The notes under the pieces were generated by a model. It was not told where the DNA came from and ran no database searches. It worked only from the letters and a program-made list of their open reading frames with translations. The translations under genes were made by a program, and so were the position numbers. From Candidatus Omnitrophota bacterium (GTDB lineage Bacteria; Omnitrophota; Gorgyraeia; Zapsychrales; Fredricksoniimonadaceae), in assembly GCA_015233145.1 (NCBI GenBank), contig JADFYI010000004.1, positions 4,821 to 68,820 of the forward strand: a stretch of DNA of 64,000 nucleotides. The letters are read 5' to 3'. Positions 1-64,000 of this stretch are shown here, in pieces. How positions within the stretch are numbered: the first letter of the stretch is position 1; each line of letters begins with the position of its first letter.

Positions 1-2404
1 GAGCACGAAGGCTTGTGATACGCTGATCCACATCACAACGTTCATTGTCATGGCGCGACAAAGTCTCCTTAAGCGCCTCCTTGGCGAATTTGAAGCCTTC
101 AACACCTGTATTCAAGGCCATGATCTCTTGCGAAAACTTTTCACGCCGCTCAACAAACGACACTACCTCCTGGTCGAGACGGCTGATATTTTCAAGGCAG
201 ACGTTTAAATCCGTGCGAAACATCTCGGCATTGCTCTTCCAGCCTTTTTCACGGTCCCTGAAAGCCGATGCCTCACCCTCCATTTGCGCCACCAAAACAG
301 CTGCGTCTTCACGCTCTTTGCGTTTTTCACTGATCAAGGCCTGGCGCGCCTTGATTTCTTCACGCGCGAAAAGGATTTCATCTTCAACGCTTCTTAGCTC
401 GCCGGAAAGTGAATCTTCGGCCTGTTTGAGACGGCCAAGGCTTTCATCAGCCTCTCGCGCCTCAAGGAGGATGGTTTCAAATTCCTGGTTAAGTTTCTCT
501 GCGGCAAGCCCCACATCATTATGCTGGGCCTCACAAACAGAAAGGCGGCGGTCCTGAGAATGAACCTCCTGCTGGATGCCCTCAATCAGCTTAGACTGTT
601 CCGCAATTGTTGAAAGCTTAAAATCGCGCTCACTCAAGACATCTTTAATCTCGTGTTCGATGGCTTCAATCCGGGCTGACATCTCCTGAGGATCAAGCTC
701 AATAAATTTCGTTTCACAGACAACTTCAAAAAGATTGCCGCCTTCCAAATCATTCAAATACTGCTTCAAACTCTCATAACGGGCGGGATCAATGCTGGTG
801 ACAGTCTTGACCTTGCCGATGACGCCTGTTTGCTTTTCCGTCGGCTGAATCGAGCTCAAAAACCGGCTGGTGGTGACAGGGTCGGGAATGCCCTCATACT
901 GCACCTTAAGCTTCTCAATAAATTCTTTCTGGGAAATCAGAAAAAGTTTTTTCTTTTCAAGGCCATCAAGCCGTGCGGTCAAAAGAACCAGTTCTCCGTT
1001 ATGACCTGCCAAAATTTCTTTTTCACGCAAAAGGTCGTCTAAAAACTTCTGGCGCGCGGCCATGCCCTCGGCCATGCCTGCAGAAATACCCTCAAGTTTA
1101 CGGTTAATTTCATCTTTCTCAGAGGCAAGCTTTTCGCGCTCCACATCCAGACGGCGGCGGCGGGCCAGCGTGCCCTGATTTTCCTTCATGTTCTCGGTCA
1201 TCTGGTTCTTGAGGGCAACCTGGCGGGAGGTCAGGTCCAGAATTTTGCGTTCATTCTGGCGAATGGTTTCCTGATACTCGTCAATAAGGGCGCTGATGCC
1301 TGAAAGGCTGTTTTTCTTGTCATTCAAAAGAGCCACCGACTTCTCAAGGGCCAGGGACAATTCCGCAAGGGCTTTGTCGATCTCTTCAATTTTGCCCTGA
1401 TTCTGGCGGCACTTTTCCAAAAGCGATGCTTTTTCCGCAGCTACCCTTGCCTCATTCTCGTCGATATTTCCCAAACGCTCTTCATTAAAAATAATCTGGC
1501 GGTTCGCGAGCTCAATCTGGCTCTCCAGCTTCAAATCTTCCTCACGGACAGCCATCACCCTCTGGTCGAGTTCCTCAAGAAGCAACGATTCCCGCTCAAT
1601 CACTTTTCTCAGCTCTTCAAGCTCACCGGAATGTTCATTATCACGGTTTTTGACCTCATCCAGGAAACGCGTAATCTCAAGGCGCTCCTTTTCAGCTATG
1701 GAAAGCTGCCAGGAGGCAAAAACAGTTTCAAGGCCTTTAAGTTTTTCAAACTCTTCTTTATACCGCCGGGCTTTCTGGGCCTGGCGCGCGATGGAGGAAA
1801 TCTGGCGTTTGACTTCAATAACAATATCATTAATACGCAGCAAATTCTGGTCGGTGTCTTTAAGCTTGTTCTGGGCCTCGCGCTTTTTGGTCTTATATTT
1901 TGTAATCCCCGCGGCTTCATCAAAAATCATGCGCCGGTCATCAGGTTTCGCGCTCACCACAAGGTCAACCCTGCCCTGCTGGACCAGCGAATACGCCTCG
2001 GCACCCACACCCGTGCCCATAAAAAGCTCGGTGACATCCTTAAGGCGGGCCACCTCTTTGTTAATCAGGTATTCGCTTTCTCCGGAACGAAACAATCGGC
2101 GGGTAATCACGACTTCATCAGCGCTTATGGCCAGCATCCTGGAATGATTATCAAACGTGACATTCACCTCGGCAAAGCCCAGGGCGAGCTTTGTGTCAGT
2201 GCCGTTAAAAATAACATCTTCCATGCCAGAACCGCGAAGCTGCTTGGCGCTTTGTTCCCCCAAAACCCAGCGGATGGCATCAAAAACATTGCTCTTCCCG
2301 CAACCGTTGGGGCCGACAATGGCTGTAATGCCGGGTTCAAAATTAAAAACTGTCTTTTCCGCAAAAGACTTAAAACCAAAAATCTCAAGCTTTTTAAAAT
2401 ACAT
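1..2404 (-). CDS. smc: Chromosome segregation ATPase SMC, N-terminal ~800 aa (3' part lies beyond the window start)
   Basis: Own translation of the minus strand from ATG at 2404-2402: MYFKKLEIFGFKSFAEKTVFNFEPGITAIVGPNGCGKSNVFDAIRWVLGEQSAKQLRG... This is an SMC head with Walker A GPNGCGKS, followed by a long charged coiled-coil region. The frame stays open to position 1, so no stop lies in the window and the ORF track misses it. GGAG sits 7 nt upstream of the ATG. Confidence 0.9.
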   Translation of the reverse strand, partial: MYFKKLEIFGFKSFAEKTVFNFEPGITAIVGPNGCGKSNVFDAIRWVLGEQSAKQLRGSGMEDVIFNGTDTKLALGFAEVNVTFDNHSRMLAISADEVVITRRLFRSGESEYLINKEVARLKDVTELFMGTGVGAEAYSLVQQGRVDLVVSAKPDDRRMIFDEAAGITKYKTKKREAQNKLKDTDQNLLRINDIVIEVKRQISSIARQAQKARRYKEEFEKLKGLETVFASWQLSIAEKERLEITRFLDEVKNRDNEHSGELEELRKVIERESLLLEELDQRVMAVREEDLKLESQIELANRQIIFNEERLGNIDENEARVAAEKASLLEKCRQNQGKIEEIDKALAELSLALEKSVALLNDKKNSLSGISALIDEYQETIRQNERKILDLTSRQVALKNQMTENMKENQGTLARRRRLDVEREKLASEKDEINRKLEGISAGMAEGMAARQKFLDDLLREKEILAGHNGELVLLTARLDGLEKKKLFLISQKEFIEKLKVQYEGIPDPVTTSRFLSSIQPTEKQTGVIGKVKTVTSIDPARYESLKQYLNDLEGGNLFEVVCETKFIELDPQEMSARIEAIEHEIKDVLSERDFKLSTIAEQSKLIEGIQQEVHSQDRRLSVCEAQHNDVGLAAEKLNQEFETILLEAREADESLGRLKQAEDSLSGELRSVEDEILFAREEIKARQALISEKRKEREDAAVLVAQMEGEASAFRDREKGWKSNAEMFRTDLNVCLENISRLDQEVVSFVERREKFSQEIMALNTGVEGFKFAKEALKETLSRHDNERCDVDQRITSLRA

Positions 2405-2454
2405 CAGGAAACTCCATCACTATTGTCAAGCACGATGAGCTTGTGAATTTTCAA

Positions 2455-2658
2455 TTAAACCTTTGATTCAGCCTGCGAATCAGACTCAGCCTCTGTATCG
2501 AGCCACTGGTCGATACGGTCTCTGCGGAAACGCCACAATCCAACGGCTTTGATAGCCGGAATTTTGCCTTTTTTGACCCAGTCATAGACTGTACGCTTTT
2601 TAACACGAAGGTAATCAGCAACCTCATCAATGGTCATCAGATGCCCATGCTGTTCCAT
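2455..2658 (-). CDS. Small helix-turn-helix DNA-binding protein, excisionase/MerR-like (HTH_17-type)
   Basis: MEQHGHLMTIDEVADYLRVKKRTVYDWVKKGKIPAIKAVGLWRFRRDRIDQWL is the typical excisionase-family HTH pattern. Start trimmed from the track's GTG at 2697 to ATG 2658, which has AAGGGGG 4 nt upstream. Lies directly upstream of smc. Confidence 0.7.
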   Translation of the reverse strand: MEQHGHLMTIDEVADYLRVKKRTVYDWVKKGKIPAIKAVGLWRFRRDRIDQWLDTEAESDSQAESKV

Positions 2659-2749
2659 AACGCCCCCTTGTATTGATTGATGCAAAAAACAACCCACAAG
2701 TTATTGTGGAGCCCAACGGGTTTTACCCGCAGGGCAAAATAACATTTTT

Positions 2750-2778
2750 ACTCTAATTGAGCTTCCAAATTATGTCAA
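2750..2778 (-). promoter_or_regulatory. Candidate sigma70-type promoter for the HTH-smc unit
   Basis: Minus strand reads TTGACA (2778-2773), 17-nt spacer, TAGAGT (2755-2750). An A/T-rich tract lies just upstream, and the site sits in the 214-nt non-coding gap after the HExxH gene. Confidence 0.35.
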
Positions 2779-2911
2779 TGAATGATTAAAAAAATTTCCA
2801 GCCTGCCCCAGGGGTGAAAATTTTTCCTAATAGTCTCAATTTTCGGCGAGAAACTATCAGAATATACAGTTTCTTGACATTTTATGGTGATCAAAAAATT
2901 TTGAAGGAAAG

Positions 2912-3706
2912 TTACTTGTCCTGGCAGGCCATGGTGCCGCCGACTTTTTCATGCCCAAAAGATTTGCTTGCAGCTTCATACTCTTTGGCAAAGCCCCATT
3001 TTTTTATCAAACGGTTGGCTTCACGCTCTGCATTGCAACTGCCGGCAACACCTTTTTTAACATGTTCCAAAACATGATGCGCCAATTCATGGGCCACAAT
3101 GCCCTCAATAGCCGCCGGGCTATCTGCGCTGTCAAGCTCTGTGCTGAGCTTCATAATCATGATCCCGTCTTCAAATGCCGGGGCATCGTCAGGGCCTGAA
3201 AAAATTTCCGAGGAGTTGGCAAACCTTGCCGTCCCTGAATCAAAATATTCTGTAAAAAGCACAGGATGCCTGCGGTTGGTGACATTCACAAAAACATCAA
3301 AAGGAACTCTCATGAGCACATCTTGAACGGCAAGAAAGGTTTTGCTTCCACCCTGAACAATGCCTCCAGAGCAAAATTCTCCCAAATACTCCTTCACAAT
3401 TTCAGCGCGGTCATTGATGTCCCAGCCCGCGACCCTGTCTTCCTTAATATGGAAGGTGACAAGCTTTTTGGGTGCTTCATCCAAAGGGTCGCCAAAGGTC
3501 AGCCATTCTTTACCAGATTCTTCACGGTAAGTCCTGGCCTTCTTTAAAGGATAAATTTCCAGAAAATCGGCTTTTTTAGTACCGACAAAGACACCATTGA
3601 TTTCTGCCTTTTTATCCTGCGCGCCAGAAACAGAATAAACAGCCAGAAAAAAGAACCCTGCCAGGATCCCAATGCCCAAAAATGTTAAAAAGAATTTCTT
3701 ATTCAT
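2912..3706 (-). CDS. Exported or membrane-anchored protein with HExxH motif (putative zinc metallopeptidase-like)
   Basis: Start trimmed to MNKKFFLTFLGIGILAGFFFLAVYSVSG (N-terminal signal/anchor helix), ATG at 3706. HELAHHVLEH lies near the C-terminus. No family recognised beyond the motif. Confidence 0.55.
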   Translation of the reverse strand: MNKKFFLTFLGIGILAGFFFLAVYSVSGAQDKKAEINGVFVGTKKADFLEIYPLKKARTYREESGKEWLTFGDPLDEAPKKLVTFHIKEDRVAGWDINDRAEIVKEYLGEFCSGGIVQGGSKTFLAVQDVLMRVPFDVFVNVTNRRHPVLFTEYFDSGTARFANSSEIFSGPDDAPAFEDGIMIMKLSTELDSADSPAAIEGIVAHELAHHVLEHVKKGVAGSCNAEREANRLIKKWGFAKEYEAASKSFGHEKVGGTMACQDK

Positions 3707-3747
3707 AAGGTATCCATCAGACAAATCCAGTGACCTGGTTTGGCACT

Positions 3748-4734
3748 TTACAAGACGGCATGACTGTAGTTCGAGGCCAACATCTTGCAGCCACCTCCAC
3801 AATACGGGGAATCCGCACATTTCTTACAATCAACGCTCATATTATTACAAAACTGTCTGGCGCTGGCAGATTCAGATAAACTTAAATAGCTGTTGCTGAA
3901 AAGACTTCCAAGTATCTCAGGATTTTGTTCACAGGTCCTTAAATTTCCCAGGGGGTCGATCACCCATTTTTTCTTTGCGCACGTGCAGGTGCCAAAATGA
4001 AGATAAGGATAGGTTTTATGCCCTATAACACAAGATTCAACCGGGACCGCAATATTGACCGGGAAATCCAGCCCGGCGCTTCTCTTATTGGCAATGTCTA
4101 ATGCGTTGCGCAGGCCGTCTTGTGGAACAATGAGATCGCGGACGTGTTCCAGCCCCCTTCCTCCCGGAACAAAACGGTTTAACGCAACAAAATCCGCAGA
4201 AAAGGCAAAACTTAAATCAATCACCTCTTCTAGGTCCGGAAGGTTTAATTTGGTAATGACAAAAGAAACGGTAAGCCGCGCCTTATTTCTTTTAACATTT
4301 AGTATCGCCTCCCTTATCTTTTTGACACTACCTGCCTGGCAAAGGCGTTGGTATACGTTTTCTTTGAGGGAAGGCAGGGATATCTCAAAATAGCTGATTC
4401 CACAAGTTATTAATTTATCAGTGTTTTCTTTATCTAAAAGGGCGCCATTAGTGGCTAATCCTAAATTGATATTTCTGCTTTTCAGGAAAGATACAATTTC
4501 AAATATGTCCTTGTGCAATAACGGCTCTCCTCCGGTAAGCATGACGCTTTCAGGAGTGACTTCTTTCAAGAGCTTATCGAATAGCACCTTTATTTGATTT
4601 AAGGACAGCTCTCCTGAGGGATAGCCTTTTGGTTCTTTCCAAACATTATAACAATAAAGGCAATTATTGTTACAACGGGGAGTGACTTCGTAGACAAATA
4701 AAGGATGACCAGACTGCTGATGGACCCGATTCAT
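3748..4734 (-). CDS. Radical SAM enzyme with C-terminal SPASM-type auxiliary-cluster domain
   Basis: CNNNCLYC (CxxxCxxC) at residues ~21-28 and a GGEPLL glycine-rich SAM motif. The C-terminus carries CVIGH...GTCTC...TCEQ...CKKCADSPYCGGGC, a typical SPASM cysteine array. The ATG overlaps the upstream stop (ATGA at 4734-4731). Confidence 0.8.
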   Translation of the reverse strand: MNRVHQQSGHPLFVYEVTPRCNNNCLYCYNVWKEPKGYPSGELSLNQIKVLFDKLLKEVTPESVMLTGGEPLLHKDIFEIVSFLKSRNINLGLATNGALLDKENTDKLITCGISYFEISLPSLKENVYQRLCQAGSVKKIREAILNVKRNKARLTVSFVITKLNLPDLEEVIDLSFAFSADFVALNRFVPGGRGLEHVRDLIVPQDGLRNALDIANKRSAGLDFPVNIAVPVESCVIGHKTYPYLHFGTCTCAKKKWVIDPLGNLRTCEQNPEILGSLFSNSYLSLSESASARQFCNNMSVDCKKCADSPYCGGGCKMLASNYSHAVL

Positions 4735-5477
4735 AAGCCTTTAAAGAGTCCTTCCAGGTCTAAAATCTCTTCCTGCGTAAATGAAAGCAGATAATTGCTG
4801 TAGATAGTTTCAATTTCAGTTTTGATTATATAAGCGGCCGCGGCTTGCTCCGAAGCAGATATGCCTGCCCGGGACTTCAAATCCCTTATCATCTTTAATC
4901 TATCCATCTGCTGGAAAATAGTGTCTTCTTTAAATAATAGTGGGATGACCAGTCTGCATTCATAGCATTCCTTTTCTTCGGTTTGTAATGCTTGAATTTC
5001 TTTTTTGCAAGACTCTGTTATCAGCAAAAACTCTTTATTCTTAATAAGCCCCTGTGCTGCTAATCTGCTCAAGCCATCCGTGACCCGCGCAAGTTCCACA
5101 GACAAATGTTTTTCTACCTGTTCTTTTATTGGCTCGCTGATCTTGTAAGGCGAGACAACTTTTGCCCTATCCCTATCGGCTTGCCTAAGCTCTTTCAAAA
5201 ACATCTTTAAGTCATTCCATTCCTGCCTATGGCTTAGTATTAGAATACGCAAAAAAGACGGAACAAGCATCTTGTTTTCGACCTTATCAGTCACGTTATA
5301 CGTTTTTGGAGCATTGCAACCTTGACTAATAAAGCCGAGCATAATAAAAAGTGTGGTCATAAAAAGACCTTTTCTCTCGCGCTTCCCAACTACGATCTTT
5401 TTAATACCCAAGTTAAACAATAAATACGCTATTGTTACTGCCGAGCCCACCATAAATGCCTGCCATATCCTTGTCAT
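4731..5477 (-). CDS. Hypothetical membrane protein or possible lipoprotein
   Basis: Start chosen at ATG 5477, with AGGAG 5 nt upstream (the track start at 5519 is GTG). It has two N-terminal hydrophobic segments, the second ending in a weak lipobox-like ISQGC. The rest is charged and helical with a CYEC pair. No recognisable family. Confidence 0.5.
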   Translation of the reverse strand: MTRIWQAFMVGSAVTIAYLLFNLGIKKIVVGKRERKGLFMTTLFIMLGFISQGCNAPKTYNVTDKVENKMLVPSFLRILILSHRQEWNDLKMFLKELRQADRDRAKVVSPYKISEPIKEQVEKHLSVELARVTDGLSRLAAQGLIKNKEFLLITESCKKEIQALQTEEKECYECRLVIPLLFKEDTIFQQMDRLKMIRDLKSRAGISASEQAAAAYIIKTEIETIYSNYLLSFTQEEILDLEGLFKGL

Positions 5478-5532
5478 CTTATCTCCTGCCCTGGGAGGGC
5501 GCTCGTAACATCTGCCCACTAAAAGTTATTTA

Positions 5533-5552
5533 TTCTGCAGAGCGAAGCAGAA
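5533..5552 (-). terminator. Weak terminator-like hairpin immediately after glgC
   Basis: Minus strand reads TTCTGC-ttcgctc-GCAGAA, followed by TAAATAACTTTT. The stem is only 6 bp and the U-tract is interrupted. Confidence 0.2.
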
Positions 5553-6767
5553 TCACCCCTCAATCGCGGTTCTTTTGGCCACGATCACAATGCCGGAAGT
5601 TGTGACCGCAAAACGTGTCCGGTCAAGCTCCAGATTGTATCCTATTTTCTCACCGGCGGGAATATTGACCTGCTTGTCAACAATGGCATTCTTGATCTGC
5701 GCGCCTTCCCCCACAGTGACATTTTCCATGAGGACTGAATCCTGGATAAACGCGTTCTTTTTGACATGAACCATGGGTGACAAGACTGACCGCTCAACCC
5801 TGGCGCCCTCAATAACAGTGCCCGGAGAAAGAATAGCATCCATAACCATTCCTGACATTTCACGGCCGCCCTCACGTACCGTCTTCATCAAGACCGGAGG
5901 ATAATGCGAATAGTGCGTGCGCAAAGGCCAGCTTTTGTCATAAAGATTAAACGGCGAGTTTGGCCGCACAAGGTCCATATTGGCTTCATAATAAGCGTCG
6001 CGCGTCCCGATATCGCGCCAGTAATTCGACTGTTCGCCAAAATTATAGGCAAACACCTTCTTTTTGGACGCGAGCATTTTAGGGATGATATTCTTTCCAA
6101 AATCATGGTCGGAACGGACATCCACTGAATCGCGCTCGAGCTCCCTTAGAAGCGCCTTGCAGTTAAAAAGATAGATCCCCATGGAGGCATAAATTTTGTC
6201 GGATTCCCGCGGAATGGTTTTAGGCGTCCCCGGCTTCTCCTGAAACCCGCAAATATAATTATTTTTATCAACTTCAATAACTCCAAAATTGACTGACTCT
6301 GCCTTTGGCACCTTGATACACGCCACCGACACATCCGCCCCCATTTTCTTGTGGGCTTCATACATTTTTTCATAATTCATTTTATAAAGATGGTCGCCCG
6401 CAAGGATGAGAACTGCCTCGGGATTGTGGTCGTTAATGGTATAAATGTTCTGATAAATGGCATCTGCTGTTCCTTTATACCAGTCTTCGCCCAAACGCTG
6501 CTGCGCGGGAATAACGTCGATAAATTCACCGAGCTGTGTGGAAACCACATCCCAGCCGGCCAGAATATGTTTTTGCAGAGAAAAAGATTTATACTGAATC
6601 AAAACATAAATCCTGCGCAAGCCGGAGTTGATGCAGTTGGACAGCGTAAAATCAATAATGCGATAAATCCCGCCAAAAGGAACCGCGGGCTTCGCGCGGT
6701 CACGCGTGAGCGGATTCAGGCGCTCGCCCTTGCCTCCGGCCAGAATAAACGTTAAAATATTTCTCAT
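5553..6767 (-). CDS. glgC: Glucose-1-phosphate adenylyltransferase
   Basis: N-terminus ILAGGKGERLNPLTRDRAKPAVPFGGIYRIIDFTLSNCINSG and the C-terminal left-handed beta-helix region are characteristic of GlgC. Start overlaps the upstream stop (6767-6764). Confidence 0.9.
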   Translation of the reverse strand: MRNILTFILAGGKGERLNPLTRDRAKPAVPFGGIYRIIDFTLSNCINSGLRRIYVLIQYKSFSLQKHILAGWDVVSTQLGEFIDVIPAQQRLGEDWYKGTADAIYQNIYTINDHNPEAVLILAGDHLYKMNYEKMYEAHKKMGADVSVACIKVPKAESVNFGVIEVDKNNYICGFQEKPGTPKTIPRESDKIYASMGIYLFNCKALLRELERDSVDVRSDHDFGKNIIPKMLASKKKVFAYNFGEQSNYWRDIGTRDAYYEANMDLVRPNSPFNLYDKSWPLRTHYSHYPPVLMKTVREGGREMSGMVMDAILSPGTVIEGARVERSVLSPMVHVKKNAFIQDSVLMENVTVGEGAQIKNAIVDKQVNIPAGEKIGYNLELDRTRFAVTTSGIVIVAKRTAIEG

Positions 6768-9100
6768 GATTTTCCCCCTGTTGCCCCCTGCTTTGCTTTT
6801 TCAATTTTCTTTTTCAAATCATCATTATCAGGCTTCATGCTGAGGCCTTTTTCCCATTCTTTAAGAGCTTCATCCATCTTTCCCTCTGCCGAATAAAGAT
6901 CTCCCAGTCTTTCACGGGATACGGCCGAAGCATCAAAATGCTGAACAGCCTGTTTAAAAATCTTTTCCGCCCAGTCATAGGCCTTGGCCTCAAGACAAAT
7001 GGCGCCTACGCTCAGCGTCTGTTCGGACTGTTTTGGCTTGCGCTCCAGGGCTTCTAATAATATATCATACGATTTTTCGTATTGCCCATTTTTCGCAAGA
7101 GCCCTGGCGACGATAAAATAACCGTCAGGAGAATCTGGCGCCCGTTCTATAAGCTTCTCCCCCTCTTTGCGGGCATACTCAATTTCTCCGAGCCCCAAAT
7201 AAGCCTCGGCCATTTTAAACCGCATACGGTTATCATCTGTGGCATAAGAAACGCCCATGCGATACGCCTGGAAAGCCTTATCGTATTCTTTGCGGTTAAG
7301 CCATACTCCGCCTTTCACACGGTAAGCGCCAACTGCGGAGGGATACACTTCAATCTCAGCATCTGCCTCCCTGAGCGCGGCGTCGTCAAACCCCATGCCA
7401 CGAAGCGTGATGGCACGGTTAATAAAGCGATAGGGAAATACCGGCGCCGGCCCTAAACGCCTGAGGTCAAGCCCAACCGATTTCCAGTCTTTAAGATCAA
7501 TGGCAAACTTTTTGATAGCCAGGGCATTCATTGGGACATTTTTTAAGAAAATCACGGCGTCATAATCAAAATAAACAGGCGTCCACCCTTGCTTTTTTGC
7601 GATCATCTTCAAAAAATCATCCGGAGCCTCGGCATACGCCGTGTTAACAAACACGCCTGTCAAATTAAAAGTTTTAACCGCCTTGTCGAATTCCTTTTCA
7701 TCCGCGTCTTCCCAAATCTTGCGGTAAGTTTTGAAAAGCTCTGGTCCATGAAGTTCGGTTCTGCCATCCATATAAACATGAATTTGGGGAAAAGCGCGGC
7801 CGATTAAAAATGCGCCGGAATTGAAATCATTAAAAAAGTTGCCTGTAATCCCGTTGGCAATCAGGAAATCAACCGCTTTATGCGGAAACATCCGCTGGTC
7901 AATACCTAAAAACTCGCTTTTACGTTCATACCGGTCAAAATCATAATATCCCCGGGTGGACATATCACTTCCAAAATTCATTAACCCCACAATAAGAAGA
8001 ATCTTAGCCATGGCCCCCGTGATATACATGAAGCTTTCATGCGTAAAGCGTACAGGCAGCATTTCAGAAAACTTCAGTTGCTGGGCATTGATCATCACAA
8101 CAAGGTAAGCTACAAAAGAGAAATAGGCCATGTTCCTGACTGCGGAAAGAGAAAAACCTAAAATGACAACCCATAACAAAAGAGCGCTGACATCAATTTT
8201 TCGGCGGTTAAAAATAAAACTTAAGAAAGATACCCCGATAAGCGCTTTGTAAGGCAAATTGGAAGACGTGTTAAAAATATCAGACCAAGCAATGGGCGCG
8301 CGAAGTTCTGTGATGCTTTGAAAAAATATTTTTGAATCGCCTGAAACATCAAACATGACTTTCAAAGGATAAAAAGCGCCTTTAAATGTCTGGGGGTTAA
8401 TGCATGCGGCTGCCACAACCACCAAAAACGCCCATTTAATCCTTGCGAATTCTTCATCTGTCAGCCGGCCCTCTTTTGACCATTCCCACGGCAGCGGCAC
8501 ATGCCTTTTAATAACCTCAGAAAGAATGCCGAGGGCAACCAAAAGAACGCCTAAAAAGAAATACCCGTGCATGTTCACCCACAGAAGCTGCAGGCCAAAA
8601 AGGGCCCATACCGACCAGCGCTCACTTAGGCGTGTTGAAAGAATATGAATAAAAAGCACAAAGAAAAGCAGGCTGAAAATATCAGGACGGATCGTAAAGC
8701 GCGTTTGATAAATCAGAAGGGAAAAGAATAAAAGCGGAATAATTATAAGTTGTTTATCATTACGGTAAGTCAAAAGCAAAAGAAGAAGGAACGTGAACGT
8801 TACAACTCCGGCCTGCATATAAATGAGGCCGTCCATCCCCCAAAAAGTTTTGATAAGATACAAAATAACCTGAAACAGCCACTCATGATTATTCCACGGC
8901 AGGCCCATGGCCGTGCAGGAAAAAACATCTGTGGTCGGCACAAAGCCATGGGTAAAAATATACTCACCCGCCTTGATATGAAGCCAGAGGTCAAGGTCTT
9001 TGATTTCTATGGTTGCGCAAAAAGAAATAAGGCCGAAAAGGATTCCGATGGCCATGAAACCCGCAATCCAGCTTAATTTGCGATAAAATTCAATGCTCAT
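6764..9100 (-). CDS. Polytopic membrane protein (about 12+ TM segments) with C-terminal TPR repeats; possible GT-C-like glycosyltransferase
   Basis: The first ~400 aa are highly hydrophobic, with an acidic first loop (IEIKDLDLWLHIKAGEYI). The last ~230 aa contain repeated TPR-like A/Y/G patterns (YDKAFQAYRMGV, AEAYLGLGEIEYA, ALAKNGQYEKSYDILLEAL, GDLYSAEGKMDEALKEWEKGL). Overlaps both neighbours by 4 nt. Confidence 0.65.
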   Translation of the reverse strand: MSIEFYRKLSWIAGFMAIGILFGLISFCATIEIKDLDLWLHIKAGEYIFTHGFVPTTDVFSCTAMGLPWNNHEWLFQVILYLIKTFWGMDGLIYMQAGVVTFTFLLLLLLTYRNDKQLIIIPLLFFSLLIYQTRFTIRPDIFSLLFFVLFIHILSTRLSERWSVWALFGLQLLWVNMHGYFFLGVLLVALGILSEVIKRHVPLPWEWSKEGRLTDEEFARIKWAFLVVVAAACINPQTFKGAFYPLKVMFDVSGDSKIFFQSITELRAPIAWSDIFNTSSNLPYKALIGVSFLSFIFNRRKIDVSALLLWVVILGFSLSAVRNMAYFSFVAYLVVMINAQQLKFSEMLPVRFTHESFMYITGAMAKILLIVGLMNFGSDMSTRGYYDFDRYERKSEFLGIDQRMFPHKAVDFLIANGITGNFFNDFNSGAFLIGRAFPQIHVYMDGRTELHGPELFKTYRKIWEDADEKEFDKAVKTFNLTGVFVNTAYAEAPDDFLKMIAKKQGWTPVYFDYDAVIFLKNVPMNALAIKKFAIDLKDWKSVGLDLRRLGPAPVFPYRFINRAITLRGMGFDDAALREADAEIEVYPSAVGAYRVKGGVWLNRKEYDKAFQAYRMGVSYATDDNRMRFKMAEAYLGLGEIEYARKEGEKLIERAPDSPDGYFIVARALAKNGQYEKSYDILLEALERKPKQSEQTLSVGAICLEAKAYDWAEKIFKQAVQHFDASAVSRERLGDLYSAEGKMDEALKEWEKGLSMKPDNDDLKKKIEKAKQGATGGKS

Positions 9101-9927
9101 AACACCAAATGCCCTTTCCCAATATCTTTTAACACAGCTTTATCAGAAATAATAACAGGCCCGCCCGCAACCTTGTAATCAAAAGCGGCTTTTAAAAGCC
9201 TTTCGGTATATGGATGCGCCGGATGGCGGAAAATATCGTCCACAGTTCCATATTCTACAATCCTTCCCTGGTACATAACAGCAATCTTTTGGCTAATCTT
9301 TTTGACTGCGCGCAGGTTATGCGAAATGAAAAGATATGTGAGACTCATCTTTTTTTGAAGTTCCGAAAGCATGAGAAGTATTTTCTTCTGTACCAAAACA
9401 TCAAGGGATGACACAGCCTCATCCAAAACCAGAAGCGATGGGGCGGTCATGAGGGCGCGGGCAATGCTGATGCGCTGGCGTTCACCGCCGGAAAATTCAT
9501 GCGGATAGCGGCTTAAAATATCTTCTGTCAATCCCACAGCTTTAAGAATTTTCATCATACGCCGGCTCTCTTCCGGCAAAGCCATGGGCTTTTCAAGGCA
9601 AAGTGACTCTTTTAACACAGCACGCACCGTAAAACGGGGATCCAGGCTTCCAAAAGGATCCTGAAATACCATACGGACACGGCGATGAAAAAGCTCCCGG
9701 CGGACTTTATCCCTGAAAGGATCACTCCCCTCAAAAACAACCTGCCCCTGGTCTGGCCGGACAAGCCCCATAATAATTTTGGCAAGCGTGGTCTTGCCGC
9801 AGCCGGATTCGCCCACAACGCTCAGATTTTCATTATGGCGAAGGACCAAATCAAGGCCATCGACAGCTTTAATAACACTGCCGTGGTCTTTGTAATATTT
9901 TTTGAGATTTTTAATTTGTAAAAGCAT
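9097..9927 (-). CDS. Opp/Dpp-type peptide ABC transporter ATP-binding protein (OppF/DppF-like)
   Basis: Walker A GESGCGKTT, signature FSGGERQRISIARAL, Walker B LLVLDEAVSSLD, and the C-terminal oligopeptide-ABC extension (HPYT). Confidence 0.85.
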   Translation of the reverse strand: MLLQIKNLKKYYKDHGSVIKAVDGLDLVLRHNENLSVVGESGCGKTTLAKIIMGLVRPDQGQVVFEGSDPFRDKVRRELFHRRVRMVFQDPFGSLDPRFTVRAVLKESLCLEKPMALPEESRRMMKILKAVGLTEDILSRYPHEFSGGERQRISIARALMTAPSLLVLDEAVSSLDVLVQKKILLMLSELQKKMSLTYLFISHNLRAVKKISQKIAVMYQGRIVEYGTVDDIFRHPAHPYTERLLKAAFDYKVAGGPVIISDKAVLKDIGKGHLVL

Positions 9928-9967
9928 ACACCTGCCGCCTTCGGCACACCGCGTAGGAGCCCTTTAC

Positions 9968-9999
9968 AAAAAAAGGCGCTCGGAAGCTCCGCGGTGCGC
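9968..9999 (-). terminator. Terminator/attenuator-like GC hairpin plus U7 in the oppD-oppF spacer
   Basis: Minus strand reads GCGCACCGCGGAGCTTCCGAGCGC followed by CTTTTTTTG. The outer stem is GCGC/GCGC, the inner stem is GGA/TCC, and the pairing is imperfect. Confidence 0.25.
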
Positions 10000-10037
10000 A
10001 AATTGTTTTGAAAAGACAATAAATCCTTTCTTTTGGT

Positions 10038-10820
10038 TTACAAATCCTCTGCTGCCAAGAGTTCCTGAGTATACGCTTCTTTGGGCTGCGTCATAATATT
10101 AGCTACTGCGCCCTTCTCCACAAGCCTGCCCTGGTCTAAAATGACCACCTCATCTGCCAAATGCTTGAGCACACCCAGATCGTGGGTAATCAAAACAATG
10201 GAAAGTTTTAAGTCTGCCTTAAGCCGGGCAAATGTTTCTAAAATTTTCGCCTGGGTTGTAACATCCAGGTTGCTCGTCGGCTCATCCGCGATCAAAAGCA
10301 ATGGGTTACAAGAAAGCGCCTGGGCAATCATGGCGCGCTGGGCAAGCCCCCCGGAGAGCTGATGCGGATAACTTTGCGCCACGCGCTCCGGGTCCGGCAC
10401 TTCGACTAAGGACAATAATTCTTTGGCACGCAAGACCGCCTTAACCAAAGAAACGTCCTCATGCGCTAAAATCGTTTCCATAATTTGTTCGCCGATGGTG
10501 TAGACCGGATCAAAGGCTGACATGGATTCCTGAAAAATCATGGCCATGCGCGAGCCCCGCAGGGAACGCATTTCGTGCGGCTGCAATTTTAAAATATCAC
10601 GGCCTTCGAAAAGGATTTCCCCACCCTCAACCTCCATCGCCGATGGCAAAAGATTTAAGAAACTCATCCCCAGCGTGGTCTTGCCGCTTCCCGAGCCGCC
10701 CACAATACCCAGAACCGAAGACGCACCCAGCGCAAAAGATATATCCTTAAGAATATACCTTGAGGGTTCCTCCCTGAGGCGAATGCTCAAATTTTTAACT
10801 GCAAGAATATTGCCTTTCAT
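10038..10820 (-). CDS. Opp/Dpp-type peptide ABC transporter ATP-binding protein (OppD/DppD-like)
   Basis: Walker A GGSGSGKTT, signature LSGGLAQRAMIAQAL, Walker B LLIADEPTSNLD. Confidence 0.85.
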   Translation of the reverse strand: MKGNILAVKNLSIRLREEPSRYILKDISFALGASSVLGIVGGSGSGKTTLGMSFLNLLPSAMEVEGGEILFEGRDILKLQPHEMRSLRGSRMAMIFQESMSAFDPVYTIGEQIMETILAHEDVSLVKAVLRAKELLSLVEVPDPERVAQSYPHQLSGGLAQRAMIAQALSCNPLLLIADEPTSNLDVTTQAKILETFARLKADLKLSIVLITHDLGVLKHLADEVVILDQGRLVEKGAVANIMTQPKEAYTQELLAAEDL

Positions 10821-11914
10821 GCCGTCTCCTCACTTTTCATCATCGGATCCAAAGCATCGCGCAAGGCATCGCCAACCACGTTAAATGACATAATCGCTAA
10901 AAATATAAAGACCGCTGGCCATAAAATCCACGGAGCAAACCCAATGCGCACAATGCCCATGGCATCCGAAAGCATATTGCCCCAGCTGGCATAAGGGTCC
11001 TGAATGCCAAGCCCGATCAGACTGAGGGCTGATTCCCCGAGAATATACCCTGGAATAGATAGCATCACCGCCGCAATAGAATAAGAAACCGTATGCGGTA
11101 AGATATGCGTCATAATAATCCGCATATCGGAAACGCCCATGGTTTTGGCGGCGAGCACATAATCACGTTCCCGCAAAGACAGGCACATTCCCCGAATGAC
11201 GCGCGCCAGGCCTGCCCAGCCGATAAAAGAAAGAATGATCACAACCGCAAAATAGACTTGAAGCGAGGTCAAGTTGTCCGGCACTGCCGCACGCAAAGCC
11301 AGGAGCAAATAAAACCCTGGCACCATCATGACCATTTCCGAAAGCCGCATAAGAACACTATCCACCTTGCCGCCAAAATACCCGGAAATCCCTCCGACAA
11401 TAAGCCCAATGCCGAAAGAAATGCAAACGCCCAACAGGCCTATGGTTAAAGACACGCGTGCACCGTATAAAATACGCGAAAAAATATCACGGCCGCGCGA
11501 GTCTGCGCCCATCAGATAAATCCTTGCCGGAGCTTCAACCGTGAAAAGCTTCATGCCCCAGGGGACAATACCTAAAAACCTGTCGCTATTCCCCTGAGAG
11601 AAAAACTTTAAGGGGTATGCTTTCGTCTCATCCACTTTATAGACACGCTGGTGAAAATCATCAAACACAAAAGTCGTTGAATATATAAAAGGACGCGTTA
11701 ATTTCCCCCCGCGCATGAGGTGAATCGCTGTGGGCGGGCAATACGAATGGCCGCGCGATTCGTCTTTAAAAGAATACGGCGCAAGGATGTCCGCAAAAAA
11801 CGCCATAGCATAAAGCCCTGCGATGATCCACAGGCAAACAACAGCAAAACGATTCCTTGAAAACTGAGAGCCGACCATCTGCATTTCCGTCATGGGCAAA
11901 TTATTTTTTGTCAT
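10817..11914 (-). CDS. Opp/Dpp-type ABC transporter permease (OppC/DppC-like)
   Basis: BPD-transporter EAA-type loop (AAKTMGVSDMRIIMTHILP) and 6 TM segments. Start trimmed to ATG 11914, with GAGGA 6 nt upstream. Confidence 0.85.
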   Translation of the reverse strand: MTKNNLPMTEMQMVGSQFSRNRFAVVCLWIIAGLYAMAFFADILAPYSFKDESRGHSYCPPTAIHLMRGGKLTRPFIYSTTFVFDDFHQRVYKVDETKAYPLKFFSQGNSDRFLGIVPWGMKLFTVEAPARIYLMGADSRGRDIFSRILYGARVSLTIGLLGVCISFGIGLIVGGISGYFGGKVDSVLMRLSEMVMMVPGFYLLLALRAAVPDNLTSLQVYFAVVIILSFIGWAGLARVIRGMCLSLRERDYVLAAKTMGVSDMRIIMTHILPHTVSYSIAAVMLSIPGYILGESALSLIGLGIQDPYASWGNMLSDAMGIVRIGFAPWILWPAVFIFLAIMSFNVVGDALRDALDPMMKSEETA

Positions 11915-12872
11915 AACGTATCCTCGGATCAGCCTTGGCCAGCGCGATATCCGCAAGCAGATTTCCTATGAGAAAAAGCACCCCGCCCATCATCATACTC
12001 GCCATCACAAGGTAAATATCCTTGGCCCTGACAGCCGTGAGCATTAAAGACCCCAAGCCCGGCCAGCTTGTAATAATTTCCATGATTGCAGCCCCGCTTA
12101 AAAGCCCGGCTAATTCATAACCCAAAAGCGTGATCAAAGGATTAAGGGCATTTTTAAGGGCATGGCGGTAAATCACTTTATTTTCCGGCAATCCCCTGGC
12201 TCTCGCCGCGGCAATATACTGTTTTCCTAAAACCTCCAGCAGGTTGCCGCGCATAATTTTCTGCAGCCCCGCAATCGACGCTAAAGACAACGCTGTGGCA
12301 GGAATCACCAGGTGCTTCAACAGGTCCATCGCCTTTCCCAAAACACTCATGTCATCAAAATCAGGGCTTTCCATTCCGCCCAGGGGCAAAACCCCTGTCC
12401 GGCTGGCCCAGAACAAAAGAACCATGGCCACAAAAAACCCGGGCAGGGACAAAAAGATATACGACAAAAACTGCGCGGCCCTGTCAACCCCGCGATTACG
12501 GTTCAATGCCGCCCAAATCCCCAAAGGAATGGCCAGAAGCCATGTTAAAAGAAAAGCCGCTAAAGAAAGAATGAACGTGTTTCCCAGGCGCGAGCCGATA
12601 ATTTTTGTGACCGGAATATTATAATAAAAAGAAAACCCTAGCTCTCCGTGCAAAAGCCCGCCCAGCCAGGAAAAATACTGAACAACCGGCGGCTTATTGA
12701 GCTGATAAAGCTTTTCGTAATGGTCGAGGGTGTCTTTGGAAATCTGAGGGTCCAGGCGCATAGTGTCCAAATAATTCCCAGGCGTCAGGCGCATGAGCAT
12801 AAAGGTAATAAAGCTCATGGCCAGAAGAAGAAGAATCGCGATCAGTAAACGTTTTAAAATAAATCGAATCAT
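11901..12872 (-). CDS. Opp/Dpp-type ABC transporter permease (OppB/DppB-like)
   Basis: MIRFILKRLLIAILLLLAMSFITFMLMRLTPGN is the canonical OppB/DppB N-terminus. EAA loop: YIAAARARGLPENKVIYRHALKNAL. Confidence 0.85.
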   Translation of the reverse strand: MIRFILKRLLIAILLLLAMSFITFMLMRLTPGNYLDTMRLDPQISKDTLDHYEKLYQLNKPPVVQYFSWLGGLLHGELGFSFYYNIPVTKIIGSRLGNTFILSLAAFLLTWLLAIPLGIWAALNRNRGVDRAAQFLSYIFLSLPGFFVAMVLLFWASRTGVLPLGGMESPDFDDMSVLGKAMDLLKHLVIPATALSLASIAGLQKIMRGNLLEVLGKQYIAAARARGLPENKVIYRHALKNALNPLITLLGYELAGLLSGAAIMEIITSWPGLGSLMLTAVRAKDIYLVMASMMMGGVLFLIGNLLADIALAKADPRIRYDKK

Positions 12873-12903
12873 AAAAACTTGCCAACTCCCCGCTTAAGGC
12901 GGC

Positions 12904-12949
12904 AACCGCGTCGGTTAACAACGGAAACGCCCCTTAAACCGACGCGGTT
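12904..12949 (-). promoter_or_regulatory. Intercistronic stem-loop (13-bp perfect inverted repeat) between the binding-protein gene and the first permease gene
   Basis: AACCGCGTCGGTT (12904-12916) and AACCGACGCGGTT (12937-12949) are exact reverse complements separated by 20 nt. The element starts 3 nt after the binding-protein stop codon, and no U-tract follows it. Confidence 0.5.
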
Positions 12950-12951
12950 TC

Positions 12952-14694
12952 TTATCTTTGTTGAATATAAATCTCTTCCAAATTATGGAAAACGCCGCCG
13001 TAAGGCGCGGGCTTCAGGTTCCCGAACCTGTTTCTGACCGCAGTCAAACGGGCGCCCAGCGCCGTATAAGCCAACGGCACTTCTTCGGCAATGATCTTTT
13101 GATACTCGTCGTAATAAGCCTTGCGTTTTGTTTCATCCATTTCCTGCACGCCCTGGGCAAAAATTTCATCAATCTTTTTTTCCCACTCTGTGGCCGGTGT
13201 CTTTTGCTGAGGATTCCACATGTGAAGCTGTCCTGAAGACAACCACACGTTCTGGCCAAAATGGGGATCAATCGACCCTGTTAACCCTAAAACAATGAGC
13301 TCCCAGTCATAAGTGGAAGTTAATTTCCCGACAAGGGTGTTAAATTCCACCAGCTGCAAATTGACTTTCATTCCCAGACTCTCAAGATCATTGCGGATGA
13401 TAGAGGCAATATCAACGCGTTCAGTATTATCTGCGTTGGTATAAAAATTAAACTCCACCGCGTGGCCGTCCTTATCTTTTAAAACACCGGAAGAGTCTCT
13501 GGAAAAACCCGCCTCCTCAAGGAGTGCACGCGCTTTATTCAAATCATAGTCGTATTTTTTGACATCCGGGCAGTAAAAAAAACCGACAGACGGGCTTTCC
13601 GGTGAATACTGCTCATACCCCAATCCGTTTTTGACAATCTCGATAATCCTTTTTTTATCAACGGCGTGCGCCACGGCCTGGCGAAACCTTACATCACGAA
13701 ACCACGCCAGCTTATAGGACACGACAAAAGGCTTTCCAGTCTTGGCATTGACACCCGGGTTCTGGTTAAAAACCACAAAGCTCGCCCCCATATCAGGGCC
13801 CATATTATAAATTTTGAAATCGCCTTTTTGTTCTCTCGGCTTTAACAAAGGATAATCCATGCCGCGCAAGCTGTAGGCATCAATGGATCCCTCCATAAAT
13901 TTCAAAAGCTCCACATCAAGGCTGGGAACGATTAAATAAACTAATTTGGAAATATACGGCAGACGCTCCCCCTCGGGTGAACGCTTCCAATAATAAGGAT
14001 TCGGCTCATAGATCAGGCGCTGGCCCGGACGGTATTCCTTCAAACGGTAAGGCCCTGTACCAACAAGCTCTTTAACCGGGGTGTCAATGCCCCAGGTAAA
14101 CGCAAATTTTCCAGCCTTGACCGATGCCTGAAGCGCGTGCTGAGGCAAAATTTCCACCCCCAGGCTTCGTAAAAACGGCGCAAATCTGACCGGCAAAATA
14201 AATTTGACGGTCAAATCATCAACTTTCTCAACCCTCAAAGGCTTTCCTGCGATTGTAAAGATATCCCGTGAAGAATTGGGCACCGCGTCATTAAAAATGA
14301 GGTCATTAAAAGTAAAAATCACATCATCCGCCGTCAACGGAACGCCGTCTGACCAAAAAAGGTTTTTCCTGAGATATACGGTCCAGATAAGGCCCTGGGC
14401 ATCTGACTCCCAGCGCTCCGCAAGATTGGGCTTCACGCGCAGGTCAAAAGGGTCGGTCATGGTAAGCCCCTCAAACATGGGGGCCAGGATGGTTGTGGTC
14501 GAGGTTTCTTTGGCAAGGACAGGATTAAATGACTTGGGGTCCGAAGTTGTGGTCAGAACCAACTCCCCGCCATATTTATTTTCTGCCATCACCGGGGAAA
14601 AAGGCAATAAAGTATAAAGGCACAACAGAAAAAAAACTGTCGTGCCTTTAGGATTAATCCGTTTGTTTTTTAAAAAGCCCCGTAAAATATTCAA
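12952..14694 (-). CDS. ABC transporter substrate-binding protein, family 5 (OppA/DppA-like)
   Basis: 580 aa with an N-terminal signal peptide (TTVFFLLCLYTLLPFSPVMA). Family-5 SBP patterns are present (GGELVLTTTSDPKSFNP, WSDGVPLTADDVIFTF). It sits at the head of the permease/ATPase genes. Confidence 0.85.
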   Translation of the reverse strand: MNILRGFLKNKRINPKGTTVFFLLCLYTLLPFSPVMAENKYGGELVLTTTSDPKSFNPVLAKETSTTTILAPMFEGLTMTDPFDLRVKPNLAERWESDAQGLIWTVYLRKNLFWSDGVPLTADDVIFTFNDLIFNDAVPNSSRDIFTIAGKPLRVEKVDDLTVKFILPVRFAPFLRSLGVEILPQHALQASVKAGKFAFTWGIDTPVKELVGTGPYRLKEYRPGQRLIYEPNPYYWKRSPEGERLPYISKLVYLIVPSLDVELLKFMEGSIDAYSLRGMDYPLLKPREQKGDFKIYNMGPDMGASFVVFNQNPGVNAKTGKPFVVSYKLAWFRDVRFRQAVAHAVDKKRIIEIVKNGLGYEQYSPESPSVGFFYCPDVKKYDYDLNKARALLEEAGFSRDSSGVLKDKDGHAVEFNFYTNADNTERVDIASIIRNDLESLGMKVNLQLVEFNTLVGKLTSTYDWELIVLGLTGSIDPHFGQNVWLSSGQLHMWNPQQKTPATEWEKKIDEIFAQGVQEMDETKRKAYYDEYQKIIAEEVPLAYTALGARLTAVRNRFGNLKPAPYGGVFHNLEEIYIQQR

Positions 14695-14724
14695 AGGGCG
14701 AACCTCTTACAATATTATCCCGAA

Positions 14725-15117
14725 TTACTTTTTCGGGGCTGCCGGCTTTTCCGCAGGAGAAGTTTTCGGAGCCGCGGCAGGCGCCATCGCATTGATTTCA
14801 ATTGTCTGGGCCGGTTTTTGGTCAAACAGTTTTTCCACATTCACAACCGTGGAATGCCTTCTATCCGGGAAATCCGCCATCAAAGACTGCTGTTTGCGTG
14901 AATTAATATAAGCAAACACCAGGCAAAACCCCAGAAAAAGCACGGCTAAAACAGTGGTGAGCTTGACCATAAACTTATTAGTCTGCGTTCCACCCAGGAT
15001 ATTCTCAGCGGAACTGAAGGCCTCGGCCAGGCCGCCGCCTTTCCCCGCCTGCATCAAAATAGCCGTCAGAAGAAAAATACAGATAATAATGTAGATAAAG
15101 AAAAGAAAACCTGTCAC
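14725..15117 (-). CDS. secG: Preprotein translocase subunit SecG, with an Ala/Pro/Lys-rich C-terminal tail
   Basis: LLTAILMQAGKGGGLAEAFSS...GGTQTNKFMVKLTTVLAVLFLGFCLVFAYI is the SecG two-TM signature. Its position after tpiA is conserved. The tail reads APAAAPKTSPAEKPAAPKK. Confidence 0.8.
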   Translation of the reverse strand: MTGFLFFIYIIICIFLLTAILMQAGKGGGLAEAFSSAENILGGTQTNKFMVKLTTVLAVLFLGFCLVFAYINSRKQQSLMADFPDRRHSTVVNVEKLFDQKPAQTIEINAMAPAAAPKTSPAEKPAAPKK

Positions 15118-15133
15118 AGAGACTCCTTTGAAA

Positions 15134-15895
15134 TTATTTCTTAATAGAATTTTTTACAATCGCGGCAAAAGAATCAACCTTTAAACTCGCTCCGCCGACC
15201 AATGCGCCGTCAATATCCGGCTGAAACATAAGGTCAGCCGTATTTTCAGGCTTAACGCTTCCGCCATACTGAATGCGCACGCCATCAGCAACAGCGCCGC
15301 CGAACATTTTGGTTAGTGTTTCACGGATAAACTTATGCACTTCCTGGGCCTGGGCGCTTGTAGCGGTCTTTCCTGTGCCGATCGCCCAAACAGGTTCATA
15401 AGCAACCACAACTTTTCCCATATCCTCCGGACTGAGCCCGGCCAAAGATCCCGTGATATGGTCTTTCACCACATCAAAGGTTTTTCCGCCTTCGCGTTCA
15501 GCCAGGTTTTCGCCCACGCACACAATAGGCAGAAGCCCTGCCTTAAGGGCGGATTTGAGGCGCTTGTTAACAGTATCATTGGTCTCATGGAAATACTGCC
15601 GGCGTTCCGAGTGGCCGATAATAACATATTCAACCCCCACGGCTTTGAGCATCGGGGCAGAAACCTCACCGGTAAAGGCTCCCTCATTCTCCCAAAACAG
15701 ATTCTGGGCGCCAAGCTTGATATTGTTGTCCACCAGCATGTCTGCCACGACCGCAAGATTAACAAAGGTGGGACAAACAACCACGTCAACCGCGGTAATA
15801 TCAGAGACTTCTCTTTTAAGACCGTTCACAAGCTCGACCGCTTCGTTCACGGTTTTAAACATCTTCCAGTTGCCGGCAATAATTTTTTTTCTCAT
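15134..15895 (-). CDS. tpiA: Triosephosphate isomerase
   Basis: [15 protein letters not shown]..., [24 protein letters not shown]. Start trimmed to ATG 15895 (GAAGGAA upstream), just after the pgk stop. Confidence 0.95.
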
Positions 15896-15912
15896 TTTTT
15901 CTATTCCTTCAT

Positions 15913-17130
15913 CTATCTGCAACCGCAACCGCAGCCGCCACTCGATTTTTTATCATTCAACGCCACGACCCCCGGGAGTTCCTTGCCTTCTAAAAACTCC
16001 AGCGAGGCCCCGCCGCCGGTTGAAATATGCGTCATTTTATCATCCAACCCGAACTTGGAAACCGCGGCCGCAGAATCGCCTCCGCCAATAATCGTTTTGA
16101 CACCTTTACCTGTAAGGCCCGCCAGGTAAACGGCAATGTCTTTGGTCCCCACCTCAAAAGCATCGCGTTCAAAAACTCCGAGCGGCCCGTTCCACACCAC
16201 GGTCCTGGCCGTGGAAAGGATTTCCTTAAACCTGGCACGCGTCTTCGGGCCAATATCCAAGGCCTGAAAGCCATCCGGAATAACATCGCTGATTTTGGCA
16301 TCATTGGATTCAAAATTCGGGACAATCACAAAATCCTGGGACAATTCAATGCGAACACCTGCCTTTTTTGCTTTCTCTAATAATTCTCCGGCAAGACCGA
16401 TTTTATCTTTTTCAAGCTTGGAATCCCCGATATTAATGCCCTGGGATTTAAGAAAAGTATACGCCATTCCGCCGCCAATAAGGATCGCATCGGCTTTCTT
16501 TAAAAGATTTTCAATAAGTAAAATTTTATCCGAAACCTTGGCCCCGCCCAAAATAACAACAAAAGGACGCTCAGGATTATTCACAGCCTGACCCAGGTAT
16601 TGTAATTCTTTCTCAATCAAAAAGCCGCTCACCGCAGGAAGATACGCAGCAATGCCCGCAGTTGAGGCATGGGCACGATGCGCGGTTCCAAAGGCATCAT
16701 TGACATAAATATCAGCGAGAGACGCCAGTTCTTTGGCAAAAGCAGGGTCATTCTTTTCTTCAGCCTTATGGAAACGTAAATTCTCAAGCAGGATCACCTT
16801 CTCAGATGCGCCAAGAACGCCGGCCTTAACCGTATCGCCCACGCAATCATTGAGAAGCTTCACCGGCTGGCCTAAAAGCTCTCCCAGACGTTTGGCCACC
16901 GGAGCAAGCGAAAAAGCCGCTTCAAAGCCTTTTCCACTCGGACGGCCCAAATGACTCATCAAAATGACTTTAGCGGCTCCGCTTTCAAGAACATACTTGA
17001 TCGTTGGCAAAGCAGCGCGGATACGGATGTCATCCGTAATCTTATCGCCCTCGAGCGGAACATTAAAGTCAGCGCGAATGATGACTTTTTTATTCTTTAA
17101 GTCAATATCACGAACAGTCATTTTACCCAT
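15913..17130 (-). CDS. pgk: Phosphoglycerate kinase, with an unusual [11 protein letters not shown]-terminal tail
   Basis: [26 protein letters not shown] and [20 protein letters not shown] motifs. Start trimmed to ATG 17130, with GGAGG 6 nt upstream. Confidence 0.95.
15919..15936 (-). repeat. Short tandem hexanucleotide repeat encoding the (Cys-Gly)3 tail of Pgk
   Basis: Plus strand reads GCAACC GCAACC GCAGCC. Minus strand reads GGC TGC GGT TGC GGT TGC, giving GCGCGC. Confidence 0.6.
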
Positions 17131-17174
17131 GAGAACCTCCAAAGATTTGAATTTCAGGCACAAAATTTGTATGT

Positions 17175-17202
17175 ATTATATATAGGGAAGACGGTTTGTC
17201 AA
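17175..17202 (-). promoter_or_regulatory. Near-consensus sigma70-type promoter for pgk-tpiA-secG
   Basis: Minus strand reads TTGACA (17202-17197), 16-nt spacer, TATAAT (17180-17175). It lies ~45 nt upstream of the pgk ATG, and the -35 box overlaps the stop codon of the upstream ligase-like gene. Confidence 0.55.
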
Positions 17203-18488
17203 TGCTCTAGGACGTCTTGCCTGAATGTCCCCATCAAGCCCATCATGAGCCACATGAGAACACTCAACTGCACAGAATAAAATGTGGTGTCTAAAGCGCT
17301 TTCCACAAGAAGCCCTGCCATTCCTGCCATCAAACAAGCCAAAATCCTTTGATCCCTCAATCCTTTAAGCCCAACAAAATTCCGGTAAACTGCTGTAAAA
17401 AAAGCCGCAATAAAACACAAAAAAGACACAAGACCAACAATCCCAAGTTCAGCAGCCGTCTGAAGGTAACAATTATGCGCATAGTTTTGATTCTGCTGCA
17501 CATACGTCTTAATGACATCAGTATAAGTATTAAGCCCTGTTCCCCATAAAGGATGGTCACAGATAATTCTCCAGGCATCCTTCCAATACTGGATCCGTCC
17601 ATCCCCTCCTATCGTGGAAAAAGAACTATGCTGAGTAGAAGAGGTGTCATTAATCAGTGTCATATCCCGGTGATGTGCCAAGAGCGGATGAAAAATTGCC
17701 AAAAATCCGATTGTTAAAACCAATACCGGCAACCATGCCCGCCTCTTTAAAACGACAAAAACTACCGCTGCGCACAACAACCCTACCCATGCTCCGCGAG
17801 AAAAAGTAAGCCCCATGACAGCGAGGATAATACTGGAAGCAACCGCGGCTAAAAAGTATTTAAAAAGTTTTTCGCGTGTCGTTTTCCCTTTTTCGCTCAC
17901 CCAGTTAAAACAAACCACTAACACGCAGGGGATGGCCAGAATCAAATACGCTCCCAAATCATTGGGATGATTCAAAGACGCGTTCACACGGCCGTCGCCC
18001 AGCACAACATGCCTAAAAACATCATGCCCCATTATTCTTTGCCAAAGACCATCCAGGCATAGAATAAAAGCTGAAACCAAAAAACAAGACAAAAACCACA
18101 TCTTACGTTTCGGCGTTGTGACGCTTTCCTGAACCGCTAAAAACACTATGACGACTTTCAATGTTTTTCCAAAAAACGCTTTTACGCTTAACGACGGCAC
18201 AACACTCCAGAAAATGGAAAGGAAACAAACAGCCACAAATGCCATCAAAGTCCAAAATACCCTGGACGGAAAATACCCCGGAAGCACCAAAGCGCTAACC
18301 GCCTTTTTCCAGCGTAACGGCCCGCACGCACTTTGCCAGGCCTTCTGAAAAACAAAAACCTTCTTTAAAAGGAAAAAAAGAATGGCCAGGGCTGAAAAAA
18401 TCGAGACGCCGGCAATTGTTGCCGGAAGGACAAAAATCAGCAAACAAAGCGAGACAAAAATAAACCTGTCAAAATAACGCTCAGCCAT
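17199..18488 (-). CDS. O-antigen ligase/polymerase family (Wzy_C-type) membrane protein
   Basis: About 10-12 TM segments. Motifs: LTFSRGAWVGLL, and YAHNCYLQTAAELGIVGLVSF (the HN...E.G..G motif typical of WaaL/Wzy_C proteins). Confidence 0.7.
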   Translation of the reverse strand: MAERYFDRFIFVSLCLLIFVLPATIAGVSIFSALAILFFLLKKVFVFQKAWQSACGPLRWKKAVSALVLPGYFPSRVFWTLMAFVAVCFLSIFWSVVPSLSVKAFFGKTLKVVIVFLAVQESVTTPKRKMWFLSCFLVSAFILCLDGLWQRIMGHDVFRHVVLGDGRVNASLNHPNDLGAYLILAIPCVLVVCFNWVSEKGKTTREKLFKYFLAAVASSIILAVMGLTFSRGAWVGLLCAAVVFVVLKRRAWLPVLVLTIGFLAIFHPLLAHHRDMTLINDTSSTQHSSFSTIGGDGRIQYWKDAWRIICDHPLWGTGLNTYTDVIKTYVQQNQNYAHNCYLQTAAELGIVGLVSFLCFIAAFFTAVYRNFVGLKGLRDQRILACLMAGMAGLLVESALDTTFYSVQLSVLMWLMMGLMGTFRQDVLEH

Positions 18489-18497
18489 AGTTTTTAC

Positions 18498-20467
<1,970 letters not shown>

Positions 20468-20482
20468 TCTACACCACCCTTT

Positions 20483-21901
20483 CTAATATGCGCCTTTACC
20501 TTTAAGCACAACAGGTATTGTTTCTAAAAGAATATTAATGTCCAGCATAAACGACCAGTTATTAACATACCACGAATCCCATTTTATAAGGCGATGAAAA
20601 GGAAGATCGCTCCGGCCCCTCACCTGCCACAATCCTGTGATTCCGGGGCGAACCTCCAACCGTTTCAACTGACGCAGGTCTTCCTTTTCCACCTGGGTTA
20701 TAGGTAACGGCCTTGGCCCCACCAGGCTCATATCCCCCAACAAGACATTCACAAGCTGCGGGAGTTCGTCAACACTGTATTTCCTCAAAAACCGTCCTAC
20801 CTTCGTAATTCTGGGGTCGCGGCGAATTTTGAAAATCGGGCCATCGACTTCATTTTTGTGTTTAAGCTCTGTAAGTTTTTCATCCGCGTCCACCACCATA
20901 CTGCGGAACTTCCACATGTTAAACACCCGACCGCCCCGTCCGTATCGCCGGGAAAAATAAAATACAGCGCCACGGCTATCGAGTTTAATAGCAATCGCAA
21001 TGGCCAGAAAAAACGGAGAAAAAATCGCCAACGCCATCAAAGATATAAGAAAATCAAAAAACCGTTTGCCATACTGCAGGCGGTTATAGCCTGTCTCGCT
21101 ATATTCCAGAATCGGGATAAACCCAATATTATATTTAAAAATATCTCCCGAAGCCTTGTCAAAAGCATGCGGGACCACACGCACCCCGACATGATGCTCC
21201 TGGGCTGTTGCGATCATCTCGTATAAAACTTCACCGTGAGGATGAATCGTGACAAATATTTTGGAAACAAACCTGCGGCGGATAACATCTTTCAAATCCG
21301 ACAGTTTTCCCAGGACCTCATGCTGTCCGCCCAAATCAGCTGTCTTTTTATAATCGTCCAGGAATCCCACAACTTTTAACCCAAACCCCGGATGGCGCCT
21401 CAATTCCTCGGCCAGCATAAGCCCGACTTTTCCTGCGCCAATAATAACCACATTAAAATTGTTGTAGCCGTTGGCCGCCAGGAATTCGACAAAAAATCTT
21501 TTACCAATACGCCATAAACAAAAAAGCACTGCCGTAAAACTGACAATCAAAAGAAATGCCGAACGGGGAAATCCAACGATCTTCATGCTGTAAACAAAAG
21601 CAAGTGCCGTGACTGCAGCAAAAAAGACAGAGCGCAAAACCAGCCACAACTCATGGCTTTCAACCACTTCGCGCCGGGTCTGATAAAGCCTGTGCAGCCC
21701 ATTAAAGAACAAAACAATCACAAGCCATAAAACAAAAACCAAATGAAAGGGATTGGCTGTATCAAAAAAAAGCTGATGAAGATTTACAGGGAATGCGGCT
21801 TTCCTTAACCAACAGGCAAGAAAAATGCTTAAGAAAATACTGATAACGTCCAGGGCAACGTAAACCAAACGAATAAGAATAAAAAGAGTTCCACTGATCA
21901 T
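20483..21901 (-). CDS. Initiating polyprenyl-phosphate sugar-phosphotransferase (large WbaP/WcaJ-type bacterial sugar transferase)
   Basis: N-terminal TM bundle, a central Rossmann-like region (VVIIGAGKVGLMLA), and a C-terminal sugar-transferase domain (RRYGRGGRVFNMWKFRSM, DELPQLVNVLLGDMSLVGPRP). Confidence 0.85.
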   Translation of the reverse strand: MISGTLFILIRLVYVALDVISIFLSIFLACWLRKAAFPVNLHQLFFDTANPFHLVFVLWLVIVLFFNGLHRLYQTRREVVESHELWLVLRSVFFAAVTALAFVYSMKIVGFPRSAFLLIVSFTAVLFCLWRIGKRFFVEFLAANGYNNFNVVIIGAGKVGLMLAEELRRHPGFGLKVVGFLDDYKKTADLGGQHEVLGKLSDLKDVIRRRFVSKIFVTIHPHGEVLYEMIATAQEHHVGVRVVPHAFDKASGDIFKYNIGFIPILEYSETGYNRLQYGKRFFDFLISLMALAIFSPFFLAIAIAIKLDSRGAVFYFSRRYGRGGRVFNMWKFRSMVVDADEKLTELKHKNEVDGPIFKIRRDPRITKVGRFLRKYSVDELPQLVNVLLGDMSLVGPRPLPITQVEKEDLRQLKRLEVRPGITGLWQVRGRSDLPFHRLIKWDSWYVNNWSFMLDINILLETIPVVLKGKGAY

Positions 21902-21915
21902 AAAAAACTAAACCC

Positions 21916-22686
21916 TCACCGTGACTTCTTAGTTTTGAAACATAAATCCTGCAATACCCACCACAAAAAAAGGACATTGCCGATCAAATACCTTTTCCAT
22001 AACCTTTGCGGCTCGCTGCAAAGACGAAAAAGCCATTCCAGGCCTGAACGCTGCATCCATAACGGCGCCTGGGGCTTTATCCCGGCATGAAAATCAAAAG
22101 CAGCTCCTATGCCAACCACCACAGGGGCTTTCAAAACCTCTTGATTCAGACTCATCCAATAATCCTGCTTGGGAGAACCCAGCCCTACCCAAACAATATC
22201 AGGTTCAGCCCTGTTGATCTCCTCAGCCGTTTCAGGTGACAAAAGCTCTGCCTTTTCCATATAGGGCGGAGACATGGTTCCCACAATAGAAATCCCGGGA
22301 AACTGAGCCTTCAAAAACTTGACCACTTTATCACAAACAGCAGGGGTCCCGCCATAAAAAAAATGGCGAAGACCAACAGCCTGGCCAACGTCACAAAGCT
22401 TAAGCATCAGATCCGGGCCGTAAGTCCGTTTTACGTCTTTAAACCCCCTTGCCCGGCCATACCACACCACAGGCATGCCGTCAGGCGTTACCAGGGAAGC
22501 TTTGTTGATAATATCACGGTAACCAGGACTGCGCCTGGCATCCACAATCGTTGATACCGGCGCGACGCACACATAGCCACGCGACTTTTTCTGAACCATC
22601 CCTATGATAAGGCGGGCAGCTTTATCCAGATCAAGCACAGAAACATGAACACCCAGAAGATCAAAAGTTTCAACATCTGCCGGCAT
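21916..22686 (-). CDS. WecB/TagA/CpsF-family glycosyltransferase (GT26)
   Basis: FDLLGVHVSVLDLDKAARLI..., LVTPDGMPVVWYGR, GLGSPKQDYWM. These are typical GT26 motifs. Confidence 0.8.
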   Translation of the reverse strand: MPADVETFDLLGVHVSVLDLDKAARLIIGMVQKKSRGYVCVAPVSTIVDARRSPGYRDIINKASLVTPDGMPVVWYGRARGFKDVKRTYGPDLMLKLCDVGQAVGLRHFFYGGTPAVCDKVVKFLKAQFPGISIVGTMSPPYMEKAELLSPETAEEINRAEPDIVWVGLGSPKQDYWMSLNQEVLKAPVVVGIGAAFDFHAGIKPQAPLWMQRSGLEWLFRLCSEPQRLWKRYLIGNVLFLWWVLQDLCFKTKKSR

Positions 22687-22757
22687 AAGACATTCTCAAT
22701 CTTTCATGATCCCTTGTTTGCGGTCTTCATTATAAACAGGAATAATAACAGAAAATT

Positions 22758-24353
22758 TTATGGATGTTTTATCACAAAAGGCGAATCTATATTTTTCACA
22801 TTAACGGCAAAAGCCGCAAACGCCGCGTCAGGATAACTCAATTCAACAACTTCTCCTGGTTTAGCTGTTTTGGCCTTATCAACTAAAAACTTATCCTGCG
22901 TCCTTAAAGCATCATATGATGATTTGCCAAAATCAGATTTATGGGCACGAAAAACCGAAAAAGCTGTCAAAACCAAAGCCAAAATCATACAAACCATCAG
23001 GACTTTAGACGATTTTTTCATCTGTGCAGCTGTTGTCACAAAAATCAGTGCCAGAGGCACAAAAAGAAAGCGGCTCTGCTGGGCTCCCCACCACCAAAGC
23101 GCCCAATATATTACACAAAAGACCGGAATAATTGGAAAAATCTTTTTAGTAAACGCCTCTATCAAAAAAACCAGGAAAGGAATCAAAAAAAGCAAAAACA
23201 TTAAGCCTACTGGATAGTCAAAACGGTTGTTAACGCCTTTTTCCGGGACAGCTATCATCCAAAAATGTCTTAGCGCTGCAATAAGATCTTGGCCTTCTCC
23301 ATAATCATTTTTCATGGCTTTCCAGGCACACGATGTTTTTTCCAGCTCACTCATCCCGGAAAACTCTTGCTTTTCGCAGCGGTCTGTAAAGAAAACTCTG
23401 GTTAAGGGATACATCGGCGTACCGGACTTATCATAAGATTTTAAAAGAAACGGCCCGGCAATGAGTGTTGATACTAAAAAAAGTACCCCCCAAAATTGAA
23501 AATTCCTTAACGATTCGTGTTTCCCCAAAAAGCTGCCAAAACCCCATTGAATCTTGAACAGCTTCACTTTATTAATAATAAAAAATAATAATAACAGGAT
23601 GCCACAGGCTAAAACCATAAAAGACGGCATTAATGGCTTTGACCAGAGAAAAAAAGCAAACTCCACTGCGGCCAGCCCCCAAGCTCCCGCTATAAAACTA
23701 TCCACAGCAGCCAAAAAAAGATAACATAAAACAATATCGAGCATCCCAGTGCCTGCCTGGATCCCGAAATTATGGGAACCCATGATTGCCAAAGCCGACA
23801 ACACTCCGGCCCCGTGTTCTCCGCCGCTTAAACGCTTTCCCAGACAAAAAGCCAATCCCAAAACTCCTAAACAGAAAAAGAATTGAGGAAGTTTATTAGG
23901 CAAATTTGTGGCAAGCCAATAAGGGCTGAGAGCAAAATCAACTGGCAAAAGAAATAAATCCACGGGTGACCAGGAAATATATTGAAACGAGCCTGAAATC
24001 AAATGCTGGCGGGGGATCGTGATATGATAATTAATAATATCAAATTCCTGGGAAAGGTGCGGCGGCAAAAGGCTTGCCAGGAAAGCACACCCGATAATAA
24101 CGACTGAAGAAAATATCGCCGGGTAAAAAAACCAGGAAGGAATCCCTTCTAAAGAAAAAGAAGCCCGCCTCCACACGCTTCTTAGAAAAAATGTGCCCCT
24201 GGTAAAAACAAGAACCAGTAACACCAAAAGGAACAGGCTCCACGCCAGCCAGCTTGTATGCCCCGAAGGATGTTTAAAAAAATACAGCTCCAGCCAATAG
24301 ACAGGATACCCAATAAGCAAAAGAATTGTAGGAAGATGGGAAATTGGGATCAT
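22758..24353 (-). CDS. Polytopic membrane protein, GT-C-like (function unknown)
   Basis: More than 12 hydrophobic segments. The acidic/aromatic loop PPHLSQEFDIINYH resembles the first-loop acidic motif of GT-C enzymes. The track start at 24380 is GTG. ATG 24353 overlaps the stop of the upstream micro-ORF (ATGA). Confidence 0.55.
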   Translation of the reverse strand: MIPISHLPTILLLIGYPVYWLELYFFKHPSGHTSWLAWSLFLLVLLVLVFTRGTFFLRSVWRRASFSLEGIPSWFFYPAIFSSVVIIGCAFLASLLPPHLSQEFDIINYHITIPRQHLISGSFQYISWSPVDLFLLPVDFALSPYWLATNLPNKLPQFFFCLGVLGLAFCLGKRLSGGEHGAGVLSALAIMGSHNFGIQAGTGMLDIVLCYLFLAAVDSFIAGAWGLAAVEFAFFLWSKPLMPSFMVLACGILLLLFFIINKVKLFKIQWGFGSFLGKHESLRNFQFWGVLFLVSTLIAGPFLLKSYDKSGTPMYPLTRVFFTDRCEKQEFSGMSELEKTSCAWKAMKNDYGEGQDLIAALRHFWMIAVPEKGVNNRFDYPVGLMFLLFLIPFLVFLIEAFTKKIFPIIPVFCVIYWALWWWGAQQSRFLFVPLALIFVTTAAQMKKSSKVLMVCMILALVLTAFSVFRAHKSDFGKSSYDALRTQDKFLVDKAKTAKPGEVVELSYPDAAFAAFAVNVKNIDSPFVIKHP

Positions 24354-24451
24354 CTTTGTATAAAGACAAAAATGCGCCACACAACATAGGCAATGGTGAC
24401 GGCAATATAATAGAAATTCAAGAACACTGACAGGAGTTTCTTATTGTCCAT
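24350..24451 (-). CDS. Unannotated 33-aa single-TM micro-ORF, or a frameshifted N-terminal helix of the downstream membrane protein
   Basis: Own translation: MDNKKLLSVFLNFYYIAVTIAYVVWRIFVFIQR. The ATG overlaps the epimerase stop (TAATG) and the TGA overlaps the next ATG (ATGA). GGGAG lies 8 nt upstream. It is too short for the ORF track. Confidence 0.35.
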   Translation of the reverse strand: MDNKKLLSVFLNFYYIAVTIAYVVWRIFVFIQR

Positions 24452-25506
24452 TAAAACAACTCCCGGTTTTCCTGAACCCAGCGGACAATGCGCAAAACAC
24501 CTTCACGCGGAGTAACAGCAGGCTTCCAGCCAAGAGCTTTTTGGACTTTCGCAATATCGGAGATATATACCTTCTGGTCAAATCTTCGCCATTCTTTAAA
24601 GGCTACTTTGACTTTCTTGCCCGTAATATCCTCGAGGATGGCCAGGAGTTCCAAAAGCGACAATGTCTTTTTTCCGCCGCCGCCCATGTTAAAAACGCCA
24701 TACTTAAGAGGACTCTTGATAAATGAATCATACGCCTCAATCAAATCATCCACCCACAAGACATCACGCACCTGCTTGCCATTACCGTAAATAGTGATCT
24801 TATCCCCCAAAAGATAACAAATGGCAAACCAGGCAATCCAGCCCTGATCTTCAAACCCAAACTGGCGTGTCCCATAAATACAGCTCATACGAAAAATACC
24901 GGTTTTAATGCCATAGGTATGGGCAAAATCCTGGGTATAAAAGTCTCCGGATAATTTGGAAACGCCATAAGGCGTATGGCCCGCATGGTCCACTGTAAGC
25001 GTTTCGGAAACGCCATTCCCATTCTTAAAGGCATAACGCGTTTTGGTTTCTTTTAAAGGAATGTTATTGACGTTCTCGCCGTAAACCTTATTGGTGGAAC
25101 AGTAAATGAGCGTGCCTTTGGGATTAAAAGAACGCAGCATATCAAGGACATTGAGCGTTCCCGCACAATTGATGGAAAAATCTTCCTGGGGATTTTCCAA
25201 AGAAAAACGAACCCCGGGCTGGGCAGCCGCATGAATGACAACATCAGGCTTGTACTTCTTGAAGCATTTCTTAAGCGATGAGATATCGCGGATGTCGTTC
25301 TTCCAGAAATCTATATTTTTATACTGATGAAGATAATGCCAGTTGTATTCAACCGATTTCTTTTTAGAAGCAAAAATTTTAGACCGCATCAGATTATCGT
25401 AAACAATGACTTTATTCCGCCCGCCCCTGGCAAAATGCTCGGCGCAATGGGAGCCAATCATTCCTGCGCCGCCTGTAATCAGTATGCGCATATCCCCTCT
25501 TTTCAT
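24451..25506 (-). CDS. NAD-dependent nucleotide-sugar epimerase/dehydratase (extended SDR; CDP-paratose-2-epimerase-like)
   Basis: MRILITGGAGMIGSH, YGVSKLSGD (YxxxK), GNGKQVRDVLWVDDL. The start could instead be ATG 25491. Confidence 0.85.
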   Translation of the reverse strand: MKRGDMRILITGGAGMIGSHCAEHFARGGRNKVIVYDNLMRSKIFASKKKSVEYNWHYLHQYKNIDFWKNDIRDISSLKKCFKKYKPDVVIHAAAQPGVRFSLENPQEDFSINCAGTLNVLDMLRSFNPKGTLIYCSTNKVYGENVNNIPLKETKTRYAFKNGNGVSETLTVDHAGHTPYGVSKLSGDFYTQDFAHTYGIKTGIFRMSCIYGTRQFGFEDQGWIAWFAICYLLGDKITIYGNGKQVRDVLWVDDLIEAYDSFIKSPLKYGVFNMGGGGKKTLSLLELLAILEDITGKKVKVAFKEWRRFDQKVYISDIAKVQKALGWKPAVTPREGVLRIVRWVQENRELF

Positions 25507-25528
25507 AACCTGGGATTACACTAATTTT

Positions 25529-26623
25529 TCAAGGCCAAAAAACCTTGATCATATTATCTCCATAAGACTGCAAGGAATATTTTTCTTCAAACCGCTTGCG
25601 GCTTGCCTGGGACATGGCACGGCGCAAGGATTCATCAGCGAAAATTTGAGAAACCTTGTCGGCAAACAACTGTGCCTGCCCTTTTTCACATAAAAAACCT
25701 GTCTGCCCGTCAACCACAATCTCCGGAATAGTCCCTTCAATGGAGGCCACAACAGGCACCCCTTCACTCATGGCATGAAGGAGAACCAATCCAAATACAT
25801 CCCGTAACGTCGGGAAAAGAAAGACATCTGCCCCTCGAAAAAGAGCAGTCCTTTCAAGCACGCTGTCAATATATCCCATATACCGAACACGCCCGGGGTA
25901 TTGGGCCTGGAGTTTTTCCAGCAATACCCCCACCCCATCATTTTCAAGAGGGCCTGCAAATGTAAAATACGCCTCTCGGTCAGATCTTAGGACAATCGAA
26001 GCTATCTCAAAAGCAACATCAATGCCCTTAGGACGACTCAGATGCGAAAAATAAAGGACATTTTTCTTAGCCGGGCGATCCGGCACAGCCTTTAACTCCC
26101 TGGTATCCTCAACTGTTCCCGGAACAACAAAAATCTTTTCTTGAGCCATGAGTCCGGAATAAGCAGGCCTCACGCGTTCCCCCATCACAATACTGGCCGT
26201 TGAATGCTTGAGCATCCACAAAAGAAGACTCTTTTGCCAGCCAGGCAGGGAATCATAAAGCTCCCTGACATACTGGCCATGATCGTGAATAATAACCTTA
26301 CACCCCAAAACAATCCCGGTTGCGCAAAATAAAAAATCCTTTAAGAACGGCATCTTGTAAAAACTAATGTTAAACAAAATATATTGAGGACGAAAGGTCA
26401 AAACAATACCCCAAAACTGGGCATAATACTTTACAAGTTTAAAAAGCTTACCTAACGTAACTTTCTTATTAGTTTCATACGACCAAAAATGCATGTTAAG
26501 AAATTTAATATTAAAAGCCTCGGCAAAAGAAGAACGCATCAGCATTTCATAAAGCATGCTGTGGCCAAAATACGGTGGAGGAAGAACGCCGCAGATGAGG
26601 ATTCTTTCTTTTGAATGTCCCAT
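25529..26623 (-). CDS. Glycosyltransferase family 4 (GT-B, group 1)
   Basis: C-terminal ADVFLFPTLRDVFGLVLLHAMSEGVPVVAS...EIVVDGQTGFL, the E-x7-E type motif region of GT4. Confidence 0.8.
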   Translation of the reverse strand: MGHSKERILICGVLPPPYFGHSMLYEMLMRSSFAEAFNIKFLNMHFWSYETNKKVTLGKLFKLVKYYAQFWGIVLTFRPQYILFNISFYKMPFLKDFLFCATGIVLGCKVIIHDHGQYVRELYDSLPGWQKSLLLWMLKHSTASIVMGERVRPAYSGLMAQEKIFVVPGTVEDTRELKAVPDRPAKKNVLYFSHLSRPKGIDVAFEIASIVLRSDREAYFTFAGPLENDGVGVLLEKLQAQYPGRVRYMGYIDSVLERTALFRGADVFLFPTLRDVFGLVLLHAMSEGVPVVASIEGTIPEIVVDGQTGFLCEKGQAQLFADKVSQIFADESLRRAMSQASRKRFEEKYSLQSYGDNMIKVFWP

Positions 26624-26632
26624 AGGCCCCGA

Positions 26633-27343
26633 TTAAATAGCGGCAGGAGCTTTTTGCGCCACTGCCACAATGGATAGACCAATTCTATTAAAAGTCATCT
26701 TATCAACGACCCTCACAAGCGGAACAATCATATTAATAAGAGAGCCTTCATTCTCATCATGCTTGCCCTGCTTTAAAATACGCCCGTTAATAAACCACCA
26801 GGGAATTCCCAGCGCGCTATATTGGAAAGATTTCAGCATTGAAAATCCAACGGAAGAAAGGCGCTGCCTAATTTCATTTTCAGTGTACCGGCGAAAATGC
26901 AGATCATAAGCATCTGCCGCCCCAAAAAGCCATTTATGGGCTGGCACAACCAAAACGACCTTTCCGCCAGGCGCTAAAATTTTGTATAATTTCTCCAATA
27001 CACAGCGATCATCTTCAATGTGTTCCAAAACATTGGTCATGACAATCGTATCAATAAAAACATTTTTTAAAGCTCGCCCAACATGCGCATCATTAATATC
27101 TCCGAGAATCGCTTCAGCCTTTGGGCACTTTCTTCGAAAAATATCCATAAACTCAGCAGTACTATCAACGCCCATGACCCTTTTCTTATCAGTGAAGTAT
27201 TGTGTAATATTGCCCATTCCGCAGCCCACATCCAATATAGAGTCACCTAGAAAAGGGCAAATATTCTCATAAATATACCGATTATATTTGTCTATGCCGG
27301 AGAGATACTGCAAATTCTTCAAATACGTCGCCTGCGAACCCAT
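26633..27343 (-). CDS. Class I SAM-dependent methyltransferase
   Basis: ILDVGCGMGNITQYF (motif I), then VMGVDS and IVMTNVLEHIED. Confidence 0.8.
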   Translation of the reverse strand: MGSQATYLKNLQYLSGIDKYNRYIYENICPFLGDSILDVGCGMGNITQYFTDKKRVMGVDSTAEFMDIFRRKCPKAEAILGDINDAHVGRALKNVFIDTIVMTNVLEHIEDDRCVLEKLYKILAPGGKVVLVVPAHKWLFGAADAYDLHFRRYTENEIRQRLSSVGFSMLKSFQYSALGIPWWFINGRILKQGKHDENEGSLINMIVPLVRVVDKMTFNRIGLSIVAVAQKAPAAI

Positions 27344-27351
27344 AGATCTCC

Positions 27352-28068
27352 TTATTTTTTAATAGGACGAAAACGCCACTTGATCAGTGTTGCCAACGCA
27401 ATGAAGCCATCTTGAAGCTTAATTTTCTTTCCTTCAAATGTTCGTCGTCCATGATACTGTATTTCCACTTCGATAATGGGAATACCTGCCCGCAGCACCT
27501 TGGCCGTAAATTCCGGACAAAACTCAAAACCACGGGAGTGTAATGAAAACTGTTTTAAAACCTCTGGGCGAAAAACTTTGTAACCCGTTGCCTCATCAGT
27601 GATCGGGCTGCCATATAACAAGCGGACAGTCCAGGTTAAAATATAATTAGCGACCAAATTAAAGAAATGCATCCCCTCCGGCCAGCGCGTCTTCAGAAAA
27701 CGACTGCCAAAAACGACGCGAGTGGTCGGATTGTTCACAAAGGACGCCAATAATATCGGATAATTCACCATCGGATCATATTCGAGATCTCCATCCTGAA
27801 TGATCACAACGTCCCCCGTGCATAATTTTAACCCCACACGGACAGCGCATCCTTTTCCATGATTCACATAAGAATGATGGACTTTAAGTTCCGGAATATC
27901 CCCCAGGCTCTTTAAAAGTTCTGTCGTGCCATCTGAAGAGCCGTCATCAACCACAACAATCTCTCTTTCAGAAAAAGCCGGAGGCAATACCGCTCGACGG
28001 CATCGGGTAATAATTTCACCGAGCAATAACTTTTCATTGTAAACTGGAATAATAATGGAAAGTTTCAT
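27352..28068 (-). CDS. Glycosyltransferase family 2 (DPM1/polyprenyl-phosphate glycosyltransferase-like)
   Basis: MKLSIIIPVYNE, VVVDDGSSDGT, IIQDGDLEYDP. Paralogous to the CDS at 39778-40470. Confidence 0.85.
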   Translation of the reverse strand: MKLSIIIPVYNEKLLLGEIITRCRRAVLPPAFSEREIVVVDDGSSDGTTELLKSLGDIPELKVHHSYVNHGKGCAVRVGLKLCTGDVVIIQDGDLEYDPMVNYPILLASFVNNPTTRVVFGSRFLKTRWPEGMHFFNLVANYILTWTVRLLYGSPITDEATGYKVFRPEVLKQFSLHSRGFEFCPEFTAKVLRAGIPIIEVEIQYHGRRTFEGKKIKLQDGFIALATLIKWRFRPIKK

Positions 28069-28105
28069 ATTCTAAAATCCTTCCTTCTGGCACAACGTCT
28101 GCTTA

Positions 28106-30091
28106 TTATTTCAACCGACTTCCCGCAGATACGGTGTACACCTCCCAATGAGTGTCCGGTGTCGTAAGCACATGCTCAGGAAAATATTGCATAATAGAAT
28201 GCTTAAAATCACTCCCTTTTTCTTCGACAAATCTTGGATTGACAAGAAGATACTGGCCCTTCTCATACGGAAAGGTAATGCCAGAGTCTTTTAGATTAAT
28301 CCGGCTGTCAAAAATAATGTGAAAAACGGCGCTACTGTAAGTCAAAGGATAAACAATGGGCCTCTTGGAGGAGTTAATAAGGAATTTATTCAAAAAATTC
28401 GCCTCTTTAAACGTCAGCATATTCTTTTCCATGTAATCTTTTGTTTCCAAAAACCTGACTTTCGCTTGATAGCGCTGTTGAGAGGTAAATAAAAAAGGCC
28501 CAAAATAACGTTTTTCAAACCACCAGATTTGCAAGGCAAGCGACAAGACCAAAGACAATACAATCCACGCCTTGAGAATTTTCTGAAGAATTTTCCCTGC
28601 CTTGTCCTTTAAATCAACATCTTGATCGGCCATCAAGATACTGGCCATTATCATCAACGTGAGCGTGGCCAACAAGATACGGCTGTAATGATACCCCAGA
28701 CTCCAACAAATAAACTGAAAAGAAAATATGATGATAATCATGTTTAAGACTTTTTGTGATTTTCTGAAAAACGGCCAGATAAAGATACTTAAAATCAAAG
28801 GATAGGGCCACCCCATTGACGCGCACCGCACCGCCGCCATAGGAAAATGATTCAAAAATGGAATAACTTTGGCAAAAAGCTCGATCCCAATACCCAAAAC
28901 AAAAACCAAATAAACCTGCAAAATCCCCTGTGGAACTCCTACAATATTCCAACCTGCCCTAAAAAGCTCTCGTGAGTAAACATATTCTCCGTTCTGAAAA
29001 GGCCCAAACCCTTGCATGGGATAAAGTGGATTCTTATACACCAAGAAATTAACCATATACCCCGGGGCAGTTATAAATGCGGCCCCCAAGGCGAACGCTA
29101 AAATAATGACAAAAGACAACCCCGGTCTGCGCAGCCATCGGGTTAAAAAAAACCAGCCACAGGCAGAACAAAGCAGCAAAGAAAACGCCCCTGTTGGACG
29201 ATTCGCAGTAGCAAATGCGGCCAATAGCAAAGCTACTGCTGACAAAGAAAAAGACGTTCCTGTGGTTTCCCTGGATTCTTTCTCGTTCCAATAGAGAAAA
29301 AAAGCCATGATGATCGCCAAAAATGCTGCCAGCTCAAACATCATTACAACCGCATCAACTTTTAATGAAAGCGCAAGATATGACAATTCCGGCGTACTTA
29401 AGAAAGCCGCAACACCGACAAAAGCCCAAAACAAGCGTACCCGCATAAGCTTTAAAAACGTAAAGATTCCCACCGCACAAAACAAAAAATCAACCAATCT
29501 ATTGAGACGCACCAAATAAGTATCATTAACCAAGCCAAATAATTGCGCGTCCCAACTTTGAACAAGCTGTGAACAGACAAGCCCTTTAGGGCCGCCTTCA
29601 TAAAAAAGATCAAAAAATGACTTCCCTGAAGAAATAAGTTTAGATAAATACCCGTAAAGACCAGCCTCATCATGATCTCCCCAAGGTATCGTCACCCGGT
29701 AAAAATAAAGAAATAATATAAAAACTATAAAACTGATAACTAATTTCTCTTTAATATCCAGTTTTATAGCTTTGAAAAGACAGCTTAATTTCGAAAATTC
29801 TTTTAAAACTGGCCAGCCTACGATCAATAACAGGGCGCCCATAGCTCCGTTCAAATAATACCTCAACAGCAAAGATTCTCCTAAAAAGTATCCCCAAACT
29901 AAAATAATCGCCATCAGTCCGCTTGCCATAGCCCATGCTAAGAAAGATAAAAATAATAAAAAACAGGCGCGGCTCTTCTGATCAAAAAAGACACGATTAT
30001 TGAACGCTGGAACTAATGTTGAAACCAACAATCGCATTGAGGCCAAAAAAAATCCTGAAATGACTAATAACGAAGAAATTAGATTAACCAT
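28106..30091 (-). CDS. Polytopic membrane protein, GT-C-like (ArnT/PMT-like topology)
   Basis: 661 aa with many TM segments. The loop motif PWGDHDEAGLYGY resembles the DE..Y motif of GT39/GT83-type GT-C enzymes. A soluble C-terminal ~150-aa domain follows. Confidence 0.55.
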   Translation of the reverse strand: MVNLISSLLVISGFFLASMRLLVSTLVPAFNNRVFFDQKSRACFLLFLSFLAWAMASGLMAIILVWGYFLGESLLLRYYLNGAMGALLLIVGWPVLKEFSKLSCLFKAIKLDIKEKLVISFIVFILFLYFYRVTIPWGDHDEAGLYGYLSKLISSGKSFFDLFYEGGPKGLVCSQLVQSWDAQLFGLVNDTYLVRLNRLVDFLFCAVGIFTFLKLMRVRLFWAFVGVAAFLSTPELSYLALSLKVDAVVMMFELAAFLAIIMAFFLYWNEKESRETTGTSFSLSAVALLLAAFATANRPTGAFSLLLCSACGWFFLTRWLRRPGLSFVIILAFALGAAFITAPGYMVNFLVYKNPLYPMQGFGPFQNGEYVYSRELFRAGWNIVGVPQGILQVYLVFVLGIGIELFAKVIPFLNHFPMAAVRCASMGWPYPLILSIFIWPFFRKSQKVLNMIIIIFSFQFICWSLGYHYSRILLATLTLMIMASILMADQDVDLKDKAGKILQKILKAWIVLSLVLSLALQIWWFEKRYFGPFLFTSQQRYQAKVRFLETKDYMEKNMLTFKEANFLNKFLINSSKRPIVYPLTYSSAVFHIIFDSRINLKDSGITFPYEKGQYLLVNPRFVEEKGSDFKHSIMQYFPEHVLTTPDTHWEVYTVSAGSRLK

Positions 30092-30108
30092 ACAAAAACT
30101 CCAACCGA

Positions 30109-31617
30109 TTAACTTTCACCTCTTTTATTCTTAAGTTGATGCGCATAAGCAAGAGTTATTCCTAAAATCGCCCAAAATGGAATGGCATGGTACGGCAATT
30201 CCAAAAACACTGAAAATTGCGCTGCCACTAAACCATAAATCAAGATCGCCATCAAAAAACCTCCTGCGAAAGATCGCAGAGCCAAAAAGTCCCGGATCAC
30301 AAGAAAAATAAACCCCAAAAACCCGCAGATGAAGCCCAGCCCCACAATGCCTCCGCGGTAAATATAATGTAAAAAGGCATTATGCGGCGTAATATACCCA
30401 TCACGCTCCCATTCGCCCTGGGCAATCCCCAGCATCTCAATAGACCGTGATCGTTGTGGATGGCTAAAGCTAAACCCAAACAAAGGTTTTTTCTCTAAGA
30501 ATTCTTTAATCATGTCTTTCCAAACATAAAGCCTGAACAAAGAATTTCCATTTTTTGTCGCCAGCACACTCATTGGCAAAGATTCTTCAAAATCCCCCCT
30601 AACTATTCGTCCTGAATCTCGTATTCTTTTGCCAACATCCTGAAAAACAGCCGTGGCAGATATGCCTTCTGCCATGGCCTTAATCTTTTTTGTTTCATCA
30701 GGCATATCTTTAAGTGGACTTAACGGCAGATCCTCCGGATCCTGACATGCCGTCTTTTTATAAATCGGGCTGGAATTATCATGATAAAGGCAAACTCCCA
30801 TGACTTTGGGAATAAATGTTTTTTCCTTCCCCCGCAAGTATTTCTCCATCACCCCATAATCTTGTTTTAACTCGTTCCAGGTGAATAGAGATTTCAACAC
30901 AATCTTATCGGCCATAAAAAACACGGCCAATAACCCCAGAACTCCAAAAAGAATTAGAAATTTGACCTGGCGCCTGGCAACGATAATAGAGAAATAAATG
31001 ATCAAAAAAGAAAGCGAAGCGCATAAAGCCAGAAAATTCGCCCTGCTGCCGCACTGAAAAGCTTGCGAACAGGAAATAAATACCGCTGTCAACAACCAAA
31101 ACACGACCTTTTCAACATTTTTTTGAGCCGTGGATGCAATAGCACAAAGAAAAAATGCGCTAGCCACTGCCCCGAACTGAGAATTAAATTTTATAAGAAA
31201 AGATGCCAATACAATACCAACCGCTGCTCCTTCTAAAAACCTCCTTGACCGCAAGCCATTAGAAAAATAATACGCGAAAACCGCTGTCGCTGAATAATAA
31301 AATAACGCAGCATTCCGAAAGGCCAAAGGCCCGCCGCTAAAATAGCCGATACCCGCCTTTAAAAGGACCCAGAGAAAAAACAACCATAAAATAACTTTCT
31401 CTCGCGTTGGTCGAAAAAACCTTCTCCCACTACCTGACAAAAAGAACACCAAACATCCCATAAGTGCAATTTCCCCAATAAAAATAGGAAAATTTAAGAA
31501 CGATAACTTAAGGTTGAGTTCTGCAAAGTCTGAGTAAAAAAATGCATATCCTAAAAAAAGGCATACAAGCATACTAAGCCCGGTACGATCTGCCCAGATT
31601 ACCATCGTTTTCTTCAT
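30109..31617 (-). CDS. O-antigen polymerase/ligase-like (Wzy_C-type) membrane protein with a large external loop
   Basis: GSRANFLALCASL and ITPHNAFLHYIYRGGIVGLGF motifs, plus a ~150-aa hydrophilic loop. Start trimmed to ATG 31617, which overlaps the upstream stop (ATGA). Confidence 0.6.
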   Translation of the reverse strand: MKKTMVIWADRTGLSMLVCLFLGYAFFYSDFAELNLKLSFLNFPIFIGEIALMGCLVFFLSGSGRRFFRPTREKVILWLFFLWVLLKAGIGYFSGGPLAFRNAALFYYSATAVFAYYFSNGLRSRRFLEGAAVGIVLASFLIKFNSQFGAVASAFFLCAIASTAQKNVEKVVFWLLTAVFISCSQAFQCGSRANFLALCASLSFLIIYFSIIVARRQVKFLILFGVLGLLAVFFMADKIVLKSLFTWNELKQDYGVMEKYLRGKEKTFIPKVMGVCLYHDNSSPIYKKTACQDPEDLPLSPLKDMPDETKKIKAMAEGISATAVFQDVGKRIRDSGRIVRGDFEESLPMSVLATKNGNSLFRLYVWKDMIKEFLEKKPLFGFSFSHPQRSRSIEMLGIAQGEWERDGYITPHNAFLHYIYRGGIVGLGFICGFLGFIFLVIRDFLALRSFAGGFLMAILIYGLVAAQFSVFLELPYHAIPFWAILGITLAYAHQLKNKRGES

Positions 31618-32411
31618 TGTCTCTCCCACTGTGACCAATAAAACCCCTTAATTAATTTTTTCCAATACCTTTTACAACGGGCCACACACATAAGGAGCAG
31701 CCTTAACGCGTTTTTCAAAAAAAGAGGGACGGATCGTAAAAAAGGATCGTTGGCCAATAATGAGCCCTTTTGCTCCGCTAACGCCCGCGTCACCTCTAAA
31801 CTCTTATTGCCCGCATGCCAGCGAAAACTGGCTAATATTTTATTCAAATGCCCAAAAGAATAGTCTTTCAACGCTAAACGCAAAAAAAAGTCGTAATCCA
31901 TAGCATAACGATACCGTAAATCTAAAAAATTGCCTTCAGTAAAAATTCGACGCCGAAAAAATGTCGCTGTAGAAGGAATATAAAGGACATGCAAATATTT
32001 TAATATAAATAAATCAAATTCGATTTCCCGGCGATTCTGCAGAATTCTTCCCTCTGTATTAATCCAACGGTAGTCGCCATACAAAACGTCGCATTCACAA
32101 TGGTTTTCAAGAAATCCTCGAACAGACTCAAAACAGCCAGGAAGATAAAAATCATCCGCATTAAGCCAGCCGATAACATCCCCCGTAGCCACCTTAAATC
32201 CCTTATTAAGCGCATCGCTCTGGCCTTTATCCGGTTCGCAAATAACTTTAAGGTGCGGATATTTCTTTAAAATTTCAGCTGTCTTATCTGAAGAACAATT
32301 ATCAACGATAATATGCTCAAAATCTGGATAATTTTGAGCCAAAATGCTTTTAACCGCCTCTTCAATAAAAGCGCCCTGATTAAACGAGGGAGTAACAATG
32401 GAAATTTTCAA
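31614..32411 (-). CDS. Glycosyltransferase family 2
   Basis: MKISIVTPSFNQGAFIEEAVKSILAQNYPDFEHIIVDNCSSDKT, WLNADD. Confidence 0.85.
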   Translation of the reverse strand: MKISIVTPSFNQGAFIEEAVKSILAQNYPDFEHIIVDNCSSDKTAEILKKYPHLKVICEPDKGQSDALNKGFKVATGDVIGWLNADDFYLPGCFESVRGFLENHCECDVLYGDYRWINTEGRILQNRREIEFDLFILKYLHVLYIPSTATFFRRRIFTEGNFLDLRYRYAMDYDFFLRLALKDYSFGHLNKILASFRWHAGNKSLEVTRALAEQKGSLLANDPFLRSVPLFLKNALRLLLMCVARCKRYWKKLIKGFYWSQWERQ

Positions 32412-32433
32412 AAAATCATCCTCTCAAAAAAAC

Positions 32434-33156
32434 TTAACGATAAACAATATATTTCTTATCAAAAACCCGATTGGCACATCTTAGGAACGCCTTAACCCAA
32501 TGCCTGACCGCTGGCGGCCTAATCAAACACCCCGTTGTTCCATCGATTCTAGCGATCTTTGGTTCATTACGAAAGAAACTAAATTCAATATTGCCTTTAA
32601 ACAGTCTCCTGAAAAGTATTCTCTCGACCCAGTCTCCAGCGTCATCATTACATCCTAAATAAAGGTCATGTAGTTTTTCTTGATACATTTGCGTTTCAAT
32701 ACAAAAAAGCCACGTCAGCGCCAAGGCTTTGTATTTTAAACAATCAATTAAAAAACAGGGGGACGGTTGCGCCAGGCACTCTTTAAAAATATCCTTAAAA
32801 TTCAGTACATGATACCTGCCAGTGATTTTAATAAATCTATCCGGGAGAACAACCTCCGTCTTCACCCAATGTGTCAGCATTTCAAATTCCTGATATCCCT
32901 TCCCACGCTCAGGATGCGCTGACAGTGGAATTTTTCTTAAAACACAATTCTTAAGGCCAAGAAACTCCTGATCCGTTAATAAAGGATACGTTGAATTCTC
33001 CAAAAAATAGACTTTGGCAAAATTTGCATAATATTTTATCGCTTTTAAATATTCCTGTCTTCTCTTTACGGGATCCATATGGCTGATAGAAATATTGGGC
33101 GTAATTGATCCCGTTAAAACGATTCCAATATTCTTAACGCTGGACATTTTTTTCAC
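32434..33156 (-). CDS. Hypothetical protein (no recognisable motif)
   Basis: 240-aa ORF with 4-nt overlap to the upstream gene. The track start is GTG and ATG 33147 is an alternative. Soluble, with no family recognised by eye. Confidence 0.5.
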   Translation of the reverse strand: MKKMSSVKNIGIVLTGSITPNISISHMDPVKRRQEYLKAIKYYANFAKVYFLENSTYPLLTDQEFLGLKNCVLRKIPLSAHPERGKGYQEFEMLTHWVKTEVVLPDRFIKITGRYHVLNFKDIFKECLAQPSPCFLIDCLKYKALALTWLFCIETQMYQEKLHDLYLGCNDDAGDWVERILFRRLFKGNIEFSFFRNEPKIARIDGTTGCLIRPPAVRHWVKAFLRCANRVFDKKYIVYR

Positions 33157-34343
33157 CCCACCAAAGCTTTATCCAAAACAGCAAAAAAAGAATCCCTGTA
33201 ATTTTCATAAGAAAGAATTTTCAGACGCTCACGGCCTTTGCAAATCATGCCCTCACGCGCTGCCGGGCTGACAATAACACTCATAATTTTATCAGCAATA
33301 TCCTTTGGGGAGTCAGGATCAAACAGCAACGCGGCATCTCCTGTCTGTTCCCGCACTCCCGGCAGATCAGAAATAACCGCAGGACATCCGAAATAAAACG
33401 CTTCCAAGGTAGGAATATTCGTTGGGCCAAAATAAGTCGGCATCACGAGTGCCAGGGCCTTCTCGTAAAGTACTGGCATAAACTTGTCCTGAACATAACC
33501 CAGGTAGATCACATGCTCCTCAAGACCAAGTTCCTTGACCAAAGACAATATCCGCTCAAACCCTTCTTTCTTTGAACCCGCCAGCACAAGTTTCAAAGCG
33601 GGATCAGACGCGATAAGCGTTTTCATCGCCAAGAACAAATTACGATGATTCTTGTGCGCCCAAAGCTGAGCCGGATAAAACAAATATTTTTCCGGCAATC
33701 CTGACTTAAAGCGGGCAACTTCCGAACCGCTATCTTCCTCGGGCTCCAACGTCTTTGAAAGCGCCTGATACAACACGTCAATCTTAGAAGCGTCTCCTGC
33801 GTAATACTTAACCACATCCCTCCGAAGCTGATTAGAATCCACAACAACACGGCTGGCTTGGCGAATGCCGTAAGAAAACAGTAAATTCCTGCGCCGCAAT
33901 TCGCCATTTGCAGAAACCTCGGAAAATTGCGGATAAAAAACATGGGCAATATCCGTAAACATAAATATCTGCCGGCCATTATAAAAAGCCGGATGAAACG
34001 ACGCTCCGGGAAAAATCATCAAGTCTATGCGCCTTTTCGCCGCCAAATTATTTAACGGATACATGTAACGCAAACCATGTATTAAAAAAGGGCATCGAAT
34101 AAAAATCCGAGTCTGAATTTTCTGCCAGAAAATTTCCCATTTCCCAACTCGACAATAACGAAAACCAGAAAATTTCTTTCGAATATCCAGCAACTCTCCT
34201 GACTCATCTGCATAAAAAATATGCACCTGAGCGCCATCTCGACATTCCTGATAACGCTTGAGCGCAGATAATATATTGACCGCCCACTGATACGTCCCTC
34301 CGGCATGACGGGTCAAAGAAAAAATAAGTCCGATATTCCGCAT
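33153..34343 (-). CDS. Glycosyltransferase family 4 (GT-B)
   Basis: Start trimmed to MRNIGLIFSLTRHAGGTYQW (ATG 34343). C-terminus: YLFYPAQLWAHKNH...ALVMPTYFGPTNIPTLEAFYFGCPAVISDLPGVREQTGDAALLFDP. Paralogous to the CDS at 40477-41703. Confidence 0.8.
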   Translation of the reverse strand: MRNIGLIFSLTRHAGGTYQWAVNILSALKRYQECRDGAQVHIFYADESGELLDIRKKFSGFRYCRVGKWEIFWQKIQTRIFIRCPFLIHGLRYMYPLNNLAAKRRIDLMIFPGASFHPAFYNGRQIFMFTDIAHVFYPQFSEVSANGELRRRNLLFSYGIRQASRVVVDSNQLRRDVVKYYAGDASKIDVLYQALSKTLEPEEDSGSEVARFKSGLPEKYLFYPAQLWAHKNHRNLFLAMKTLIASDPALKLVLAGSKKEGFERILSLVKELGLEEHVIYLGYVQDKFMPVLYEKALALVMPTYFGPTNIPTLEAFYFGCPAVISDLPGVREQTGDAALLFDPDSPKDIADKIMSVIVSPAAREGMICKGRERLKILSYENYRDSFFAVLDKALVG

Positions 34344-34353
34344 CAAAGTCCGC

Positions 34354-35157
34354 CTATCCCTTACGCGCCAAAACAATAAGATTGCTTGATTCCGGATCAG
34401 ACATTTCAACGACATCAAATCCAGCGGTCTGAACCGCGGCACGCATAACCGATGGTGTAAAAATATTCAAATGCTGGTTTGCAATATTCCCGACATCACC
34501 ATAAACCCAATGAAGAAAACCATAGAAATTCTTGTGATACCAGCCATCCTGCGGATTATAAAAATCCTCATCCTCGGGAAAACCCAGGCTCAAAAATCTT
34601 TCTTTCTTAACCTCTGGGACAACTTCAAACCAAAACCCATAGCAAACACCTAATATGTTGGGGCACCTGAGTGTCAGCAAACCGCCTGTTTCCAAAATCC
34701 GATAATACTGTGCAAGTTGTTCCCTAAACTCCTGGGCTGTTAAATGCTCAACCAGGTGATTGCTGTGAACATGCGAAACACTCCCGTCAGGAATAAACTT
34801 TAAATCAAGAATGTTCGCCTGTATTTGCCTCTCCACGCCTGGATAAGAAATAAAATCGATATTTACAAAACCTTTCAGATTTTTCCTGCCGCCCCCAATG
34901 TTCAACTTTTGATAACCCTGCACTTTAAAATTCAAGAACGCTTTTCCCACCGTATCATTATTTGACAGCTGACAACCCTGTTTCTTCAAACAAGATTTGA
35001 TCTTATTTCTCAAACGCAAGCTAAAAAACCTCCACGCGCCTACAAGAGAAATAAAAACAGTTACGGAATTATTAATAAGTGAATTTTTAAAAAACGCACT
35101 CCTTTTAAAATCTTTGGCTTCTAAAATCGTTAAACTTTTTACCGATCCAGTTTTCAT
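34354..35157 (-). CDS. SAM-dependent methyltransferase-like protein (type 11/23-like) with an N-terminal hydrophobic segment
   Basis: KLNIGGGRKNLKGFVNIDF occupies the position of motif I. Also SNHLVEHLT and LETGGLLTLRCP. Confidence 0.6.
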   Translation of the reverse strand: MKTGSVKSLTILEAKDFKRSAFFKNSLINNSVTVFISLVGAWRFFSLRLRNKIKSCLKKQGCQLSNNDTVGKAFLNFKVQGYQKLNIGGGRKNLKGFVNIDFISYPGVERQIQANILDLKFIPDGSVSHVHSNHLVEHLTAQEFREQLAQYYRILETGGLLTLRCPNILGVCYGFWFEVVPEVKKERFLSLGFPEDEDFYNPQDGWYHKNFYGFLHWVYGDVGNIANQHLNIFTPSVMRAAVQTAGFDVVEMSDPESSNLIVLARKG

Positions 35158-35160
35158 TCC

Positions 35161-36186
35161 TCATCCCACCTTCTGAGAAAGAATTTTCCCAATCCTAATG
35201 CTTGGTTTTTCTACAAAATAGTGTAATAAAACCGGCAAAAAAACCAACGAAAGAAAAACAAATACACTTTTCAATAATCCTCGCTGTAAATTCAAATGCT
35301 CACGCCAATCCATGGGGATTCCATGTGTTAAATAAAGACTGTAGGAAATCAAACCCACCCACAATACCACCTTAGGATAATAAAATCCCGCATCGAACCG
35401 TCGTTTAAAATAAATAAAAAGCAATACTGCCGTTAGAAAACTGGCGAGACTCGCCTGAAGAAACCATACATTCCCCTTGCTGGGAACAAAAAGAGCCGAA
35501 AGAATGAGCATGGTCAGAATTAAACCAAAAACCACCTTTGATCCTGCGCCTTGAGAAGGTTTGACTGATATGTCTTTTGCCGCCAATGCCACAACAACGC
35601 CATAAAGCAAATTATCCATCCATCTAAAAGTGTTCATTATCGATTCGGGGAAAGGCATCCCTCCCAACAAATTTGTAAATTTTATAACAAACGAAACAAG
35701 AATTAAAAATATGATGCAGGAATAAAGCATTTTTTTGTTCTTCTTAAGCGGTAAAACAAGAAACGGAATCAGCATATAGAACCAAAATTCAATGTGAAGC
35801 GTCCAAAATACTGAAACTCCTATGCCAATAATTTTATCGGGCATCTTTATAAAGAAAATCAATCCTGGCAGTGCTTTTAAATAATTATTAAAATCATCCG
35901 ACGGAAAAAAGAAATAGAGTAACATCAAATAAAACATGCAAATACAAAAATACGGAGGATAAACCCTAAAAAACCTTCTGACTATAAAATTGAAGAAACC
36001 CGCATCCTCTTTAAGCAAAATATTTGTTATCAAATAACCGCTCAAACAAAAGAATATGGCGACACCAATACTCCCCCCTGGAAGAAAGCTGGCTTTATAA
36101 TGGCCGATAACAACAAGAAAAATAGCCAAAGCACGCAACATATCCAGAAAATCTAAACGATCATTGTGGCCAAGCTGTTTTTTCAT
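35161..36186 (-). CDS. Acyltransferase family 3 (membrane O-acyltransferase)
   Basis: RLDFLDMLRALAIFLVVIGH is the typical AT3 N-terminus, followed by ~10 TM segments. Start trimmed to ATG 36186. Confidence 0.8.
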   Translation of the reverse strand: MKKQLGHNDRLDFLDMLRALAIFLVVIGHYKASFLPGGSIGVAIFFCLSGYLITNILLKEDAGFFNFIVRRFFRVYPPYFCICMFYLMLLYFFFPSDDFNNYLKALPGLIFFIKMPDKIIGIGVSVFWTLHIEFWFYMLIPFLVLPLKKNKKMLYSCIIFLILVSFVIKFTNLLGGMPFPESIMNTFRWMDNLLYGVVVALAAKDISVKPSQGAGSKVVFGLILTMLILSALFVPSKGNVWFLQASLASFLTAVLLFIYFKRRFDAGFYYPKVVLWVGLISYSLYLTHGIPMDWREHLNLQRGLLKSVFVFLSLVFLPVLLHYFVEKPSIRIGKILSQKVG

Positions 36187-36223
36187 GCTCTCACAAATCC
36201 TTTTCGTTAAAATAAAAACGCGC

Positions 36224-37267
36224 TCAGCCTCGTATTCTTTTACCTGAAAAACCAATAGAGCAATTATGACATCCGGGAATCTTTCTTCTTTCCCCCTTAG
36301 ACATCAACTCCAAAAAATCCCTGCGCTTCTGCGAACGCCAAATAGATTCCAGGGTGTCTTTTGAGAAATCCCCGTATTTTGTCTGCTCTTTGAGGTCATT
36401 ACAGCACTTTATGACAGCTCCGGATGACGAAAGCGTGACCGAGTCAAAAACAAAAGAACAAAACCCTGCCCGCGGACTAAACGCCCCGGACTTTGTGTGA
36501 AACGAATCATTCCAATCCCTGGGCTCCCACTGAGAAACTTTATGGGCCTCTTTAAATATCTCATCGTAACAGGCATCCTGGCATTGCTTTTTCGAGACGT
36601 CGTCGTTGCCGTTATGAACCTGAATGATGACTTTATGACCCGCCGCCTTGTTTTTCTTTAACAAATAGCGGGTATTTTTGATAACAGTTTCAAACTTGGC
36701 CCCGGGGCGCATATATTCAAAAGATTCCTTATTAACACCGTCAATGCTGCAAAATATCTTTTTGACAACTCCCTGCCCAAGGATAAAATCAACTTTTTCC
36801 TCATCAAATAACATCATATTGTCGTTAAGGATAACCCATGGCGAAAACGCGGGGTAGCGCCGCTTAAATCCTGCAGTTAAACGAACAATTTCCTTATATT
36901 GAGGGTGCAGAAAGAAACAACCGCTGATCGGCCATTCCATAATAATATCTTGGCGATATTGTTTATTGCCGCAAAGCTCGAAAAGTAATTTCTCATAAAG
37001 ATTCAAAGAAAGATACGCCGAACGGTCTCCCTGTTTTAAATGACAATAACGACATCGTAAATTACATACCGAGCAAAACTCGATAGAAACACACTGAATA
37101 TCTCTTAAAGAAATTTTTCCTTTCTTAAAACAAGAAAATTTCTTTCCCAATTCTCTCATTTGCCAGGGTTCCTGAAAAAGAAGAAGCCATTTCAAACGAA
37201 AAAATAAATAACAGCTATAAAACCATGAAAAATTTCTCTTTATGAAGTCTTTTTGCCCCTGCCGCAT
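36224..37267 (-). CDS. Radical SAM enzyme with Cys-rich SPASM/twitch-like C-terminus
   Basis: CNLRCRYC (CxxxCxxC). The C-terminus reads GFCSFVFDSVTLSSSGAVIKCCND...IPGCHNCS. The track start is TTG at 37297, and ATG 37267 is preferred. Confidence 0.8.
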   Translation of the reverse strand: MRQGQKDFIKRNFSWFYSCYLFFRLKWLLLFQEPWQMRELGKKFSCFKKGKISLRDIQCVSIEFCSVCNLRCRYCHLKQGDRSAYLSLNLYEKLLFELCGNKQYRQDIIMEWPISGCFFLHPQYKEIVRLTAGFKRRYPAFSPWVILNDNMMLFDEEKVDFILGQGVVKKIFCSIDGVNKESFEYMRPGAKFETVIKNTRYLLKKNKAAGHKVIIQVHNGNDDVSKKQCQDACYDEIFKEAHKVSQWEPRDWNDSFHTKSGAFSPRAGFCSFVFDSVTLSSSGAVIKCCNDLKEQTKYGDFSKDTLESIWRSQKRRDFLELMSKGERRKIPGCHNCSIGFSGKRIRG

Positions 37268-37287
37268 AATTCTTGTTCCCCATAAAC

Positions 37288-38889
37288 CTACCGACAAAAT
37301 ACAGCTATCACAAGCCCATTGGCATTCTCATAAGGCGAACCGTACTTTACATCTTTAATTTCTTCCCAAGAAACTTCCTGCCAACGGTTATCTGCTGAAA
37401 CTCTCTTCAAACAATAACTTTTTTTGAAGCCCAACCGCCCTTCATCAAACAGCCGGTCCAAAACCGGATTATAACCTACTGGGAATGTCACAACCCCCAA
37501 ACCTTCCGGAGAAAGGCAGTCTTTCATGCGTTCAATCGCCCGTATCACTTTTTCCGGCTCCCGGGGCTCTTCATCCCACCCCACATGTTCAAGGGTCGAT
37601 ATCATGACAATCGCGTCATACTTGTTCCCGGGCTTAAAATCAACCACATCTTCCCGGATAATCTTTCGGGCGCGATCATATTTATCAACGACATCGTGCG
37701 GAAACGAAAAATAATGAGAAAGGACATTGCCTACTTCAAGAATTCTTTTACCCGGGCAGGGCTTTATCATGTCCAAAACAACAGGAATTTCAACCGCCCG
37801 CTCATGACGCCAGGTCACGTTATAAGGATGAAAAAAATAGGGGTACTTTTTCCCCTCAAAATCAAACACCCACCCCCGCCTTAAGAAACTAATCACTAAA
37901 CAACTAATGCCATTCAAAACCTTGCCTTTAAGTCCAAGCCCCAGAGACGGCAATTTTACGGTCGCGAATTTTCTTCGTGCCAACAAATCAATCCTCCTTA
38001 AAACCTTTTTGAAAATATTCCTGCGAAGGCTTAAAAAATACCCTTTAATCAAATGACGAACATTTTCATCCTGAACCACAGGCACTGGCCGCAGCGTGAT
38101 CCTGACATCGCGGGGGTCATTACAAGAAAACTCCGCAGCGCTACCCCCTTGATTATGAGTAGAATCTTCGCCATACCCTATATTTGCCACCAGCGAACGG
38201 CCGGGGCATAAAGTCAGCTTTTTATTTAAAAAAGCCGCTGCCCGCCATCGAATGGCCCAGGAATCGTTCCGGCCTCGAATTTGATCCTTGAGCATTTGAA
38301 CATACGGATACGCTCCATCAGAATCAAAGGCTTTGGTCTGTCTCAAGCGAAGAAGTTCTCCCAACAATTTCTGTCCATCACGCTCAAATAAATCCCAGCC
38401 GCGCTTCCAGGTTGCCCAACCGCAGCAATCCGCCAAACGAAGAAAAAATGTTTCCGGAAGTTGTTCTCTCACAGGGTACATATAACCACTGATGGAAATA
38501 ACTGCGTTATTATCCCTATAAAGATCAAGCGCATGGTTCATGTATTCCAAAAAATAAGAAGAAACGATCATGTCATCTTCAAGCACTATCACTTTCCCAT
38601 CATCATTCACAACTTTTGTCACACCATCAATAATAGAATGCGCGAGCCCTTTATTGATCGGCGATTCAATAATCTTTATATCCCTAAACCCCGATATCGT
38701 CCGCACATAGGCGCGTACAGCATCGACCTTTGGAGCATCAGACGACTTCTTTGCCCCATCGCAAAAAACATATAACACAGAATCCCTGGCTTCGGCATTA
38801 GACAAAAGCCTGTCAACAGTCTGCCGGGTCAGGCCAAGGCGCTTATAGACAAACAAGGCAATAGGTGCCAAATCTTTAGATACTGCCAT
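37288..38889 (-). CDS. Fusion protein: N-terminal GT-A glycosyltransferase-like domain plus C-terminal SAM-methyltransferase-like domain
   Basis: N-terminal part: APIALFVYKRL...VFCDG...VIVLEDDMIV (EDD acidic motif, GNT-I/GT-A-like). C-terminal part: RILEVGNVLSHYF...DAIVMISTLEHVGWDE (class I MTase-like). Confidence 0.55.
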   Translation of the reverse strand: MAVSKDLAPIALFVYKRLGLTRQTVDRLLSNAEARDSVLYVFCDGAKKSSDAPKVDAVRAYVRTISGFRDIKIIESPINKGLAHSIIDGVTKVVNDDGKVIVLEDDMIVSSYFLEYMNHALDLYRDNNAVISISGYMYPVREQLPETFFLRLADCCGWATWKRGWDLFERDGQKLLGELLRLRQTKAFDSDGAYPYVQMLKDQIRGRNDSWAIRWRAAAFLNKKLTLCPGRSLVANIGYGEDSTHNQGGSAAEFSCNDPRDVRITLRPVPVVQDENVRHLIKGYFLSLRRNIFKKVLRRIDLLARRKFATVKLPSLGLGLKGKVLNGISCLVISFLRRGWVFDFEGKKYPYFFHPYNVTWRHERAVEIPVVLDMIKPCPGKRILEVGNVLSHYFSFPHDVVDKYDRARKIIREDVVDFKPGNKYDAIVMISTLEHVGWDEEPREPEKVIRAIERMKDCLSPEGLGVVTFPVGYNPVLDRLFDEGRLGFKKSYCLKRVSADNRWQEVSWEEIKDVKYGSPYENANGLVIAVFCR

Positions 38890-38894
38890 AACTT

Positions 38895-39749
38895 TTAACC
38901 TCTGGTCCGGGATAAAAAAAGCTTTAATAAAATTGTTTTTACCCCGCGATAAAACACCCTCAACACATTAATTGCTTTCCATGGCCAGGGGCATGCCAAA
39001 GCCACAAAAGAAATCCCATAAATCGGGTTATCCGCAAAACGTTTTGAAAAATATTTCTTAAGAAACTCTGCCACTCCTTTAGAATTCCCAATATCACGAT
39101 AACCCGTGGCCGACTCATCCATTTCCAGCCTTAACGCAGGGTCTGTCATCAATCTCAACCCTTTATGATAGGCACGAATCGTAAATTCGTAATCTGAAGC
39201 ATAATGCGGCAGCAAAACAGGATGAAAACCGCCAATCTCAAAAAAATCGCACACTCTCAAAAAAAGTCCGCGGGTAGATAAACAATTTATCTTTTCCGGT
39301 TCCAACGCTCTTTCGAAGATTAAACGGCGCCAATCCACAAAAACACCGGCATCCATCAATTTTCCAGTATGTTTGCTGTACGCATACGCCAAAAGAAGGC
39401 TCTGAGGATTTCGGTCTAAAATCTTAAGTCCATTCTTGAAGAAATCAGGGGCAAACTCAGTATCATTGTTCATAATCAAAACAACGTCATCATGACTGGC
39501 CTTACTGCGTTTAAGCCACAAATACCCCTGATGAAGCCCGCCACCCCACCACCAATTTCCCTTGCCCGTAATCACAGAAAGATTTTTAACTTTATCTTTC
39601 ACATAATCCGCAGTTCCATCTGTCGAGCCATCATCAATCAAAATAAGGTGATAATTTAAAAAAGATTGATTCAAAAGGCTTTCAATGAAAGCTTTTGTCT
39701 TCTCAATCCGATTATGAACGGGCAATAAAATATAAACTTTAGGCGACAC
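38895..39749 (-). CDS. Glycosyltransferase family 2
   Basis: KVYILLPVHNRIEKTKAFIESLLNQSFLNYHLILIDDGSTDGT, IMNNDTEF. Confidence 0.85.
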   Translation of the reverse strand: MSPKVYILLPVHNRIEKTKAFIESLLNQSFLNYHLILIDDGSTDGTADYVKDKVKNLSVITGKGNWWWGGGLHQGYLWLKRSKASHDDVVLIMNNDTEFAPDFFKNGLKILDRNPQSLLLAYAYSKHTGKLMDAGVFVDWRRLIFERALEPEKINCLSTRGLFLRVCDFFEIGGFHPVLLPHYASDYEFTIRAYHKGLRLMTDPALRLEMDESATGYRDIGNSKGVAEFLKKYFSKRFADNPIYGISFVALACPWPWKAINVLRVFYRGVKTILLKLFLSRTRG

Positions 39750-39777
39750 GGCATTCCTCTGCCAAAAAACTCAATTT

Positions 39778-40470
39778 TTAATTTACAAACCGATACTTAA
39801 TAAGCGGCCAATACATCTCAAGGGCCTTGACCCAATCAATCTTCTTTCCCTGTTCTCTGGTGCGTGCAACGTATTTAATCGGCACTTCAACGATTCTGAC
39901 ACCCTGTTTCAAAAGCTTTACCGTTACCTCTGTTTCAAACGCAAAATTCTTTGAAACAATCGTTACTTTATTAAGAAAAACCCGGGGGAAAACTTTAAAA
40001 CAGGTATTGACATCAGTAATGTAAGCCCTATACAAAACCCTGAGCGTCAAATTAGACATCACATTGGCCCAGCGGTTCACCGGCTCCATAGCATCAATAC
40101 GCCCCAAAAACCTTGATCCATACACCACGTCTGTTTTTCCATCAACAATGGGCTGGAGAAGCTGAGGATACTGCCGGGGGTCATATTCCAAGTCCGCGTC
40201 CTGCACTAAAAGAAATTCCCCAGCCGCTTCCTTAAAACCCTTTAATAATGCTGAAGTTTTACCCTGATTATCCTGATGAAAAATACGAATGCGGGGATCT
40301 TTAACGCATTGCTTTAAAATATCAGCGGTCTTGTCTTTGGACCCGTCATTAACAATAACAATTTCTAAAGAAAAACCCTGTGGTAACGGCGCGCTTAAAA
40401 CATTGGCAATCACCTGGGCGATGGTCCGCTCCTCGTTAAAAACCGGAATAACAACAGAAAGTAATTTCAT
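39778..40470 (-). CDS. Glycosyltransferase family 2 (DPM1/polyprenyl-phosphate glycosyltransferase-like)
   Basis: MKLLSVVIPVFNEERTI, VIVNDGSKDKT, LVQDADLEYDP, VYGSRFL. Confidence 0.85.
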   Translation of the reverse strand: MKLLSVVIPVFNEERTIAQVIANVLSAPLPQGFSLEIVIVNDGSKDKTADILKQCVKDPRIRIFHQDNQGKTSALLKGFKEAAGEFLLVQDADLEYDPRQYPQLLQPIVDGKTDVVYGSRFLGRIDAMEPVNRWANVMSNLTLRVLYRAYITDVNTCFKVFPRVFLNKVTIVSKNFAFETEVTVKLLKQGVRIVEVPIKYVARTREQGKKIDWVKALEMYWPLIKYRFVN

Positions 40471-40476
40471 AATATC

Positions 40477-41703
40477 CTATTCCATGTCATGCCAGGTTTT
40501 CATTTTTCTGGCATATTTCGTAAAAACCATGTCTAACACATTCCAATACTCATCTTCTGTCCATGAAGCTACCCGCGTCTTACCCCGCTTTACTTTTTCA
40601 AGAACGACCTCGGGAGAATTTAAAATTGTTTTCACGTGCCCAGCCAGAGACTCAGGATCATTTAAGTCCATCAAGAAAGCCGCGTCACCAACCTGATCTT
40701 TGAGACCGGGAAGGTTGGAATAACATACAGGGCATCCCAAAAAGAAAGCCTCCAACGGCGGGATGTTAGTAGGGCCAAAATAGGTAGGCATAACCAGGGC
40801 CACGGCTTCTTTATACAATGAAGCGATATCTTCACCTGGAACAAATCCCAAATAATGAACCTGATCTTTAATCTCAAGCTTTTGGGCATACCGAAGAACA
40901 TGCGCGAGATTACCCCGGTCAGAGCCTGAAAAAACAACATCCATCTTAATGCCGTATTTTTTTCTGAGCACATCAATGCCATCAAGGATATAAACATGAT
41001 TCTTATGAGCCCAAAACTGGGCAGGATAAAAAAGATACTTGTTTTTTATCCCATATTTACTTCTGACATCAACAGAATTAAAGCTTGTCACATTAACAGA
41101 TGGCAAAAATTTAGCAACAAACACCCTCTCGTCATCACAGCCATACCGCCTTAAAACATTAGCCTTACCAAGCTCGGAATCAACGAGGACCGCTACCGCC
41201 TTATTGAAAATCTTATCGTAAAGATATTCACGGCTTTCAAACGCATGGTCAAAATTGACCTCGGGAAACTCGGGGTGATCCCGATGGCACAAATCCAACA
41301 ATGTCATCACATAATTTACCCTGGTCAGTGACGCAGCAAGCCCGGAGGGAGTCAAAAAATAAACCAGGTCAATGCCATCACCCAAAAGAACTTTTTCAAA
41401 AAAATTTCTCGCAAGTCCGGCTAACCATAAAATTTTATGCGCTATTTGACGTTTGGTAAGGCGCGAATAAGGCCCGTTATCTATAGAGCGAACGTCTAGG
41501 TATTTCGCCTGGATGCCATGAGCATGCAAAATATCTAAATTTTTTCTTACTGTGGTATAGAAAACAAACCTGTTCTGCCCTTGATTTTTATTCAAAAGGC
41601 AGGCGGTTGACAATTCCTGCTGAAAACCTCCGCCAACATCAAAAACACTTTCTAGAATAACAGCAATACGCACGATGCCCTCCATCTCTATAAAACTATT
41701 CAT
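40477..41703 (-). CDS. Glycosyltransferase family 4 (GT-B)
   Basis: YLFYPAQFWAHKNH...ALVMPTYFGPTNIPPLEAFFLGCPVCYSNLPGLKDQVGDAAFLMD. Confidence 0.8.
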   Translation of the reverse strand: MNSFIEMEGIVRIAVILESVFDVGGGFQQELSTACLLNKNQGQNRFVFYTTVRKNLDILHAHGIQAKYLDVRSIDNGPYSRLTKRQIAHKILWLAGLARNFFEKVLLGDGIDLVYFLTPSGLAASLTRVNYVMTLLDLCHRDHPEFPEVNFDHAFESREYLYDKIFNKAVAVLVDSELGKANVLRRYGCDDERVFVAKFLPSVNVTSFNSVDVRSKYGIKNKYLFYPAQFWAHKNHVYILDGIDVLRKKYGIKMDVVFSGSDRGNLAHVLRYAQKLEIKDQVHYLGFVPGEDIASLYKEAVALVMPTYFGPTNIPPLEAFFLGCPVCYSNLPGLKDQVGDAAFLMDLNDPESLAGHVKTILNSPEVVLEKVKRGKTRVASWTEDEYWNVLDMVFTKYARKMKTWHDME

Positions 41704-42460
41704 CCGCTACAATTCTCCTGGCAAGCACCAAACCATACCATGCCGATGAAATCGGATTGTCCGACATCCACGCGCCGGCATGTTCCAAGGAGAACCCAGT
41801 CTTACTTAGGGCCTGCTCAATCTCGGGAAGAAAAAAATAGCGCATAAAATGCGTTTCATAAAACTCGCTGTACTGTCCTGATTTCTTATTCAACGCAATA
41901 ATCTGATAGTTCACGTCAATTACCTTCCGCTTACGATGAATAACCGGCTCTGCGATACGAACAATTTTCATAACATCATCTTTAAGTCGCTTCACCCTTA
42001 CTGTCGGAAGGTCTTTGAGGACGCCATCGCCATTCCAAAAGTCAAAAATAAAAATACCGCCCTTTTTTAAATGCTTGGCTGCAGTCTTAAAAGCCGCCGA
42101 TATATCCGCATCTGCAGTCTGATAACTCATGACATGAAATAAAGAAACAACCACATCAAATTTTTTCTTTAAGCTGACCGTTCGAACATCTCCCTGAAAG
42201 AATTCAAGCTTACCGGGGATAGCACGCTTTTTTGCCTCCACTAGCATGGTGTCGCTTAAATCAATTCCTGTAACCTCGTAACCCATCTTTTGAAGACAGG
42301 CATCGTGCCTCCCTGTGCCGCAGCCTAAATTAAGAACAGTTTTGGCAGAAGGATTGTACTTCTTAATAAAATTCTGAATGTAGGCGATCTCTCCGACATA
42401 ATCTTTATCTTTGTAAAGAAGATCATAATATCTGGCGTACTCTTTAAAAACTTCAGCCAC
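41696..42460 (-). CDS. Class I SAM-dependent methyltransferase
   Basis: VLNLGCGTGRH (motif I), GIDLS, VVSLFHVMSY. Start reassigned to GTG 42460, with a perfect AAGGAGG 6 nt upstream. It overlaps the aminotransferase stop by 8 nt. Confidence 0.8.
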   Translation of the reverse strand: MAEVFKEYARYYDLLYKDKDYVGEIAYIQNFIKKYNPSAKTVLNLGCGTGRHDACLQKMGYEVTGIDLSDTMLVEAKKRAIPGKLEFFQGDVRTVSLKKKFDVVVSLFHVMSYQTADADISAAFKTAAKHLKKGGIFIFDFWNGDGVLKDLPTVRVKRLKDDVMKIVRIAEPVIHRKRKVIDVNYQIIALNKKSGQYSEFYETHFMRYFFLPEIEQALSKTGFSLEHAGAWMSDNPISSAWYGLVLARRIVADE

Positions 42461-43592
42461 GGGAAGCCTCCTTAATCCTTTCGCAAACATAACGAATATC
42501 CTGCTCGGTAAGACTGCTTGCTGAAGGAAGATATAACCCATTCTCCGTCAATCTGTCTGTTACGGGATACGCACCGCTACAATCGCATCCCACCTTTTTC
42601 AGGCAAGGCTGGCGATGCATGCCGGCAAAAAGCAGACGAGTTTCAATCCCGAAGGAGTGCAAATGGCTCATAAGTTGATCCCGATCTTTGCCAAAACTTT
42701 CCGGATCAAGTTGAATCGCGTTCATCCAATGGACATTCAAGGCACCGGCAGTGTCCTGTGGAAAAATAATCCCCGCAACGCTGTTTAAATTTTCTTTATA
42801 CAACTTCGCGTTACGCATCCGCATGGCACGATACTCATCAGCTTTTTCAACCTGGGCCAAACCTATCGCGGCATGCAGATTAGACATCCGGTAATTAAAA
42901 CCAATATCCTCATGAATGTAATTTCGAGCGCCCGTGAGAGGAAAACATAAATTCTTAAAATACCGGCAACGGCCGGCTAGTTCTTTATCATCAGTGACAA
43001 CCATACCGCCTTCACCCGTCGTTAAATTCTTGTTGGCAAAAAAACTGAACGCGGTAATATCGGCCAAGGCTCCGGTTTTCTTTCCTTTATATTCTGCGCC
43101 GTGAGATTCGGCGGCATCCTCAATGACAAACAAATGATGTTTTCTGGCCAAAGCATCAATGGCGTCCATATCACAAGGGTTTCCAAAAATAGAGACTGGC
43201 ATGATCGCTTTGGTGCGTGACGTGACCCCGGCTTCGATCTGCTTGACGTCCATGTTCCAGGTGGCGGCATCAGCATCAACAAATACAGGCGTGGCTCCGG
43301 TATAAACCACGGCAGCGGCGGTTGCAATCATAGTAAAATCAGGGATAATGACCTCATCACCCTTGCCAATTCCCAGCGCCGCCAGAGCCAGATGAATCGC
43401 GACTGTTCCGTTACAAACGGATACCCCGTGGTGGACCCCGCAATATTTCGCAAAAGCCGCTTCAAATTCGGTAACGTATTTGCCCGAAGATGAAATCCAG
43501 CCCGTCTGAAGCGCGTCAGTCGCATATTCGACCTCGCGTCCGTTTAAAAAAGGCTGACAAACAGGAATCTTTTTATCTGGTCGGCTATTCAT
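42453..43592 (-). CDS. DegT/DnrJ/EryC1/StrS-family PLP-dependent nucleotide-sugar aminotransferase (perosamine-synthase-like N-terminus)
   Basis: IPVCQPFLNGREVEYATDALQTGWISSSGKYVTEFEAAFAKYCG, VCNGTVAIHLAL, FSFFANKNLTTGEGG (PLP lysine). Confidence 0.9.
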   Translation of the reverse strand: MNSRPDKKIPVCQPFLNGREVEYATDALQTGWISSSGKYVTEFEAAFAKYCGVHHGVSVCNGTVAIHLALAALGIGKGDEVIIPDFTMIATAAAVVYTGATPVFVDADAATWNMDVKQIEAGVTSRTKAIMPVSIFGNPCDMDAIDALARKHHLFVIEDAAESHGAEYKGKKTGALADITAFSFFANKNLTTGEGGMVVTDDKELAGRCRYFKNLCFPLTGARNYIHEDIGFNYRMSNLHAAIGLAQVEKADEYRAMRMRNAKLYKENLNSVAGIIFPQDTAGALNVHWMNAIQLDPESFGKDRDQLMSHLHSFGIETRLLFAGMHRQPCLKKVGCDCSGAYPVTDRLTENGLYLPSASSLTEQDIRYVCERIKEASRG

Positions 43593-43601
43593 ACGGGCAG
43601 G

Positions 43602-44657
43602 TCATCCCTTAGTGACTTTGGAAGTTATTAAAATTTTACCGGGCAATCCCCCTAAACAGGACGGGAGCATTTTTTTTACTTCATATAAATACCTGGCCGT
43701 TAAAATATTTGCTGAATTGACGCCATTTTGGATATCATAACTAAATTCATACTCTCCATTATTTATAAATCTTGCAAATTCTGACACATTAGAATCCCCA
43801 TGTAATATCCCGTGGCATCTGGAAAGCAAAAAAGAATCAACCAAAATTTCCATTCCCAACAAATATCTGTGCTTTTCCCGAGGATTAAGGTTATAGGCAT
43901 TAACGCTATGCGTCCGGTAACTGCCAGTATGCAGCACTCTTTTGCCATATCGATTAACAAACAAATCCAGGTAGCCCTGATCTTCCGTGACCAAGAATAT
44001 TTTATCTATTTTATATTTCTCTATTATTTCATCCGTACAGCGGACCATTTGTTTCTCAGTCGGAGGGAAAGAATGCAGCGGCGCTCTCTTTTGTTCCTGC
44101 CCTCTAAAATGAACACCCAGGATCCGGCCATTGAATTTTACCGAATGCTGGGCAATAAGGCCCTCGATATATTTCTGCAAAAAGATATATTTCTTATATA
44201 TCTCATCGTGCAAGCCATTTATTTTGGTAATACAATAGCTCATGCTAGGCGGATAAACGCCGCTGCAAAAAAATACATTTTGGCTTTCATATACCTCTGC
44301 CAGCGGAACCGGTGCTACTTGCTGAAAGTAGTACTCCCAGGCATTCCTAGTATTGTTCACGGCCTCGTTTTCATTATACAAAGTCTTAAAATTCTGAAAA
44401 TCTACGACCGGTATCATTCCGGCCTGATCGGCAATCTTCAAATGGCATAAAACATGAGATACATTGGAAAAGAAACCCGACCCCCCATGATCTCGCCATA
44501 TAACATAAAACACCTTGTCAGGATTCTTTCTCCCAAAAGATCTGAAATAGCCAGCCGGGAATTTCTTAATATCAAAAGAATGCCCTCCGCACAAATCAGT
44601 TGAGGCAAAACCTTTTTGTAAATATTTATTCAGAATCTGTTTGATAATCTTTTTCAT
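43602..44657 (-). CDS. Hypothetical protein; possibly a GT-B fucosyltransferase-superfamily-like glycosyltransferase
   Basis: GVHFRGQEQ sits in the place of the HxRRxD-type motif. LVDSFLLSRCHGILHGDSNVSEFARFIN resembles motif III of the GT11/GT23/GT65 superfamily. This is a weak, by-eye resemblance only. Confidence 0.35.
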   Translation of the reverse strand: MKKIIKQILNKYLQKGFASTDLCGGHSFDIKKFPAGYFRSFGRKNPDKVFYVIWRDHGGSGFFSNVSHVLCHLKIADQAGMIPVVDFQNFKTLYNENEAVNNTRNAWEYYFQQVAPVPLAEVYESQNVFFCSGVYPPSMSYCITKINGLHDEIYKKYIFLQKYIEGLIAQHSVKFNGRILGVHFRGQEQKRAPLHSFPPTEKQMVRCTDEIIEKYKIDKIFLVTEDQGYLDLFVNRYGKRVLHTGSYRTHSVNAYNLNPREKHRYLLGMEILVDSFLLSRCHGILHGDSNVSEFARFINNGEYEFSYDIQNGVNSANILTARYLYEVKKMLPSCLGGLPGKILITSKVTKG

Positions 44658-44661
44658 TTCT

Positions 44662-45066
44662 TTATCTGCCCTTAAATCTTACTTTATCCAGTTCTCCGGC
44701 ATACGGCCCTTGCTTGACCTCAATGATCTCGCTTTCCTCAAGCATAGTAAATCCATGACCGCCATGAGCAAGAAGAATCACGTCTCCCGAGCACAATTCA
44801 CGGCTTTCAAGATAAACACGCGCTTGGTCATAGAAATCTACACGGACCCGGCCGCTCTTAATAAAAAGCACTTCCTGCGTCCATTCAATACTGCGAGGAA
44901 CTGCGTTGTGAACGTGAGGGTCAATTTCATAGCCCTTAGGGCGTTTCATATAGGCCAATTGCTGTGAGAAGTCTCCGGGTGTAAAAAAGTGGATGCCAGG
45001 TTCCGTAAATCGGACCGAAATAATAATGGCCAAAATCTGCTCTCCGCACATGATTTTTTCGATCAT
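44662..45066 (-). CDS. Cupin-fold protein (WbuC-like / sugar-modifying cupin)
   Basis: 134 aa. Cupin motif 1: GYEIDPHVHNAVPRSIEWTQE. Motif 2: GDVILLAHGGHGF. The position in a sugar cluster next to an aminotransferase is typical. Confidence 0.55.
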   Translation of the reverse strand: MIEKIMCGEQILAIIISVRFTEPGIHFFTPGDFSQQLAYMKRPKGYEIDPHVHNAVPRSIEWTQEVLFIKSGRVRVDFYDQARVYLESRELCSGDVILLAHGGHGFTMLEESEIIEVKQGPYAGELDKVRFKGR

Positions 45067-45083
45067 AAATCCCTCTTCTTCTT

Positions 45084-46280
45084 TTACGCCGCTTCCCAGG
45101 CCTTTTCCTCGTATCTTTTCTGGAGCGTGGACGTCCAGGTCTTATGCATCATCACAAACCTCCAACCGTCTTTTTCCGCCTCCTGCAGCCGCGCATCCAA
45201 GACATCCCCGTGGACGCTCTTGACATATTTTTGCGGATCTTTCTTATCAATAAAATGCCCAAAAAATGCCGGATGGGCCTTTTCAAGATCAGGCATGTAC
45301 TCGCTGTAAGTATGCTTGTTGGAATTCTTCCAGAATAATTTATCGTCAGGACCCCGGCCGTCAAAACCGCACAGAAAAACTGCCTTGGCCAGCGTACAGC
45401 CTAAAGGCAATAACAACAACGGCAACACATTTCCTAATTGCGGCAGGCTGAACTCCCGGGTTAGATCCACATGAACGCTCTGGTGCTGGCCCACCGGGAC
45501 CGGAATTAACTGGTCTAAAAACTGGCCGAATTCTCTTTTGACCAGGCCATGGAAACTCGCCGGATATAAGAACAACGTGTCTGATTCCTCCAACCTTAGA
45601 CGCAAGTCAGCACGAAAAGCCCTGGCAAAATTATTATGTCCAAAATGATAGATTGCGTCTCCGGCCACAATAAAATGGGGGGCTAAAAACTTCCAGAGCT
45701 CCTGATCGCGGACAATGGTATTGCACACCACTCGGTAACCTTCTGACCAGTTTCGCTCGATAGCCCGGCTCAAAGATGGTCCGGTACCAAACACATAACA
45801 CTTTCTATATTGTAGTTTTCTTAATTCCTCCACTCTTTGAACAAAACGCGCTTTAACAGACACAATATCCGGCTCTGCCTCTTTTCCATAAAACATATTA
45901 AGAGCCGCGTGCCATTCCCAGCCATCCGAAATTTTCCTCTCATAATCAACATCAAACATAGGCTGGCAACGACGGCGTAAAAACTTGTCCCAAAAGGGTA
46001 CGCCTGTATAAACATTATTAAGCAGTAAAACAGGGCCATTAAAAAAGGCCAGATAAAGAATATTTTTCACAGTGCGTTTCTGTATAACCCTGACACGGCT
46101 ATCTGGGATATAAAAATCCGCCCGTCTTAATATCTCATCAATCTTCTCCAGCGGAGAATCTATAGCCCAAAGGAGCGCTTTGTGCGGATCGTTCTTTAAA
46201 AAAATCCCGGCCAAGGCCTTGAGCAGAAAAAAGGCAGCCCGTTCAGCAGTAAAATAAATATTCTTTAAAACCTGTATCAT
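45084..46280 (-). CDS. DUF115 / MptE-like (Maf-type) protein, putative nonulosonic-acid transferase
   Basis: CYVFGTGPSLSRAIE...YRVVCNTIV...APHFIVAGDA matches the G.GPSL...D core I associate with the MptE-like/DUF115 family. Confidence 0.5.
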   Translation of the reverse strand: MIQVLKNIYFTAERAAFFLLKALAGIFLKNDPHKALLWAIDSPLEKIDEILRRADFYIPDSRVRVIQKRTVKNILYLAFFNGPVLLLNNVYTGVPFWDKFLRRRCQPMFDVDYERKISDGWEWHAALNMFYGKEAEPDIVSVKARFVQRVEELRKLQYRKCYVFGTGPSLSRAIERNWSEGYRVVCNTIVRDQELWKFLAPHFIVAGDAIYHFGHNNFARAFRADLRLRLEESDTLFLYPASFHGLVKREFGQFLDQLIPVPVGQHQSVHVDLTREFSLPQLGNVLPLLLLPLGCTLAKAVFLCGFDGRGPDDKLFWKNSNKHTYSEYMPDLEKAHPAFFGHFIDKKDPQKYVKSVHGDVLDARLQEAEKDGWRFVMMHKTWTSTLQKRYEEKAWEAA

Positions 46281-47029
46281 TCCGTACTCAATCTGATGGT
46301 TGCACCACCGTCAACCACCAAAGATTGCCCCGTTATAAAAGAAGACCCCGCTGAATCTGCCAAAAAGAAAATCGCCTGGGCAATCTCATCTGGCCTGGCC
46401 ACCCTGCCCAACACAGTCTTATTCGCTAATTTTTGCATAAGCGCATCCACTTGGCATTCTGAAAAATGCCCGCGTGTCAATCCTTCGCGAAGCATGGGGG
46501 TATCAACAGCTCCTGGCAAAATGCTATTAACCCTAATTTTGTCCGGAGCCCACTCAACAGCGAGTGCCCGCGTTAAGGCTGAAAGGCCCCCTTTAGCTGC
46601 CGCATAAGCCGCGATATTAATGGAAGTTGCAACGGCGTGGACCGAAGAAATATTCACAATGCTTCCGCCAGAGGCTTTCAGAAAAAAATGCGCTTCTTTA
46701 GAAAAAAGAAATGCCGCGCGCAAATTAACATTTAAAACTTTGTCCCAATCATCGAGCGCCATGGTCAGCGCAGGGCCGCAACTCTGGACCGCGGCGTTAT
46801 TAATCAAAGCATCTAGCCGGCCATAGACCTTAGAAGCTCTTGCAATCGCAGATTTAATTTGTTCCGGGTCGCTGCAATCGGCCTGGATAAAGATATCACC
46901 TTCAGATAATTTGGCACCCGGCCTGACATCAACACCCGCAACCGCCCATCCTCGTTCTGAAAAAAGCCTTGCGGCGGCCTGGCCAATCCCACCGGAAATC
47001 CCTGTCATTAAAACAACGCGTTTCATCAC
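46277..47029 (-). CDS. Short-chain dehydrogenase/reductase (classical SDR)
   Basis: VLMTGISGGIGQAAA (TGxxxGxG), NNAA, S...YAAAK (YxxxK). Confidence 0.85.
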   Translation of the reverse strand: MMKRVVLMTGISGGIGQAAARLFSERGWAVAGVDVRPGAKLSEGDIFIQADCSDPEQIKSAIARASKVYGRLDALINNAAVQSCGPALTMALDDWDKVLNVNLRAAFLFSKEAHFFLKASGGSIVNISSVHAVATSINIAAYAAAKGGLSALTRALAVEWAPDKIRVNSILPGAVDTPMLREGLTRGHFSECQVDALMQKLANKTVLGRVARPDEIAQAIFFLADSAGSSFITGQSLVVDGGATIRLSTE

Positions 47030-47985
47030 TTGTTCTCCTTGGCTGATTGATTCAAGTCTCGTACAAGATTGTCGATCGCCAACTGATTAACTTTTAACAC
47101 CGCTTCTTTCGTATTGGAACTGTTATGCGTTCCTAAAATAACGTGTTCAAACTGACTTAAAGGATGGCCCAACGGCAATGGCTCTTCCTCAAACACATCT
47201 AAAGCCGCACGCTCAACACGCCGCGCTTCGAGTGCGGCCAGGAGCGCTTTCTGGTCTATGAGTGCGCCTCTGGCCACATTAATAATCCAGACACCCTTCT
47301 TCATTTTGGCAAAAGCCTCTGCATTGAGAAGATGCCGATTTTCCCGGGTAAGATTGCAAGCCAGAACAATGCAGTCAGCCCGTTTCAAAAGATCATCAAG
47401 TTTCAGCTGTTCAAGGCCAATCTCCTCACAAACGTCTTTGCCAATCGGGCGAAGGTCGTAGCCCACCAAGTTCATGCCAACCGCAAGAAACCTACGCGCA
47501 ACAGCCTGTCCGATGCCACCGACGCCAATAATCCCGGCTGTTTTCCCGCGGAGTGAAACTCCTGGAATCTTAAGCCATTCTCCCCGGCGCACAGCCGCAT
47601 CCATTTTATGCAACTGGCGCGCCAAAAGGAGCAAATAACCCAGGGCCACATCCGCAACTTCATCATTAAAGACACCCGGAGTATTGGAAACACTTATCCC
47701 AAGTTTTTTGGCAGCCTCCCGATCTATCGCATCCACCCCGACTCCCCACTTAGCCAAAACACGCAACTTCCCACGCCGTCCGGTCTCCAGAACTTTGGCG
47801 GTAAAGGGATCATCACCGGCAATAACACCATCAAAATCAGAAACCATGGCACAGAGTTCTTGTTCTGTTAGCTGTTGAAGAACCTTCGGAGCCACAACGT
47901 CAAGGCCCTCCAGACGAAAACGCGCCTGACACTCCTTGAGTGTCAATAGCATTGGCGGACATGTGACCAAAATACGCCATTTCAT
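47026..47985 (-). CDS. D-isomer-specific 2-hydroxyacid dehydrogenase (PGDH-like)
   Basis: GKTAGIIGVGGIGQAVARRF (GxGxxG), NVARGALID, ILGTHNSSNT (catalytic His region). Confidence 0.85.
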   Translation of the reverse strand: MKWRILVTCPPMLLTLKECQARFRLEGLDVVAPKVLQQLTEQELCAMVSDFDGVIAGDDPFTAKVLETGRRGKLRVLAKWGVGVDAIDREAAKKLGISVSNTPGVFNDEVADVALGYLLLLARQLHKMDAAVRRGEWLKIPGVSLRGKTAGIIGVGGIGQAVARRFLAVGMNLVGYDLRPIGKDVCEEIGLEQLKLDDLLKRADCIVLACNLTRENRHLLNAEAFAKMKKGVWIINVARGALIDQKALLAALEARRVERAALDVFEEEPLPLGHPLSQFEHVILGTHNSSNTKEAVLKVNQLAIDNLVRDLNQSAKENK

Positions 47986-47988
47986 AAC

Positions 47989-48657
47989 TCAAGCCTTCCC
48001 TTCACGCCTTAGGTATAGCAATTCTGCGATTTTAAAATCGACCTCTTCATCAATATCCCACGCCTCATCCCTTGGAATTTCCAGCATAAGCGGCTTATAC
48101 CCAATGCGATTCTTTCTCTCTCTCAATATCTTTTCTGTAAAAATATAAAGATTAGAATTCTCCTCATATACTGGCGCAAGATCCTGTGTGCGCAAAAGCA
48201 CCTTTGGATCATGGTTCATGGCCCGGCCTTGAGCATCATACAAACGCGTCTGCAAACGAGTGACCCCAAAAAGGCTGTCATGCTGAGGGCTCTGTTCCAA
48301 CCATTTAATCCCCCGAGCAATAGTCTCAGACTTTAAAAGCGGATTAGTGCTGTGAGTCTGCAAGTAAACATCAGCCTTAACCTGTAAAACTGTATTTAAA
48401 AGGACATCATTCATCGGCGTCATCCCTGAACGAAGATGCTCAGGACGCAGCAGTGTTAAAACCGATGGAAAAGATTTCTTAGCATCATCAATAATAAAAG
48501 GGCTGTCGGTATCAATACACACTTGCGAAATAGCAGAACAATTCAAAAGGCTCTGAATAATATAATGGTAAAGAGGCTTCCCAGCGAACAAACGATAGTT
48601 CTTGCCAACCACGCGTTCACTGGAATGCCGCATCGGGACAAAGGCTGCTATTTTCAT
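47989..48657 (-). CDS. Acylneuraminate-type cytidylyltransferase (CMP-nonulosonic acid synthetase family, NeuA/PseF/LegF-like)
   Basis: MKIAAFVPMRHSSERVVGKNYRLFAGKPLYHYIIQSLL. Start trimmed to ATG 48657, which overlaps the upstream stop (ATGA). Confidence 0.8.
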   Translation of the reverse strand: MKIAAFVPMRHSSERVVGKNYRLFAGKPLYHYIIQSLLNCSAISQVCIDTDSPFIIDDAKKSFPSVLTLLRPEHLRSGMTPMNDVLLNTVLQVKADVYLQTHSTNPLLKSETIARGIKWLEQSPQHDSLFGVTRLQTRLYDAQGRAMNHDPKVLLRTQDLAPVYEENSNLYIFTEKILRERKNRIGYKPLMLEIPRDEAWDIDEEVDFKIAELLYLRREGKA

Positions 48658-49304
48658 GCTTTCTCCTTCAAAATGGCCCTGGCCGGCGCGCCATCCACCC
48701 CGGCAAGCTTTACGGGCAGACAAATGAGTTCATATTCCCCAGGTAGCACATGCCCCAAATTCAATCCTTCCAGGGCAATCACGCCTGCGCCCAAAAGTAT
48801 CTGATGCGTTTGGGGCCCGTCAGAAAAACGCTGGACTGACAAATAATCAACACCGACCAGTCGTATCTCATGATCCACAATCCATTGGGCGCCATCCGCC
48901 GTAAGCGCGACAAAACTACGGTCAAAAACATGAGACAATTTCTGCCATGCGCCAGAATTCCTGGTCTTAAAAAGCACCCGTTTCGTTTGAGGCGGTATCT
49001 TAAGCCCATCAAGAAGATGCGCATCAATCTTATCAACGTCCCCCAAATCAAAAACCCTGACAGTGCCGATAAGATCATCTACGGCCAGCTGATCCGCGCC
49101 CTTTCCTTCCCGTACAAAATGAAACGGGGCATCCACATGCGTGCCCGTGTGGACATTCATACGAATCGTTGTATCATTCGAGGCGTCGCCGCGTGCCATG
49201 CTCGCGGTCGCCTCAAACTCCACACCGGGAACCCCCGGCCAGTGCACCATTCCCGGTGACACAGGCAAAGAAATGTCGATATATCTTTCTTTAATTTTTG
49301 TCAT
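48654..49304 (-). CDS. Cyclase-family protein (kynurenine-formamidase-like metal hydrolase)
   Basis: VHTGTHVDAPFHF (HxGTHxDxPxH motif). The length (~216 aa) is typical of the family. Confidence 0.75.
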   Translation of the reverse strand: MTKIKERYIDISLPVSPGMVHWPGVPGVEFEATASMARGDASNDTTIRMNVHTGTHVDAPFHFVREGKGADQLAVDDLIGTVRVFDLGDVDKIDAHLLDGLKIPPQTKRVLFKTRNSGAWQKLSHVFDRSFVALTADGAQWIVDHEIRLVGVDYLSVQRFSDGPQTHQILLGAGVIALEGLNLGHVLPGEYELICLPVKLAGVDGAPARAILKEKA

Positions 49305-50250
49305 ATTGAGAATAATTTATAATTTGTTTCTCTTCGTTAGCCGTTACTGTTGAGACCCTGAACAATGTCTTTGGGTAATAAAACGTCTGCCTTAACTGCT
49401 TGCCAATGGAGGCCTGCTCATGAAACCCCTGGTATGTCCCCCAAAACTGCATAAAACGAAAAAGGCATATAGAAAGAAAACTGTCCCAAAAAACTCGCTC
49501 ATGAGCCGCATGGTAACAATCGCTTATCACATTAGCAATTAACAGCCGCAGGAAATCCCAGGAACGAAATTGTTCTGTGGGATACGTTTGCTTAAGGGCG
49601 ATCGCCTCCCTGCGATAACGGTTACGAATCTCCTGCCACGTCTCATCATGGACATGGATGATGGTAGCTGGCGGAACATAAACAATCTGCAGCCCCAAGG
49701 CAATAACCCGTTTGGCCCAATCTAAATCTTCAAGGCCGGTAAGATTTTCATTATAAGGAAGTTTCTGCCATACGGATTTTCGTATGGCCGCATTAGCATT
49801 GTTGCAAAACGGATGGTCCTGGCTCACGGTTGACGGGCCATCGGGAAACCAGGTGGAAAAGACCTGGCGTTCCGAGTATTTTGTGGTCCCGTTGCCCCGC
49901 TGTTTTCCGTAAGTCAATGCCACCTTTTCTTCCGAAAAGGGCTCAATCAATTTCTCCAGCCAATCCCGCTGTAAAGGATAAACATGGGCGCTCACAATCA
50001 CAATTAAATCGCCCCTCGCCGCACTACAGCCAAAATTCAAAGAACGGCCAAAGGAAAATTCCTCGGGCTTAATAGAAACAATTTTAACACCATAGCGCGC
50101 CGCTATTGACAACGTGGCATCTGTGGAACCAGAGTCCACGATAATAACCTCGACATCCTTAAGCGCTTGCTGAGCAATGCCGCTCAAAAGCCGGCCAATG
50201 TGCTCTTCTTCGTTATAACAACGAATAACTATAGAAACTTGTGGCACCAT
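49291..50250 (-). CDS. Glycosyltransferase family 2
   Basis: VSIVIRCYNEEEHIGRLLSGIAQQ, IIVDSGSTDAT, and a GLEDLDW-type motif. Confidence 0.85.
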   Translation of the reverse strand: MVPQVSIVIRCYNEEEHIGRLLSGIAQQALKDVEVIIVDSGSTDATLSIAARYGVKIVSIKPEEFSFGRSLNFGCSAARGDLIVIVSAHVYPLQRDWLEKLIEPFSEEKVALTYGKQRGNGTTKYSERQVFSTWFPDGPSTVSQDHPFCNNANAAIRKSVWQKLPYNENLTGLEDLDWAKRVIALGLQIVYVPPATIIHVHDETWQEIRNRYRREAIALKQTYPTEQFRSWDFLRLLIANVISDCYHAAHERVFWDSFLSICLFRFMQFWGTYQGFHEQASIGKQLRQTFYYPKTLFRVSTVTANEEKQIINYSQYDKN

Positions 50251-50268
50251 TTCTTCTCCACCAAACAG

Positions 50269-51162
50269 TTATTTGCCCAATTTACTACCCATCTCCAAAA
50301 ATTTTTTCTTTAAACCTCTTGTCCATGGAAAACGATTCTTAATCTTCTCTTTAAAAGAATCCTCCCCCACGCATTTGTGGCATATCGGAAGCTTTTGATT
50401 ATGTTTTCCCGTATATAACAACCTGCGGACAGGCTCTGACTTGATCCACATTTCTTGCAACGTGCCATCAGAAAGCGAACCATATTTATTCTTTCCAAAT
50501 ATATCGCGGCAGCACATGACCAATTGGCCATAGCAATCGATTGTCATGATGTTGTAATAAGCACATTGTTTTCTGTAAGGGGCATACTCGCCATCGACCT
50601 CACCGGCATAGTTTAAAGGAGTCCAGCCAGGCCTGAGCACTGTTACACTATTAATATATTCCGGATATTTTTCTAACAACGCTGCCAGCTCTGGTTCATT
50701 CTTGAGAACCTTGGTGTGCTGGGTAATTCGCATGGTATGAAACGCATTATCTAATAGATTTTTTAACAATTCCGGCGTCAAGAGAGTTCCATTGGTTGTT
50801 AAGTGCATTTTAGCTAAAGGCAACTTTTTTCGGGCATATGAAAAAAGCGATAAACAGCGCTCATCAGTAAGAGGCTCACATAAAAAAGCAGTCCCCAGAA
50901 ACCCTTGAAACCCCCAATCATGTAATTCATCAATAATCCTTTTAAAGTCTTCCTCAGACATGCGCTGATGTCTTCTGGCATATTTTGAATTCGGGCAATA
51001 CGGGCACTTCAAATTGCAGGTTGAAATAGTTTCTAACTCAACCACGGCTGGGCAAGCATTCTTTTTCTTTTCCCAGGAAATTTCTTGCGCCCAGTCGCCC
51101 TTCTCAACTTTTTTTTGTGAATTCTCTTCTGAATAAACATAATCCTTTAACGACAAACTCAT
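50269..51162 (-). CDS. Radical SAM enzyme with Cys-rich SPASM/twitch-like C-terminus
   Basis: CNLKCPYC (CxxxCxxC). The C-terminus reads QCAYYNIMTIDCYGQLVMCCRD...LPICHKC. ATG 51162 has AAGGAG 7 nt upstream (the track start is TTG at 51165). Confidence 0.8.
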   Translation of the reverse strand: MSLSLKDYVYSEENSQKKVEKGDWAQEISWEKKKNACPAVVELETISTCNLKCPYCPNSKYARRHQRMSEEDFKRIIDELHDWGFQGFLGTAFLCEPLTDERCLSLFSYARKKLPLAKMHLTTNGTLLTPELLKNLLDNAFHTMRITQHTKVLKNEPELAALLEKYPEYINSVTVLRPGWTPLNYAGEVDGEYAPYRKQCAYYNIMTIDCYGQLVMCCRDIFGKNKYGSLSDGTLQEMWIKSEPVRRLLYTGKHNQKLPICHKCVGEDSFKEKIKNRFPWTRGLKKKFLEMGSKLGK

Positions 51163-51228
51163 CAAAACGCTCCTTTTACAAAGACTACTAATAAAAAAAT
51201 AACTATATTTATCAATCTCCTACTTCAT

Positions 51229-52821
51229 TTACGCTCCAAAAAGCGTCATTTTCTTTATCAATGATTTATTATCACTGCGCTTAATCCATAAATTCCATCT
51301 GCTCTTTTTAAGCCCGGAATCGGAAGAATCCTCTGTATCAAAAAGACCTGCTACGTCAAAACATCTTTTTTTATCAAAAGCCAATCCCGCATAAGCCAAA
51401 GCTAATTCTTGCTGGCGCTTTGTTGGGCGAGGAGCATCTTTTATAGCCCTTACCTTAGAAACATAATCATCAACAGATTTTACCGATATAACAAATTCCT
51501 GCTCAGCATAGCCTTTTCTAGAAGCTAAAAGACAAGGCACCCCATGTGCAGGAAGCTCCATAGACACTGTTCCTATAACTGATATGCCTGCGTGAATAAA
51601 AGGAAGAATATCACACGTTTTTAGTCCTTCAGTTCCATCCATAATCTTAATATTAGAAGAAGGATTTTCTTTCAAAAGCTGATTTAAATGCGTTAATGTA
51701 TTTATTTGCGAATTGGTTTTTAACTCCCTCTCAGCAGGATGAAGACGAAAAATCCAATTAACATCTTTCTCCTGGCTGGCGATCTCAAATGTCTTGGTTA
51801 ACCAATCTTCGAAAGTTGAAAATATCACATCGCCAGCAGCTAAAGCGCCATCCCAACAAAGATGCGTAAAAATTACCACATTCTTTTTCCCAGTAAAAAA
51901 TTCTCGACATTTTTTATCATTCCGAACCTTGTTATGAGGATCTGCCTGCCCCATAAAATTAATTAACGCAATCCGGCCTTTCTCAATATATTGATCCATA
52001 AGATCTTGGGTCCCGACAGCATTCTTGAATTCATTTAACGTCGGAACATGTGGTATATTATGCAAATCTTCCAGGCTTTTATTCAGCCGCAAAGTCAACA
52101 TTTTTAGCCAATAAAAACAATGATTCTGATTAAGAACTGGAATTTTATTTTTTAAGGCAAAACGTACCGGAATACCCCAGTCGATGTAGCCCACCTCATT
52201 GCTAAGAATAAGATCATAACGGTTCTTTTGAAAAAACGCGTCCATGGCATAAGCGTAGAGTATTCCACTTTTAATATATTCATAGGCGACATTGCCAGGA
52301 ATTAAAGAAATACTCTTGGGACTGCCGATAAAAAGACACCTTTGAATTGATTGCCAGATATCCGCACCTATCAAAACCCCCTTAACTTCGAGTTTAATAA
52401 TTTCTGCCACTGTCACAGGATTCGGCAGGTTCCTAACTATGGCATCTGCAGAACGTCTATCTTCATCAGAAACCAAGTCAGTCAGAAAAATCAAAGAAGC
52501 ATCAAACGGCTTAAGCCGATTTCTTAACTTTTTTTGACATGGAGTACAAGCATCCCAATCTTTTATCATTCCATCCGGCAACTGCCCTAAAGCGCCGCGT
52601 AAACAACAGCCCGAGACCGCCTTGTTACATACCAGAGCTTCTACCTTAATCCCATACATAACATCCAGAACGGAAAGAACGGCTTCATAGTTATTAAAAT
52701 GTCTGGCGATAGAATAACCAGGATGCAGCAACAAAACCTTTTTGGCACCAATTTTCTTTCTACGAAAAATCTTGCCATACTCAAATATAGAGTTATAGAA
52801 TTCTTTCCATTTTCCTAACAT
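51229..52821 (-). CDS. Hypothetical protein; possibly a capsule-biosynthesis (KpsC/KpsS-like) type glycosyl/phosphotransferase
   Basis: 530 aa and soluble. IFRLHPAERE and GTVSMELPAHGVPCLL are reminiscent of Capsule_synth-type GT-B proteins. This is a weak, by-eye call. Confidence 0.35.
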   Translation of the reverse strand: MLGKWKEFYNSIFEYGKIFRRKKIGAKKVLLLHPGYSIARHFNNYEAVLSVLDVMYGIKVEALVCNKAVSGCCLRGALGQLPDGMIKDWDACTPCQKKLRNRLKPFDASLIFLTDLVSDEDRRSADAIVRNLPNPVTVAEIIKLEVKGVLIGADIWQSIQRCLFIGSPKSISLIPGNVAYEYIKSGILYAYAMDAFFQKNRYDLILSNEVGYIDWGIPVRFALKNKIPVLNQNHCFYWLKMLTLRLNKSLEDLHNIPHVPTLNEFKNAVGTQDLMDQYIEKGRIALINFMGQADPHNKVRNDKKCREFFTGKKNVVIFTHLCWDGALAAGDVIFSTFEDWLTKTFEIASQEKDVNWIFRLHPAERELKTNSQINTLTHLNQLLKENPSSNIKIMDGTEGLKTCDILPFIHAGISVIGTVSMELPAHGVPCLLASRKGYAEQEFVISVKSVDDYVSKVRAIKDAPRPTKRQQELALAYAGLAFDKKRCFDVAGLFDTEDSSDSGLKKSRWNLWIKRSDNKSLIKKMTLFGA

Positions 52822-53966
52822 TATTTGCCCCCCGTCTTACACATTGTTGCCCCTAATGCCGTAGCTTTCCGAATGGCCAACTCAACATTATATTTATCTA
52901 ATTTGTAGTTCGCGTAGTTAATAGAAGAAATTGTCAGTGAATAACTATTGTTAGTGTTTTGCATTTCAGCATCAGACTTAGAACATATCAAACTCATCGA
53001 CTGGCCTCTATTAAATATATTGTCAACCTTCAGGCCCGAAGCATTAAGTAATCTCTCCAGAGATATTGATGTAAAATACCATAAATGTGAAATGTGTAAG
53101 AAATTCAAAAAAGACCTGCTCGAATAGTTGTGGCTGCCTTCCAGATTAGGCACATCAATCAAAATCTTGGTATTATCATCTTTGATTCTCGCAGACAGGG
53201 AAGAAAGAAACTTTTTCGGAGAAGCAAGATGTTCAAGAACATTGCTAATTAAAACAAAATTAAAGTCTTCATAATTTATATCACCCATCTTTAATGCATC
53301 ACCTACTTCAATCTCGCGCAAATGGCTCTTCCCATAAGCAATCTTATGAGGATCGAGATCAAAGCCGCGCACAGCCGCTCCTTGTTGCTTAAGTTCAAAA
53401 AGAACGCCTCCAGACCCACACCCTATCTCCAATATCTTTAATTTATTGGCATCACATCCTAATTTATTAAAAATATCAATAAAGAAAAACGCCTGCATCC
53501 TTTCATCAAAAAATCTAGTGTGATCGTCCATGCCGCCGCTAATAATTTCGTGAAATTCCCCGGATTCATAAAAAGAATTTAAATCTTTATCAGACAACCT
53601 TTTATTTAATTGTAAAAGGCCGCAACGCTTACACACACTCCATTGAAAAAAAGGCGGCTCTTTTGAAGACACGACAGGCAACCAATCTTGATCATTTGAA
53701 CAAATCGGGCAAGAAAAACTTTCAAGCTTATAATGACCCGACTTAAGCTTTCGTTCAAAATCTTTGCGCTTATTTAAAACATCCTGTGGGGAGGCATACA
53801 TATATATATCCACCCCGGCTCCATCCATATCGAGAGCATCCCTCATCTTTCGGGGGCGGTATTCGGCCTTGTCTTGGGAAGCTGCCCGCACAATTTCTAA
53901 ATTAAACAGCCGGAAAGTTTTCCTCACTGCCTTTTTAACAAGCAACTTAAAAACTTTAACCATCAT
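52821..53966 (-). CDS. SAM-dependent methyltransferase with an N-terminal 4-Cys zinc-ribbon
   Basis: CPICSN...CKRCG (Zn ribbon), ILEIGCGSGG (motif I), VLISNVLEHL. Start trimmed to ATG 53966, with AAGGGG upstream (the track start is TTG at 54002). Confidence 0.75.
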   Translation of the reverse strand: MMVKVFKLLVKKAVRKTFRLFNLEIVRAASQDKAEYRPRKMRDALDMDGAGVDIYMYASPQDVLNKRKDFERKLKSGHYKLESFSCPICSNDQDWLPVVSSKEPPFFQWSVCKRCGLLQLNKRLSDKDLNSFYESGEFHEIISGGMDDHTRFFDERMQAFFFIDIFNKLGCDANKLKILEIGCGSGGVLFELKQQGAAVRGFDLDPHKIAYGKSHLREIEVGDALKMGDINYEDFNFVLISNVLEHLASPKKFLSSLSARIKDDNTKILIDVPNLEGSHNYSSRSFLNFLHISHLWYFTSISLERLLNASGLKVDNIFNRGQSMSLICSKSDAEMQNTNNSYSLTISSINYANYKLDKYNVELAIRKATALGATMCKTGGK

Positions 53967-54089
53967 AAGACCCCTTATTTCTAAATCTCTAGAGTAATTC
54001 AAGATTTTTAAAATTTACAGCAACGCGCAAACCCCGGAAAAAAAGGCTTTTGTAAAACATTCCAGTCCAAGCCCCTCACATTCTCCAAC

Positions 54090-54800
54090 TCATCTTTTTC
54101 TACCTCTTATTAAAATATGCGGAAAAATTGTTTTTCTCACAATTTCTACTGTCTCGATGTTAAACCCGTTGGTTTGAAAAATTTCCAGCCAACCTTCTTT
54201 TGTCCTTAAAAATGGCGCCCCTTTAACCCGGTAGCCAAACAACGTCCTTCCCCAGGAGGACATCGAAAAGATTGTCAAAACTCTGCTGACCGCCCTTTGA
54301 ACAAAAGAACCGACAGACCAATCAATCACCAGCTCACATACAACAAAAATCCCATTGCTGGATAAAGCCTTGCCAGCGCTGCGAAATACGTCCTTTTGCT
54401 CCTCATAAGGCACAAGATATAAGACCTCGGCCATAAACAATGCCGCGTAAGGTTCCTGGCCTAAAGGAATTCCCTTGGCGTCCCCGAGAACAAACTCTGG
54501 TTCAGGTGATAGTCCAAAACCTTGAACCAATTTTTGAGCAAGCTCCACACGGCCTGGAGATAAATCTAATCCGAAAACCTTGCGCTCCCTTGACATCATG
54601 GCCATAGCCAACGACAAAATGCCATGCCCTGAACCAACCTCCAAAACACGCCCCTTTTGAGGAAGCAACTTATGAATTCTATCAAAAGGCAATATCTTGA
54701 AACGAGCCAATAAAAGCCCTCTCTGCAACTGCGACAAGCCCAGCTCTTTGCTCCTTTTAATAATATGCTGCCTTAAGTCTGAAATATTTAAATCCAACAC
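54090..54800 (-). CDS. Class I SAM-dependent methyltransferase
   Basis: VLEVGSGHGILSLAMA (motif I), VFGLDLS, LFMAEVLYLV. Confidence 0.75.
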   Translation of the reverse strand: MLDLNISDLRQHIIKRSKELGLSQLQRGLLLARFKILPFDRIHKLLPQKGRVLEVGSGHGILSLAMAMMSRERKVFGLDLSPGRVELAQKLVQGFGLSPEPEFVLGDAKGIPLGQEPYAALFMAEVLYLVPYEEQKDVFRSAGKALSSNGIFVVCELVIDWSVGSFVQRAVSRVLTIFSMSSWGRTLFGYRVKGAPFLRTKEGWLEIFQTNGFNIETVEIVRKTIFPHILIRGRKR

Positions 54801-54829
54801 AAAGCTCCTGAAAATGATTGTCGTCGATA

Positions 54830-55912
54830 CTATCCTTTTTTAACAACCGGCAGAAAACCCTTCCAAATATCGCCGGTATAAATAGCATTCACTGCCGCCT
54901 CACAGCTTTGCCAGCATCCCGGGCATTGGGCTACCCAGGCCCTCTGTTTCTTAACCTCCAGAGAATGCCAAATTTCTTTTAAACTGTATTGTTTTAAGTT
55001 GCCAACAACAGTGCCGTTATAAAGGCACACCGGGACATCGCCGTTCGGTAAAATACGAATATGACTGTTTAATGCCACACAAGGAGGGTTCGGGCTCGCT
55101 TGTCCGCACACAATTCTGTTATACATGCCCTGCAAATGGTAACGGTCAATGACCCGTTCCGGTAAATCGGATATCCCCTTCGATTCCTCCAGCATGCTGC
55201 TGATAAAATCCTTGAGTCCTTTCTTTGAAAACTCGCCAAAGGGCTTAACAGAGCCATTGGGATCAGTAAATTTCTTATCCGAATAAAGGCTGTTCTGCGG
55301 TTGTAACGCAATCGTGGGATAAATAGGCACATTGTCCCTGCTAAGAATCTGCTTTAACTGCCCATACGCTTCAATATCCGACTCATTGACAATCGCCTGG
55401 TTAACGCCAACGTGAAATTTGTAAACCTTGCGCAGACGTACCAGCTCCTTGATGGAGCGCATGGCTTTCTCATAAGCACCCGGGACACCCCGAATATCAT
55501 CATGGCGCTTACCAACATGATCAATAGATATCTTGATATGAATTTTCTTGGGATGCGTTAACGCTTCCATGACCTGAACAATTCTCTCTGTCAACATGCC
55601 ATTAGATGTAATATGAATCATACTTGGACGACCAACGTCATCAATCGCATTAATGACATCAAGCAGGTCTTTCCTCAAGAAAGGCTCTCCACCAGTAATC
55701 CGTAACACATCCGGATTCTTGATCTGACAAAAAATTTTGCTAATTTCATCTAAATTAAGTTCGTCATTAGCCTCTGCACGCTTGCGCCACACATCACAAA
55801 AAACACAGCGTCCATTACAGCGCCATGTAACCAAATATGTGACAAACATCGGCATCCGGGGTAACCCCAAGTGCGTAAGTCCTATCGATTTAATGATACG
55901 CGCAATATTCAT
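54830..55912 (-). CDS. Radical SAM enzyme with SPASM/twitch-like C-terminus
   Basis: CNGRCVFC (CxxxCxxC), ITGGEPFL. The C-terminus reads PPCVALNSHIRILPNGDVPVCLYN...AQCPGCWQSCEA. ATGA overlap with the upstream deacetylase gene. Confidence 0.85.
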   Translation of the reverse strand: MNIARIIKSIGLTHLGLPRMPMFVTYLVTWRCNGRCVFCDVWRKRAEANDELNLDEISKIFCQIKNPDVLRITGGEPFLRKDLLDVINAIDDVGRPSMIHITSNGMLTERIVQVMEALTHPKKIHIKISIDHVGKRHDDIRGVPGAYEKAMRSIKELVRLRKVYKFHVGVNQAIVNESDIEAYGQLKQILSRDNVPIYPTIALQPQNSLYSDKKFTDPNGSVKPFGEFSKKGLKDFISSMLEESKGISDLPERVIDRYHLQGMYNRIVCGQASPNPPCVALNSHIRILPNGDVPVCLYNGTVVGNLKQYSLKEIWHSLEVKKQRAWVAQCPGCWQSCEAAVNAIYTGDIWKGFLPVVKKG

Positions 55913-56769
55913 AACTCTTTTCGACCATTAGAATTGCCTGGCCGTCCTTCGCTGCTAAGCATCAAATACAAATCTGTCATGGTAATAAATTCATACCCCT
56001 TGGCTCGAAGCAAGGCCATAAACTTCCTGAAATATCTGATTCCTGCATGTTTATTATTACCCCAGGCTACCCGTAACTCCCAAGGCAGACGGCTAAAGCT
56101 TTTTTCACTCACAAGATAATCATGCAAATGAGAGTCAAAAATCAAAATATCCGGTAAACCAAAAACCGAATAAAGCGCCTGGTTAAAAGGAAACCCCAAG
56201 AGCTTTAAATAACTCAACGAAATCGTAAGCCGCATTCCCCGCACCGCGGCCAAAGGAAGTTCCATAATTCCGTTATCATACAAAAAAGGTGTCGGTGGCA
56301 TGTTTAAGTTGTTAAATTTTCCAGGCCGATAAGAGGGAAAAACACTGGAACTAAATTTAAAACCGTGCCGTTTCATTAAATCAATATCGCCCTCACGCAA
56401 AACACCCTGCGGCGCACGATAGCCCAAAGCCCGGTGGCCAAAAAACTTTTCAAACGTCTCTGCAGTATCTGCGATTTCCTTTTTGCTTACAGAGTCCCGA
56501 GTATTGTGCGTATGCGAATGCCCATGATAATCTTGTGCCAGCATCCTGACACAATCAAAACTTTTAGGATATTTAAGTAAAAGCCCTGTTGTTATAAAAG
56601 CCGATACCGGGGTTTTCTCTCGAACAAATACGTCTTTGAGTTCCTCCAAACCTTTACTGTCATCTAAAATATTAAAGTTGCCCACCCTATCGCCATAATC
56701 CTCTTCAAAATCCAGAGTTATGCAGACAAACTTTTTTCCTTCTGGTATTTTCTTTGCGATCTTGCTCAT
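55909..56769 (-). CDS. Polysaccharide deacetylase-like protein (CE4-like)
   Basis: CITLDFEEDYG (in place of the TFDD motif), HGHSHTH (His motif), GYRAPQG. Confidence 0.6.
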   Translation of the reverse strand: MSKIAKKIPEGKKFVCITLDFEEDYGDRVGNFNILDDSKGLEELKDVFVREKTPVSAFITTGLLLKYPKSFDCVRMLAQDYHGHSHTHNTRDSVSKKEIADTAETFEKFFGHRALGYRAPQGVLREGDIDLMKRHGFKFSSSVFPSYRPGKFNNLNMPPTPFLYDNGIMELPLAAVRGMRLTISLSYLKLLGFPFNQALYSVFGLPDILIFDSHLHDYLVSEKSFSRLPWELRVAWGNNKHAGIRYFRKFMALLRAKGYEFITMTDLYLMLSSEGRPGNSNGRKEL

Positions 56770-56787
56770 ACGAGCCGATCTCCCATT

Positions 56788-57654
56788 TTATTCATGGATC
56801 TCTCGCCTGAGCGCAGAAATCTGGTCACATAAAAGCCCGAACATAAAAACCATAAGTGACGCCAAACAAAAAATCACAGTGGTCTTCCCAATACTTTGCC
56901 AGCCTGATAGCGCCATATTCACAACAGCGCTTACTAACCCAAGCCAAAATAAAAAATTCGCTACTGTTAAGAAAACTTTTAATGGCTCAAAAAGCACCGT
57001 CAGCCGCAGCATCAACAGCATAGTTTGTGGCCCGTGTTTCATTTGGCGGACAGTGCTCTTGCCTTTTCTTTTCACAACCGTAATCGGTATCCATGCGATA
57101 TTGCGCAAACTTTTTAAGAAAGCGAACGTCATGGTGGTGGACATGGAAAACCCGTCAGGCATTAAATGAAAATATTTCATAAGGACTTCTTTTTTAACAA
57201 CCCTGAGGCCTGAATTAAAGTCTGGGATCTTTTCATCTGCTAAAAAGTTAGCAAAGTGATACAAAATCGTTTTTCCCAGCCAGCGCCTTTTGGAAACATG
57301 GGACGTTTGCGTACGCACACCCACGACCATGTCATGCTCAGGAGTTGTTATCTCAATAAGCCTGGCAATATCAGAGGCTGAATGCTGACCATCCCCATCA
57401 CAAAAAACAACATATGGTGTCGTAACCAAGCGAACGCCGGTCTTTAAACTCGCCCCATACCCGCTATTCTTATGATGTTTAACAACCCTCGCTCCGGCAT
57501 TTTCTGCGATCTCGGCGCTTTGATCTTCTGAGCCATCATCAACAACTATAATTTCTGTCTTAGGGAACTGGCCACGGAGAGCCCTGATGCACGATTCAAT
57601 GGACTCAGCTTCATTATAAACAGGAATAACTATCGTAATATTATCTTGTTTCAT
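56788..57654 (-). CDS. Glycosyltransferase family 2 with C-terminal TM helices (GtrB/ArnC-type polyprenyl-phosphate glycosyltransferase)
   Basis: ITIVIPVYNEAESI, IVVDDGSEDQS, FCDGDGQH. Two C-terminal TM helices end in GLLCDQISALRRE, as in GtrB/ArnC. Confidence 0.85.
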   Translation of the reverse strand: MKQDNITIVIPVYNEAESIESCIRALRGQFPKTEIIVVDDGSEDQSAEIAENAGARVVKHHKNSGYGASLKTGVRLVTTPYVVFCDGDGQHSASDIARLIEITTPEHDMVVGVRTQTSHVSKRRWLGKTILYHFANFLADEKIPDFNSGLRVVKKEVLMKYFHLMPDGFSMSTTMTFAFLKSLRNIAWIPITVVKRKGKSTVRQMKHGPQTMLLMLRLTVLFEPLKVFLTVANFLFWLGLVSAVVNMALSGWQSIGKTTVIFCLASLMVFMFGLLCDQISALRREIHE

Positions 57655-57665
57655 AAACGGTTGTC

Positions 57666-59189
57666 CTATTTTCCTTGGTCGCTGCTAGAACGTTTTTTCC
57701 TGCGAGTCAGCCCATACAGAACAAAAGGCAAAGCATATAAAATAAAGACTTTTAACGTCGGCCAAAAGTCATAAATAGGGTAATTGTTAACAATTGTTGC
57801 CGGCATTTTGTTTTTAAAACCCAACAAAGTTGCCAGTAAATAAATAAAATAAATAACTCTCTTAAAAAGAACAAAAAAAAGTTCTTTGGGATGCCCAAAA
57901 GCCGTCTTCCATACCTCGAGCTGGAACGTATGGTTAGTCCATCCCATATTTAAATCATGCTGAAGCGCCAAATTATCTCCGCTTTCAAAAAACAACATCG
58001 ATAGCACGGGAAAGAGGGCAATCAGCATCCAAAAGAGTCGGATCTTTTGACCATATTTCTCGTCGCTTTTCTTAAAGATATATGCCAAGGGAAAAACTAA
58101 AAGCGGCATAATGGACGCCATAATGAGCCGATAGCCATAAAAGCATCCCTGCGAGCCCCACACAATCATGATATAAAAAGTGACGCACATGGGTATGAGG
58201 GATATAAAAATCCTTACACGGCCGGTAAAATCTTTTAAAAAAAGCCCAGCGATGCCTAAAAAAATAAAAGGAGCCGTATAGAGCAACCCCCAATCCACGC
58301 CGAATAAAATGTGCCAGGCTCTTTTTAGATAAAAGGTCAGTGGTCTTAACTGCAATAAAATGTTTCCCACAGAGGAATATCCCTGATAGTGAAGGTAATG
58401 ATCTGGCAGAATCTTAAACAGGAAGACAACCGCCCCGGCAGCGCCGCAGACCACAGCCATTGTCCGCCAAAAGCGGGCTGTCTTAAATTCAGAAAAATTC
58501 CGGCAAAATAATGCAAAAGGCCATATCAAGGCCGCAAAGAAATTGTTATAGCGGACCAGGTATATAAGCGCCACCAGTACCCCTGTGCCAACAGCCGGCA
58601 AAACTCCCTTTAGCTCAAAGGAATCCCTTTTTAGATTCCTTAAGAGCATGAAAATCATCAGGCTTTGAAGAAAAAACTCAAACACGTGGGAAAAGATCGG
58701 CCGGCGATACACATAAAGAGGAAGCCCCTGACACACGATCATATATATGACCGCCATTGTGGCGTAACGCTTCTCAATAAACCAGCGCAGGGCCCTGTAT
58801 AACAGGAAACACGCAAACCAGAAATACACGCTCGCCGCAAAAACAAAACCAAACTGGCTCCAGCTGCCGGACACGTTTTTATAAGTCCGTGACTCTACAA
58901 TATCAGACCCCGTCAGACGGTCGAACCAGGAAAAAGCAAAAACAAAAGGCGAAGCCATAATTCCTGCGCCAATGGCGCAAGTGGGGCTACGCAATCCATA
59001 ACAAATCTCTTTCTTATATGAAGGGAATTGACCAAAAGCAAGCGACGAGGCATGAACAAAATATTCCTGATCATCGTTGCCAAAACACTCTGAATTTTCT
59101 GAATTATACCACATGCCGTTGTCTTGCATAAAAGATATTCTGAGCAGCAGAAAAGCAAAAACAAATATGGCAATAGAGATAGCCTTCAT
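57666..59189 (-). CDS. Polytopic membrane protein, GT-C-like (likely partner of the adjacent GtrB/ArnC-type GT2)
   Basis: 507 aa with more than 11 TM segments. The first loop carries GNDDQEYFVHA (acidic DD..Y motif). A strong AGAGGAGG Shine-Dalgarno sequence lies 7 nt upstream. Confidence 0.6.
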   Translation of the reverse strand: MKAISIAIFVFAFLLLRISFMQDNGMWYNSENSECFGNDDQEYFVHASSLAFGQFPSYKKEICYGLRSPTCAIGAGIMASPFVFAFSWFDRLTGSDIVESRTYKNVSGSWSQFGFVFAASVYFWFACFLLYRALRWFIEKRYATMAVIYMIVCQGLPLYVYRRPIFSHVFEFFLQSLMIFMLLRNLKRDSFELKGVLPAVGTGVLVALIYLVRYNNFFAALIWPFALFCRNFSEFKTARFWRTMAVVCGAAGAVVFLFKILPDHYLHYQGYSSVGNILLQLRPLTFYLKRAWHILFGVDWGLLYTAPFIFLGIAGLFLKDFTGRVRIFISLIPMCVTFYIMIVWGSQGCFYGYRLIMASIMPLLVFPLAYIFKKSDEKYGQKIRLFWMLIALFPVLSMLFFESGDNLALQHDLNMGWTNHTFQLEVWKTAFGHPKELFFVLFKRVIYFIYLLATLLGFKNKMPATIVNNYPIYDFWPTLKVFILYALPFVLYGLTRRKKRSSSDQGK

Positions 59190-59251
59190 GTAAAAACCTC
59201 CTCTTAACTCTTAAAACTTCGAAACAATTCCGTTAATTGCCCTACTCGCGC

Positions 59252-60655
59252 CTACGCATTATTTTTCTCTATTTTTGGTAATCTATAATATAAAGTCTTA
59301 ACGAGTTCTTTTTCTGATAGACCAACACCCAATACCTCATTACACCTCTTTAAGCCTTCTAATACACAATTTTGAAGCTGCGCATCTGGCATTGATGTCA
59401 TATTTAATCGCAAATCCTGACGATCTCCCATCAACAAGAGATATTCCTCCTCATCTTTAATAAACCCGTGCTGACGCGCATAATCATAGATGCTCGATCC
59501 GGGTTGAGGCAAAAGATACCCTGCGGATGGATAAATGCGGTTTTCAAGGCAACAATCAAATGTTTTCTTTATCGTCTGCGGCGTTTCCTGAGGATATCCG
59601 ATCACAAGGCTCGTAGAGACAGGGATCCCTGCCTTATGAAAAAGCTTTGTTTGGCGCGAAAAATGTGCTACGAGCACTTTCTTATTCATATCATGCAAAA
59701 TTCCTTCATCGGCAGACTCTAGCGAATACCCCATACTCTGACAGCCCGACGCTTTCATTTTGGCCATAATCTCAAGGTCTTCCTCTCGATCAAAAAGATT
59801 CGACCTGCAAGTGCCGCTCCAATAAAAATGCAACTTTTCATCTAAGATTGCATTTACCAATTCAAGCGTTTGTTTCTTTGAGAAAAATGTTAATTCATCC
59901 AATAAATAAATATGATTTAAAGAATACTTTTCAATCATAGCTCTCATCTCTGCCACTAAAGATGCTGCGGACCGATAACGATAAGGAACCCCTTTAAAAA
60001 CATGGTAACAAAAACCACAATTAGCAATACAACCGCGAGCGGTATTAACTGGCAGCCCACGCACCTGTTCTCTGGGAATAGGAAGAGGATCCGAGGGATA
60101 AACTTTGGAATACTCTATGTATTTATCAACATTAAATATTGAAAAATCAATCGGAGGGATAATGGAAATATCCTCAATCAGCGCCCTCGGTTCCGTTGTT
60201 ACAACTTCTCCGCCATTTAAAAAACAAATACCCTTAACTTTATCCACAGGCCTCTTGGCAGAAATCTCATGCAAAAGCTCAACGACAGTCTGCTCACCTT
60301 CACCGATAACAGCGTAATCAACTGCCGTCCTGGTCAACAAAATATGCGGAATAGATGTCGCTACGGAATTACCCACAATAATCTTTGTCTGGGGATGTGC
60401 CGATTTAATAATTGCGGCATATTCTTTAATGGTTTTATACCCCGTCACGATACATCCCATACAAACAGCATCATACCGATTGCTTTTCAGAAAACTTTCT
60501 ACATAAGCTGGTGAATAACGTTCAACATCAATGTCTAAGAGATCAAAAGAAAACCCTGCATTCTTAATGGCTGTCGCCACGTAACCCAGTCCAATGGGAA
60601 ATAATCTTAACGGCGATTGGGGGCGAAGCGAGACGTTAATAACTAATATTTTCAT
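59252..60655 (-). CDS. B12-binding-domain radical SAM enzyme (class B, methylase-like)
   Basis: The N-terminal ~140 aa form a flavodoxin-like cobalamin-binding-type domain (MKILVINVS...FPIGLGYVATAIKNAG...DAVCMGCIVT). This is followed by ARGCIANCGFC (CxxxCxxC). Confidence 0.85.
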   Translation of the reverse strand: MKILVINVSLRPQSPLRLFPIGLGYVATAIKNAGFSFDLLDIDVERYSPAYVESFLKSNRYDAVCMGCIVTGYKTIKEYAAIIKSAHPQTKIIVGNSVATSIPHILLTRTAVDYAVIGEGEQTVVELLHEISAKRPVDKVKGICFLNGGEVVTTEPRALIEDISIIPPIDFSIFNVDKYIEYSKVYPSDPLPIPREQVRGLPVNTARGCIANCGFCYHVFKGVPYRYRSAASLVAEMRAMIEKYSLNHIYLLDELTFFSKKQTLELVNAILDEKLHFYWSGTCRSNLFDREEDLEIMAKMKASGCQSMGYSLESADEGILHDMNKKVLVAHFSRQTKLFHKAGIPVSTSLVIGYPQETPQTIKKTFDCCLENRIYPSAGYLLPQPGSSIYDYARQHGFIKDEEEYLLLMGDRQDLRLNMTSMPDAQLQNCVLEGLKRCNEVLGVGLSEKELVKTLYYRLPKIEKNNA

Positions 60656-60680
60656 TTCCGCACTCCTTACGACTTCATCT

Positions 60681-61415
60681 TTAGCAAGTTCTCATATTTA
60701 TGTTCACAAACGCTTCTGCCAATTTAAGACCCGACTGCTGTCCGCGTTGAGAGGCAAGTGTCTCAATAAATTCTACTGAACGAGGATGCGGCGACTTCCT
60801 CGCCTCACTCTCATAAACCTTCAGTGCCTTGAGCTTGGCCGGCAAACTCTTTGCAATGTCAACAAAATGATCCGGAATAAAATCAGCTCCTCGGCAAGGC
60901 ACGGAAAGGCATGTGCTTTCCGGAATCTCCATATGAAATACCGCAGTGTTCTTTTTACCCCAAGCCGGACGAAAAGCTGTAAGCACTGCCTGACATACCA
61001 ACTGATGGTCCTTATTAAAATCATTCCAAAAATGCGTATAAACTAAAGAAGGCTTAACCTTTTGTTTGACCATCTCCACATGTTTAACAACATCGAGAAA
61101 GGGATAACTATCCAGCCGCTGGTCGGCAAGGTTCATAAAAATAATATCCTTGGCGGCGACGCCTAAACTTGCACCGGCTTTTAACGCTTCTTTACGGCGG
61201 GATAAAATTGCCTTGTCATGGCGTGCCAACTCCTGAACCCGAGAAATTTTCTCCTGTGGATTGTACGCACGTGATGTGACTCCATCTGCCATAATCAGAA
61301 TTGTAACCCGATCACCATTCCTACGATGAGAGGCAATGGCACCACCACACCCCAGCACCTCATCATCAGGATGCGCCACCACAACCAATACTTTCTTTTT
61401 CTTTACCGGCGACAT
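60681..61415 (-). CDS. PIG-L/LmbE-family N-acetyl-sugar deacetylase
   Basis: KVLVVVAHPDDEVLGCGG (AHPDDE zinc motif), with DH and H.D motifs downstream. Confidence 0.85.
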   Translation of the reverse strand: MSPVKKKKVLVVVAHPDDEVLGCGGAIASHRRNGDRVTILIMADGVTSRAYNPQEKISRVQELARHDKAILSRRKEALKAGASLGVAAKDIIFMNLADQRLDSYPFLDVVKHVEMVKQKVKPSLVYTHFWNDFNKDHQLVCQAVLTAFRPAWGKKNTAVFHMEIPESTCLSVPCRGADFIPDHFVDIAKSLPAKLKALKVYESEARKSPHPRSVEFIETLASQRGQQSGLKLAEAFVNINMRTC

Positions 61416-62080
61416 ATGATTTCAGCCTCTGCTATAACCTTCTTACCTGCCAAACGAGCCTTGGAAAAATTAACTACGATGTGCTTAAAAGCCAAGAAGG
61501 CCCTGGGATAACCGGGGGCATCGAGCATACGGATATGATCATAAACCTTCTTTTCGCTCTTTAAGTTACCGATAGCTCCTTGTTGCGGTTTGCGGCGTTT
61601 GAAAACGACAACTTTCCCCTGCTGAGGCTTGGGAGAAACCCCGCCTTTAAGAATATCGGGAATCATTTTCTTAAAAACGATTTCTGACGCTCTAACCAAA
61701 ATATCCTCGGCTGTACCTGAAAGGCGCAGCATGGCCTTCCTGTAAACAGGGCCGGCATCAATCCCCTCCACCACTTTGATCGCAGATATTTTTGTCCAAT
61801 ACTGCCCCCGGACTATAAGATTCTGCAAAGGAGACCCTCCCCGTCCATACGGGAGATCCGTCATATGAAAAACGACACACTCATAACTCCTGAATATTTC
61901 CGGAGAGATATACCAGGACCAATGCGGAAAAAAAATGTAACGTGGCTGGTGTTTCCGCACAAAATCCGGCGTCAATCTTTTGGGGTCAGTCACCAGGACC
62001 ACGCCCCGCCGATGAGCCTTTAGCCACCTGGCATTCTTGATATTCCACGGATGTATTGTCGCAATAATTATTTTATCCAT
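61403..62080 (-). CDS. Formyltransferase-family protein, divergent (catalytic Asn position is Val)
   Basis: VVFHMTDLPYGRGGSPLQNLIVRG aligns with the N.H.SLLP..RG..P motif of FMT/PurN-type enzymes, but reads V-F-H instead of N-x-H. Start trimmed to ATG 62080 (the track start is TTG). Confidence 0.65.
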   Translation of the reverse strand: MDKIIIATIHPWNIKNARWLKAHRRGVVLVTDPKRLTPDFVRKHQPRYIFFPHWSWYISPEIFRSYECVVFHMTDLPYGRGGSPLQNLIVRGQYWTKISAIKVVEGIDAGPVYRKAMLRLSGTAEDILVRASEIVFKKMIPDILKGGVSPKPQQGKVVVFKRRKPQQGAIGNLKSEKKVYDHIRMLDAPGYPRAFLAFKHIVVNFSKARLAGKKVIAEAEIICRR

Positions 62081-62100
62081 CTTGCTTTCACCGTTATTGA

Positions 62101-62940
62101 TCAAAACCCTACCGGCTCAAAATCATCAAGTCTCACCGCGCATTGCCCGCAACGCACATACGTCAAATCCCCCCTTAAGAAAGGAATGCCAACGGTTTTA
62201 TTTTTATAAATTTTTTCATCAAAAATCTCTGTCACGCGCCATAAAAAATATTTCCGTCCGTTATTCAGGAAAAAAGCGCCCGGATAAGGCCTGGTTTGAG
62301 CGCGCACCCAATTAAAAACCTTACGAGAGCTCCAGCGCCAATCAATAAGGCCTTCTTGAGGTGTACGCTGGCAGCAATAAGTTCTCTTATTTAAATCCTG
62401 AGCCGTCCTCTTAAGATCACCTTGAACAAACATTAAAAAAACTTTTCTCAAAACAACAGGATAACGGCGGCTCATTTTCTTGATCAACGTCCCCCCGGTA
62501 TCGGTGTTTTCAATCAACATCTTTTCCTGATAGACAACAGGCCCGCAGTCGCAAGCCTCCACAATTTCATGAACCGTGATCCCCGTTTCAACCTCATCAT
62601 TGATGATCACCCACGTTACAGGTGTACGCCCCATATATTTTGGCAAAAGCGAATCATGAATATTGAGCGCAAGCTTCCTGGCCTTTTTAAAGATTACTGG
62701 AGGTAAAACAAAAAGATAATTCACTGACATAAGCACGTCAAAAGCCGGAAGCTTCCAAGACGCGGCGTTAATGCGCGGATTACCTTTAAATGCTGGAATA
62801 CCTAACTGTCCCGCCAGCTTAATAATCTCGCCAGAACGGCTGTCCACCAAGACCGCAACAATGCGGATACCCTTTATCTTGGCCAAAGTTTTAAAACCAA
62901 TAAGCCCCAGCCAGCCGGAACAACACGCCAACACTCGCAT
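62101..62940 (-). CDS. Formyltransferase (Fmt/ArnA-N/WbkC-like sugar N-formyltransferase candidate) with C-terminal domain
   Basis: LNIHDSLLPKYMGRTPVTWVIINDE has an intact N-x-H...SLLP..RG motif, with Asp further downstream. The C-terminal ~90 aa resemble the Fmt C-terminal domain. Confidence 0.8.
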   Translation of the reverse strand: MRVLACCSGWLGLIGFKTLAKIKGIRIVAVLVDSRSGEIIKLAGQLGIPAFKGNPRINAASWKLPAFDVLMSVNYLFVLPPVIFKKARKLALNIHDSLLPKYMGRTPVTWVIINDEVETGITVHEIVEACDCGPVVYQEKMLIENTDTGGTLIKKMSRRYPVVLRKVFLMFVQGDLKRTAQDLNKRTYCCQRTPQEGLIDWRWSSRKVFNWVRAQTRPYPGAFFLNNGRKYFLWRVTEIFDEKIYKNKTVGIPFLRGDLTYVRCGQCAVRLDDFEPVGF

Positions 62941-62942
62941 CT

Positions 62943-63989
62943 TTATCTCCTAATATCTGCTGAAGTCAGCGGGGTTCCCCGCTTCAATGCCCTTACAGCC
63001 CGTGCGCCTAATATTTTGGATAATTCCTGAGGGGAAAGACCGTTTCCTGGACGAATAACCCTAATATTATCCCGCGTAAAACTCTCACCCTGTTTTATGT
63101 CTTTAACAACAAATATTGAACGCCTGAACTTGACACTGCCTTTTTCATCAATGGTCTGCCCATAAAAAGGCTGGCCTATGGCCTTCTCGACCGTACGGAT
63201 ATCTTCGACCATCTTTTTAAACTCCGTTGGAGTCACGGAAAACGCCGCATCCGGTGAAAGATCCTCGCGGGAAAGCGTAAAATGCTTCTCAATAATTTTG
63301 GCACCCAAAGCTACAGCAGCAACAGCAACAGCTGAGGATAACGTATGATCTGATAAACCCGCAACAACTTGAAACTCCTTTTGCAAAGAAGGAATGCTCA
63401 TAAGATTCATTTCTTCCGGACTGGCGGGATAAGCGCTAACGCATTTTAAAAGCGCCACATCAGGAGCGCCGCTCCTGCGCAAAATCTCCACAGCATGAAA
63501 GATTTCTTTTTCTGAAGCCATTCCCGTTGATAAAATTACCGGCTTCCTTTTGGAGGCCGTATAAGCCAAAAGCTCATCGTCCACAAGCTCAAAAGAAGCA
63601 ATCTTGTAAACAGGGACATCCAGCTGTTCTAAAAAATCCACAGCCGTCTCATCAAATGGCGTTGAAAAGAAATCCAGCCCCAATTTTCCTGCTTCATTTT
63701 GCAACGGCTGGTGCCATTCCCACGGAGTATAGGCCTGCTGATAAAGTTGATATAAACTTTTCCCTCCCCATAAAGGATGGCTCCCTATTTGAAAATACTC
63801 ATTATCACAATCCATTGTCATGGTATCGGGCGTATACGTCTGCAACTTAATCGCGTCTGCCCCGGCATCCTTAGCAGCTCGAATTAACTTCAACGCCTTT
63901 TCAAAAGACTGTCCGTGATTAGCTGACATTTCTGCGATAATATAACAAGGACAACCTTCCCCAATTATTCGATTCTTAAGTTTAATCAT
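62943..63989 (-). CDS. pseI: Nonulosonic acid synthase of the NeuB family, most similar in motif content to pseudaminic acid synthase
   Basis: IIAEMSANHGQS (the SANH variant I associate with PseI rather than the NeuB pattern IGINH), AIKLQTYTPD, TPWEWH, YKIASFE, LKCVSAYPASPEEMNL, GLSDHT, IIEKHFTL. A C-terminal SAF domain is present (FVVKDIKQGESFTRDNIRVIRPG). Confidence 0.8.
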   Translation of the reverse strand: MIKLKNRIIGEGCPCYIIAEMSANHGQSFEKALKLIRAAKDAGADAIKLQTYTPDTMTMDCDNEYFQIGSHPLWGGKSLYQLYQQAYTPWEWHQPLQNEAGKLGLDFFSTPFDETAVDFLEQLDVPVYKIASFELVDDELLAYTASKRKPVILSTGMASEKEIFHAVEILRRSGAPDVALLKCVSAYPASPEEMNLMSIPSLQKEFQVVAGLSDHTLSSAVAVAAVALGAKIIEKHFTLSREDLSPDAAFSVTPTEFKKMVEDIRTVEKAIGQPFYGQTIDEKGSVKFRRSIFVVKDIKQGESFTRDNIRVIRPGNGLSPQELSKILGARAVRALKRGTPLTSADIRR

Positions 63990-64000
63990 GCTATTTCTTC

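Follow-up and report, generated by a model that had tools for sequence, protein, structure and literature searches.

Peptide or cofactor maturation is the more frequent role of radical SAM enzymes with SPASM or twitch domains, and C-methylation is the commonest chemistry of class B enzymes. The solved structures closest to the proteins described here include the sugar-acting BtrN, BlsE and AprD4, with DesII further down. This resemblance is remote, at 15-30% identity and TM-scores of 0.5-0.74, and does not fix substrate or reaction. In the searchable literature, radical SAM enzymes of this kind have not been described in envelope-glycan pathways.

Four radical SAM genes in a co-directional glycan locus

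The 64-kb stretch of DNA analyzed (the window) belongs to a Candidatus Omnitrophica MAG; in it, a co-directional glycan locus extends over at least 47 kb and carries four radical SAM genes. All genes of the locus lie on a single strand with intergenic gaps of at most 110 bp; those flanking the radical SAM genes do not exceed 63 bp, and genes overlap by 4-32 bp at rSAM1 and rSAM3. The glycan setting proposed in the first-pass annotation was borne out by Pfam and NCBIfam, which identify a phosphoglycosyl transferase, WecG, two Wzy_C proteins and GDP-mannose dehydratase, along with many GT2/GT4 proteins, DegT, PseI and a cytidylyltransferase. The main features are:

17199..22686, minus strand: core glycan assembly (Wzy_C protein, GDP-fucose-synthase-like epimerase, GDP-mannose dehydratase, polyprenyl glycosylphosphotransferase, WecG/TagA; Pfam)
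35161..36255, minus strand: AT3 membrane O-acyltransferase downstream of rSAM1 (Pfam Acyl_transf_3, 96.9 bits; 8 predicted TM segments)
36224..37159, minus strand: rSAM1, radical SAM core and C-terminal twitch-like Fe-S domain
37288..38889, minus strand: 533-aa putative glycosyltransferase-methyltransferase fusion upstream of rSAM1 (sub-threshold Pfam matches to GT25, GT2, Methyltransf_12)
41696..46280, minus strand: amino-sugar block of a methyltransferase, a DegT aminotransferase and three Pfam-less proteins of 351, 134 and 398 aa (Pfam)
46277..49304, minus strand: SDR, D-2-hydroxyacid dehydrogenase, CMP-sugar-type cytidylyltransferase and cyclase/arylformamidase-like protein (Pfam)
50269..51165, minus strand: rSAM2, BtrN-like twitch radical SAM enzyme
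51229..52821, minus strand: 530-aa protein of unknown family, conserved rSAM2 partner
52821..54002, minus strand: class I methyltransferase with N-terminal Zn ribbon (Pfam Methyltransf_23, 63.5 bits)
54090..54800, minus strand: class I methyltransferase, the next gene downstream of rSAM3 (Pfam Methyltransf_25/31/11)
54830..55912, minus strand: rSAM3, radical SAM core and partial SPASM domain
55909..56769, minus strand: weak CE4-like deacetylase (Polysacc_deac_1, 21.9 bits, cutoff 23.1; PDB E 0.012)
56788..57654, minus strand: GT2 of the polyprenyl-phosphate-sugar synthase type (AglJ/PpgS/ArnC/DPMS-like), conserved rSAM3 partner (NCBIfam AglJ, 129.5 bits)
57666..59189, minus strand: 507-aa protein with 12 TM segments (TM prediction)
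59252..60655, minus strand: rSAM4, class B, B12-binding domain and radical SAM
60681..61415, minus strand: PIG-L family N-deacetylase adjoining rSAM4 (Pfam PIG-L, 91.6 bits)
61403..62940, minus strand: two formyltransferase-related genes, 61403-62104 and 62101-62940 (Pfam Formyl_trans_N/C, Formyl_trans_C_2)
62943..63989, minus strand: PseI, pseudaminic acid synthase (NCBIfam TIGR03586, 479.9 bits, above the cutoff of 340.25; Pfam NeuB and SAF)

Several neighbors could be described further. The cytidylyltransferase is PseF-like, scoring 94.5 bits against an NCBIfam PseF cutoff of 205.7, and the formyltransferase-related genes match an ArnA-type formyltransferase in NCBIfam (148-163 bits). The GT2 also matches PpgS and ArnC in NCBIfam and ArnC, DPMS and GtrB in the PDB, and has C-terminal TM helices. 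Neither Pfam nor the PDB gave a match for the 12-TM protein and a GT-C assignment was not obtained; it may be a GT-C-type transferase or a flippase acting on the lipid-linked sugar. The 530-aa protein had been called KpsC-like, a label that finds no support, as Pfam, NCBIfam and PDB sequence searches gave no match of any kind. The Zn ribbon of the 52821..54002 methyltransferase was confirmed as a CxxC...CxxC array at residues 98, 101, 124 and 127. So was the ATGA overlap, in which the stop codon of the CE4-like gene overlaps the rSAM3 start; the deacetylase assignment itself is weak, as its score falls below the Pfam cutoff. PseB/C/G/H were not identified within the window, and these remaining Pse genes may lie past coordinate 64000. 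A fifth radical SAM gene, at 3748-4734, is located outside the main locus.

Architecture and family membership of the four proteins

All four CxxxCxxC motifs listed in the first-pass annotation are present in the translated minus-strand ORFs: CNLRCRYC in rSAM1 (ORF 36224-37297), CNLKCPYC in rSAM2 (50269-51165; the NCBI call is 297 aa with its start at 51162), CNGRCVFC in rSAM3 (54830-55912) and CIANCGFC in rSAM4 (59252-60655). Profile searches, which that annotation had proposed, detected Radical_SAM in all four (38.5, 50.2, 60.7 and 59.2 bits, respectively; Pfam E 1e-9 to 1e-16), SPASM in rSAM1, rSAM2 and rSAM3 (38.1, 29.7 and 39.8 bits) and B12-binding in rSAM4 (69.1 bits), with the scores of all four proteins exceeding the gathering cutoffs. 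The Fe-S domain of rSAM1-3 is C-terminal and the B12-binding domain of rSAM4 is N-terminal. A C-terminal cysteine array shared by the first three proteins is real and takes the form GX4C...CxxC (SGAVIKCC...PGCHNC, YGQLVMCC...PICHKC and NGDVPVC...CPGCWQSC). Of the SPASM/twitch-like clusters attributed to these proteins, the twitch-like character stands; with four to five cysteines rather than seven, the domains are not full SPASM.

The auxiliary cysteines hold up on alignment. In the rSAM1 family, CxxxCxxC and C280, C298, C299, C343 and C346 are invariant, and the C-terminal domain of rSAM1 aligns with the twitch domain of BtrN; in the rSAM3 family, C32/36/39 and C278/296/330/333/337 are invariant. 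rSAM2 matches BtrN over its full length (E 1.7e-12), with C201, C218, C262 and C265 aligned to the four auxiliary-cluster ligands of BtrN. Since family homology begins near ORF residue 59, rSAM1 probably starts at M47 (coordinate 37159) rather than at 37297 or at 37267, the start given previously.

None of the four proteins reaches a curated NCBIfam cutoff. The best scores are 62.9 for rSAM1 (cutoff 170), 45 for rSAM2 (cutoff 250), 76 for rSAM3 (AhbD, cutoff 500) and 140.8 for rSAM4 (HpnJ, cutoff 577.6); the top rSAM4 matches (HpnJ, BchE and a lipid enzyme) include no sugar enzymes. The proteins represent four separate, uncharacterized families and are not paralogues. An exhaustive search for rSAM1 recovered 27 cluster representatives at E<1e-30. 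The rSAM3 family is large (471 homologues, 43-67% identity), and the highly conserved rSAM4 family has more than 1000 homologues, the best 120 being 59-83% identical; identities of 60-83% are seen across phyla. An AF2 model of rSAM3 (pLDDT 91.8) has BlsE, SkfB, anSME, SuiB, MoaA and DesII as its best PDB folds, at TM 0.5-0.6. For the rSAM4 model (pLDDT 87.5), the top TM-score is to AprD4 (0.72-0.74) and the best E-value to TsrM, with MgmA and CysS also among the best E-values. By fold, rSAM4 is a class B enzyme, predicted to be of the cobalamin type; AprD4, its closest fold, is not known to use cobalamin.

Gene neighborhoods of homologues

All four families are also found in glycan loci outside the window: in the loci examined (2 to 8 per family), homologues sit in glycan, not peptide or cofactor, neighborhoods. 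The rSAM1 homologues examined in six MAG loci are all placed in syntenic glycan loci (Omnitrophota, Planctomycetales), and one rSAM1 relative is a fusion with a class B radical SAM enzyme. In L011 and L013, the rSAM1 homologues have relatives of the 533-aa protein close by, and the amino-sugar block is found again in L001, L011, L012, L014 and L015. In L001, the gene adjoining the rSAM2 homologue encodes a protein 40% identical over 506 aa to the 530-aa partner, and the locus also has a B12-type radical SAM gene, a formyltransferase, UDP-glucose dehydrogenase, DegT and a methyltransferase.

An ArnC/AglJ-like GT2 homologue occurs near the rSAM3 homologue in each of L003, L004, L005/L006 and L029, loci that add methyltransferases, PF03706 or large membrane proteins, and PMT_2/YfhO-type GT-C proteins. 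The GT2 proteins of L003, L004 and L005 are 34-43% identical to that of the window; in L004 the gene directly adjoins the one for the rSAM3 homologue, and in L003 and L005 it lies at a distance of 2.5-6.5 kb. A 546-aa protein near the L005 homologue resembles the 12-TM protein. In L003, L004, L005 and L029, methyltransferases are encoded no more than one or two genes from the rSAM3 homologue. In the window, the claim that each radical SAM gene is next to a methyltransferase holds for rSAM3, the sole one directly abutting a well-supported methyltransferase; one gene separates rSAM2 from such a methyltransferase, rSAM4 abuts none, and the neighbor of rSAM1 has sub-threshold matches only.

PseI is encoded within 8 kb of rSAM4 or a homologue at least 60% identical to it in six of the eight places analyzed (the window, cultured Pelosinus L007, L008, L017, L021 and L030). 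In pseudaminic-acid operons, the rSAM4 homologues adjoin PseI, PIG-L and a formyltransferase, and PIG-L homologues 40-42% identical to that of the window lie near them in L007 and L020.

Proposed functions and rival explanations

The data presented above have led us to consider it likely that the four proteins are sugar-tailoring enzymes of an envelope-glycan locus, and radical chemistry on envelope sugars, as first suggested, remains the supported reading; the substrates and reaction types given here are those we infer. The first-pass annotation had named two findings that would refute it, membership in characterized non-glycan families and loss of the auxiliary-cluster cysteines on proper alignment; both were checked, and neither outcome speaks against it. 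The region would be the upstream half of a co-directional biosynthesis locus of O-antigen/capsule type, with Wzy_C, phosphoglycosyl-transferase and WecG as its machinery, and the four enzymes most likely use the 5'-deoxyadenosyl radical for hydrogen-atom abstraction at a sugar carbon. rSAM2, of the BtrN type, most likely acts on a nucleotide-sugar or amino-sugar, oxidizing one of its secondary alcohols to a ketone, with the auxiliary cluster as the putative electron outlet, and the ketone would then be open to transamination, epimerization or methylation. rSAM1, a more distant twitch enzyme, may form a sub-module with the GT-MTase-like protein and the AT3 acyltransferase. rSAM3 may act in a lipid-carrier-based decoration module, whereby the ArnC/AglJ-like GT2 would place a sugar on polyprenyl phosphate, the weak CE4-like enzyme, rSAM3 and the class I methyltransferase would modify it at the cytoplasmic face, and the 12-TM protein would flip it or transfer it onto the polymer. 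rSAM4 may belong to a variant pseudaminic-acid pathway with PseI, the PIG-L deacetylase and the formyltransferase; its target would be the nonulosonate or its 2,4-diamino-2,4,6-trideoxyhexose precursor, and its reaction either C-methylation of an unactivated carbon or an AprD4-like dehydration or deamination. Because relatives of each recur in sugar-polymer clusters elsewhere, the four families are promising places to look for new radical sugar chemistry.

In NCBIfam, rSAM4 matches HpnJ best and a lipid-biosynthesis B12 radical SAM enzyme next, and rSAM3 weakly matches HpnH. These matches raise the question of whether the target of rSAM3, and perhaps also of rSAM4, is the lipid moiety of a glycolipid or carrier (polyprenyl or hopanoid-like) and not the sugar, by analogy with the hopanoid side-chain genes HpnH/I/J/K/L. 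The GT2, deacetylases and B12-type radical SAM gene of the window parallel hpnI, hpnK and hpnJ, and rSAM3 homologues adjoin GT2 and PF03706 membrane proteins, the latter being the HpnL-type family; Pfam finds no PF03706 protein in the window. We regard this as unlikely, as all scores are far under the Hpn cutoffs, the window has no squalene-hopene cyclase or other hopanoid gene, and close rSAM4 homologues lie inside Pse operons, not lipid operons. The substrate site of HpnJ is the glucosamine ring, and therefore even the hopanoid analogy would be sugar chemistry. Action of one or more of the enzymes on a pathway protein or cofactor, by anSME-like maturation or heme/bacteriochlorophyll-type chemistry, is less probable still. 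JGI labels rSAM3 homologues 'Fe-coproporphyrin III synthase' (AhbD) and rSAM4 homologues 'anaerobic Mg-protoporphyrin IX monomethyl ester cyclase' (BchE), anSME is among the top rSAM3 folds, and sulfotransferases occur in several related loci; however, the AhbD score of rSAM3 is far from its cutoff, as is the BchE score of rSAM4 (134 vs 481), tetrapyrrole and sulfatase genes are absent from the window and homologue contexts, and the cysteines of rSAM3 fall short of the complete two-cluster SPASM set present in anSME and AhbD.

It is very improbable that rSAM1-3 are peptide (RiPP) maturases encoded by chance inside a glycan locus. Their Pfam SPASM matches, many weak NCBIfam matches to the maturases WgkB, SCIFF, PqqE, CcpM and HxsC, the SkfB, SuiB and CteB-type structures among the rSAM3 fold matches and a weak PqqD-like ORF in L002, a distant rSAM2 context, would fit such a role, but the maturase scores are all far below cutoff, the cysteine count suits a twitch domain, and every homologue neighborhood examined consists of sugar genes. 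Moreover, the 31-49 residues preceding CxxxCxxC are too few for an RRE/PqqD domain, and the narrow gaps beside the radical SAM genes leave no room for precursor peptide genes. Radical SAM genes abound in the genomes of anaerobes, and the clustering might be fortuitous, with unrelated passengers in a variable island. L015, from a related Omnitrophota MAG, shares the PGK/TIM/SecG flank and PGT/WecG/GMD with the window but has other content between, and the radical SAM gene outside the main locus points the same way. This explanation, the least probable of those considered, is already largely refuted by conserved synteny: the genes are tightly packed in operon fashion, with the overlaps at rSAM1 and rSAM3, and each family recurs beside the same partner genes in other phyla.

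Architecture of the glycan locus and its radical SAM proteins

Between ~2.9 kb and 64 kb of the window, all gene-model-fitting ORFs of at least 100 aa lie on the minus strand, with intergenic gaps of at most 110 bp and many gene overlaps. Pfam and NCBIfam scans of 66 window ORFs define a glycan assembly locus that extends from ~17.2 kb past 64 kb, with PGK, TIM, SecG and a peptide ABC transporter located downstream of it. Assembly genes include those for two Wzy_C proteins, a polyprenyl glycosylphosphotransferase and a WecG/TagA protein, and nucleotide-sugar genes are represented by a GDP-mannose dehydratase and a GDP-fucose-synthase-like epimerase. At least ten GT2/GT4 genes and approximately six class I methyltransferases are accompanied by an AT3 acyltransferase, a DegT aminotransferase, an SDR, a D-2-hydroxyacid dehydrogenase, a CMP-type cytidylyltransferase, a PIG-L deacetylase, two formyltransferase-like genes and PseI. 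The presence of assembly, sugar-nucleotide, glycosyltransferase and pseudaminic-acid genes therefore justifies the term "glycan locus" used in the first-pass annotation. The radical SAM genes of the locus and the neighbors considered with them are:

36224-37297, minus strand: rSAM1
37288-38889, minus strand: GT-MTase-like protein, upstream of rSAM1
50269-51165, minus strand: rSAM2
51229-52821, minus strand: 530-aa partner of rSAM2
52821-54002, minus strand: methyltransferase
54830-55912, minus strand: rSAM3
56788-57654, minus strand: GT2 partner of rSAM3
57666-59189, minus strand: 12-TM protein
59252-60655, minus strand: rSAM4

Window positions 14725-22686 and a locus of another Omnitrophota MAG (L015, JAHFGE010000003.1) have in common the phosphoglycosyl transferase (PGT), WecG, the GDP-mannose dehydratase (79% identity) and PGK/TIM/SecG, while the glycan genes between and around these markers diverge strongly in both number and arrangement. 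Such differences mark the locus as a variable island of surface-glycan genes, in agreement with a report of hypervariable LPS/capsule loci in Omnitrophota (bioRxiv 10.64898/2026.06.07.730766). Two large polytopic membrane proteins with 11 and 12 predicted TM segments (22758-24380 and 28106-30091, minus strand) and a 240-aa protein (32434-33156, minus strand) match no Pfam family even at E<=1; the two polytopic proteins are candidates for the missing flippase/polymerase functions. No tblastn similarity was found between 28106-30091 and a protein of equal length (661 aa, no Pfam match) at L005, one of the homologous loci compared below.

All four proteins match Radical_SAM (PF04055) at 38.5-60.7 bits against a cutoff of 29.5, placing them in the radical SAM superfamily, and the CxxxCxxC motifs reported earlier are present in each translated sequence. 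Above Pfam gathering cutoffs, rSAM1, rSAM2 and rSAM3 contain Radical_SAM and SPASM domains, while rSAM4 contains a B12-binding domain followed by Radical_SAM, the arrangement of class B enzymes. The GX4C...CxxC array described as common to rSAM1-3 could be read directly from the sequences. The same proteins had been said to carry SPASM/twitch-like clusters, and cysteine counts and alignment uphold the twitch-like part of this description only: the seven-cysteine SPASM array of anSME, PqqE and AhbD with its two auxiliary clusters, CX9-15GX4C...CX2CX5CX3C...C, is absent from all three, which are thus assigned twitch-like domains, and the Pfam SPASM model still matches them despite the incomplete cysteine set. 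A twitch domain, the shortened form of SPASM known from BtrN and MoaA, has about four cysteines and one auxiliary [4Fe-4S] cluster. This pattern is found at the sequence level in rSAM2, in which C201, C218, C262 and C265, with an adjacent fifth cysteine besides, align to the auxiliary-cluster ligands C169, C187, C232 and C235 of BtrN, and in rSAM1, which has the same spacing; the fit of rSAM3, with CX2CX3C where SPASM has CX2CX5CX3C, is approximate. The auxiliary-cluster cysteines withstand proper alignment, as the four of rSAM2 align to BtrN and those of the other two are invariant in their families (in rSAM1, CxxxCxxC with C280, C298, C299, C343 and C346, ORF numbering, across 15 sequences; in rSAM3, C32/36/39 with C278, C296, C330, C333 and C337 across 36). 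From these patterns, rSAM1, rSAM2 and rSAM3 probably bind one auxiliary cluster each. In rSAM4, C68, C283, C305 and C369 are invariant in the family alignment in addition to the SAM-cluster cysteines.

Family membership was judged by NCBIfam curated cutoffs, which none of rSAM1-4 reaches, and a search for clear membership in characterized non-glycan families yielded none. The best scores are 62.9 against 170 for rSAM1 (N_Twi_rSAM), 45.1 against 250 for rSAM2, 76.1 against 500 for rSAM3 (AhbD heme b synthase, TIGR04545), and, for rSAM4, 140.8 against 577.6 (HpnJ, TIGR03471) and 134.2 against 481.35 (BchE, TIGR02026). The same cutoffs rule out membership in AhbD, BchE, HpnJ, HpnH, ArsS, MoaA and anSME. 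Nor are the four genes recent paralogues: only rSAM1 and rSAM2 resemble each other, weakly and in the twitch domain (27% over 91 aa), and the others are unrelated beyond the core.

The BtrN-like protein rSAM2 and the twitch-like protein rSAM1

Full-length homology to BtrN, the 2-deoxy-scyllo-inosamine dehydrogenase of the butirosin pathway (PDB 4M7T), is displayed by rSAM2 only, which aligns over residues 40-266 of 298 with an E-value of 1.7e-12; in rSAM1, the C-terminal domain alone aligns with the BtrN twitch domain. Both window proteins are compact and about the size of BtrN, and rSAM2 shares with it the CNxxCxYCPNS cluster motif and the four twitch-domain cysteine ligands. The proteins differ in that identity is low, one BtrN cysteine is replaced by a CC pair in both rSAM1 and rSAM2, and BtrN belongs to an aminoglycoside context whereas the window proteins are found in a Wzy/PGT surface-glycan locus; no match to DOI (2-deoxy-scyllo-inosose) synthase or any aminoglycoside-specific family was found among the annotated window genes. 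Members of the BtrN family oxidize a secondary alcohol by two electrons and consume one SAM per turnover. Given its BtrN-like core and full complement of twitch ligands, the best guess for rSAM2 is that it would convert the secondary alcohol of a sugar to a ketone. Ketosugars are the normal entry point for aminotransferases and methyltransferases, and the ketone would feed the aminotransferase and methyltransferases of the locus.

Homologues of rSAM2 are few (eight in a word-index search). The best, at 43% identity, occurs at L001, where it adjoins a 40%-identical copy of the 530-aa partner; this locus also contains a B12-type radical SAM gene, a formyltransferase, a UDP-glucose dehydrogenase, a sulfotransferase, a second radical SAM/SPASM gene and a window-type block of DegT, 134-aa protein and methyltransferase. 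At L026, an rSAM2-like gene is paired with a B12-type radical SAM gene, a cytidylyltransferase and an SDR. The 530-aa partner (51229-52821) had been called KpsC-like; this identity was abandoned as unsupported, since the protein has no match in Pfam (E<=1), NCBIfam or PDB sequences and inspection by eye shows only an RLHP-type motif. The Zn ribbon of the adjoining methyltransferase (52821-54002) was verified in the sequence.

Homology within the rSAM1 family begins at about ORF residue 59, so that the start is probably M47, at coordinate 37159. The AT3 acyltransferase beside rSAM1 was confirmed by Pfam, while the neighbor described as a GT-MTase fusion (37288-38889) gave sub-threshold Pfam matches only. 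The family is small: of 1.84 billion cluster representatives, 27 match at E<1e-30. A genome scan, carried out with a four-sequence alignment (the 15-sequence alignment being too diverse for it), identified six MAG loci in Omnitrophota, Planctomycetales and Rhodospirillaceae with clear rSAM1 homologues at 43-52% identity. All six homologues lie among glycan genes matching those of the window, namely the GT4, the GT-MTase-like protein, or the DegT/134-aa/MTase block, and three of the six loci (L009, L011, L012) also contain homologues of the window PGT and WecG. The gene adjoining a homologue encodes a methyltransferase, a GT4 protein, a GDSL acylhydrolase, a sulfotransferase or an epimerase. 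At L009 (Omnitrophota MAG JAQTSV010000001.1, 6498-8975), a single 825-aa ORF, as assembled, joins a class B B12-binding/radical SAM enzyme to an rSAM1-type twitch enzyme. This fusion suggests that class B and rSAM1-type enzymes act in sequence on one substrate, in two consecutive radical steps. It is plausible that rSAM1 would carry out the same general chemistry as rSAM2, alcohol oxidation, or an epimerization.

Two gene groups lie between rSAM1 and rSAM2. The block at 41696-46280 (minus strand) encodes a methyltransferase, a DegT aminotransferase and three proteins of 351, 134 and 398 aa with no Pfam family. Its 134-aa/DegT/MTase core recurs at L001, L011, L012 and L014, and the 134-aa/DegT pair also at L015; the 134-aa protein, 41-60% identical across phyla, may partner the aminotransferase as a sugar-ketoisomerase-like protein. 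The run at 46277-49304 (minus strand) encodes an SDR, a D-2-hydroxyacid dehydrogenase, a PseF-like cytidylyltransferase and an arylformamidase/cyclase-like protein (141.8 bits against a cutoff of 223), and might build an unusual N-acyl group, for example of glyceroyl type, or a second CMP-activated acid sugar.

The proteins rSAM3 and rSAM4 and their proposed roles in lipid-linked-sugar and pseudaminic-acid pathways

The rSAM3 family is large, with 471 matches, those listed being 43-67% identical and coming from Patescibacteria, Planctomycetota and Omnitrophota. An ATGA overlap between rSAM3 and its CE4-like neighbor is present as first described, although the CE4 assignment itself is weak (21.9 bits against a Pfam cutoff of 23.1). 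Each radical SAM gene had been placed next to a methyltransferase; this holds for rSAM3, which directly abuts a solid one, and not for the other radical SAM genes, which have no solid methyltransferase as direct neighbor. Homologues of the GT2 at 56788-57654 (34-43% identity) lie 0-6.5 kb from the rSAM3 homologue at L003, L004 and L005/L006, and at L029 a 291-aa GT2 recognized by Pfam only lies ~2 kb away; at least one methyltransferase occurs near the homologue in all four contexts. A PF03706 membrane protein is also present at L003-L006. Asparagine-synthase-like amidotransferases and large membrane proteins, unassigned or of the PMT_2 type, are frequent near rSAM3 homologues, and a 67%-identical homologue adjoins a YfhO-type GT-C protein. 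An attempt to assign the window's 12-TM protein (57666-59189) to GT-C or PF03706 failed, as it has no Pfam or PDB match, while GT-C families (PMT_2, YfhO) do occur in the loci of rSAM3 homologues. A scan of viral contigs for rSAM3 returned generic radical SAM cores only.

The GT2 at 56788-57654 matches AglJ (129.5 bits), PpgS and ArnC in NCBIfam, matches ArnC, DPMS and GtrB in the PDB, and has predicted C-terminal TM helices at residues 213-282. It is predicted to be of the polyprenyl-phosphate-sugar synthase type (ArnC/GtrB/DPMS/AglJ); all scores are below equivalog cutoffs, so that the type is assigned and not the sugar. ArnC, ArnD and ArnT belong to the polymyxin-resistance pathway. The rSAM3 gene set follows the same logic as the three-component decoration systems ArnC/ArnD/ArnT, GtrB/GtrA/GtrC and CsbB/YfhO: a polyprenyl-phosphate-sugar synthase GT2, a CE4-like enzyme in the ArnD position and a large polytopic membrane protein, with the PMT_2 or YfhO GT-C proteins of such systems seen in loci of rSAM3 homologues. 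These systems differ in having no radical SAM enzyme, and in the window the CE4 match is sub-threshold and the 12-TM protein is unassigned. The conservation of rSAM3 with ArnC/AglJ-like GT2 proteins, flippase/GT-C-type membrane proteins and methyltransferases points to lipid-linked-sugar modification. We propose that rSAM3 would modify a polyprenyl-phosphate-linked sugar before its transfer outside the cell, in the manner of ArnC/ArnD/ArnT, with the weak CE4-like gene possibly taking the place of ArnD.

Sequence matches of the rSAM3 core in the PDB are SkfB, BlsE and MoaA, and the structural model (pLDDT 91.8) matches BlsE, SkfB, anSME, SuiB, MoaA and DesII at TM-scores of 0.5-0.6 only, placing the predicted structure on a distinct branch of the SPASM/twitch group. 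BlsE, a cytosylglucuronate decarboxylase, is the top structural match and, jointly with SkfB, the top sequence match; DesII, which is also among the matches, is likewise a sugar-acting radical SAM enzyme. The likeness is limited to TM-scores of 0.5-0.6 and 14-18% identity, with the peptide maturases SkfB and SuiB and anSME scoring about equally, and the invariant array of rSAM3, CX17C...CX2CX3C, is its own.

In rSAM4, PF02310 (69.1 bits, residues 17-127) and PF04055 (59.2 bits) establish the class B architecture, to which the cobalamin-dependent radical SAM methylases GenK and Fom3 also belong. The model (pLDDT 87.5) has a class B fold and matches TsrM, MgmA, CysS, OxsB and TokK; in Foldseek searches the best E-values were obtained with TsrM, MgmA, CysS and TokK, and the highest TM-score (0.72-0.74) with AprD4. 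The B12-binding and radical SAM architecture is common to rSAM4 and the methylases TsrM, TokK, CysS and MgmA, yet rSAM4 falls in no curated class B family of NCBIfam. AprD4, the radical SAM 1,2-diol dehydratase of apramycin C3' deoxygenation (PDB 6FD2), is the best PDB sequence match to the rSAM4 core (E 2.8e-10), and both have an N-terminal Rossmann domain and an amino-sugar substrate, presumed in the case of rSAM4. However, rSAM4 is not a member of the AprD4 family (NF033070, 51.2 bits against a cutoff of 500), contains a clear Pfam B12-binding domain, and is found in a pseudaminic-acid operon rather than an aminoglycoside cluster.

The rSAM4 family is very conserved, with more than 1000 matches, the best 120 at 59-83% identity, and its hosts include Omnitrophota, Syntrophales, Deltaproteobacteria and Negativicutes, among them cultured Pelosinus. 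The window PseI scores 479.9 bits with TIGR03586 against an equivalog cutoff of 340.25, and PseI lies within 8 kb of an rSAM4 homologue (>=60% identity) in six of the eight places examined. In Pelosinus (L007), the homologue (62% identity) is located between a PseF-type cytidylyltransferase and a PseG-formyltransferase fusion, in a run that also holds PseB/PseC-type genes, a methyltransferase, PIG-L and PseI. The Pelosinus homologue is encoded within positions 132735-152129 of JBGJZL010000001.1 (assembly GCA_042610375.1). At L008 (Syntrophales) and L030 the rSAM4 homologue comes immediately after PseI, and the operons include genes of the PseG, PseH and WbqC types; at L017 and L021 it adjoins PseI. 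Other surroundings are GNAT, ATP-grasp, DUF4910 and aminoglycoside-N-acetyltransferase-like genes (L016), or PIG-L, WbqC, a methyltransferase and a second B12-type radical SAM gene (L020, 49% identity). Beyond PseI, the Pse set of the window consists of a PseF-like cytidylyltransferase only (94.5 bits against 205.7) and DegT in a different block; the operon continues past 64000. Compared with the canonical pseudaminic-acid pathway (PseB, C, H, G, I and F), PseI is present in the window and rSAM4 homologues lie among PseB/C/F/G/H/I-type genes in Pelosinus, Syntrophales and other contigs, while radical SAM, PIG-L and formyltransferase steps, all absent from the canonical pathway, are added in the rSAM4 variant. 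PseI, the formyltransferase, PIG-L and rSAM4 form the set common to the window and Pelosinus.

These contexts lead us to propose that rSAM4 would act in a variant of the pseudaminic-acid pathway in which deacetylation by PIG-L, together with formylation, may edit the N-acyl pattern. Methylation of unactivated carbons is the most frequent reaction of class B enzymes, and C-methylation is the leading candidate for rSAM4, at somewhat short of even probability. The closest fold is that of the diol dehydratase AprD4, so that dehydration or deamination next to a freed amine is a real alternative, and elimination or rearrangement of this kind ranks second, as the less probable option; some other chemistry would account for the remainder.

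Three side observations concern this family. At L018, a 2-hydroxyacid dehydrogenase directly follows the rSAM4 homologue. On two IMG/VR contigs classed as viral (L031, L032), rSAM4-family genes with 44% and 51% identity lie among genes of the cytidylyltransferase, epimerase, GT2, methyltransferase, PGT-like, NeuB-like and radical SAM/SPASM-like types; these could be glycan modules carried by prophages, or else cellular DNA wrongly classed as viral. In JGI automatic annotation, rSAM3 homologues are named "Fe-coproporphyrin III synthase" (AhbD) and rSAM4 homologues "anaerobic Mg-protoporphyrin IX monomethyl ester cyclase" (BchE) or YgiQ. Such AhbD/BchE labels represent routine mislabelling that can mislead metabolic and "auxiliary metabolic gene" interpretation; ahbD and bchE AMGs are discussed in one viral study (PMC13452462).

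Alternative roles and the proposed radical chemistry on envelope sugars

Association of four radical SAM genes by chance is contradicted by synteny conserved across phyla, and the heme and bacteriochlorophyll roles implied by the automatic names are excluded by the curated cutoffs and by context, with no bacteriochlorophyll or hopanoid genes nearby. That rSAM1-3 are maturases of ribosomal peptides (RiPPs) is unlikely: no PqqD/RRE Pfam match was found and only 31-49 residues precede the cluster motif, the flanking gaps of at most 63 bp leave no room for precursor genes, and the neighborhoods are made of sugar genes. A lipid-directed role for rSAM3, and possibly rSAM4, might be drawn by analogy with HpnH/I/J/K/L; the window contains no hopanoid genes, however, and HpnJ itself works on a sugar ring, and we consider this role improbable. 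The reading that we prefer is that of an envelope-glycan locus with four separate radical SAM families, proposed to be sugar-tailoring enzymes.

Radical SAM enzymes act through a 5'-deoxyadenosyl radical that takes a hydrogen atom from the substrate and, to our knowledge, those acting on sugars have been characterized almost only in antibiotic and nucleoside natural-product pathways. A full-text literature search found no characterized radical SAM step in polysaccharide, O-antigen, capsule, nonulosonate, pseudaminic-acid, flagellin-glycosylation or lipid-linked-sugar pathways. Two passing mentions were the only related ones: in Campylobacter fetus, radical SAM genes subject to phase variation occur among those for methyltransferases and formyltransferases (PMC6321876), and in Omnitrophota giant proteins radical SAM co-occurs with sugar-metabolism domains (bioRxiv 10.64898/2026.06.07.730766). 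The superfamily branches are already known and radical sugar tailoring is established in antibiotic pathways; the systematic presence of such enzymes in envelope-glycan pathways appears to be undescribed.

A more far-reaching proposal is that at least two of the families catalyze reactions without precedent in envelope-glycan biosynthesis. rSAM4 would define a phylum-spanning branch of the pseudaminic-acid pathway (Omnitrophota, Syntrophales, Negativicutes) leading to a C-alkylated, deoxygenated or rearranged nonulosonic acid, and rSAM3 would provide the first case of a radical SAM enzyme with a polyprenyl-phosphate-linked sugar as its substrate, in an ArnC/ArnT-like system common in Patescibacteria, Planctomycetota and Omnitrophota. 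Taken jointly, these two statements are possible but doubtful. Should all four families tailor envelope sugars, the surface sugars of anaerobic and uncultivated lineages (Omnitrophota, Patescibacteria, Planctomycetota, Syntrophales, Negativicutes) would carry modifications outside current lists of glycan chemistry, for example C-methyl, deoxy, keto-derived or rearranged sugars. The four families represent a solid, testable lead for genome mining and do not overturn current views. For the rSAM4 family a direct test is possible, since a cultured Pelosinus strain has a 62%-identical copy within a complete operon of Pse type.

A fifth radical SAM gene, absent from the list of the first-pass annotation, lies outside the main locus at 3748-4734 (minus strand; Radical_SAM 92.2 bits, weak SPASM match at E 0.039). 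Its neighbors, at 2912-3820, 4731-5519, 5553-6767 and 6764-9100, include a GlgC/GlmU-like nucleotidyltransferase and a 778-aa protein with seven TM segments and TPR repeats, and together these genes could constitute a second small glycan-related module.

Follow-up and report, generated by a model that had tools for sequence, protein, structure and literature searches.

We propose that the five consecutive genes at positions 59252 to 63989 of the window (the whole 64,000-nucleotide stretch of DNA analyzed here) form the downstream part of a pseudaminic acid (Pse) biosynthesis operon, to which three separable tailoring add-ons have been joined; for the proposed pathway taken as a whole, we hold this reading to be on balance probable, if far from assured. 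The locus is a variant of the known Pse pathway with uncharacterized tailoring enzymes, and its combination of genes is not unique. The block lies at the upstream end of a glycan locus that spans 47 kb or more (from about 17.2 kb to past 64 kb) with its genes on a single strand; we take this to be a surface-glycan locus headed by these genes in an Omnitrophota MAG. The pathway would yield a formylated derivative of Pse, perhaps alkylated further, which a cytidylyltransferase would activate for use by the downstream glycosyltransferases. The five genes are co-directional, with spacings of 2, −4, −13 and 25 nt in ORF coordinates (the first 13 nt of PIG-L lie within the end of FmtL), and all lie where a preliminary description, made from the letters alone, had placed five packed consecutive genes:

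62943..63989, minus strand: PseI, pseudaminic acid synthase (NeuB and SAF domains), 348 aa; the ORF may start as far out as 63998
62101..62940, minus strand: Fmt1, ArnA-type sugar N-formyltransferase homologue, 279 aa, with N- and C-terminal formyltransferase domains
61403..62104, minus strand: FmtL, formyltransferase-fold protein of the PDB 1ZGH/PF21553 family, 233 aa
60681..61415, minus strand: PIG-L/LmbE-family de-N-acetylase (PF02585), 244 aa
59252..60655, minus strand: B12-binding-domain radical SAM protein of class B architecture (PF02310 and PF04055), 467 aa

The synthase anchors the assignment. It matches the Pfam NeuB (4.4e-91) and SAF (7e-14) models, passes the NCBIfam PseI equivalog TIGR03586 (479.9 bits against a cutoff of 340.25) and falls below the cutoff of TIGR03569, NeuB_NnaB (311.7 against 399.65 bits). 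By these models, it is of the PseI type and not a sialic-acid NeuB, in agreement with the earlier label of a PseI-like synthase. The canonical CMP-Pse5Ac7Ac pathway of Campylobacter jejuni and Helicobacter pylori comprises PseB, PseC, PseH, PseG, PseI and PseF. Related loci carry this full set in the usual operon style, but of the pathway the window itself shows PseI only. That PseB, PseC, PseH and PseG are missing from the window, as first described, is borne out for three of them over the 10–64 kb interval, whose ORFs include no clear PseB, PseH or PseG; it is less clear-cut for PseC, as the same ORFs include one PseC/LegC-like DegT protein that scores below cutoff. They also include one CTP_transf_3 protein that is weakly PseF-like. 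Conversely, the canonical pathway has nothing that corresponds to Fmt1, FmtL, PIG-L or the B12-radical SAM protein, and the usual place of PseH is occupied in the window by an Fmt homologue.

Each of the four accessory families recurs beside NulO (nonulosonic acid) synthase genes in many unrelated genomes, and this conserved neighborhood ties Fmt1, FmtL, PIG-L and the B12-radical SAM protein to NulO biosynthesis. The preliminary description had allowed that neighborhood conservation might instead assign the formyltransferases and the radical SAM protein to an unrelated pathway; the outcome is the opposite. It had also presented the gene combination as unfamiliar from characterized loci, but the combination is not rare: PseI–FmtL–PIG-L is a very common module that normally joins, rather than replaces, PseB/C/H/G/F. 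FmtL has more than 8000 homologues, at least 588 species genomes carry a relative, and within 10 kb of FmtL there is a PIG-L gene in 78 of 81 loci and a PseI gene in 76. The order PseI–FmtL–PIG-L is commonest (52 loci), followed by FmtL–PIG-L–PseI (13 loci), and the usual occupant of the PseI/FmtL interval (44 loci) is a GNAT (PseH-type) gene of some 156 aa. In the 51 FmtL loci flanked by 5 kb or more on each side, we counted PseB in 47, PseC in 42, PseH in 34, PseG in 37, PseI in 50 and PseF in 42; a representative PseG passes TIGR03590. It follows that FmtL and PIG-L supplement a Pse pathway that is already complete. The module is found, for example, in flagellar loci of Clostridium sporogenes and in Lachnospiraceae, Planctomycetota and Patescibacteria.

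An N-formyl NulO would not in itself be novel, contrary to what was first suggested. PseJ makes Pse5Ac7Fo, in a field where the N-modification enzymes are described as “largely unknown” (PMC11040635); 5-N-formyl-legionaminic acid (Leg5Fo) has also been reported (PMC6137143). In Ca. Kuenenia stuttgartiensis, CMP-NulOs with one formyl group and one free amine have been linked by MS to a cluster that encodes a formyltransferase as well as a deacetylase (SugarBase preprint, bioRxiv 10.64898/2026.04.20.719630). Like our locus, that cluster combines NulO genes with these two enzyme types, a likeness of description, but it is described as legionaminic-type and no radical SAM protein is mentioned. In a literature search, we found no tests of the four accessory enzymes beside NulO genes. 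Because the accessory genes recur beside NulO genes and no such tests were found, these enzymes probably point to modifications of bacterial sialic-acid-like sugars that have yet to be described.

Fmt1 is a putative sugar formyltransferase. It matches Formyl_trans_N (PF00551, 2e-19) and Formyl_trans_C (PF02911, 2e-11), and its top PDB match is the formyltransferase domain of ArnA (1e-32), with which it shares the fold, the C-terminal domain and an intact Asn-His-Asp triad; in the alignment, the motifs LNIHDSLLP and CDCGP line up with the Asn-x-His and Asp of ArnA. The closest homologues with readable context (50–58% identity) all lie in NulO loci (four of four): L165 (NeuB–FmtL–PIG-L–Fmt1), L166 (PIG-L and Fmt1 overlapping, no FmtL), L167 (PseB–PseC–MT–PseF–x–NeuB–Fmt1) and the P0242 contig (NeuB–Fmt1–B12 radical SAM). 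We picture Fmt1 as a catalytically intact, ArnA-like N-formyltransferase that would depend on N10-formyl-tetrahydrofolate. Its most likely substrate, to judge from sequence and gene order, is the 4-amino group (future N7) of UDP-4-amino-4,6-dideoxy-β-L-AltNAc, because the gene lies between PseI and FmtL, an interval that holds the N-acetyltransferase PseH in many related loci. A short Fmt-like gene adjoins PseI in seven further FmtL loci, and four of the five fully flanked loci with a second Fmt-fold gene have no PseH. This argument is positional only; L165 carries a GNAT as well as Fmt1, and the order of Fmt1 and PIG-L differs from locus to locus. The step would be analogous, but not homologous, to the PseJ route to Pse5Ac7Fo (PDB 6CI2/6CI4), with which it shares an Fmt-fold enzyme encoded in a Pse locus and a proposed addition of formate in place of acetate to the PseC product. 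Fmt1 is thus a plausible functional analogue of PseJ, which it matches at just 2e-9 over about 100 residues and from which it differs by its extra C-terminal domain. PseJ was not among the matches of the short Fmt3 type or of the FmtL profile at E values up to 0.001, and by these comparisons PseJ, Fmt1, the short Fmt3 type and FmtL are separate formyltransferase-fold lineages.

The relation to ArnA brings in two alternatives, which involve other genes of the locus:

57666-59189, minus strand: membrane protein of 507 aa with 11 TM-like segments (TM-segment count)
56788-57654, minus strand: GT2 with C-terminal TM segments, polyprenyl-phosphate glycosyltransferase-like (Pfam, NCBIfam)
55909-56769, minus strand: weak homologue of NodB-type deacetylases (Polysacc_deac_1, Pfam)
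48654-49304: arylformamidase-like protein of the cyclase family (141.8 bits on the arylformamidase model)

The first three are the next genes downstream of the block, and their membership in the pathway is uncertain. Fmt1 might stand outside the Pse pathway and serve, with these three, an Arn/Gtr-like periplasmic amino-sugar modification. ArnA is its best relative in NCBIfam as in the PDB, the GT2 has the architecture of ArnC/GtrB and a weak ArnC match, and the polyprenyl-phosphate GT2 and NodB-like gene, along with the 11-segment membrane protein, recall the 4-amino-arabinose lipid A pathway (ArnA/ArnD). Yet Fmt1 scores 148 bits against an ArnA cutoff of 777 and has no ArnA dehydrogenase domain, AglJ and PpgS match the GT2 better than ArnC does, and the context disfavors this reading to the point where we consider it very unlikely: Fmt1 is tightly enclosed by PseI, 2 nt away, and FmtL, which it overlaps by 4 nt, and its four close homologues all lie by NeuB or PIG-L in NulO loci, where homologues of the three downstream genes are absent (L165–L167 compared). 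Alternatively, formylation could be transient, an Arn-like cap that the NodB-like or the arylformamidase-like protein removes, so that the mature glycan carries a zwitterionic nonulosonate with a free amine. The product of ArnA, the closest characterized relative of Fmt1, is deformylated by the NodB-family enzyme ArnD, and a Polysacc_deac_1 gene lies two genes past the Fmt1 homologue in L167; the Kuenenia NulOs of the SugarBase preprint have a free amine, with the formyl group on the other nitrogen. Against this, the two candidate deformylases fall below curated cutoffs, lie several genes away from the block and have no detectable homologues in L165–L167, and stable N-formyl NulOs are well documented, all of which makes a transient formyl group improbable.

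We return to the favored pathway, in which PIG-L and FmtL would act as an “N5-editing” pair. The N5 acetyl group is inherited from UDP-GlcNAc and can therefore be changed only by hydrolysis and re-acylation; PIG-L would take it off, and FmtL, or alternatively Fmt1, would put a new acyl group, presumably formyl, on the freed amine. Deacetylation followed by re-formylation, as first proposed, is a reasonable reading of the sequences, and the same logic has been put forward for the Kuenenia cluster (bioRxiv 10.64898/2026.04.20.719630). PIG-L itself (PF02585, 91.6 bits, 8e-26) has the metal and catalytic motifs AHPDDE and, later, DH, and of the PDB entries an archaeal diacetylchitobiose deacetylase matches it best (7e-12). 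FmtL, of which the NCBI-called form (P0001) is 225 aa long, matches Formyl_trans_C_2 (PF21553, 3e-17), a model presumably built on structure 1ZGH; in the domain scan it misses the Pfam Formyl_trans_N model, its N-terminal part being covered only by weak ArnA/Fmt matches. It is a clear member of the 1ZGH family (3e-68; 1e-111 with the family profile). 1ZGH is named as a “methionyl-tRNA formyltransferase” of Clostridium thermocellum, a poor fit to a family with PseI or PIG-L nearby in 76–78 of 81 loci; our literature search found no described function for it, and the one paper mentioning it was unrelated.

The two putative formyltransferases, first named together, are not equivalent: only Fmt1 has the canonical triad. 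In all 17 aligned FmtL members, which share the invariant motifs FFPHWSW and CVVFHMTDLPxGRGGSPLQN, the catalytic Asn is replaced by Val, and it is for this reason that the donor and chemistry of FmtL are uncertain. It is possible, though we think it rather unlikely, that FmtL does not acylate the PIG-L product at all but acts as a hydrolase, as a partner in binding or scaffolding, or as a transferase for another donor, and that the real pair is PIG-L and Fmt1. Besides the Val substitution, this would fit the closer identity of the window PIG-L to those beside Fmt1 homologues in L165 and L166 (54–56%) than to those of ordinary FmtL loci (35–43%), as well as the pairing of PIG-L with Fmt1 in L166, where FmtL is missing. 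On the other side, FmtL is the sole formyltransferase-fold gene in 70 of 79 FmtL loci and still adjoins PIG-L, for which a transferase role is the simplest reason; His80, Asp116 and the entire SLLP-like loop are invariant; and mutagenesis of GAR transformylase reportedly suggested that the Asp matters more than the Asn.

The final add-on is the B12-radical SAM protein, which could carry out a radical modification of the nonulosonate, its hexose precursor or an N-acyl group. As in other class B enzymes, an N-terminal B12-binding domain (PF02310, 4e-19) is joined to a Radical_SAM core (PF04055, 7e-16) with a CX3CX2C motif (C209/C213/C216). The family is tightly conserved (59–83% identity, mean column identity 74%) and accompanies both PseI-type and other NeuB-type synthases. 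Of 83 loci, 41 include a NeuB-family gene; among the 51 loci of at least 8 kb, 36 have one within 10 kb, directly upstream in about 17, and the other ~30% show none within reach; the next commonest neighbors are PseC, PseG, PseF and PseB. Our literature search turned up no publication that connects radical SAM enzymes with NulO biosynthesis.

Most characterized B12-domain radical SAM enzymes are methyltransferases, and among them GenK and Fom3 methylate carbons of sugars or lipid-linked sugars. Cobalamin-dependent C-methylation would be the single most likely reaction here, with a likelihood somewhat short of even; the earlier term “C-methyl” was a class-level guess, as the HMM and PDB relatives include methylases (CysS, TokK, TsrM, PhpK-type) and non-methylases (HpnJ, BchE, AprD4, OxsB), every match being far below family cutoffs. 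A tentative alternative, to which we give a smaller but real likelihood, is an HpnJ-like rearrangement or ring contraction, an AprD4-like dehydration or deoxygenation, or an OxsB-like contraction of the (deacetylated) amino sugar. The protein reaches the cutoff of no NCBIfam equivalog, and its top matches, HpnJ (140.8 bits, cutoff 577.6) and BchE (134.2), are both non-methylases; among solved structures, the family profile gives AprD4 (PDB 6FD2, 7e-19), a diol dehydratase for aminoglycoside sugars, as the best relative, with CysS and TokK behind it. These similarities are generic to the class, however, and the protein belongs to a distinct tight clade with NulO neighbors, apart from HpnJ, AprD4, GenK and Fom3. 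The gene directly upstream is PIG-L in the window as well as in five other loci (L102, L106, L119, L141 and L148), mirroring HpnJ, which acts after the deacetylase HpnK (PMC12583986), but no PIG-L is in reach in 69 of 83 loci. Finally, the loci of the family repeatedly contain aldo-keto reductase, SDR and GFO/IDH/MocA genes, as a dehydratase and reductase pair would need, whereas the two to three paralogues in several loci are reminiscent of iterative methylases. Loci of the family occur in Pelosinus, Syntrophales and metagenomes.

The five genes that had been proposed to make an N-formyl, C-methyl nonulosonic acid (NulO) are real open reading frames on the minus strand at 59252-63989. They are packed as tightly as the preliminary description held, with successive spacings of 2, -4, -13, and 25 nt that are operon-like. 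In transcription order they are as follows.

62943-63989, minus strand: PseI, the synthase, with NeuB and SAF domains (Pfam/NCBIfam).
62101-62940, minus strand: Fmt1, locus tag HQL16_03195, an ArnA-like formyltransferase homologue with Formyl_trans_N and Formyl_trans_C domains (Pfam/NCBIfam).
61403-62104, minus strand: FmtL, a second formyltransferase-fold protein, whose sole Pfam domain is the C-terminal PF21553 and whose similarity to ArnA/Fmt is weak.
60681-61415, minus strand: a PIG-L deacetylase with a PIG-L domain (Pfam/NCBIfam).
59252-60655, minus strand: rSAM, a radical SAM protein with B12-binding and Radical_SAM domains and a CX3CX2C motif.

The block stands at the head of a single-strand glycan locus that extends from about 17.2 kb to past 64 kb. 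Encoded in this locus are an initiating phosphoglycosyl transferase, WecG, Wzy-like proteins, numerous glycosyltransferases, methyltransferases, and the products of three radical SAM/SPASM genes.

The assignment of the synthase to the PseI type is borne out. It scores 479.9 bits against the PseI model TIGR03586, above the equivalog cutoff of 340.25, and 311.7 against the sister model NeuB_NnaB, below the cutoff of 399.65 (NCBIfam). A PF03102 NeuB TIM barrel (residues 35-273, 4.4e-91) is followed by a C-terminal SAF domain (PF08666, residues 289-347, 7e-14). The block is part of pseudaminic acid (Pse) biosynthesis, and the genes that accompany the synthase are genuine candidates for NulO tailoring. 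Inside the window, the sole candidates for Pse-type company are a PseC/LegC-like and a PseF-like gene, both below cutoff, and NCBIfam models find no PseG, PseH, or PseB in the unannotated ORFs 43602-44657, 45084-46280, and 24451-25506. The presence of PseB, PseC, PseG, and PseF in this genome, and the absence of PseH, would be expected from its relatives rather than being observed.

Two other parts of the locus deserve mention here. At 42453-45066 (minus strand), a DegT aminotransferase has its best score, 334.7, against the LegC family (cutoff 420) and reaches 277.6 against PseC (cutoff 423.5); just upstream in transcription order, at 43602-45066, lie a 351-aa ORF without a family match and a 134-aa WbuC-like cupin, and together the three may form a further amino-sugar pathway. 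At 46277-49304 (minus strand), a cyclase-family protein (48654-49304), which scores 141.8 bits against an arylformamidase model with a cutoff of 223, overlaps by 70 nt a CTP_transf_3 cytidylyltransferase that is weakly PseF-like; a D-2-hydroxyacid dehydrogenase and an SDR gene then follow. These genes may make up a second block for CMP activation or acyl modification, and a formamidase-like enzyme is notable beside two Fmt homologues in the same locus.

The gene combination had been thought unfamiliar, and this did not hold, as the PseI-FmtL-PIG-L trio is widespread. Databases contain more than 8000 relatives of FmtL at about 50% identity or above, in Clostridium, Halanaerobium, Acetivibrio, Elusimicrobia, Thermotogae, Planctomycetota, Patescibacteria, and others. 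At least 588 of the species-representative genomes scanned carry a relative, and the best match among GTDB representative genomes is 58% identical. The family already has a crystal structure on record, the structural-genomics entry 1ZGH (3e-68 to FmtL; 1e-111 for the family profile), for which our literature search returned one, unrelated, paper. In a sample of 81 FmtL loci (80 fetched, plus one flagellar locus of the C. sporogenes type), PIG-L is present in 78 and PseI in 76, and two gene orders dominate, PseI-FmtL-PIGL (52 loci) and FmtL-PIGL-PseI (13 loci). Neither formyltransferase nor deacetylase genes are mentioned in a 2026 survey of flagellar Pse loci in Clostridium.

ORF clustering gives the usual neighbors of FmtL as PseB, PseC, PseF, a PseH-type GNAT of 156 aa between PseI and FmtL, and PseG right after PIG-L; a PseG representative from these loci passes TIGR03590 (162.3 versus 153.55). 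Among the 51 loci flanked by 5 kb or more on each side, PseB occurs in 47, PseC in 42, PseH in 34, PseG in 37, PseI in 50, PIG-L in 49, and PseF in 42. Thus, FmtL and PIG-L add to the canonical six Pse enzymes and do not replace them. The N5 acetyl group of Pse originates from UDP-GlcNAc (PMC5109656, PMC11040635), and a deacetylase with a transferase would therefore be a logical means of altering N5. A NulO cluster of Kuenenia with a deacetylase and a formyltransferase has been linked to CMP-NulOs that carry one formyl group and one free amine (bioRxiv 10.64898/2026.04.20.719630). Because the FmtL/PIG-L module is so common and N-formylation is known chemistry, the block is less singular than was first held. 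The window PIG-L scores 91.6 bits against PF02585 (cutoff 28.2), has both the metal/catalytic motif 'VVAHPDDEVLGCGG' and the downstream-His motif 'NKDHQ', and aligns with diacetylchitobiose deacetylase (7e-12). It falls in none of the characterized BshB, MshB, and Mca subfamilies of NCBIfam, the best score being 58.4 bits against BshB1 (cutoff 182.5).

In some NulO loci from other genomes (L165, 6806-7576; L167, 8205-8978; the P0242 contig; L003; L007; L054), a gene for an AP_endonuc_2 protein, a xylose-isomerase-like TIM barrel, lies directly upstream of the synthase. Because this gene and PseG do not co-occur in the 51 fully flanked loci (PseG only in 37, AP_endonuc_2 only in 3, both in 0), it may substitute for PseG.

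The two formyltransferase homologues share the formyltransferase fold, as proposed, but they differ at the catalytic site. Fmt1 scores 70.6 bits against PF00551 (cutoff 26.1), and its 'LNIHDSLLP' and 'CDCGP' segments align to N102/H104/D140 of ArnA, such that the Asn-x-His ... Asp triad is intact; in alignment with the ArnA formyltransferase domain, the whole Fmt1 clade keeps Asn-x-His and Asp. In FmtL the corresponding segment is 'CVVFHMTDLP', with Val (or Ile) at the catalytic Asn position in 17 of 17 aligned members, all of which retain His80 and Asp116. FmtL thus lacks the full catalytic triad. The window copy gives no Pfam Formyl_trans_N match, whereas its fold is secure from the 1ZGH similarity. 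A third, short formyltransferase-fold type, Fmt3 (211-224 aa, 'HNLVVHESxLP', also with Val at the catalytic Asn position), adjoins PseI in seven other loci. Its carriers are L002, L012, L015, L017, L029, L031, L066, and the Pelosinus locus L082 (11075-12811), where it is fused to the C terminus of PseG.

Neither of the window proteins is PseJ, the Pse formyltransferase that has been characterized. The best solved relative of Fmt1 is ArnA (1e-32), and PseJ (6CI2/6CI4), a single-domain protein of ~190-220 aa, matches only residues 62-161 (2e-9), Fmt1 having an additional C-terminal domain. For the FmtL profile and for Fmt3, PseJ is absent from the PDB matches at E ≤ 0.001.

Fmt1 homologues form a small clade (50-58% identity), and all four with readable context are in NulO loci. 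Their gene orders are NeuB-FmtL-PIGL-Fmt1-PseB (L165); PIGL-Fmt1, overlapping, downstream of PseG-NeuB (L166); PseB-PseC-MT-PseF-x-NeuB-Fmt1 (L167); and NeuB-Fmt1-B12 rSAM (P0242 contig). In the window, Fmt1 occupies the slot between PseI and FmtL that holds PseH in 44 related loci, and, for the most part, PseH and a second Fmt-fold gene exclude each other (33 / 4 / 1 / 13 loci). Because of this position and this exclusivity, we read Fmt1 as a putative functional analogue of PseJ that would formylate N7.

Several other roles for Fmt1 can be considered. First, it could instead partner PIG-L, and the window PIG-L is 54-56% identical to the Fmt1-adjoining PIG-L proteins of L165 and L166, versus 35-43% to those of ordinary FmtL loci. 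Second, it could act in an Arn-like manner with three downstream genes in a row (55909-59189, minus strand). These encode a protein of 507 aa that has 11 TM-like segments but matches no Pfam family, a GT2 whose C-terminal part bears three TM segments and whose architecture is that of AglJ/PpgS/ArnC-like polyprenyl-phosphate glycosyltransferases, and a weak NodB-type deacetylase homologue; as a group, they resemble a putative Arn- or Gtr-like periplasmic glycan-modification trio. We disfavor this role, however, as the loci of Fmt1 homologues are without the membrane protein, GT2, and NodB-like genes. Membership in the Arn pathway proper was rejected on scores (Fmt1, 148 versus 777 on ArnA; GT2, 55.9 versus 529 on ArnC) and on the NulO context of the homologues. 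Finally, the formyl group could be transient, to be removed by the NodB-like or the arylformamidase-like product, which seems a weak possibility. N7 formylation is our preferred role for Fmt1.

The last member of the block is rSAM. It has an N-terminal B12-binding domain (PF02310, 69.1 bits) and a radical SAM core (PF04055, 59.2 bits), and its C209-x3-C213-x2-C216 motif is invariant across a tight family (59-83% identity, mean column identity 74%). We sampled 83 rSAM loci, from three orthologue look-ups and 80 further metagenome loci. Of these, 41 contain a NeuB-family gene, as do 36 of the 51 that span at least 8 kb; in ~17 loci this gene lies directly upstream of rSAM (gap of 190 nt or less). 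The paired synthases include the PseI type and other NeuB types. The next commonest neighbors are PseC, PseG, PseF, a class-III aminotransferase, PseB, an aldo-keto reductase, WbqC, PIG-L, and GNAT, with PIG-L directly upstream of rSAM in five loci, as in the window. Examples are PseB-PseC-PseF-rSAM-MT-PseG~Fmt-MT-PIGL-NeuB in Pelosinus, adjacent NeuB-rSAM in a Syntrophales genome, and rSAM-rSAM-x-NeuB-Epimerase_2 on a metagenome contig. The association of rSAM with NulO genes is well supported by these locus counts and neighbors. The B12-rSAM family is a recurrent and previously undescribed companion of NulO synthases, and in this one respect the block is more interesting than was first thought; our literature search found nothing that connects Pse, Leg, or NulO genes to radical SAM enzymes. 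In 19 of the 83 loci (L083, L084, L094, L114, L115, L151, L153, and others), two or three B12-rSAM paralogues lie within 10 kb, a hint that the radical modification is iterative or that several are made.

The association of rSAM with NulO biosynthesis thus stands, but the methylation chemistry assigned to it does not follow from the models, all of which score below cutoff. None of the NCBIfam equivalogs for characterized methyltransferases (PhpK, HpnR, TsrM, GenK-type, and others) is approached, and the top models, also far below cutoff, are those of the non-methylases HpnJ and BchE. The solved relatives AprD4, CysS, TokK, OxsB, and TsrM are all weak, and methylases and non-methylases score alike in both HMM and PDB comparisons. 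The PIG-L and rSAM pair in the window recalls the deacetylase-then-radical SAM order of HpnK/HpnJ (PMC12583986). C-methylation is a serious candidate that we would put at somewhat less than an even chance; other radical chemistry is less likely. Mass spectrometry of Magnetospirillum has shown CH2-spaced C10 "higher-carbon" CMP-ulosonic acids, to which no genes were assigned (bioRxiv 10.64898/2026.04.20.719630). It could be that rSAM founds a NulO-dedicated cobalamin radical family, often with two or three paralogues per locus, that alkylates the backbone or the N-acyl groups and supplies the missing enzymology of these acids, and that exchange of the N5 acetyl group of Pse generally runs through the widespread FmtL/PIG-L pair. 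As a whole, we consider this combined proposal unlikely.

Pse- and Leg-type sugars occur on flagella, S-layers, capsules, and LPS, where their N-substituents set charge, antigenicity, and recognition by phage or the immune system. The enzymes that install most N-modifications of NulOs are "largely unknown" (PMC11040635), and the block and comparative data nominate clonable candidates for them. First, FmtL/PIG-L is an extremely common pair that occurs in culturable Clostridium, Halanaerobium, and Lachnospiraceae and is therefore genetically testable; thousands of proteins that now bear the name "methionyl-tRNA formyltransferase" in fact belong to Pse loci. Second, Fmt1 represents an ArnA-like formyltransferase lineage separate from PseJ. 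Third, the conserved B12-rSAM family would bring radical chemistry into NulO biosynthesis, of which we found no description. If rSAM alkylates the sugar, this would explain the C10 ulosonic acids and open a way to novel analogues of sialic acid; otherwise, a useful re-annotation remains.

Some features of the wider locus complete the picture. The three radical SAM/SPASM-domain genes of this one polysaccharide locus lie at 54830-55912, 50269-51165, and 36224-37297 (minus strand), and the second has distant relatives (~25% identity) in ~10 B12-rSAM/NulO loci. The minus strand carries every annotated gene, and the GC skew stays negative, across the whole window (1-64000). Low-GC stretches (~0.39-0.41) at 28-36 kb and 50-54 kb within the glycan locus, against 0.44-0.49 elsewhere, may reflect mosaic acquisition. 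Directly downstream of the glycan locus, the genes for phosphoglycerate kinase and triose-phosphate isomerase (15134-17163, minus strand, 16-nt overlap) form its boundary with housekeeping genes, and beyond this pair lies an Opp-type ABC transporter at 9-14.7 kb.
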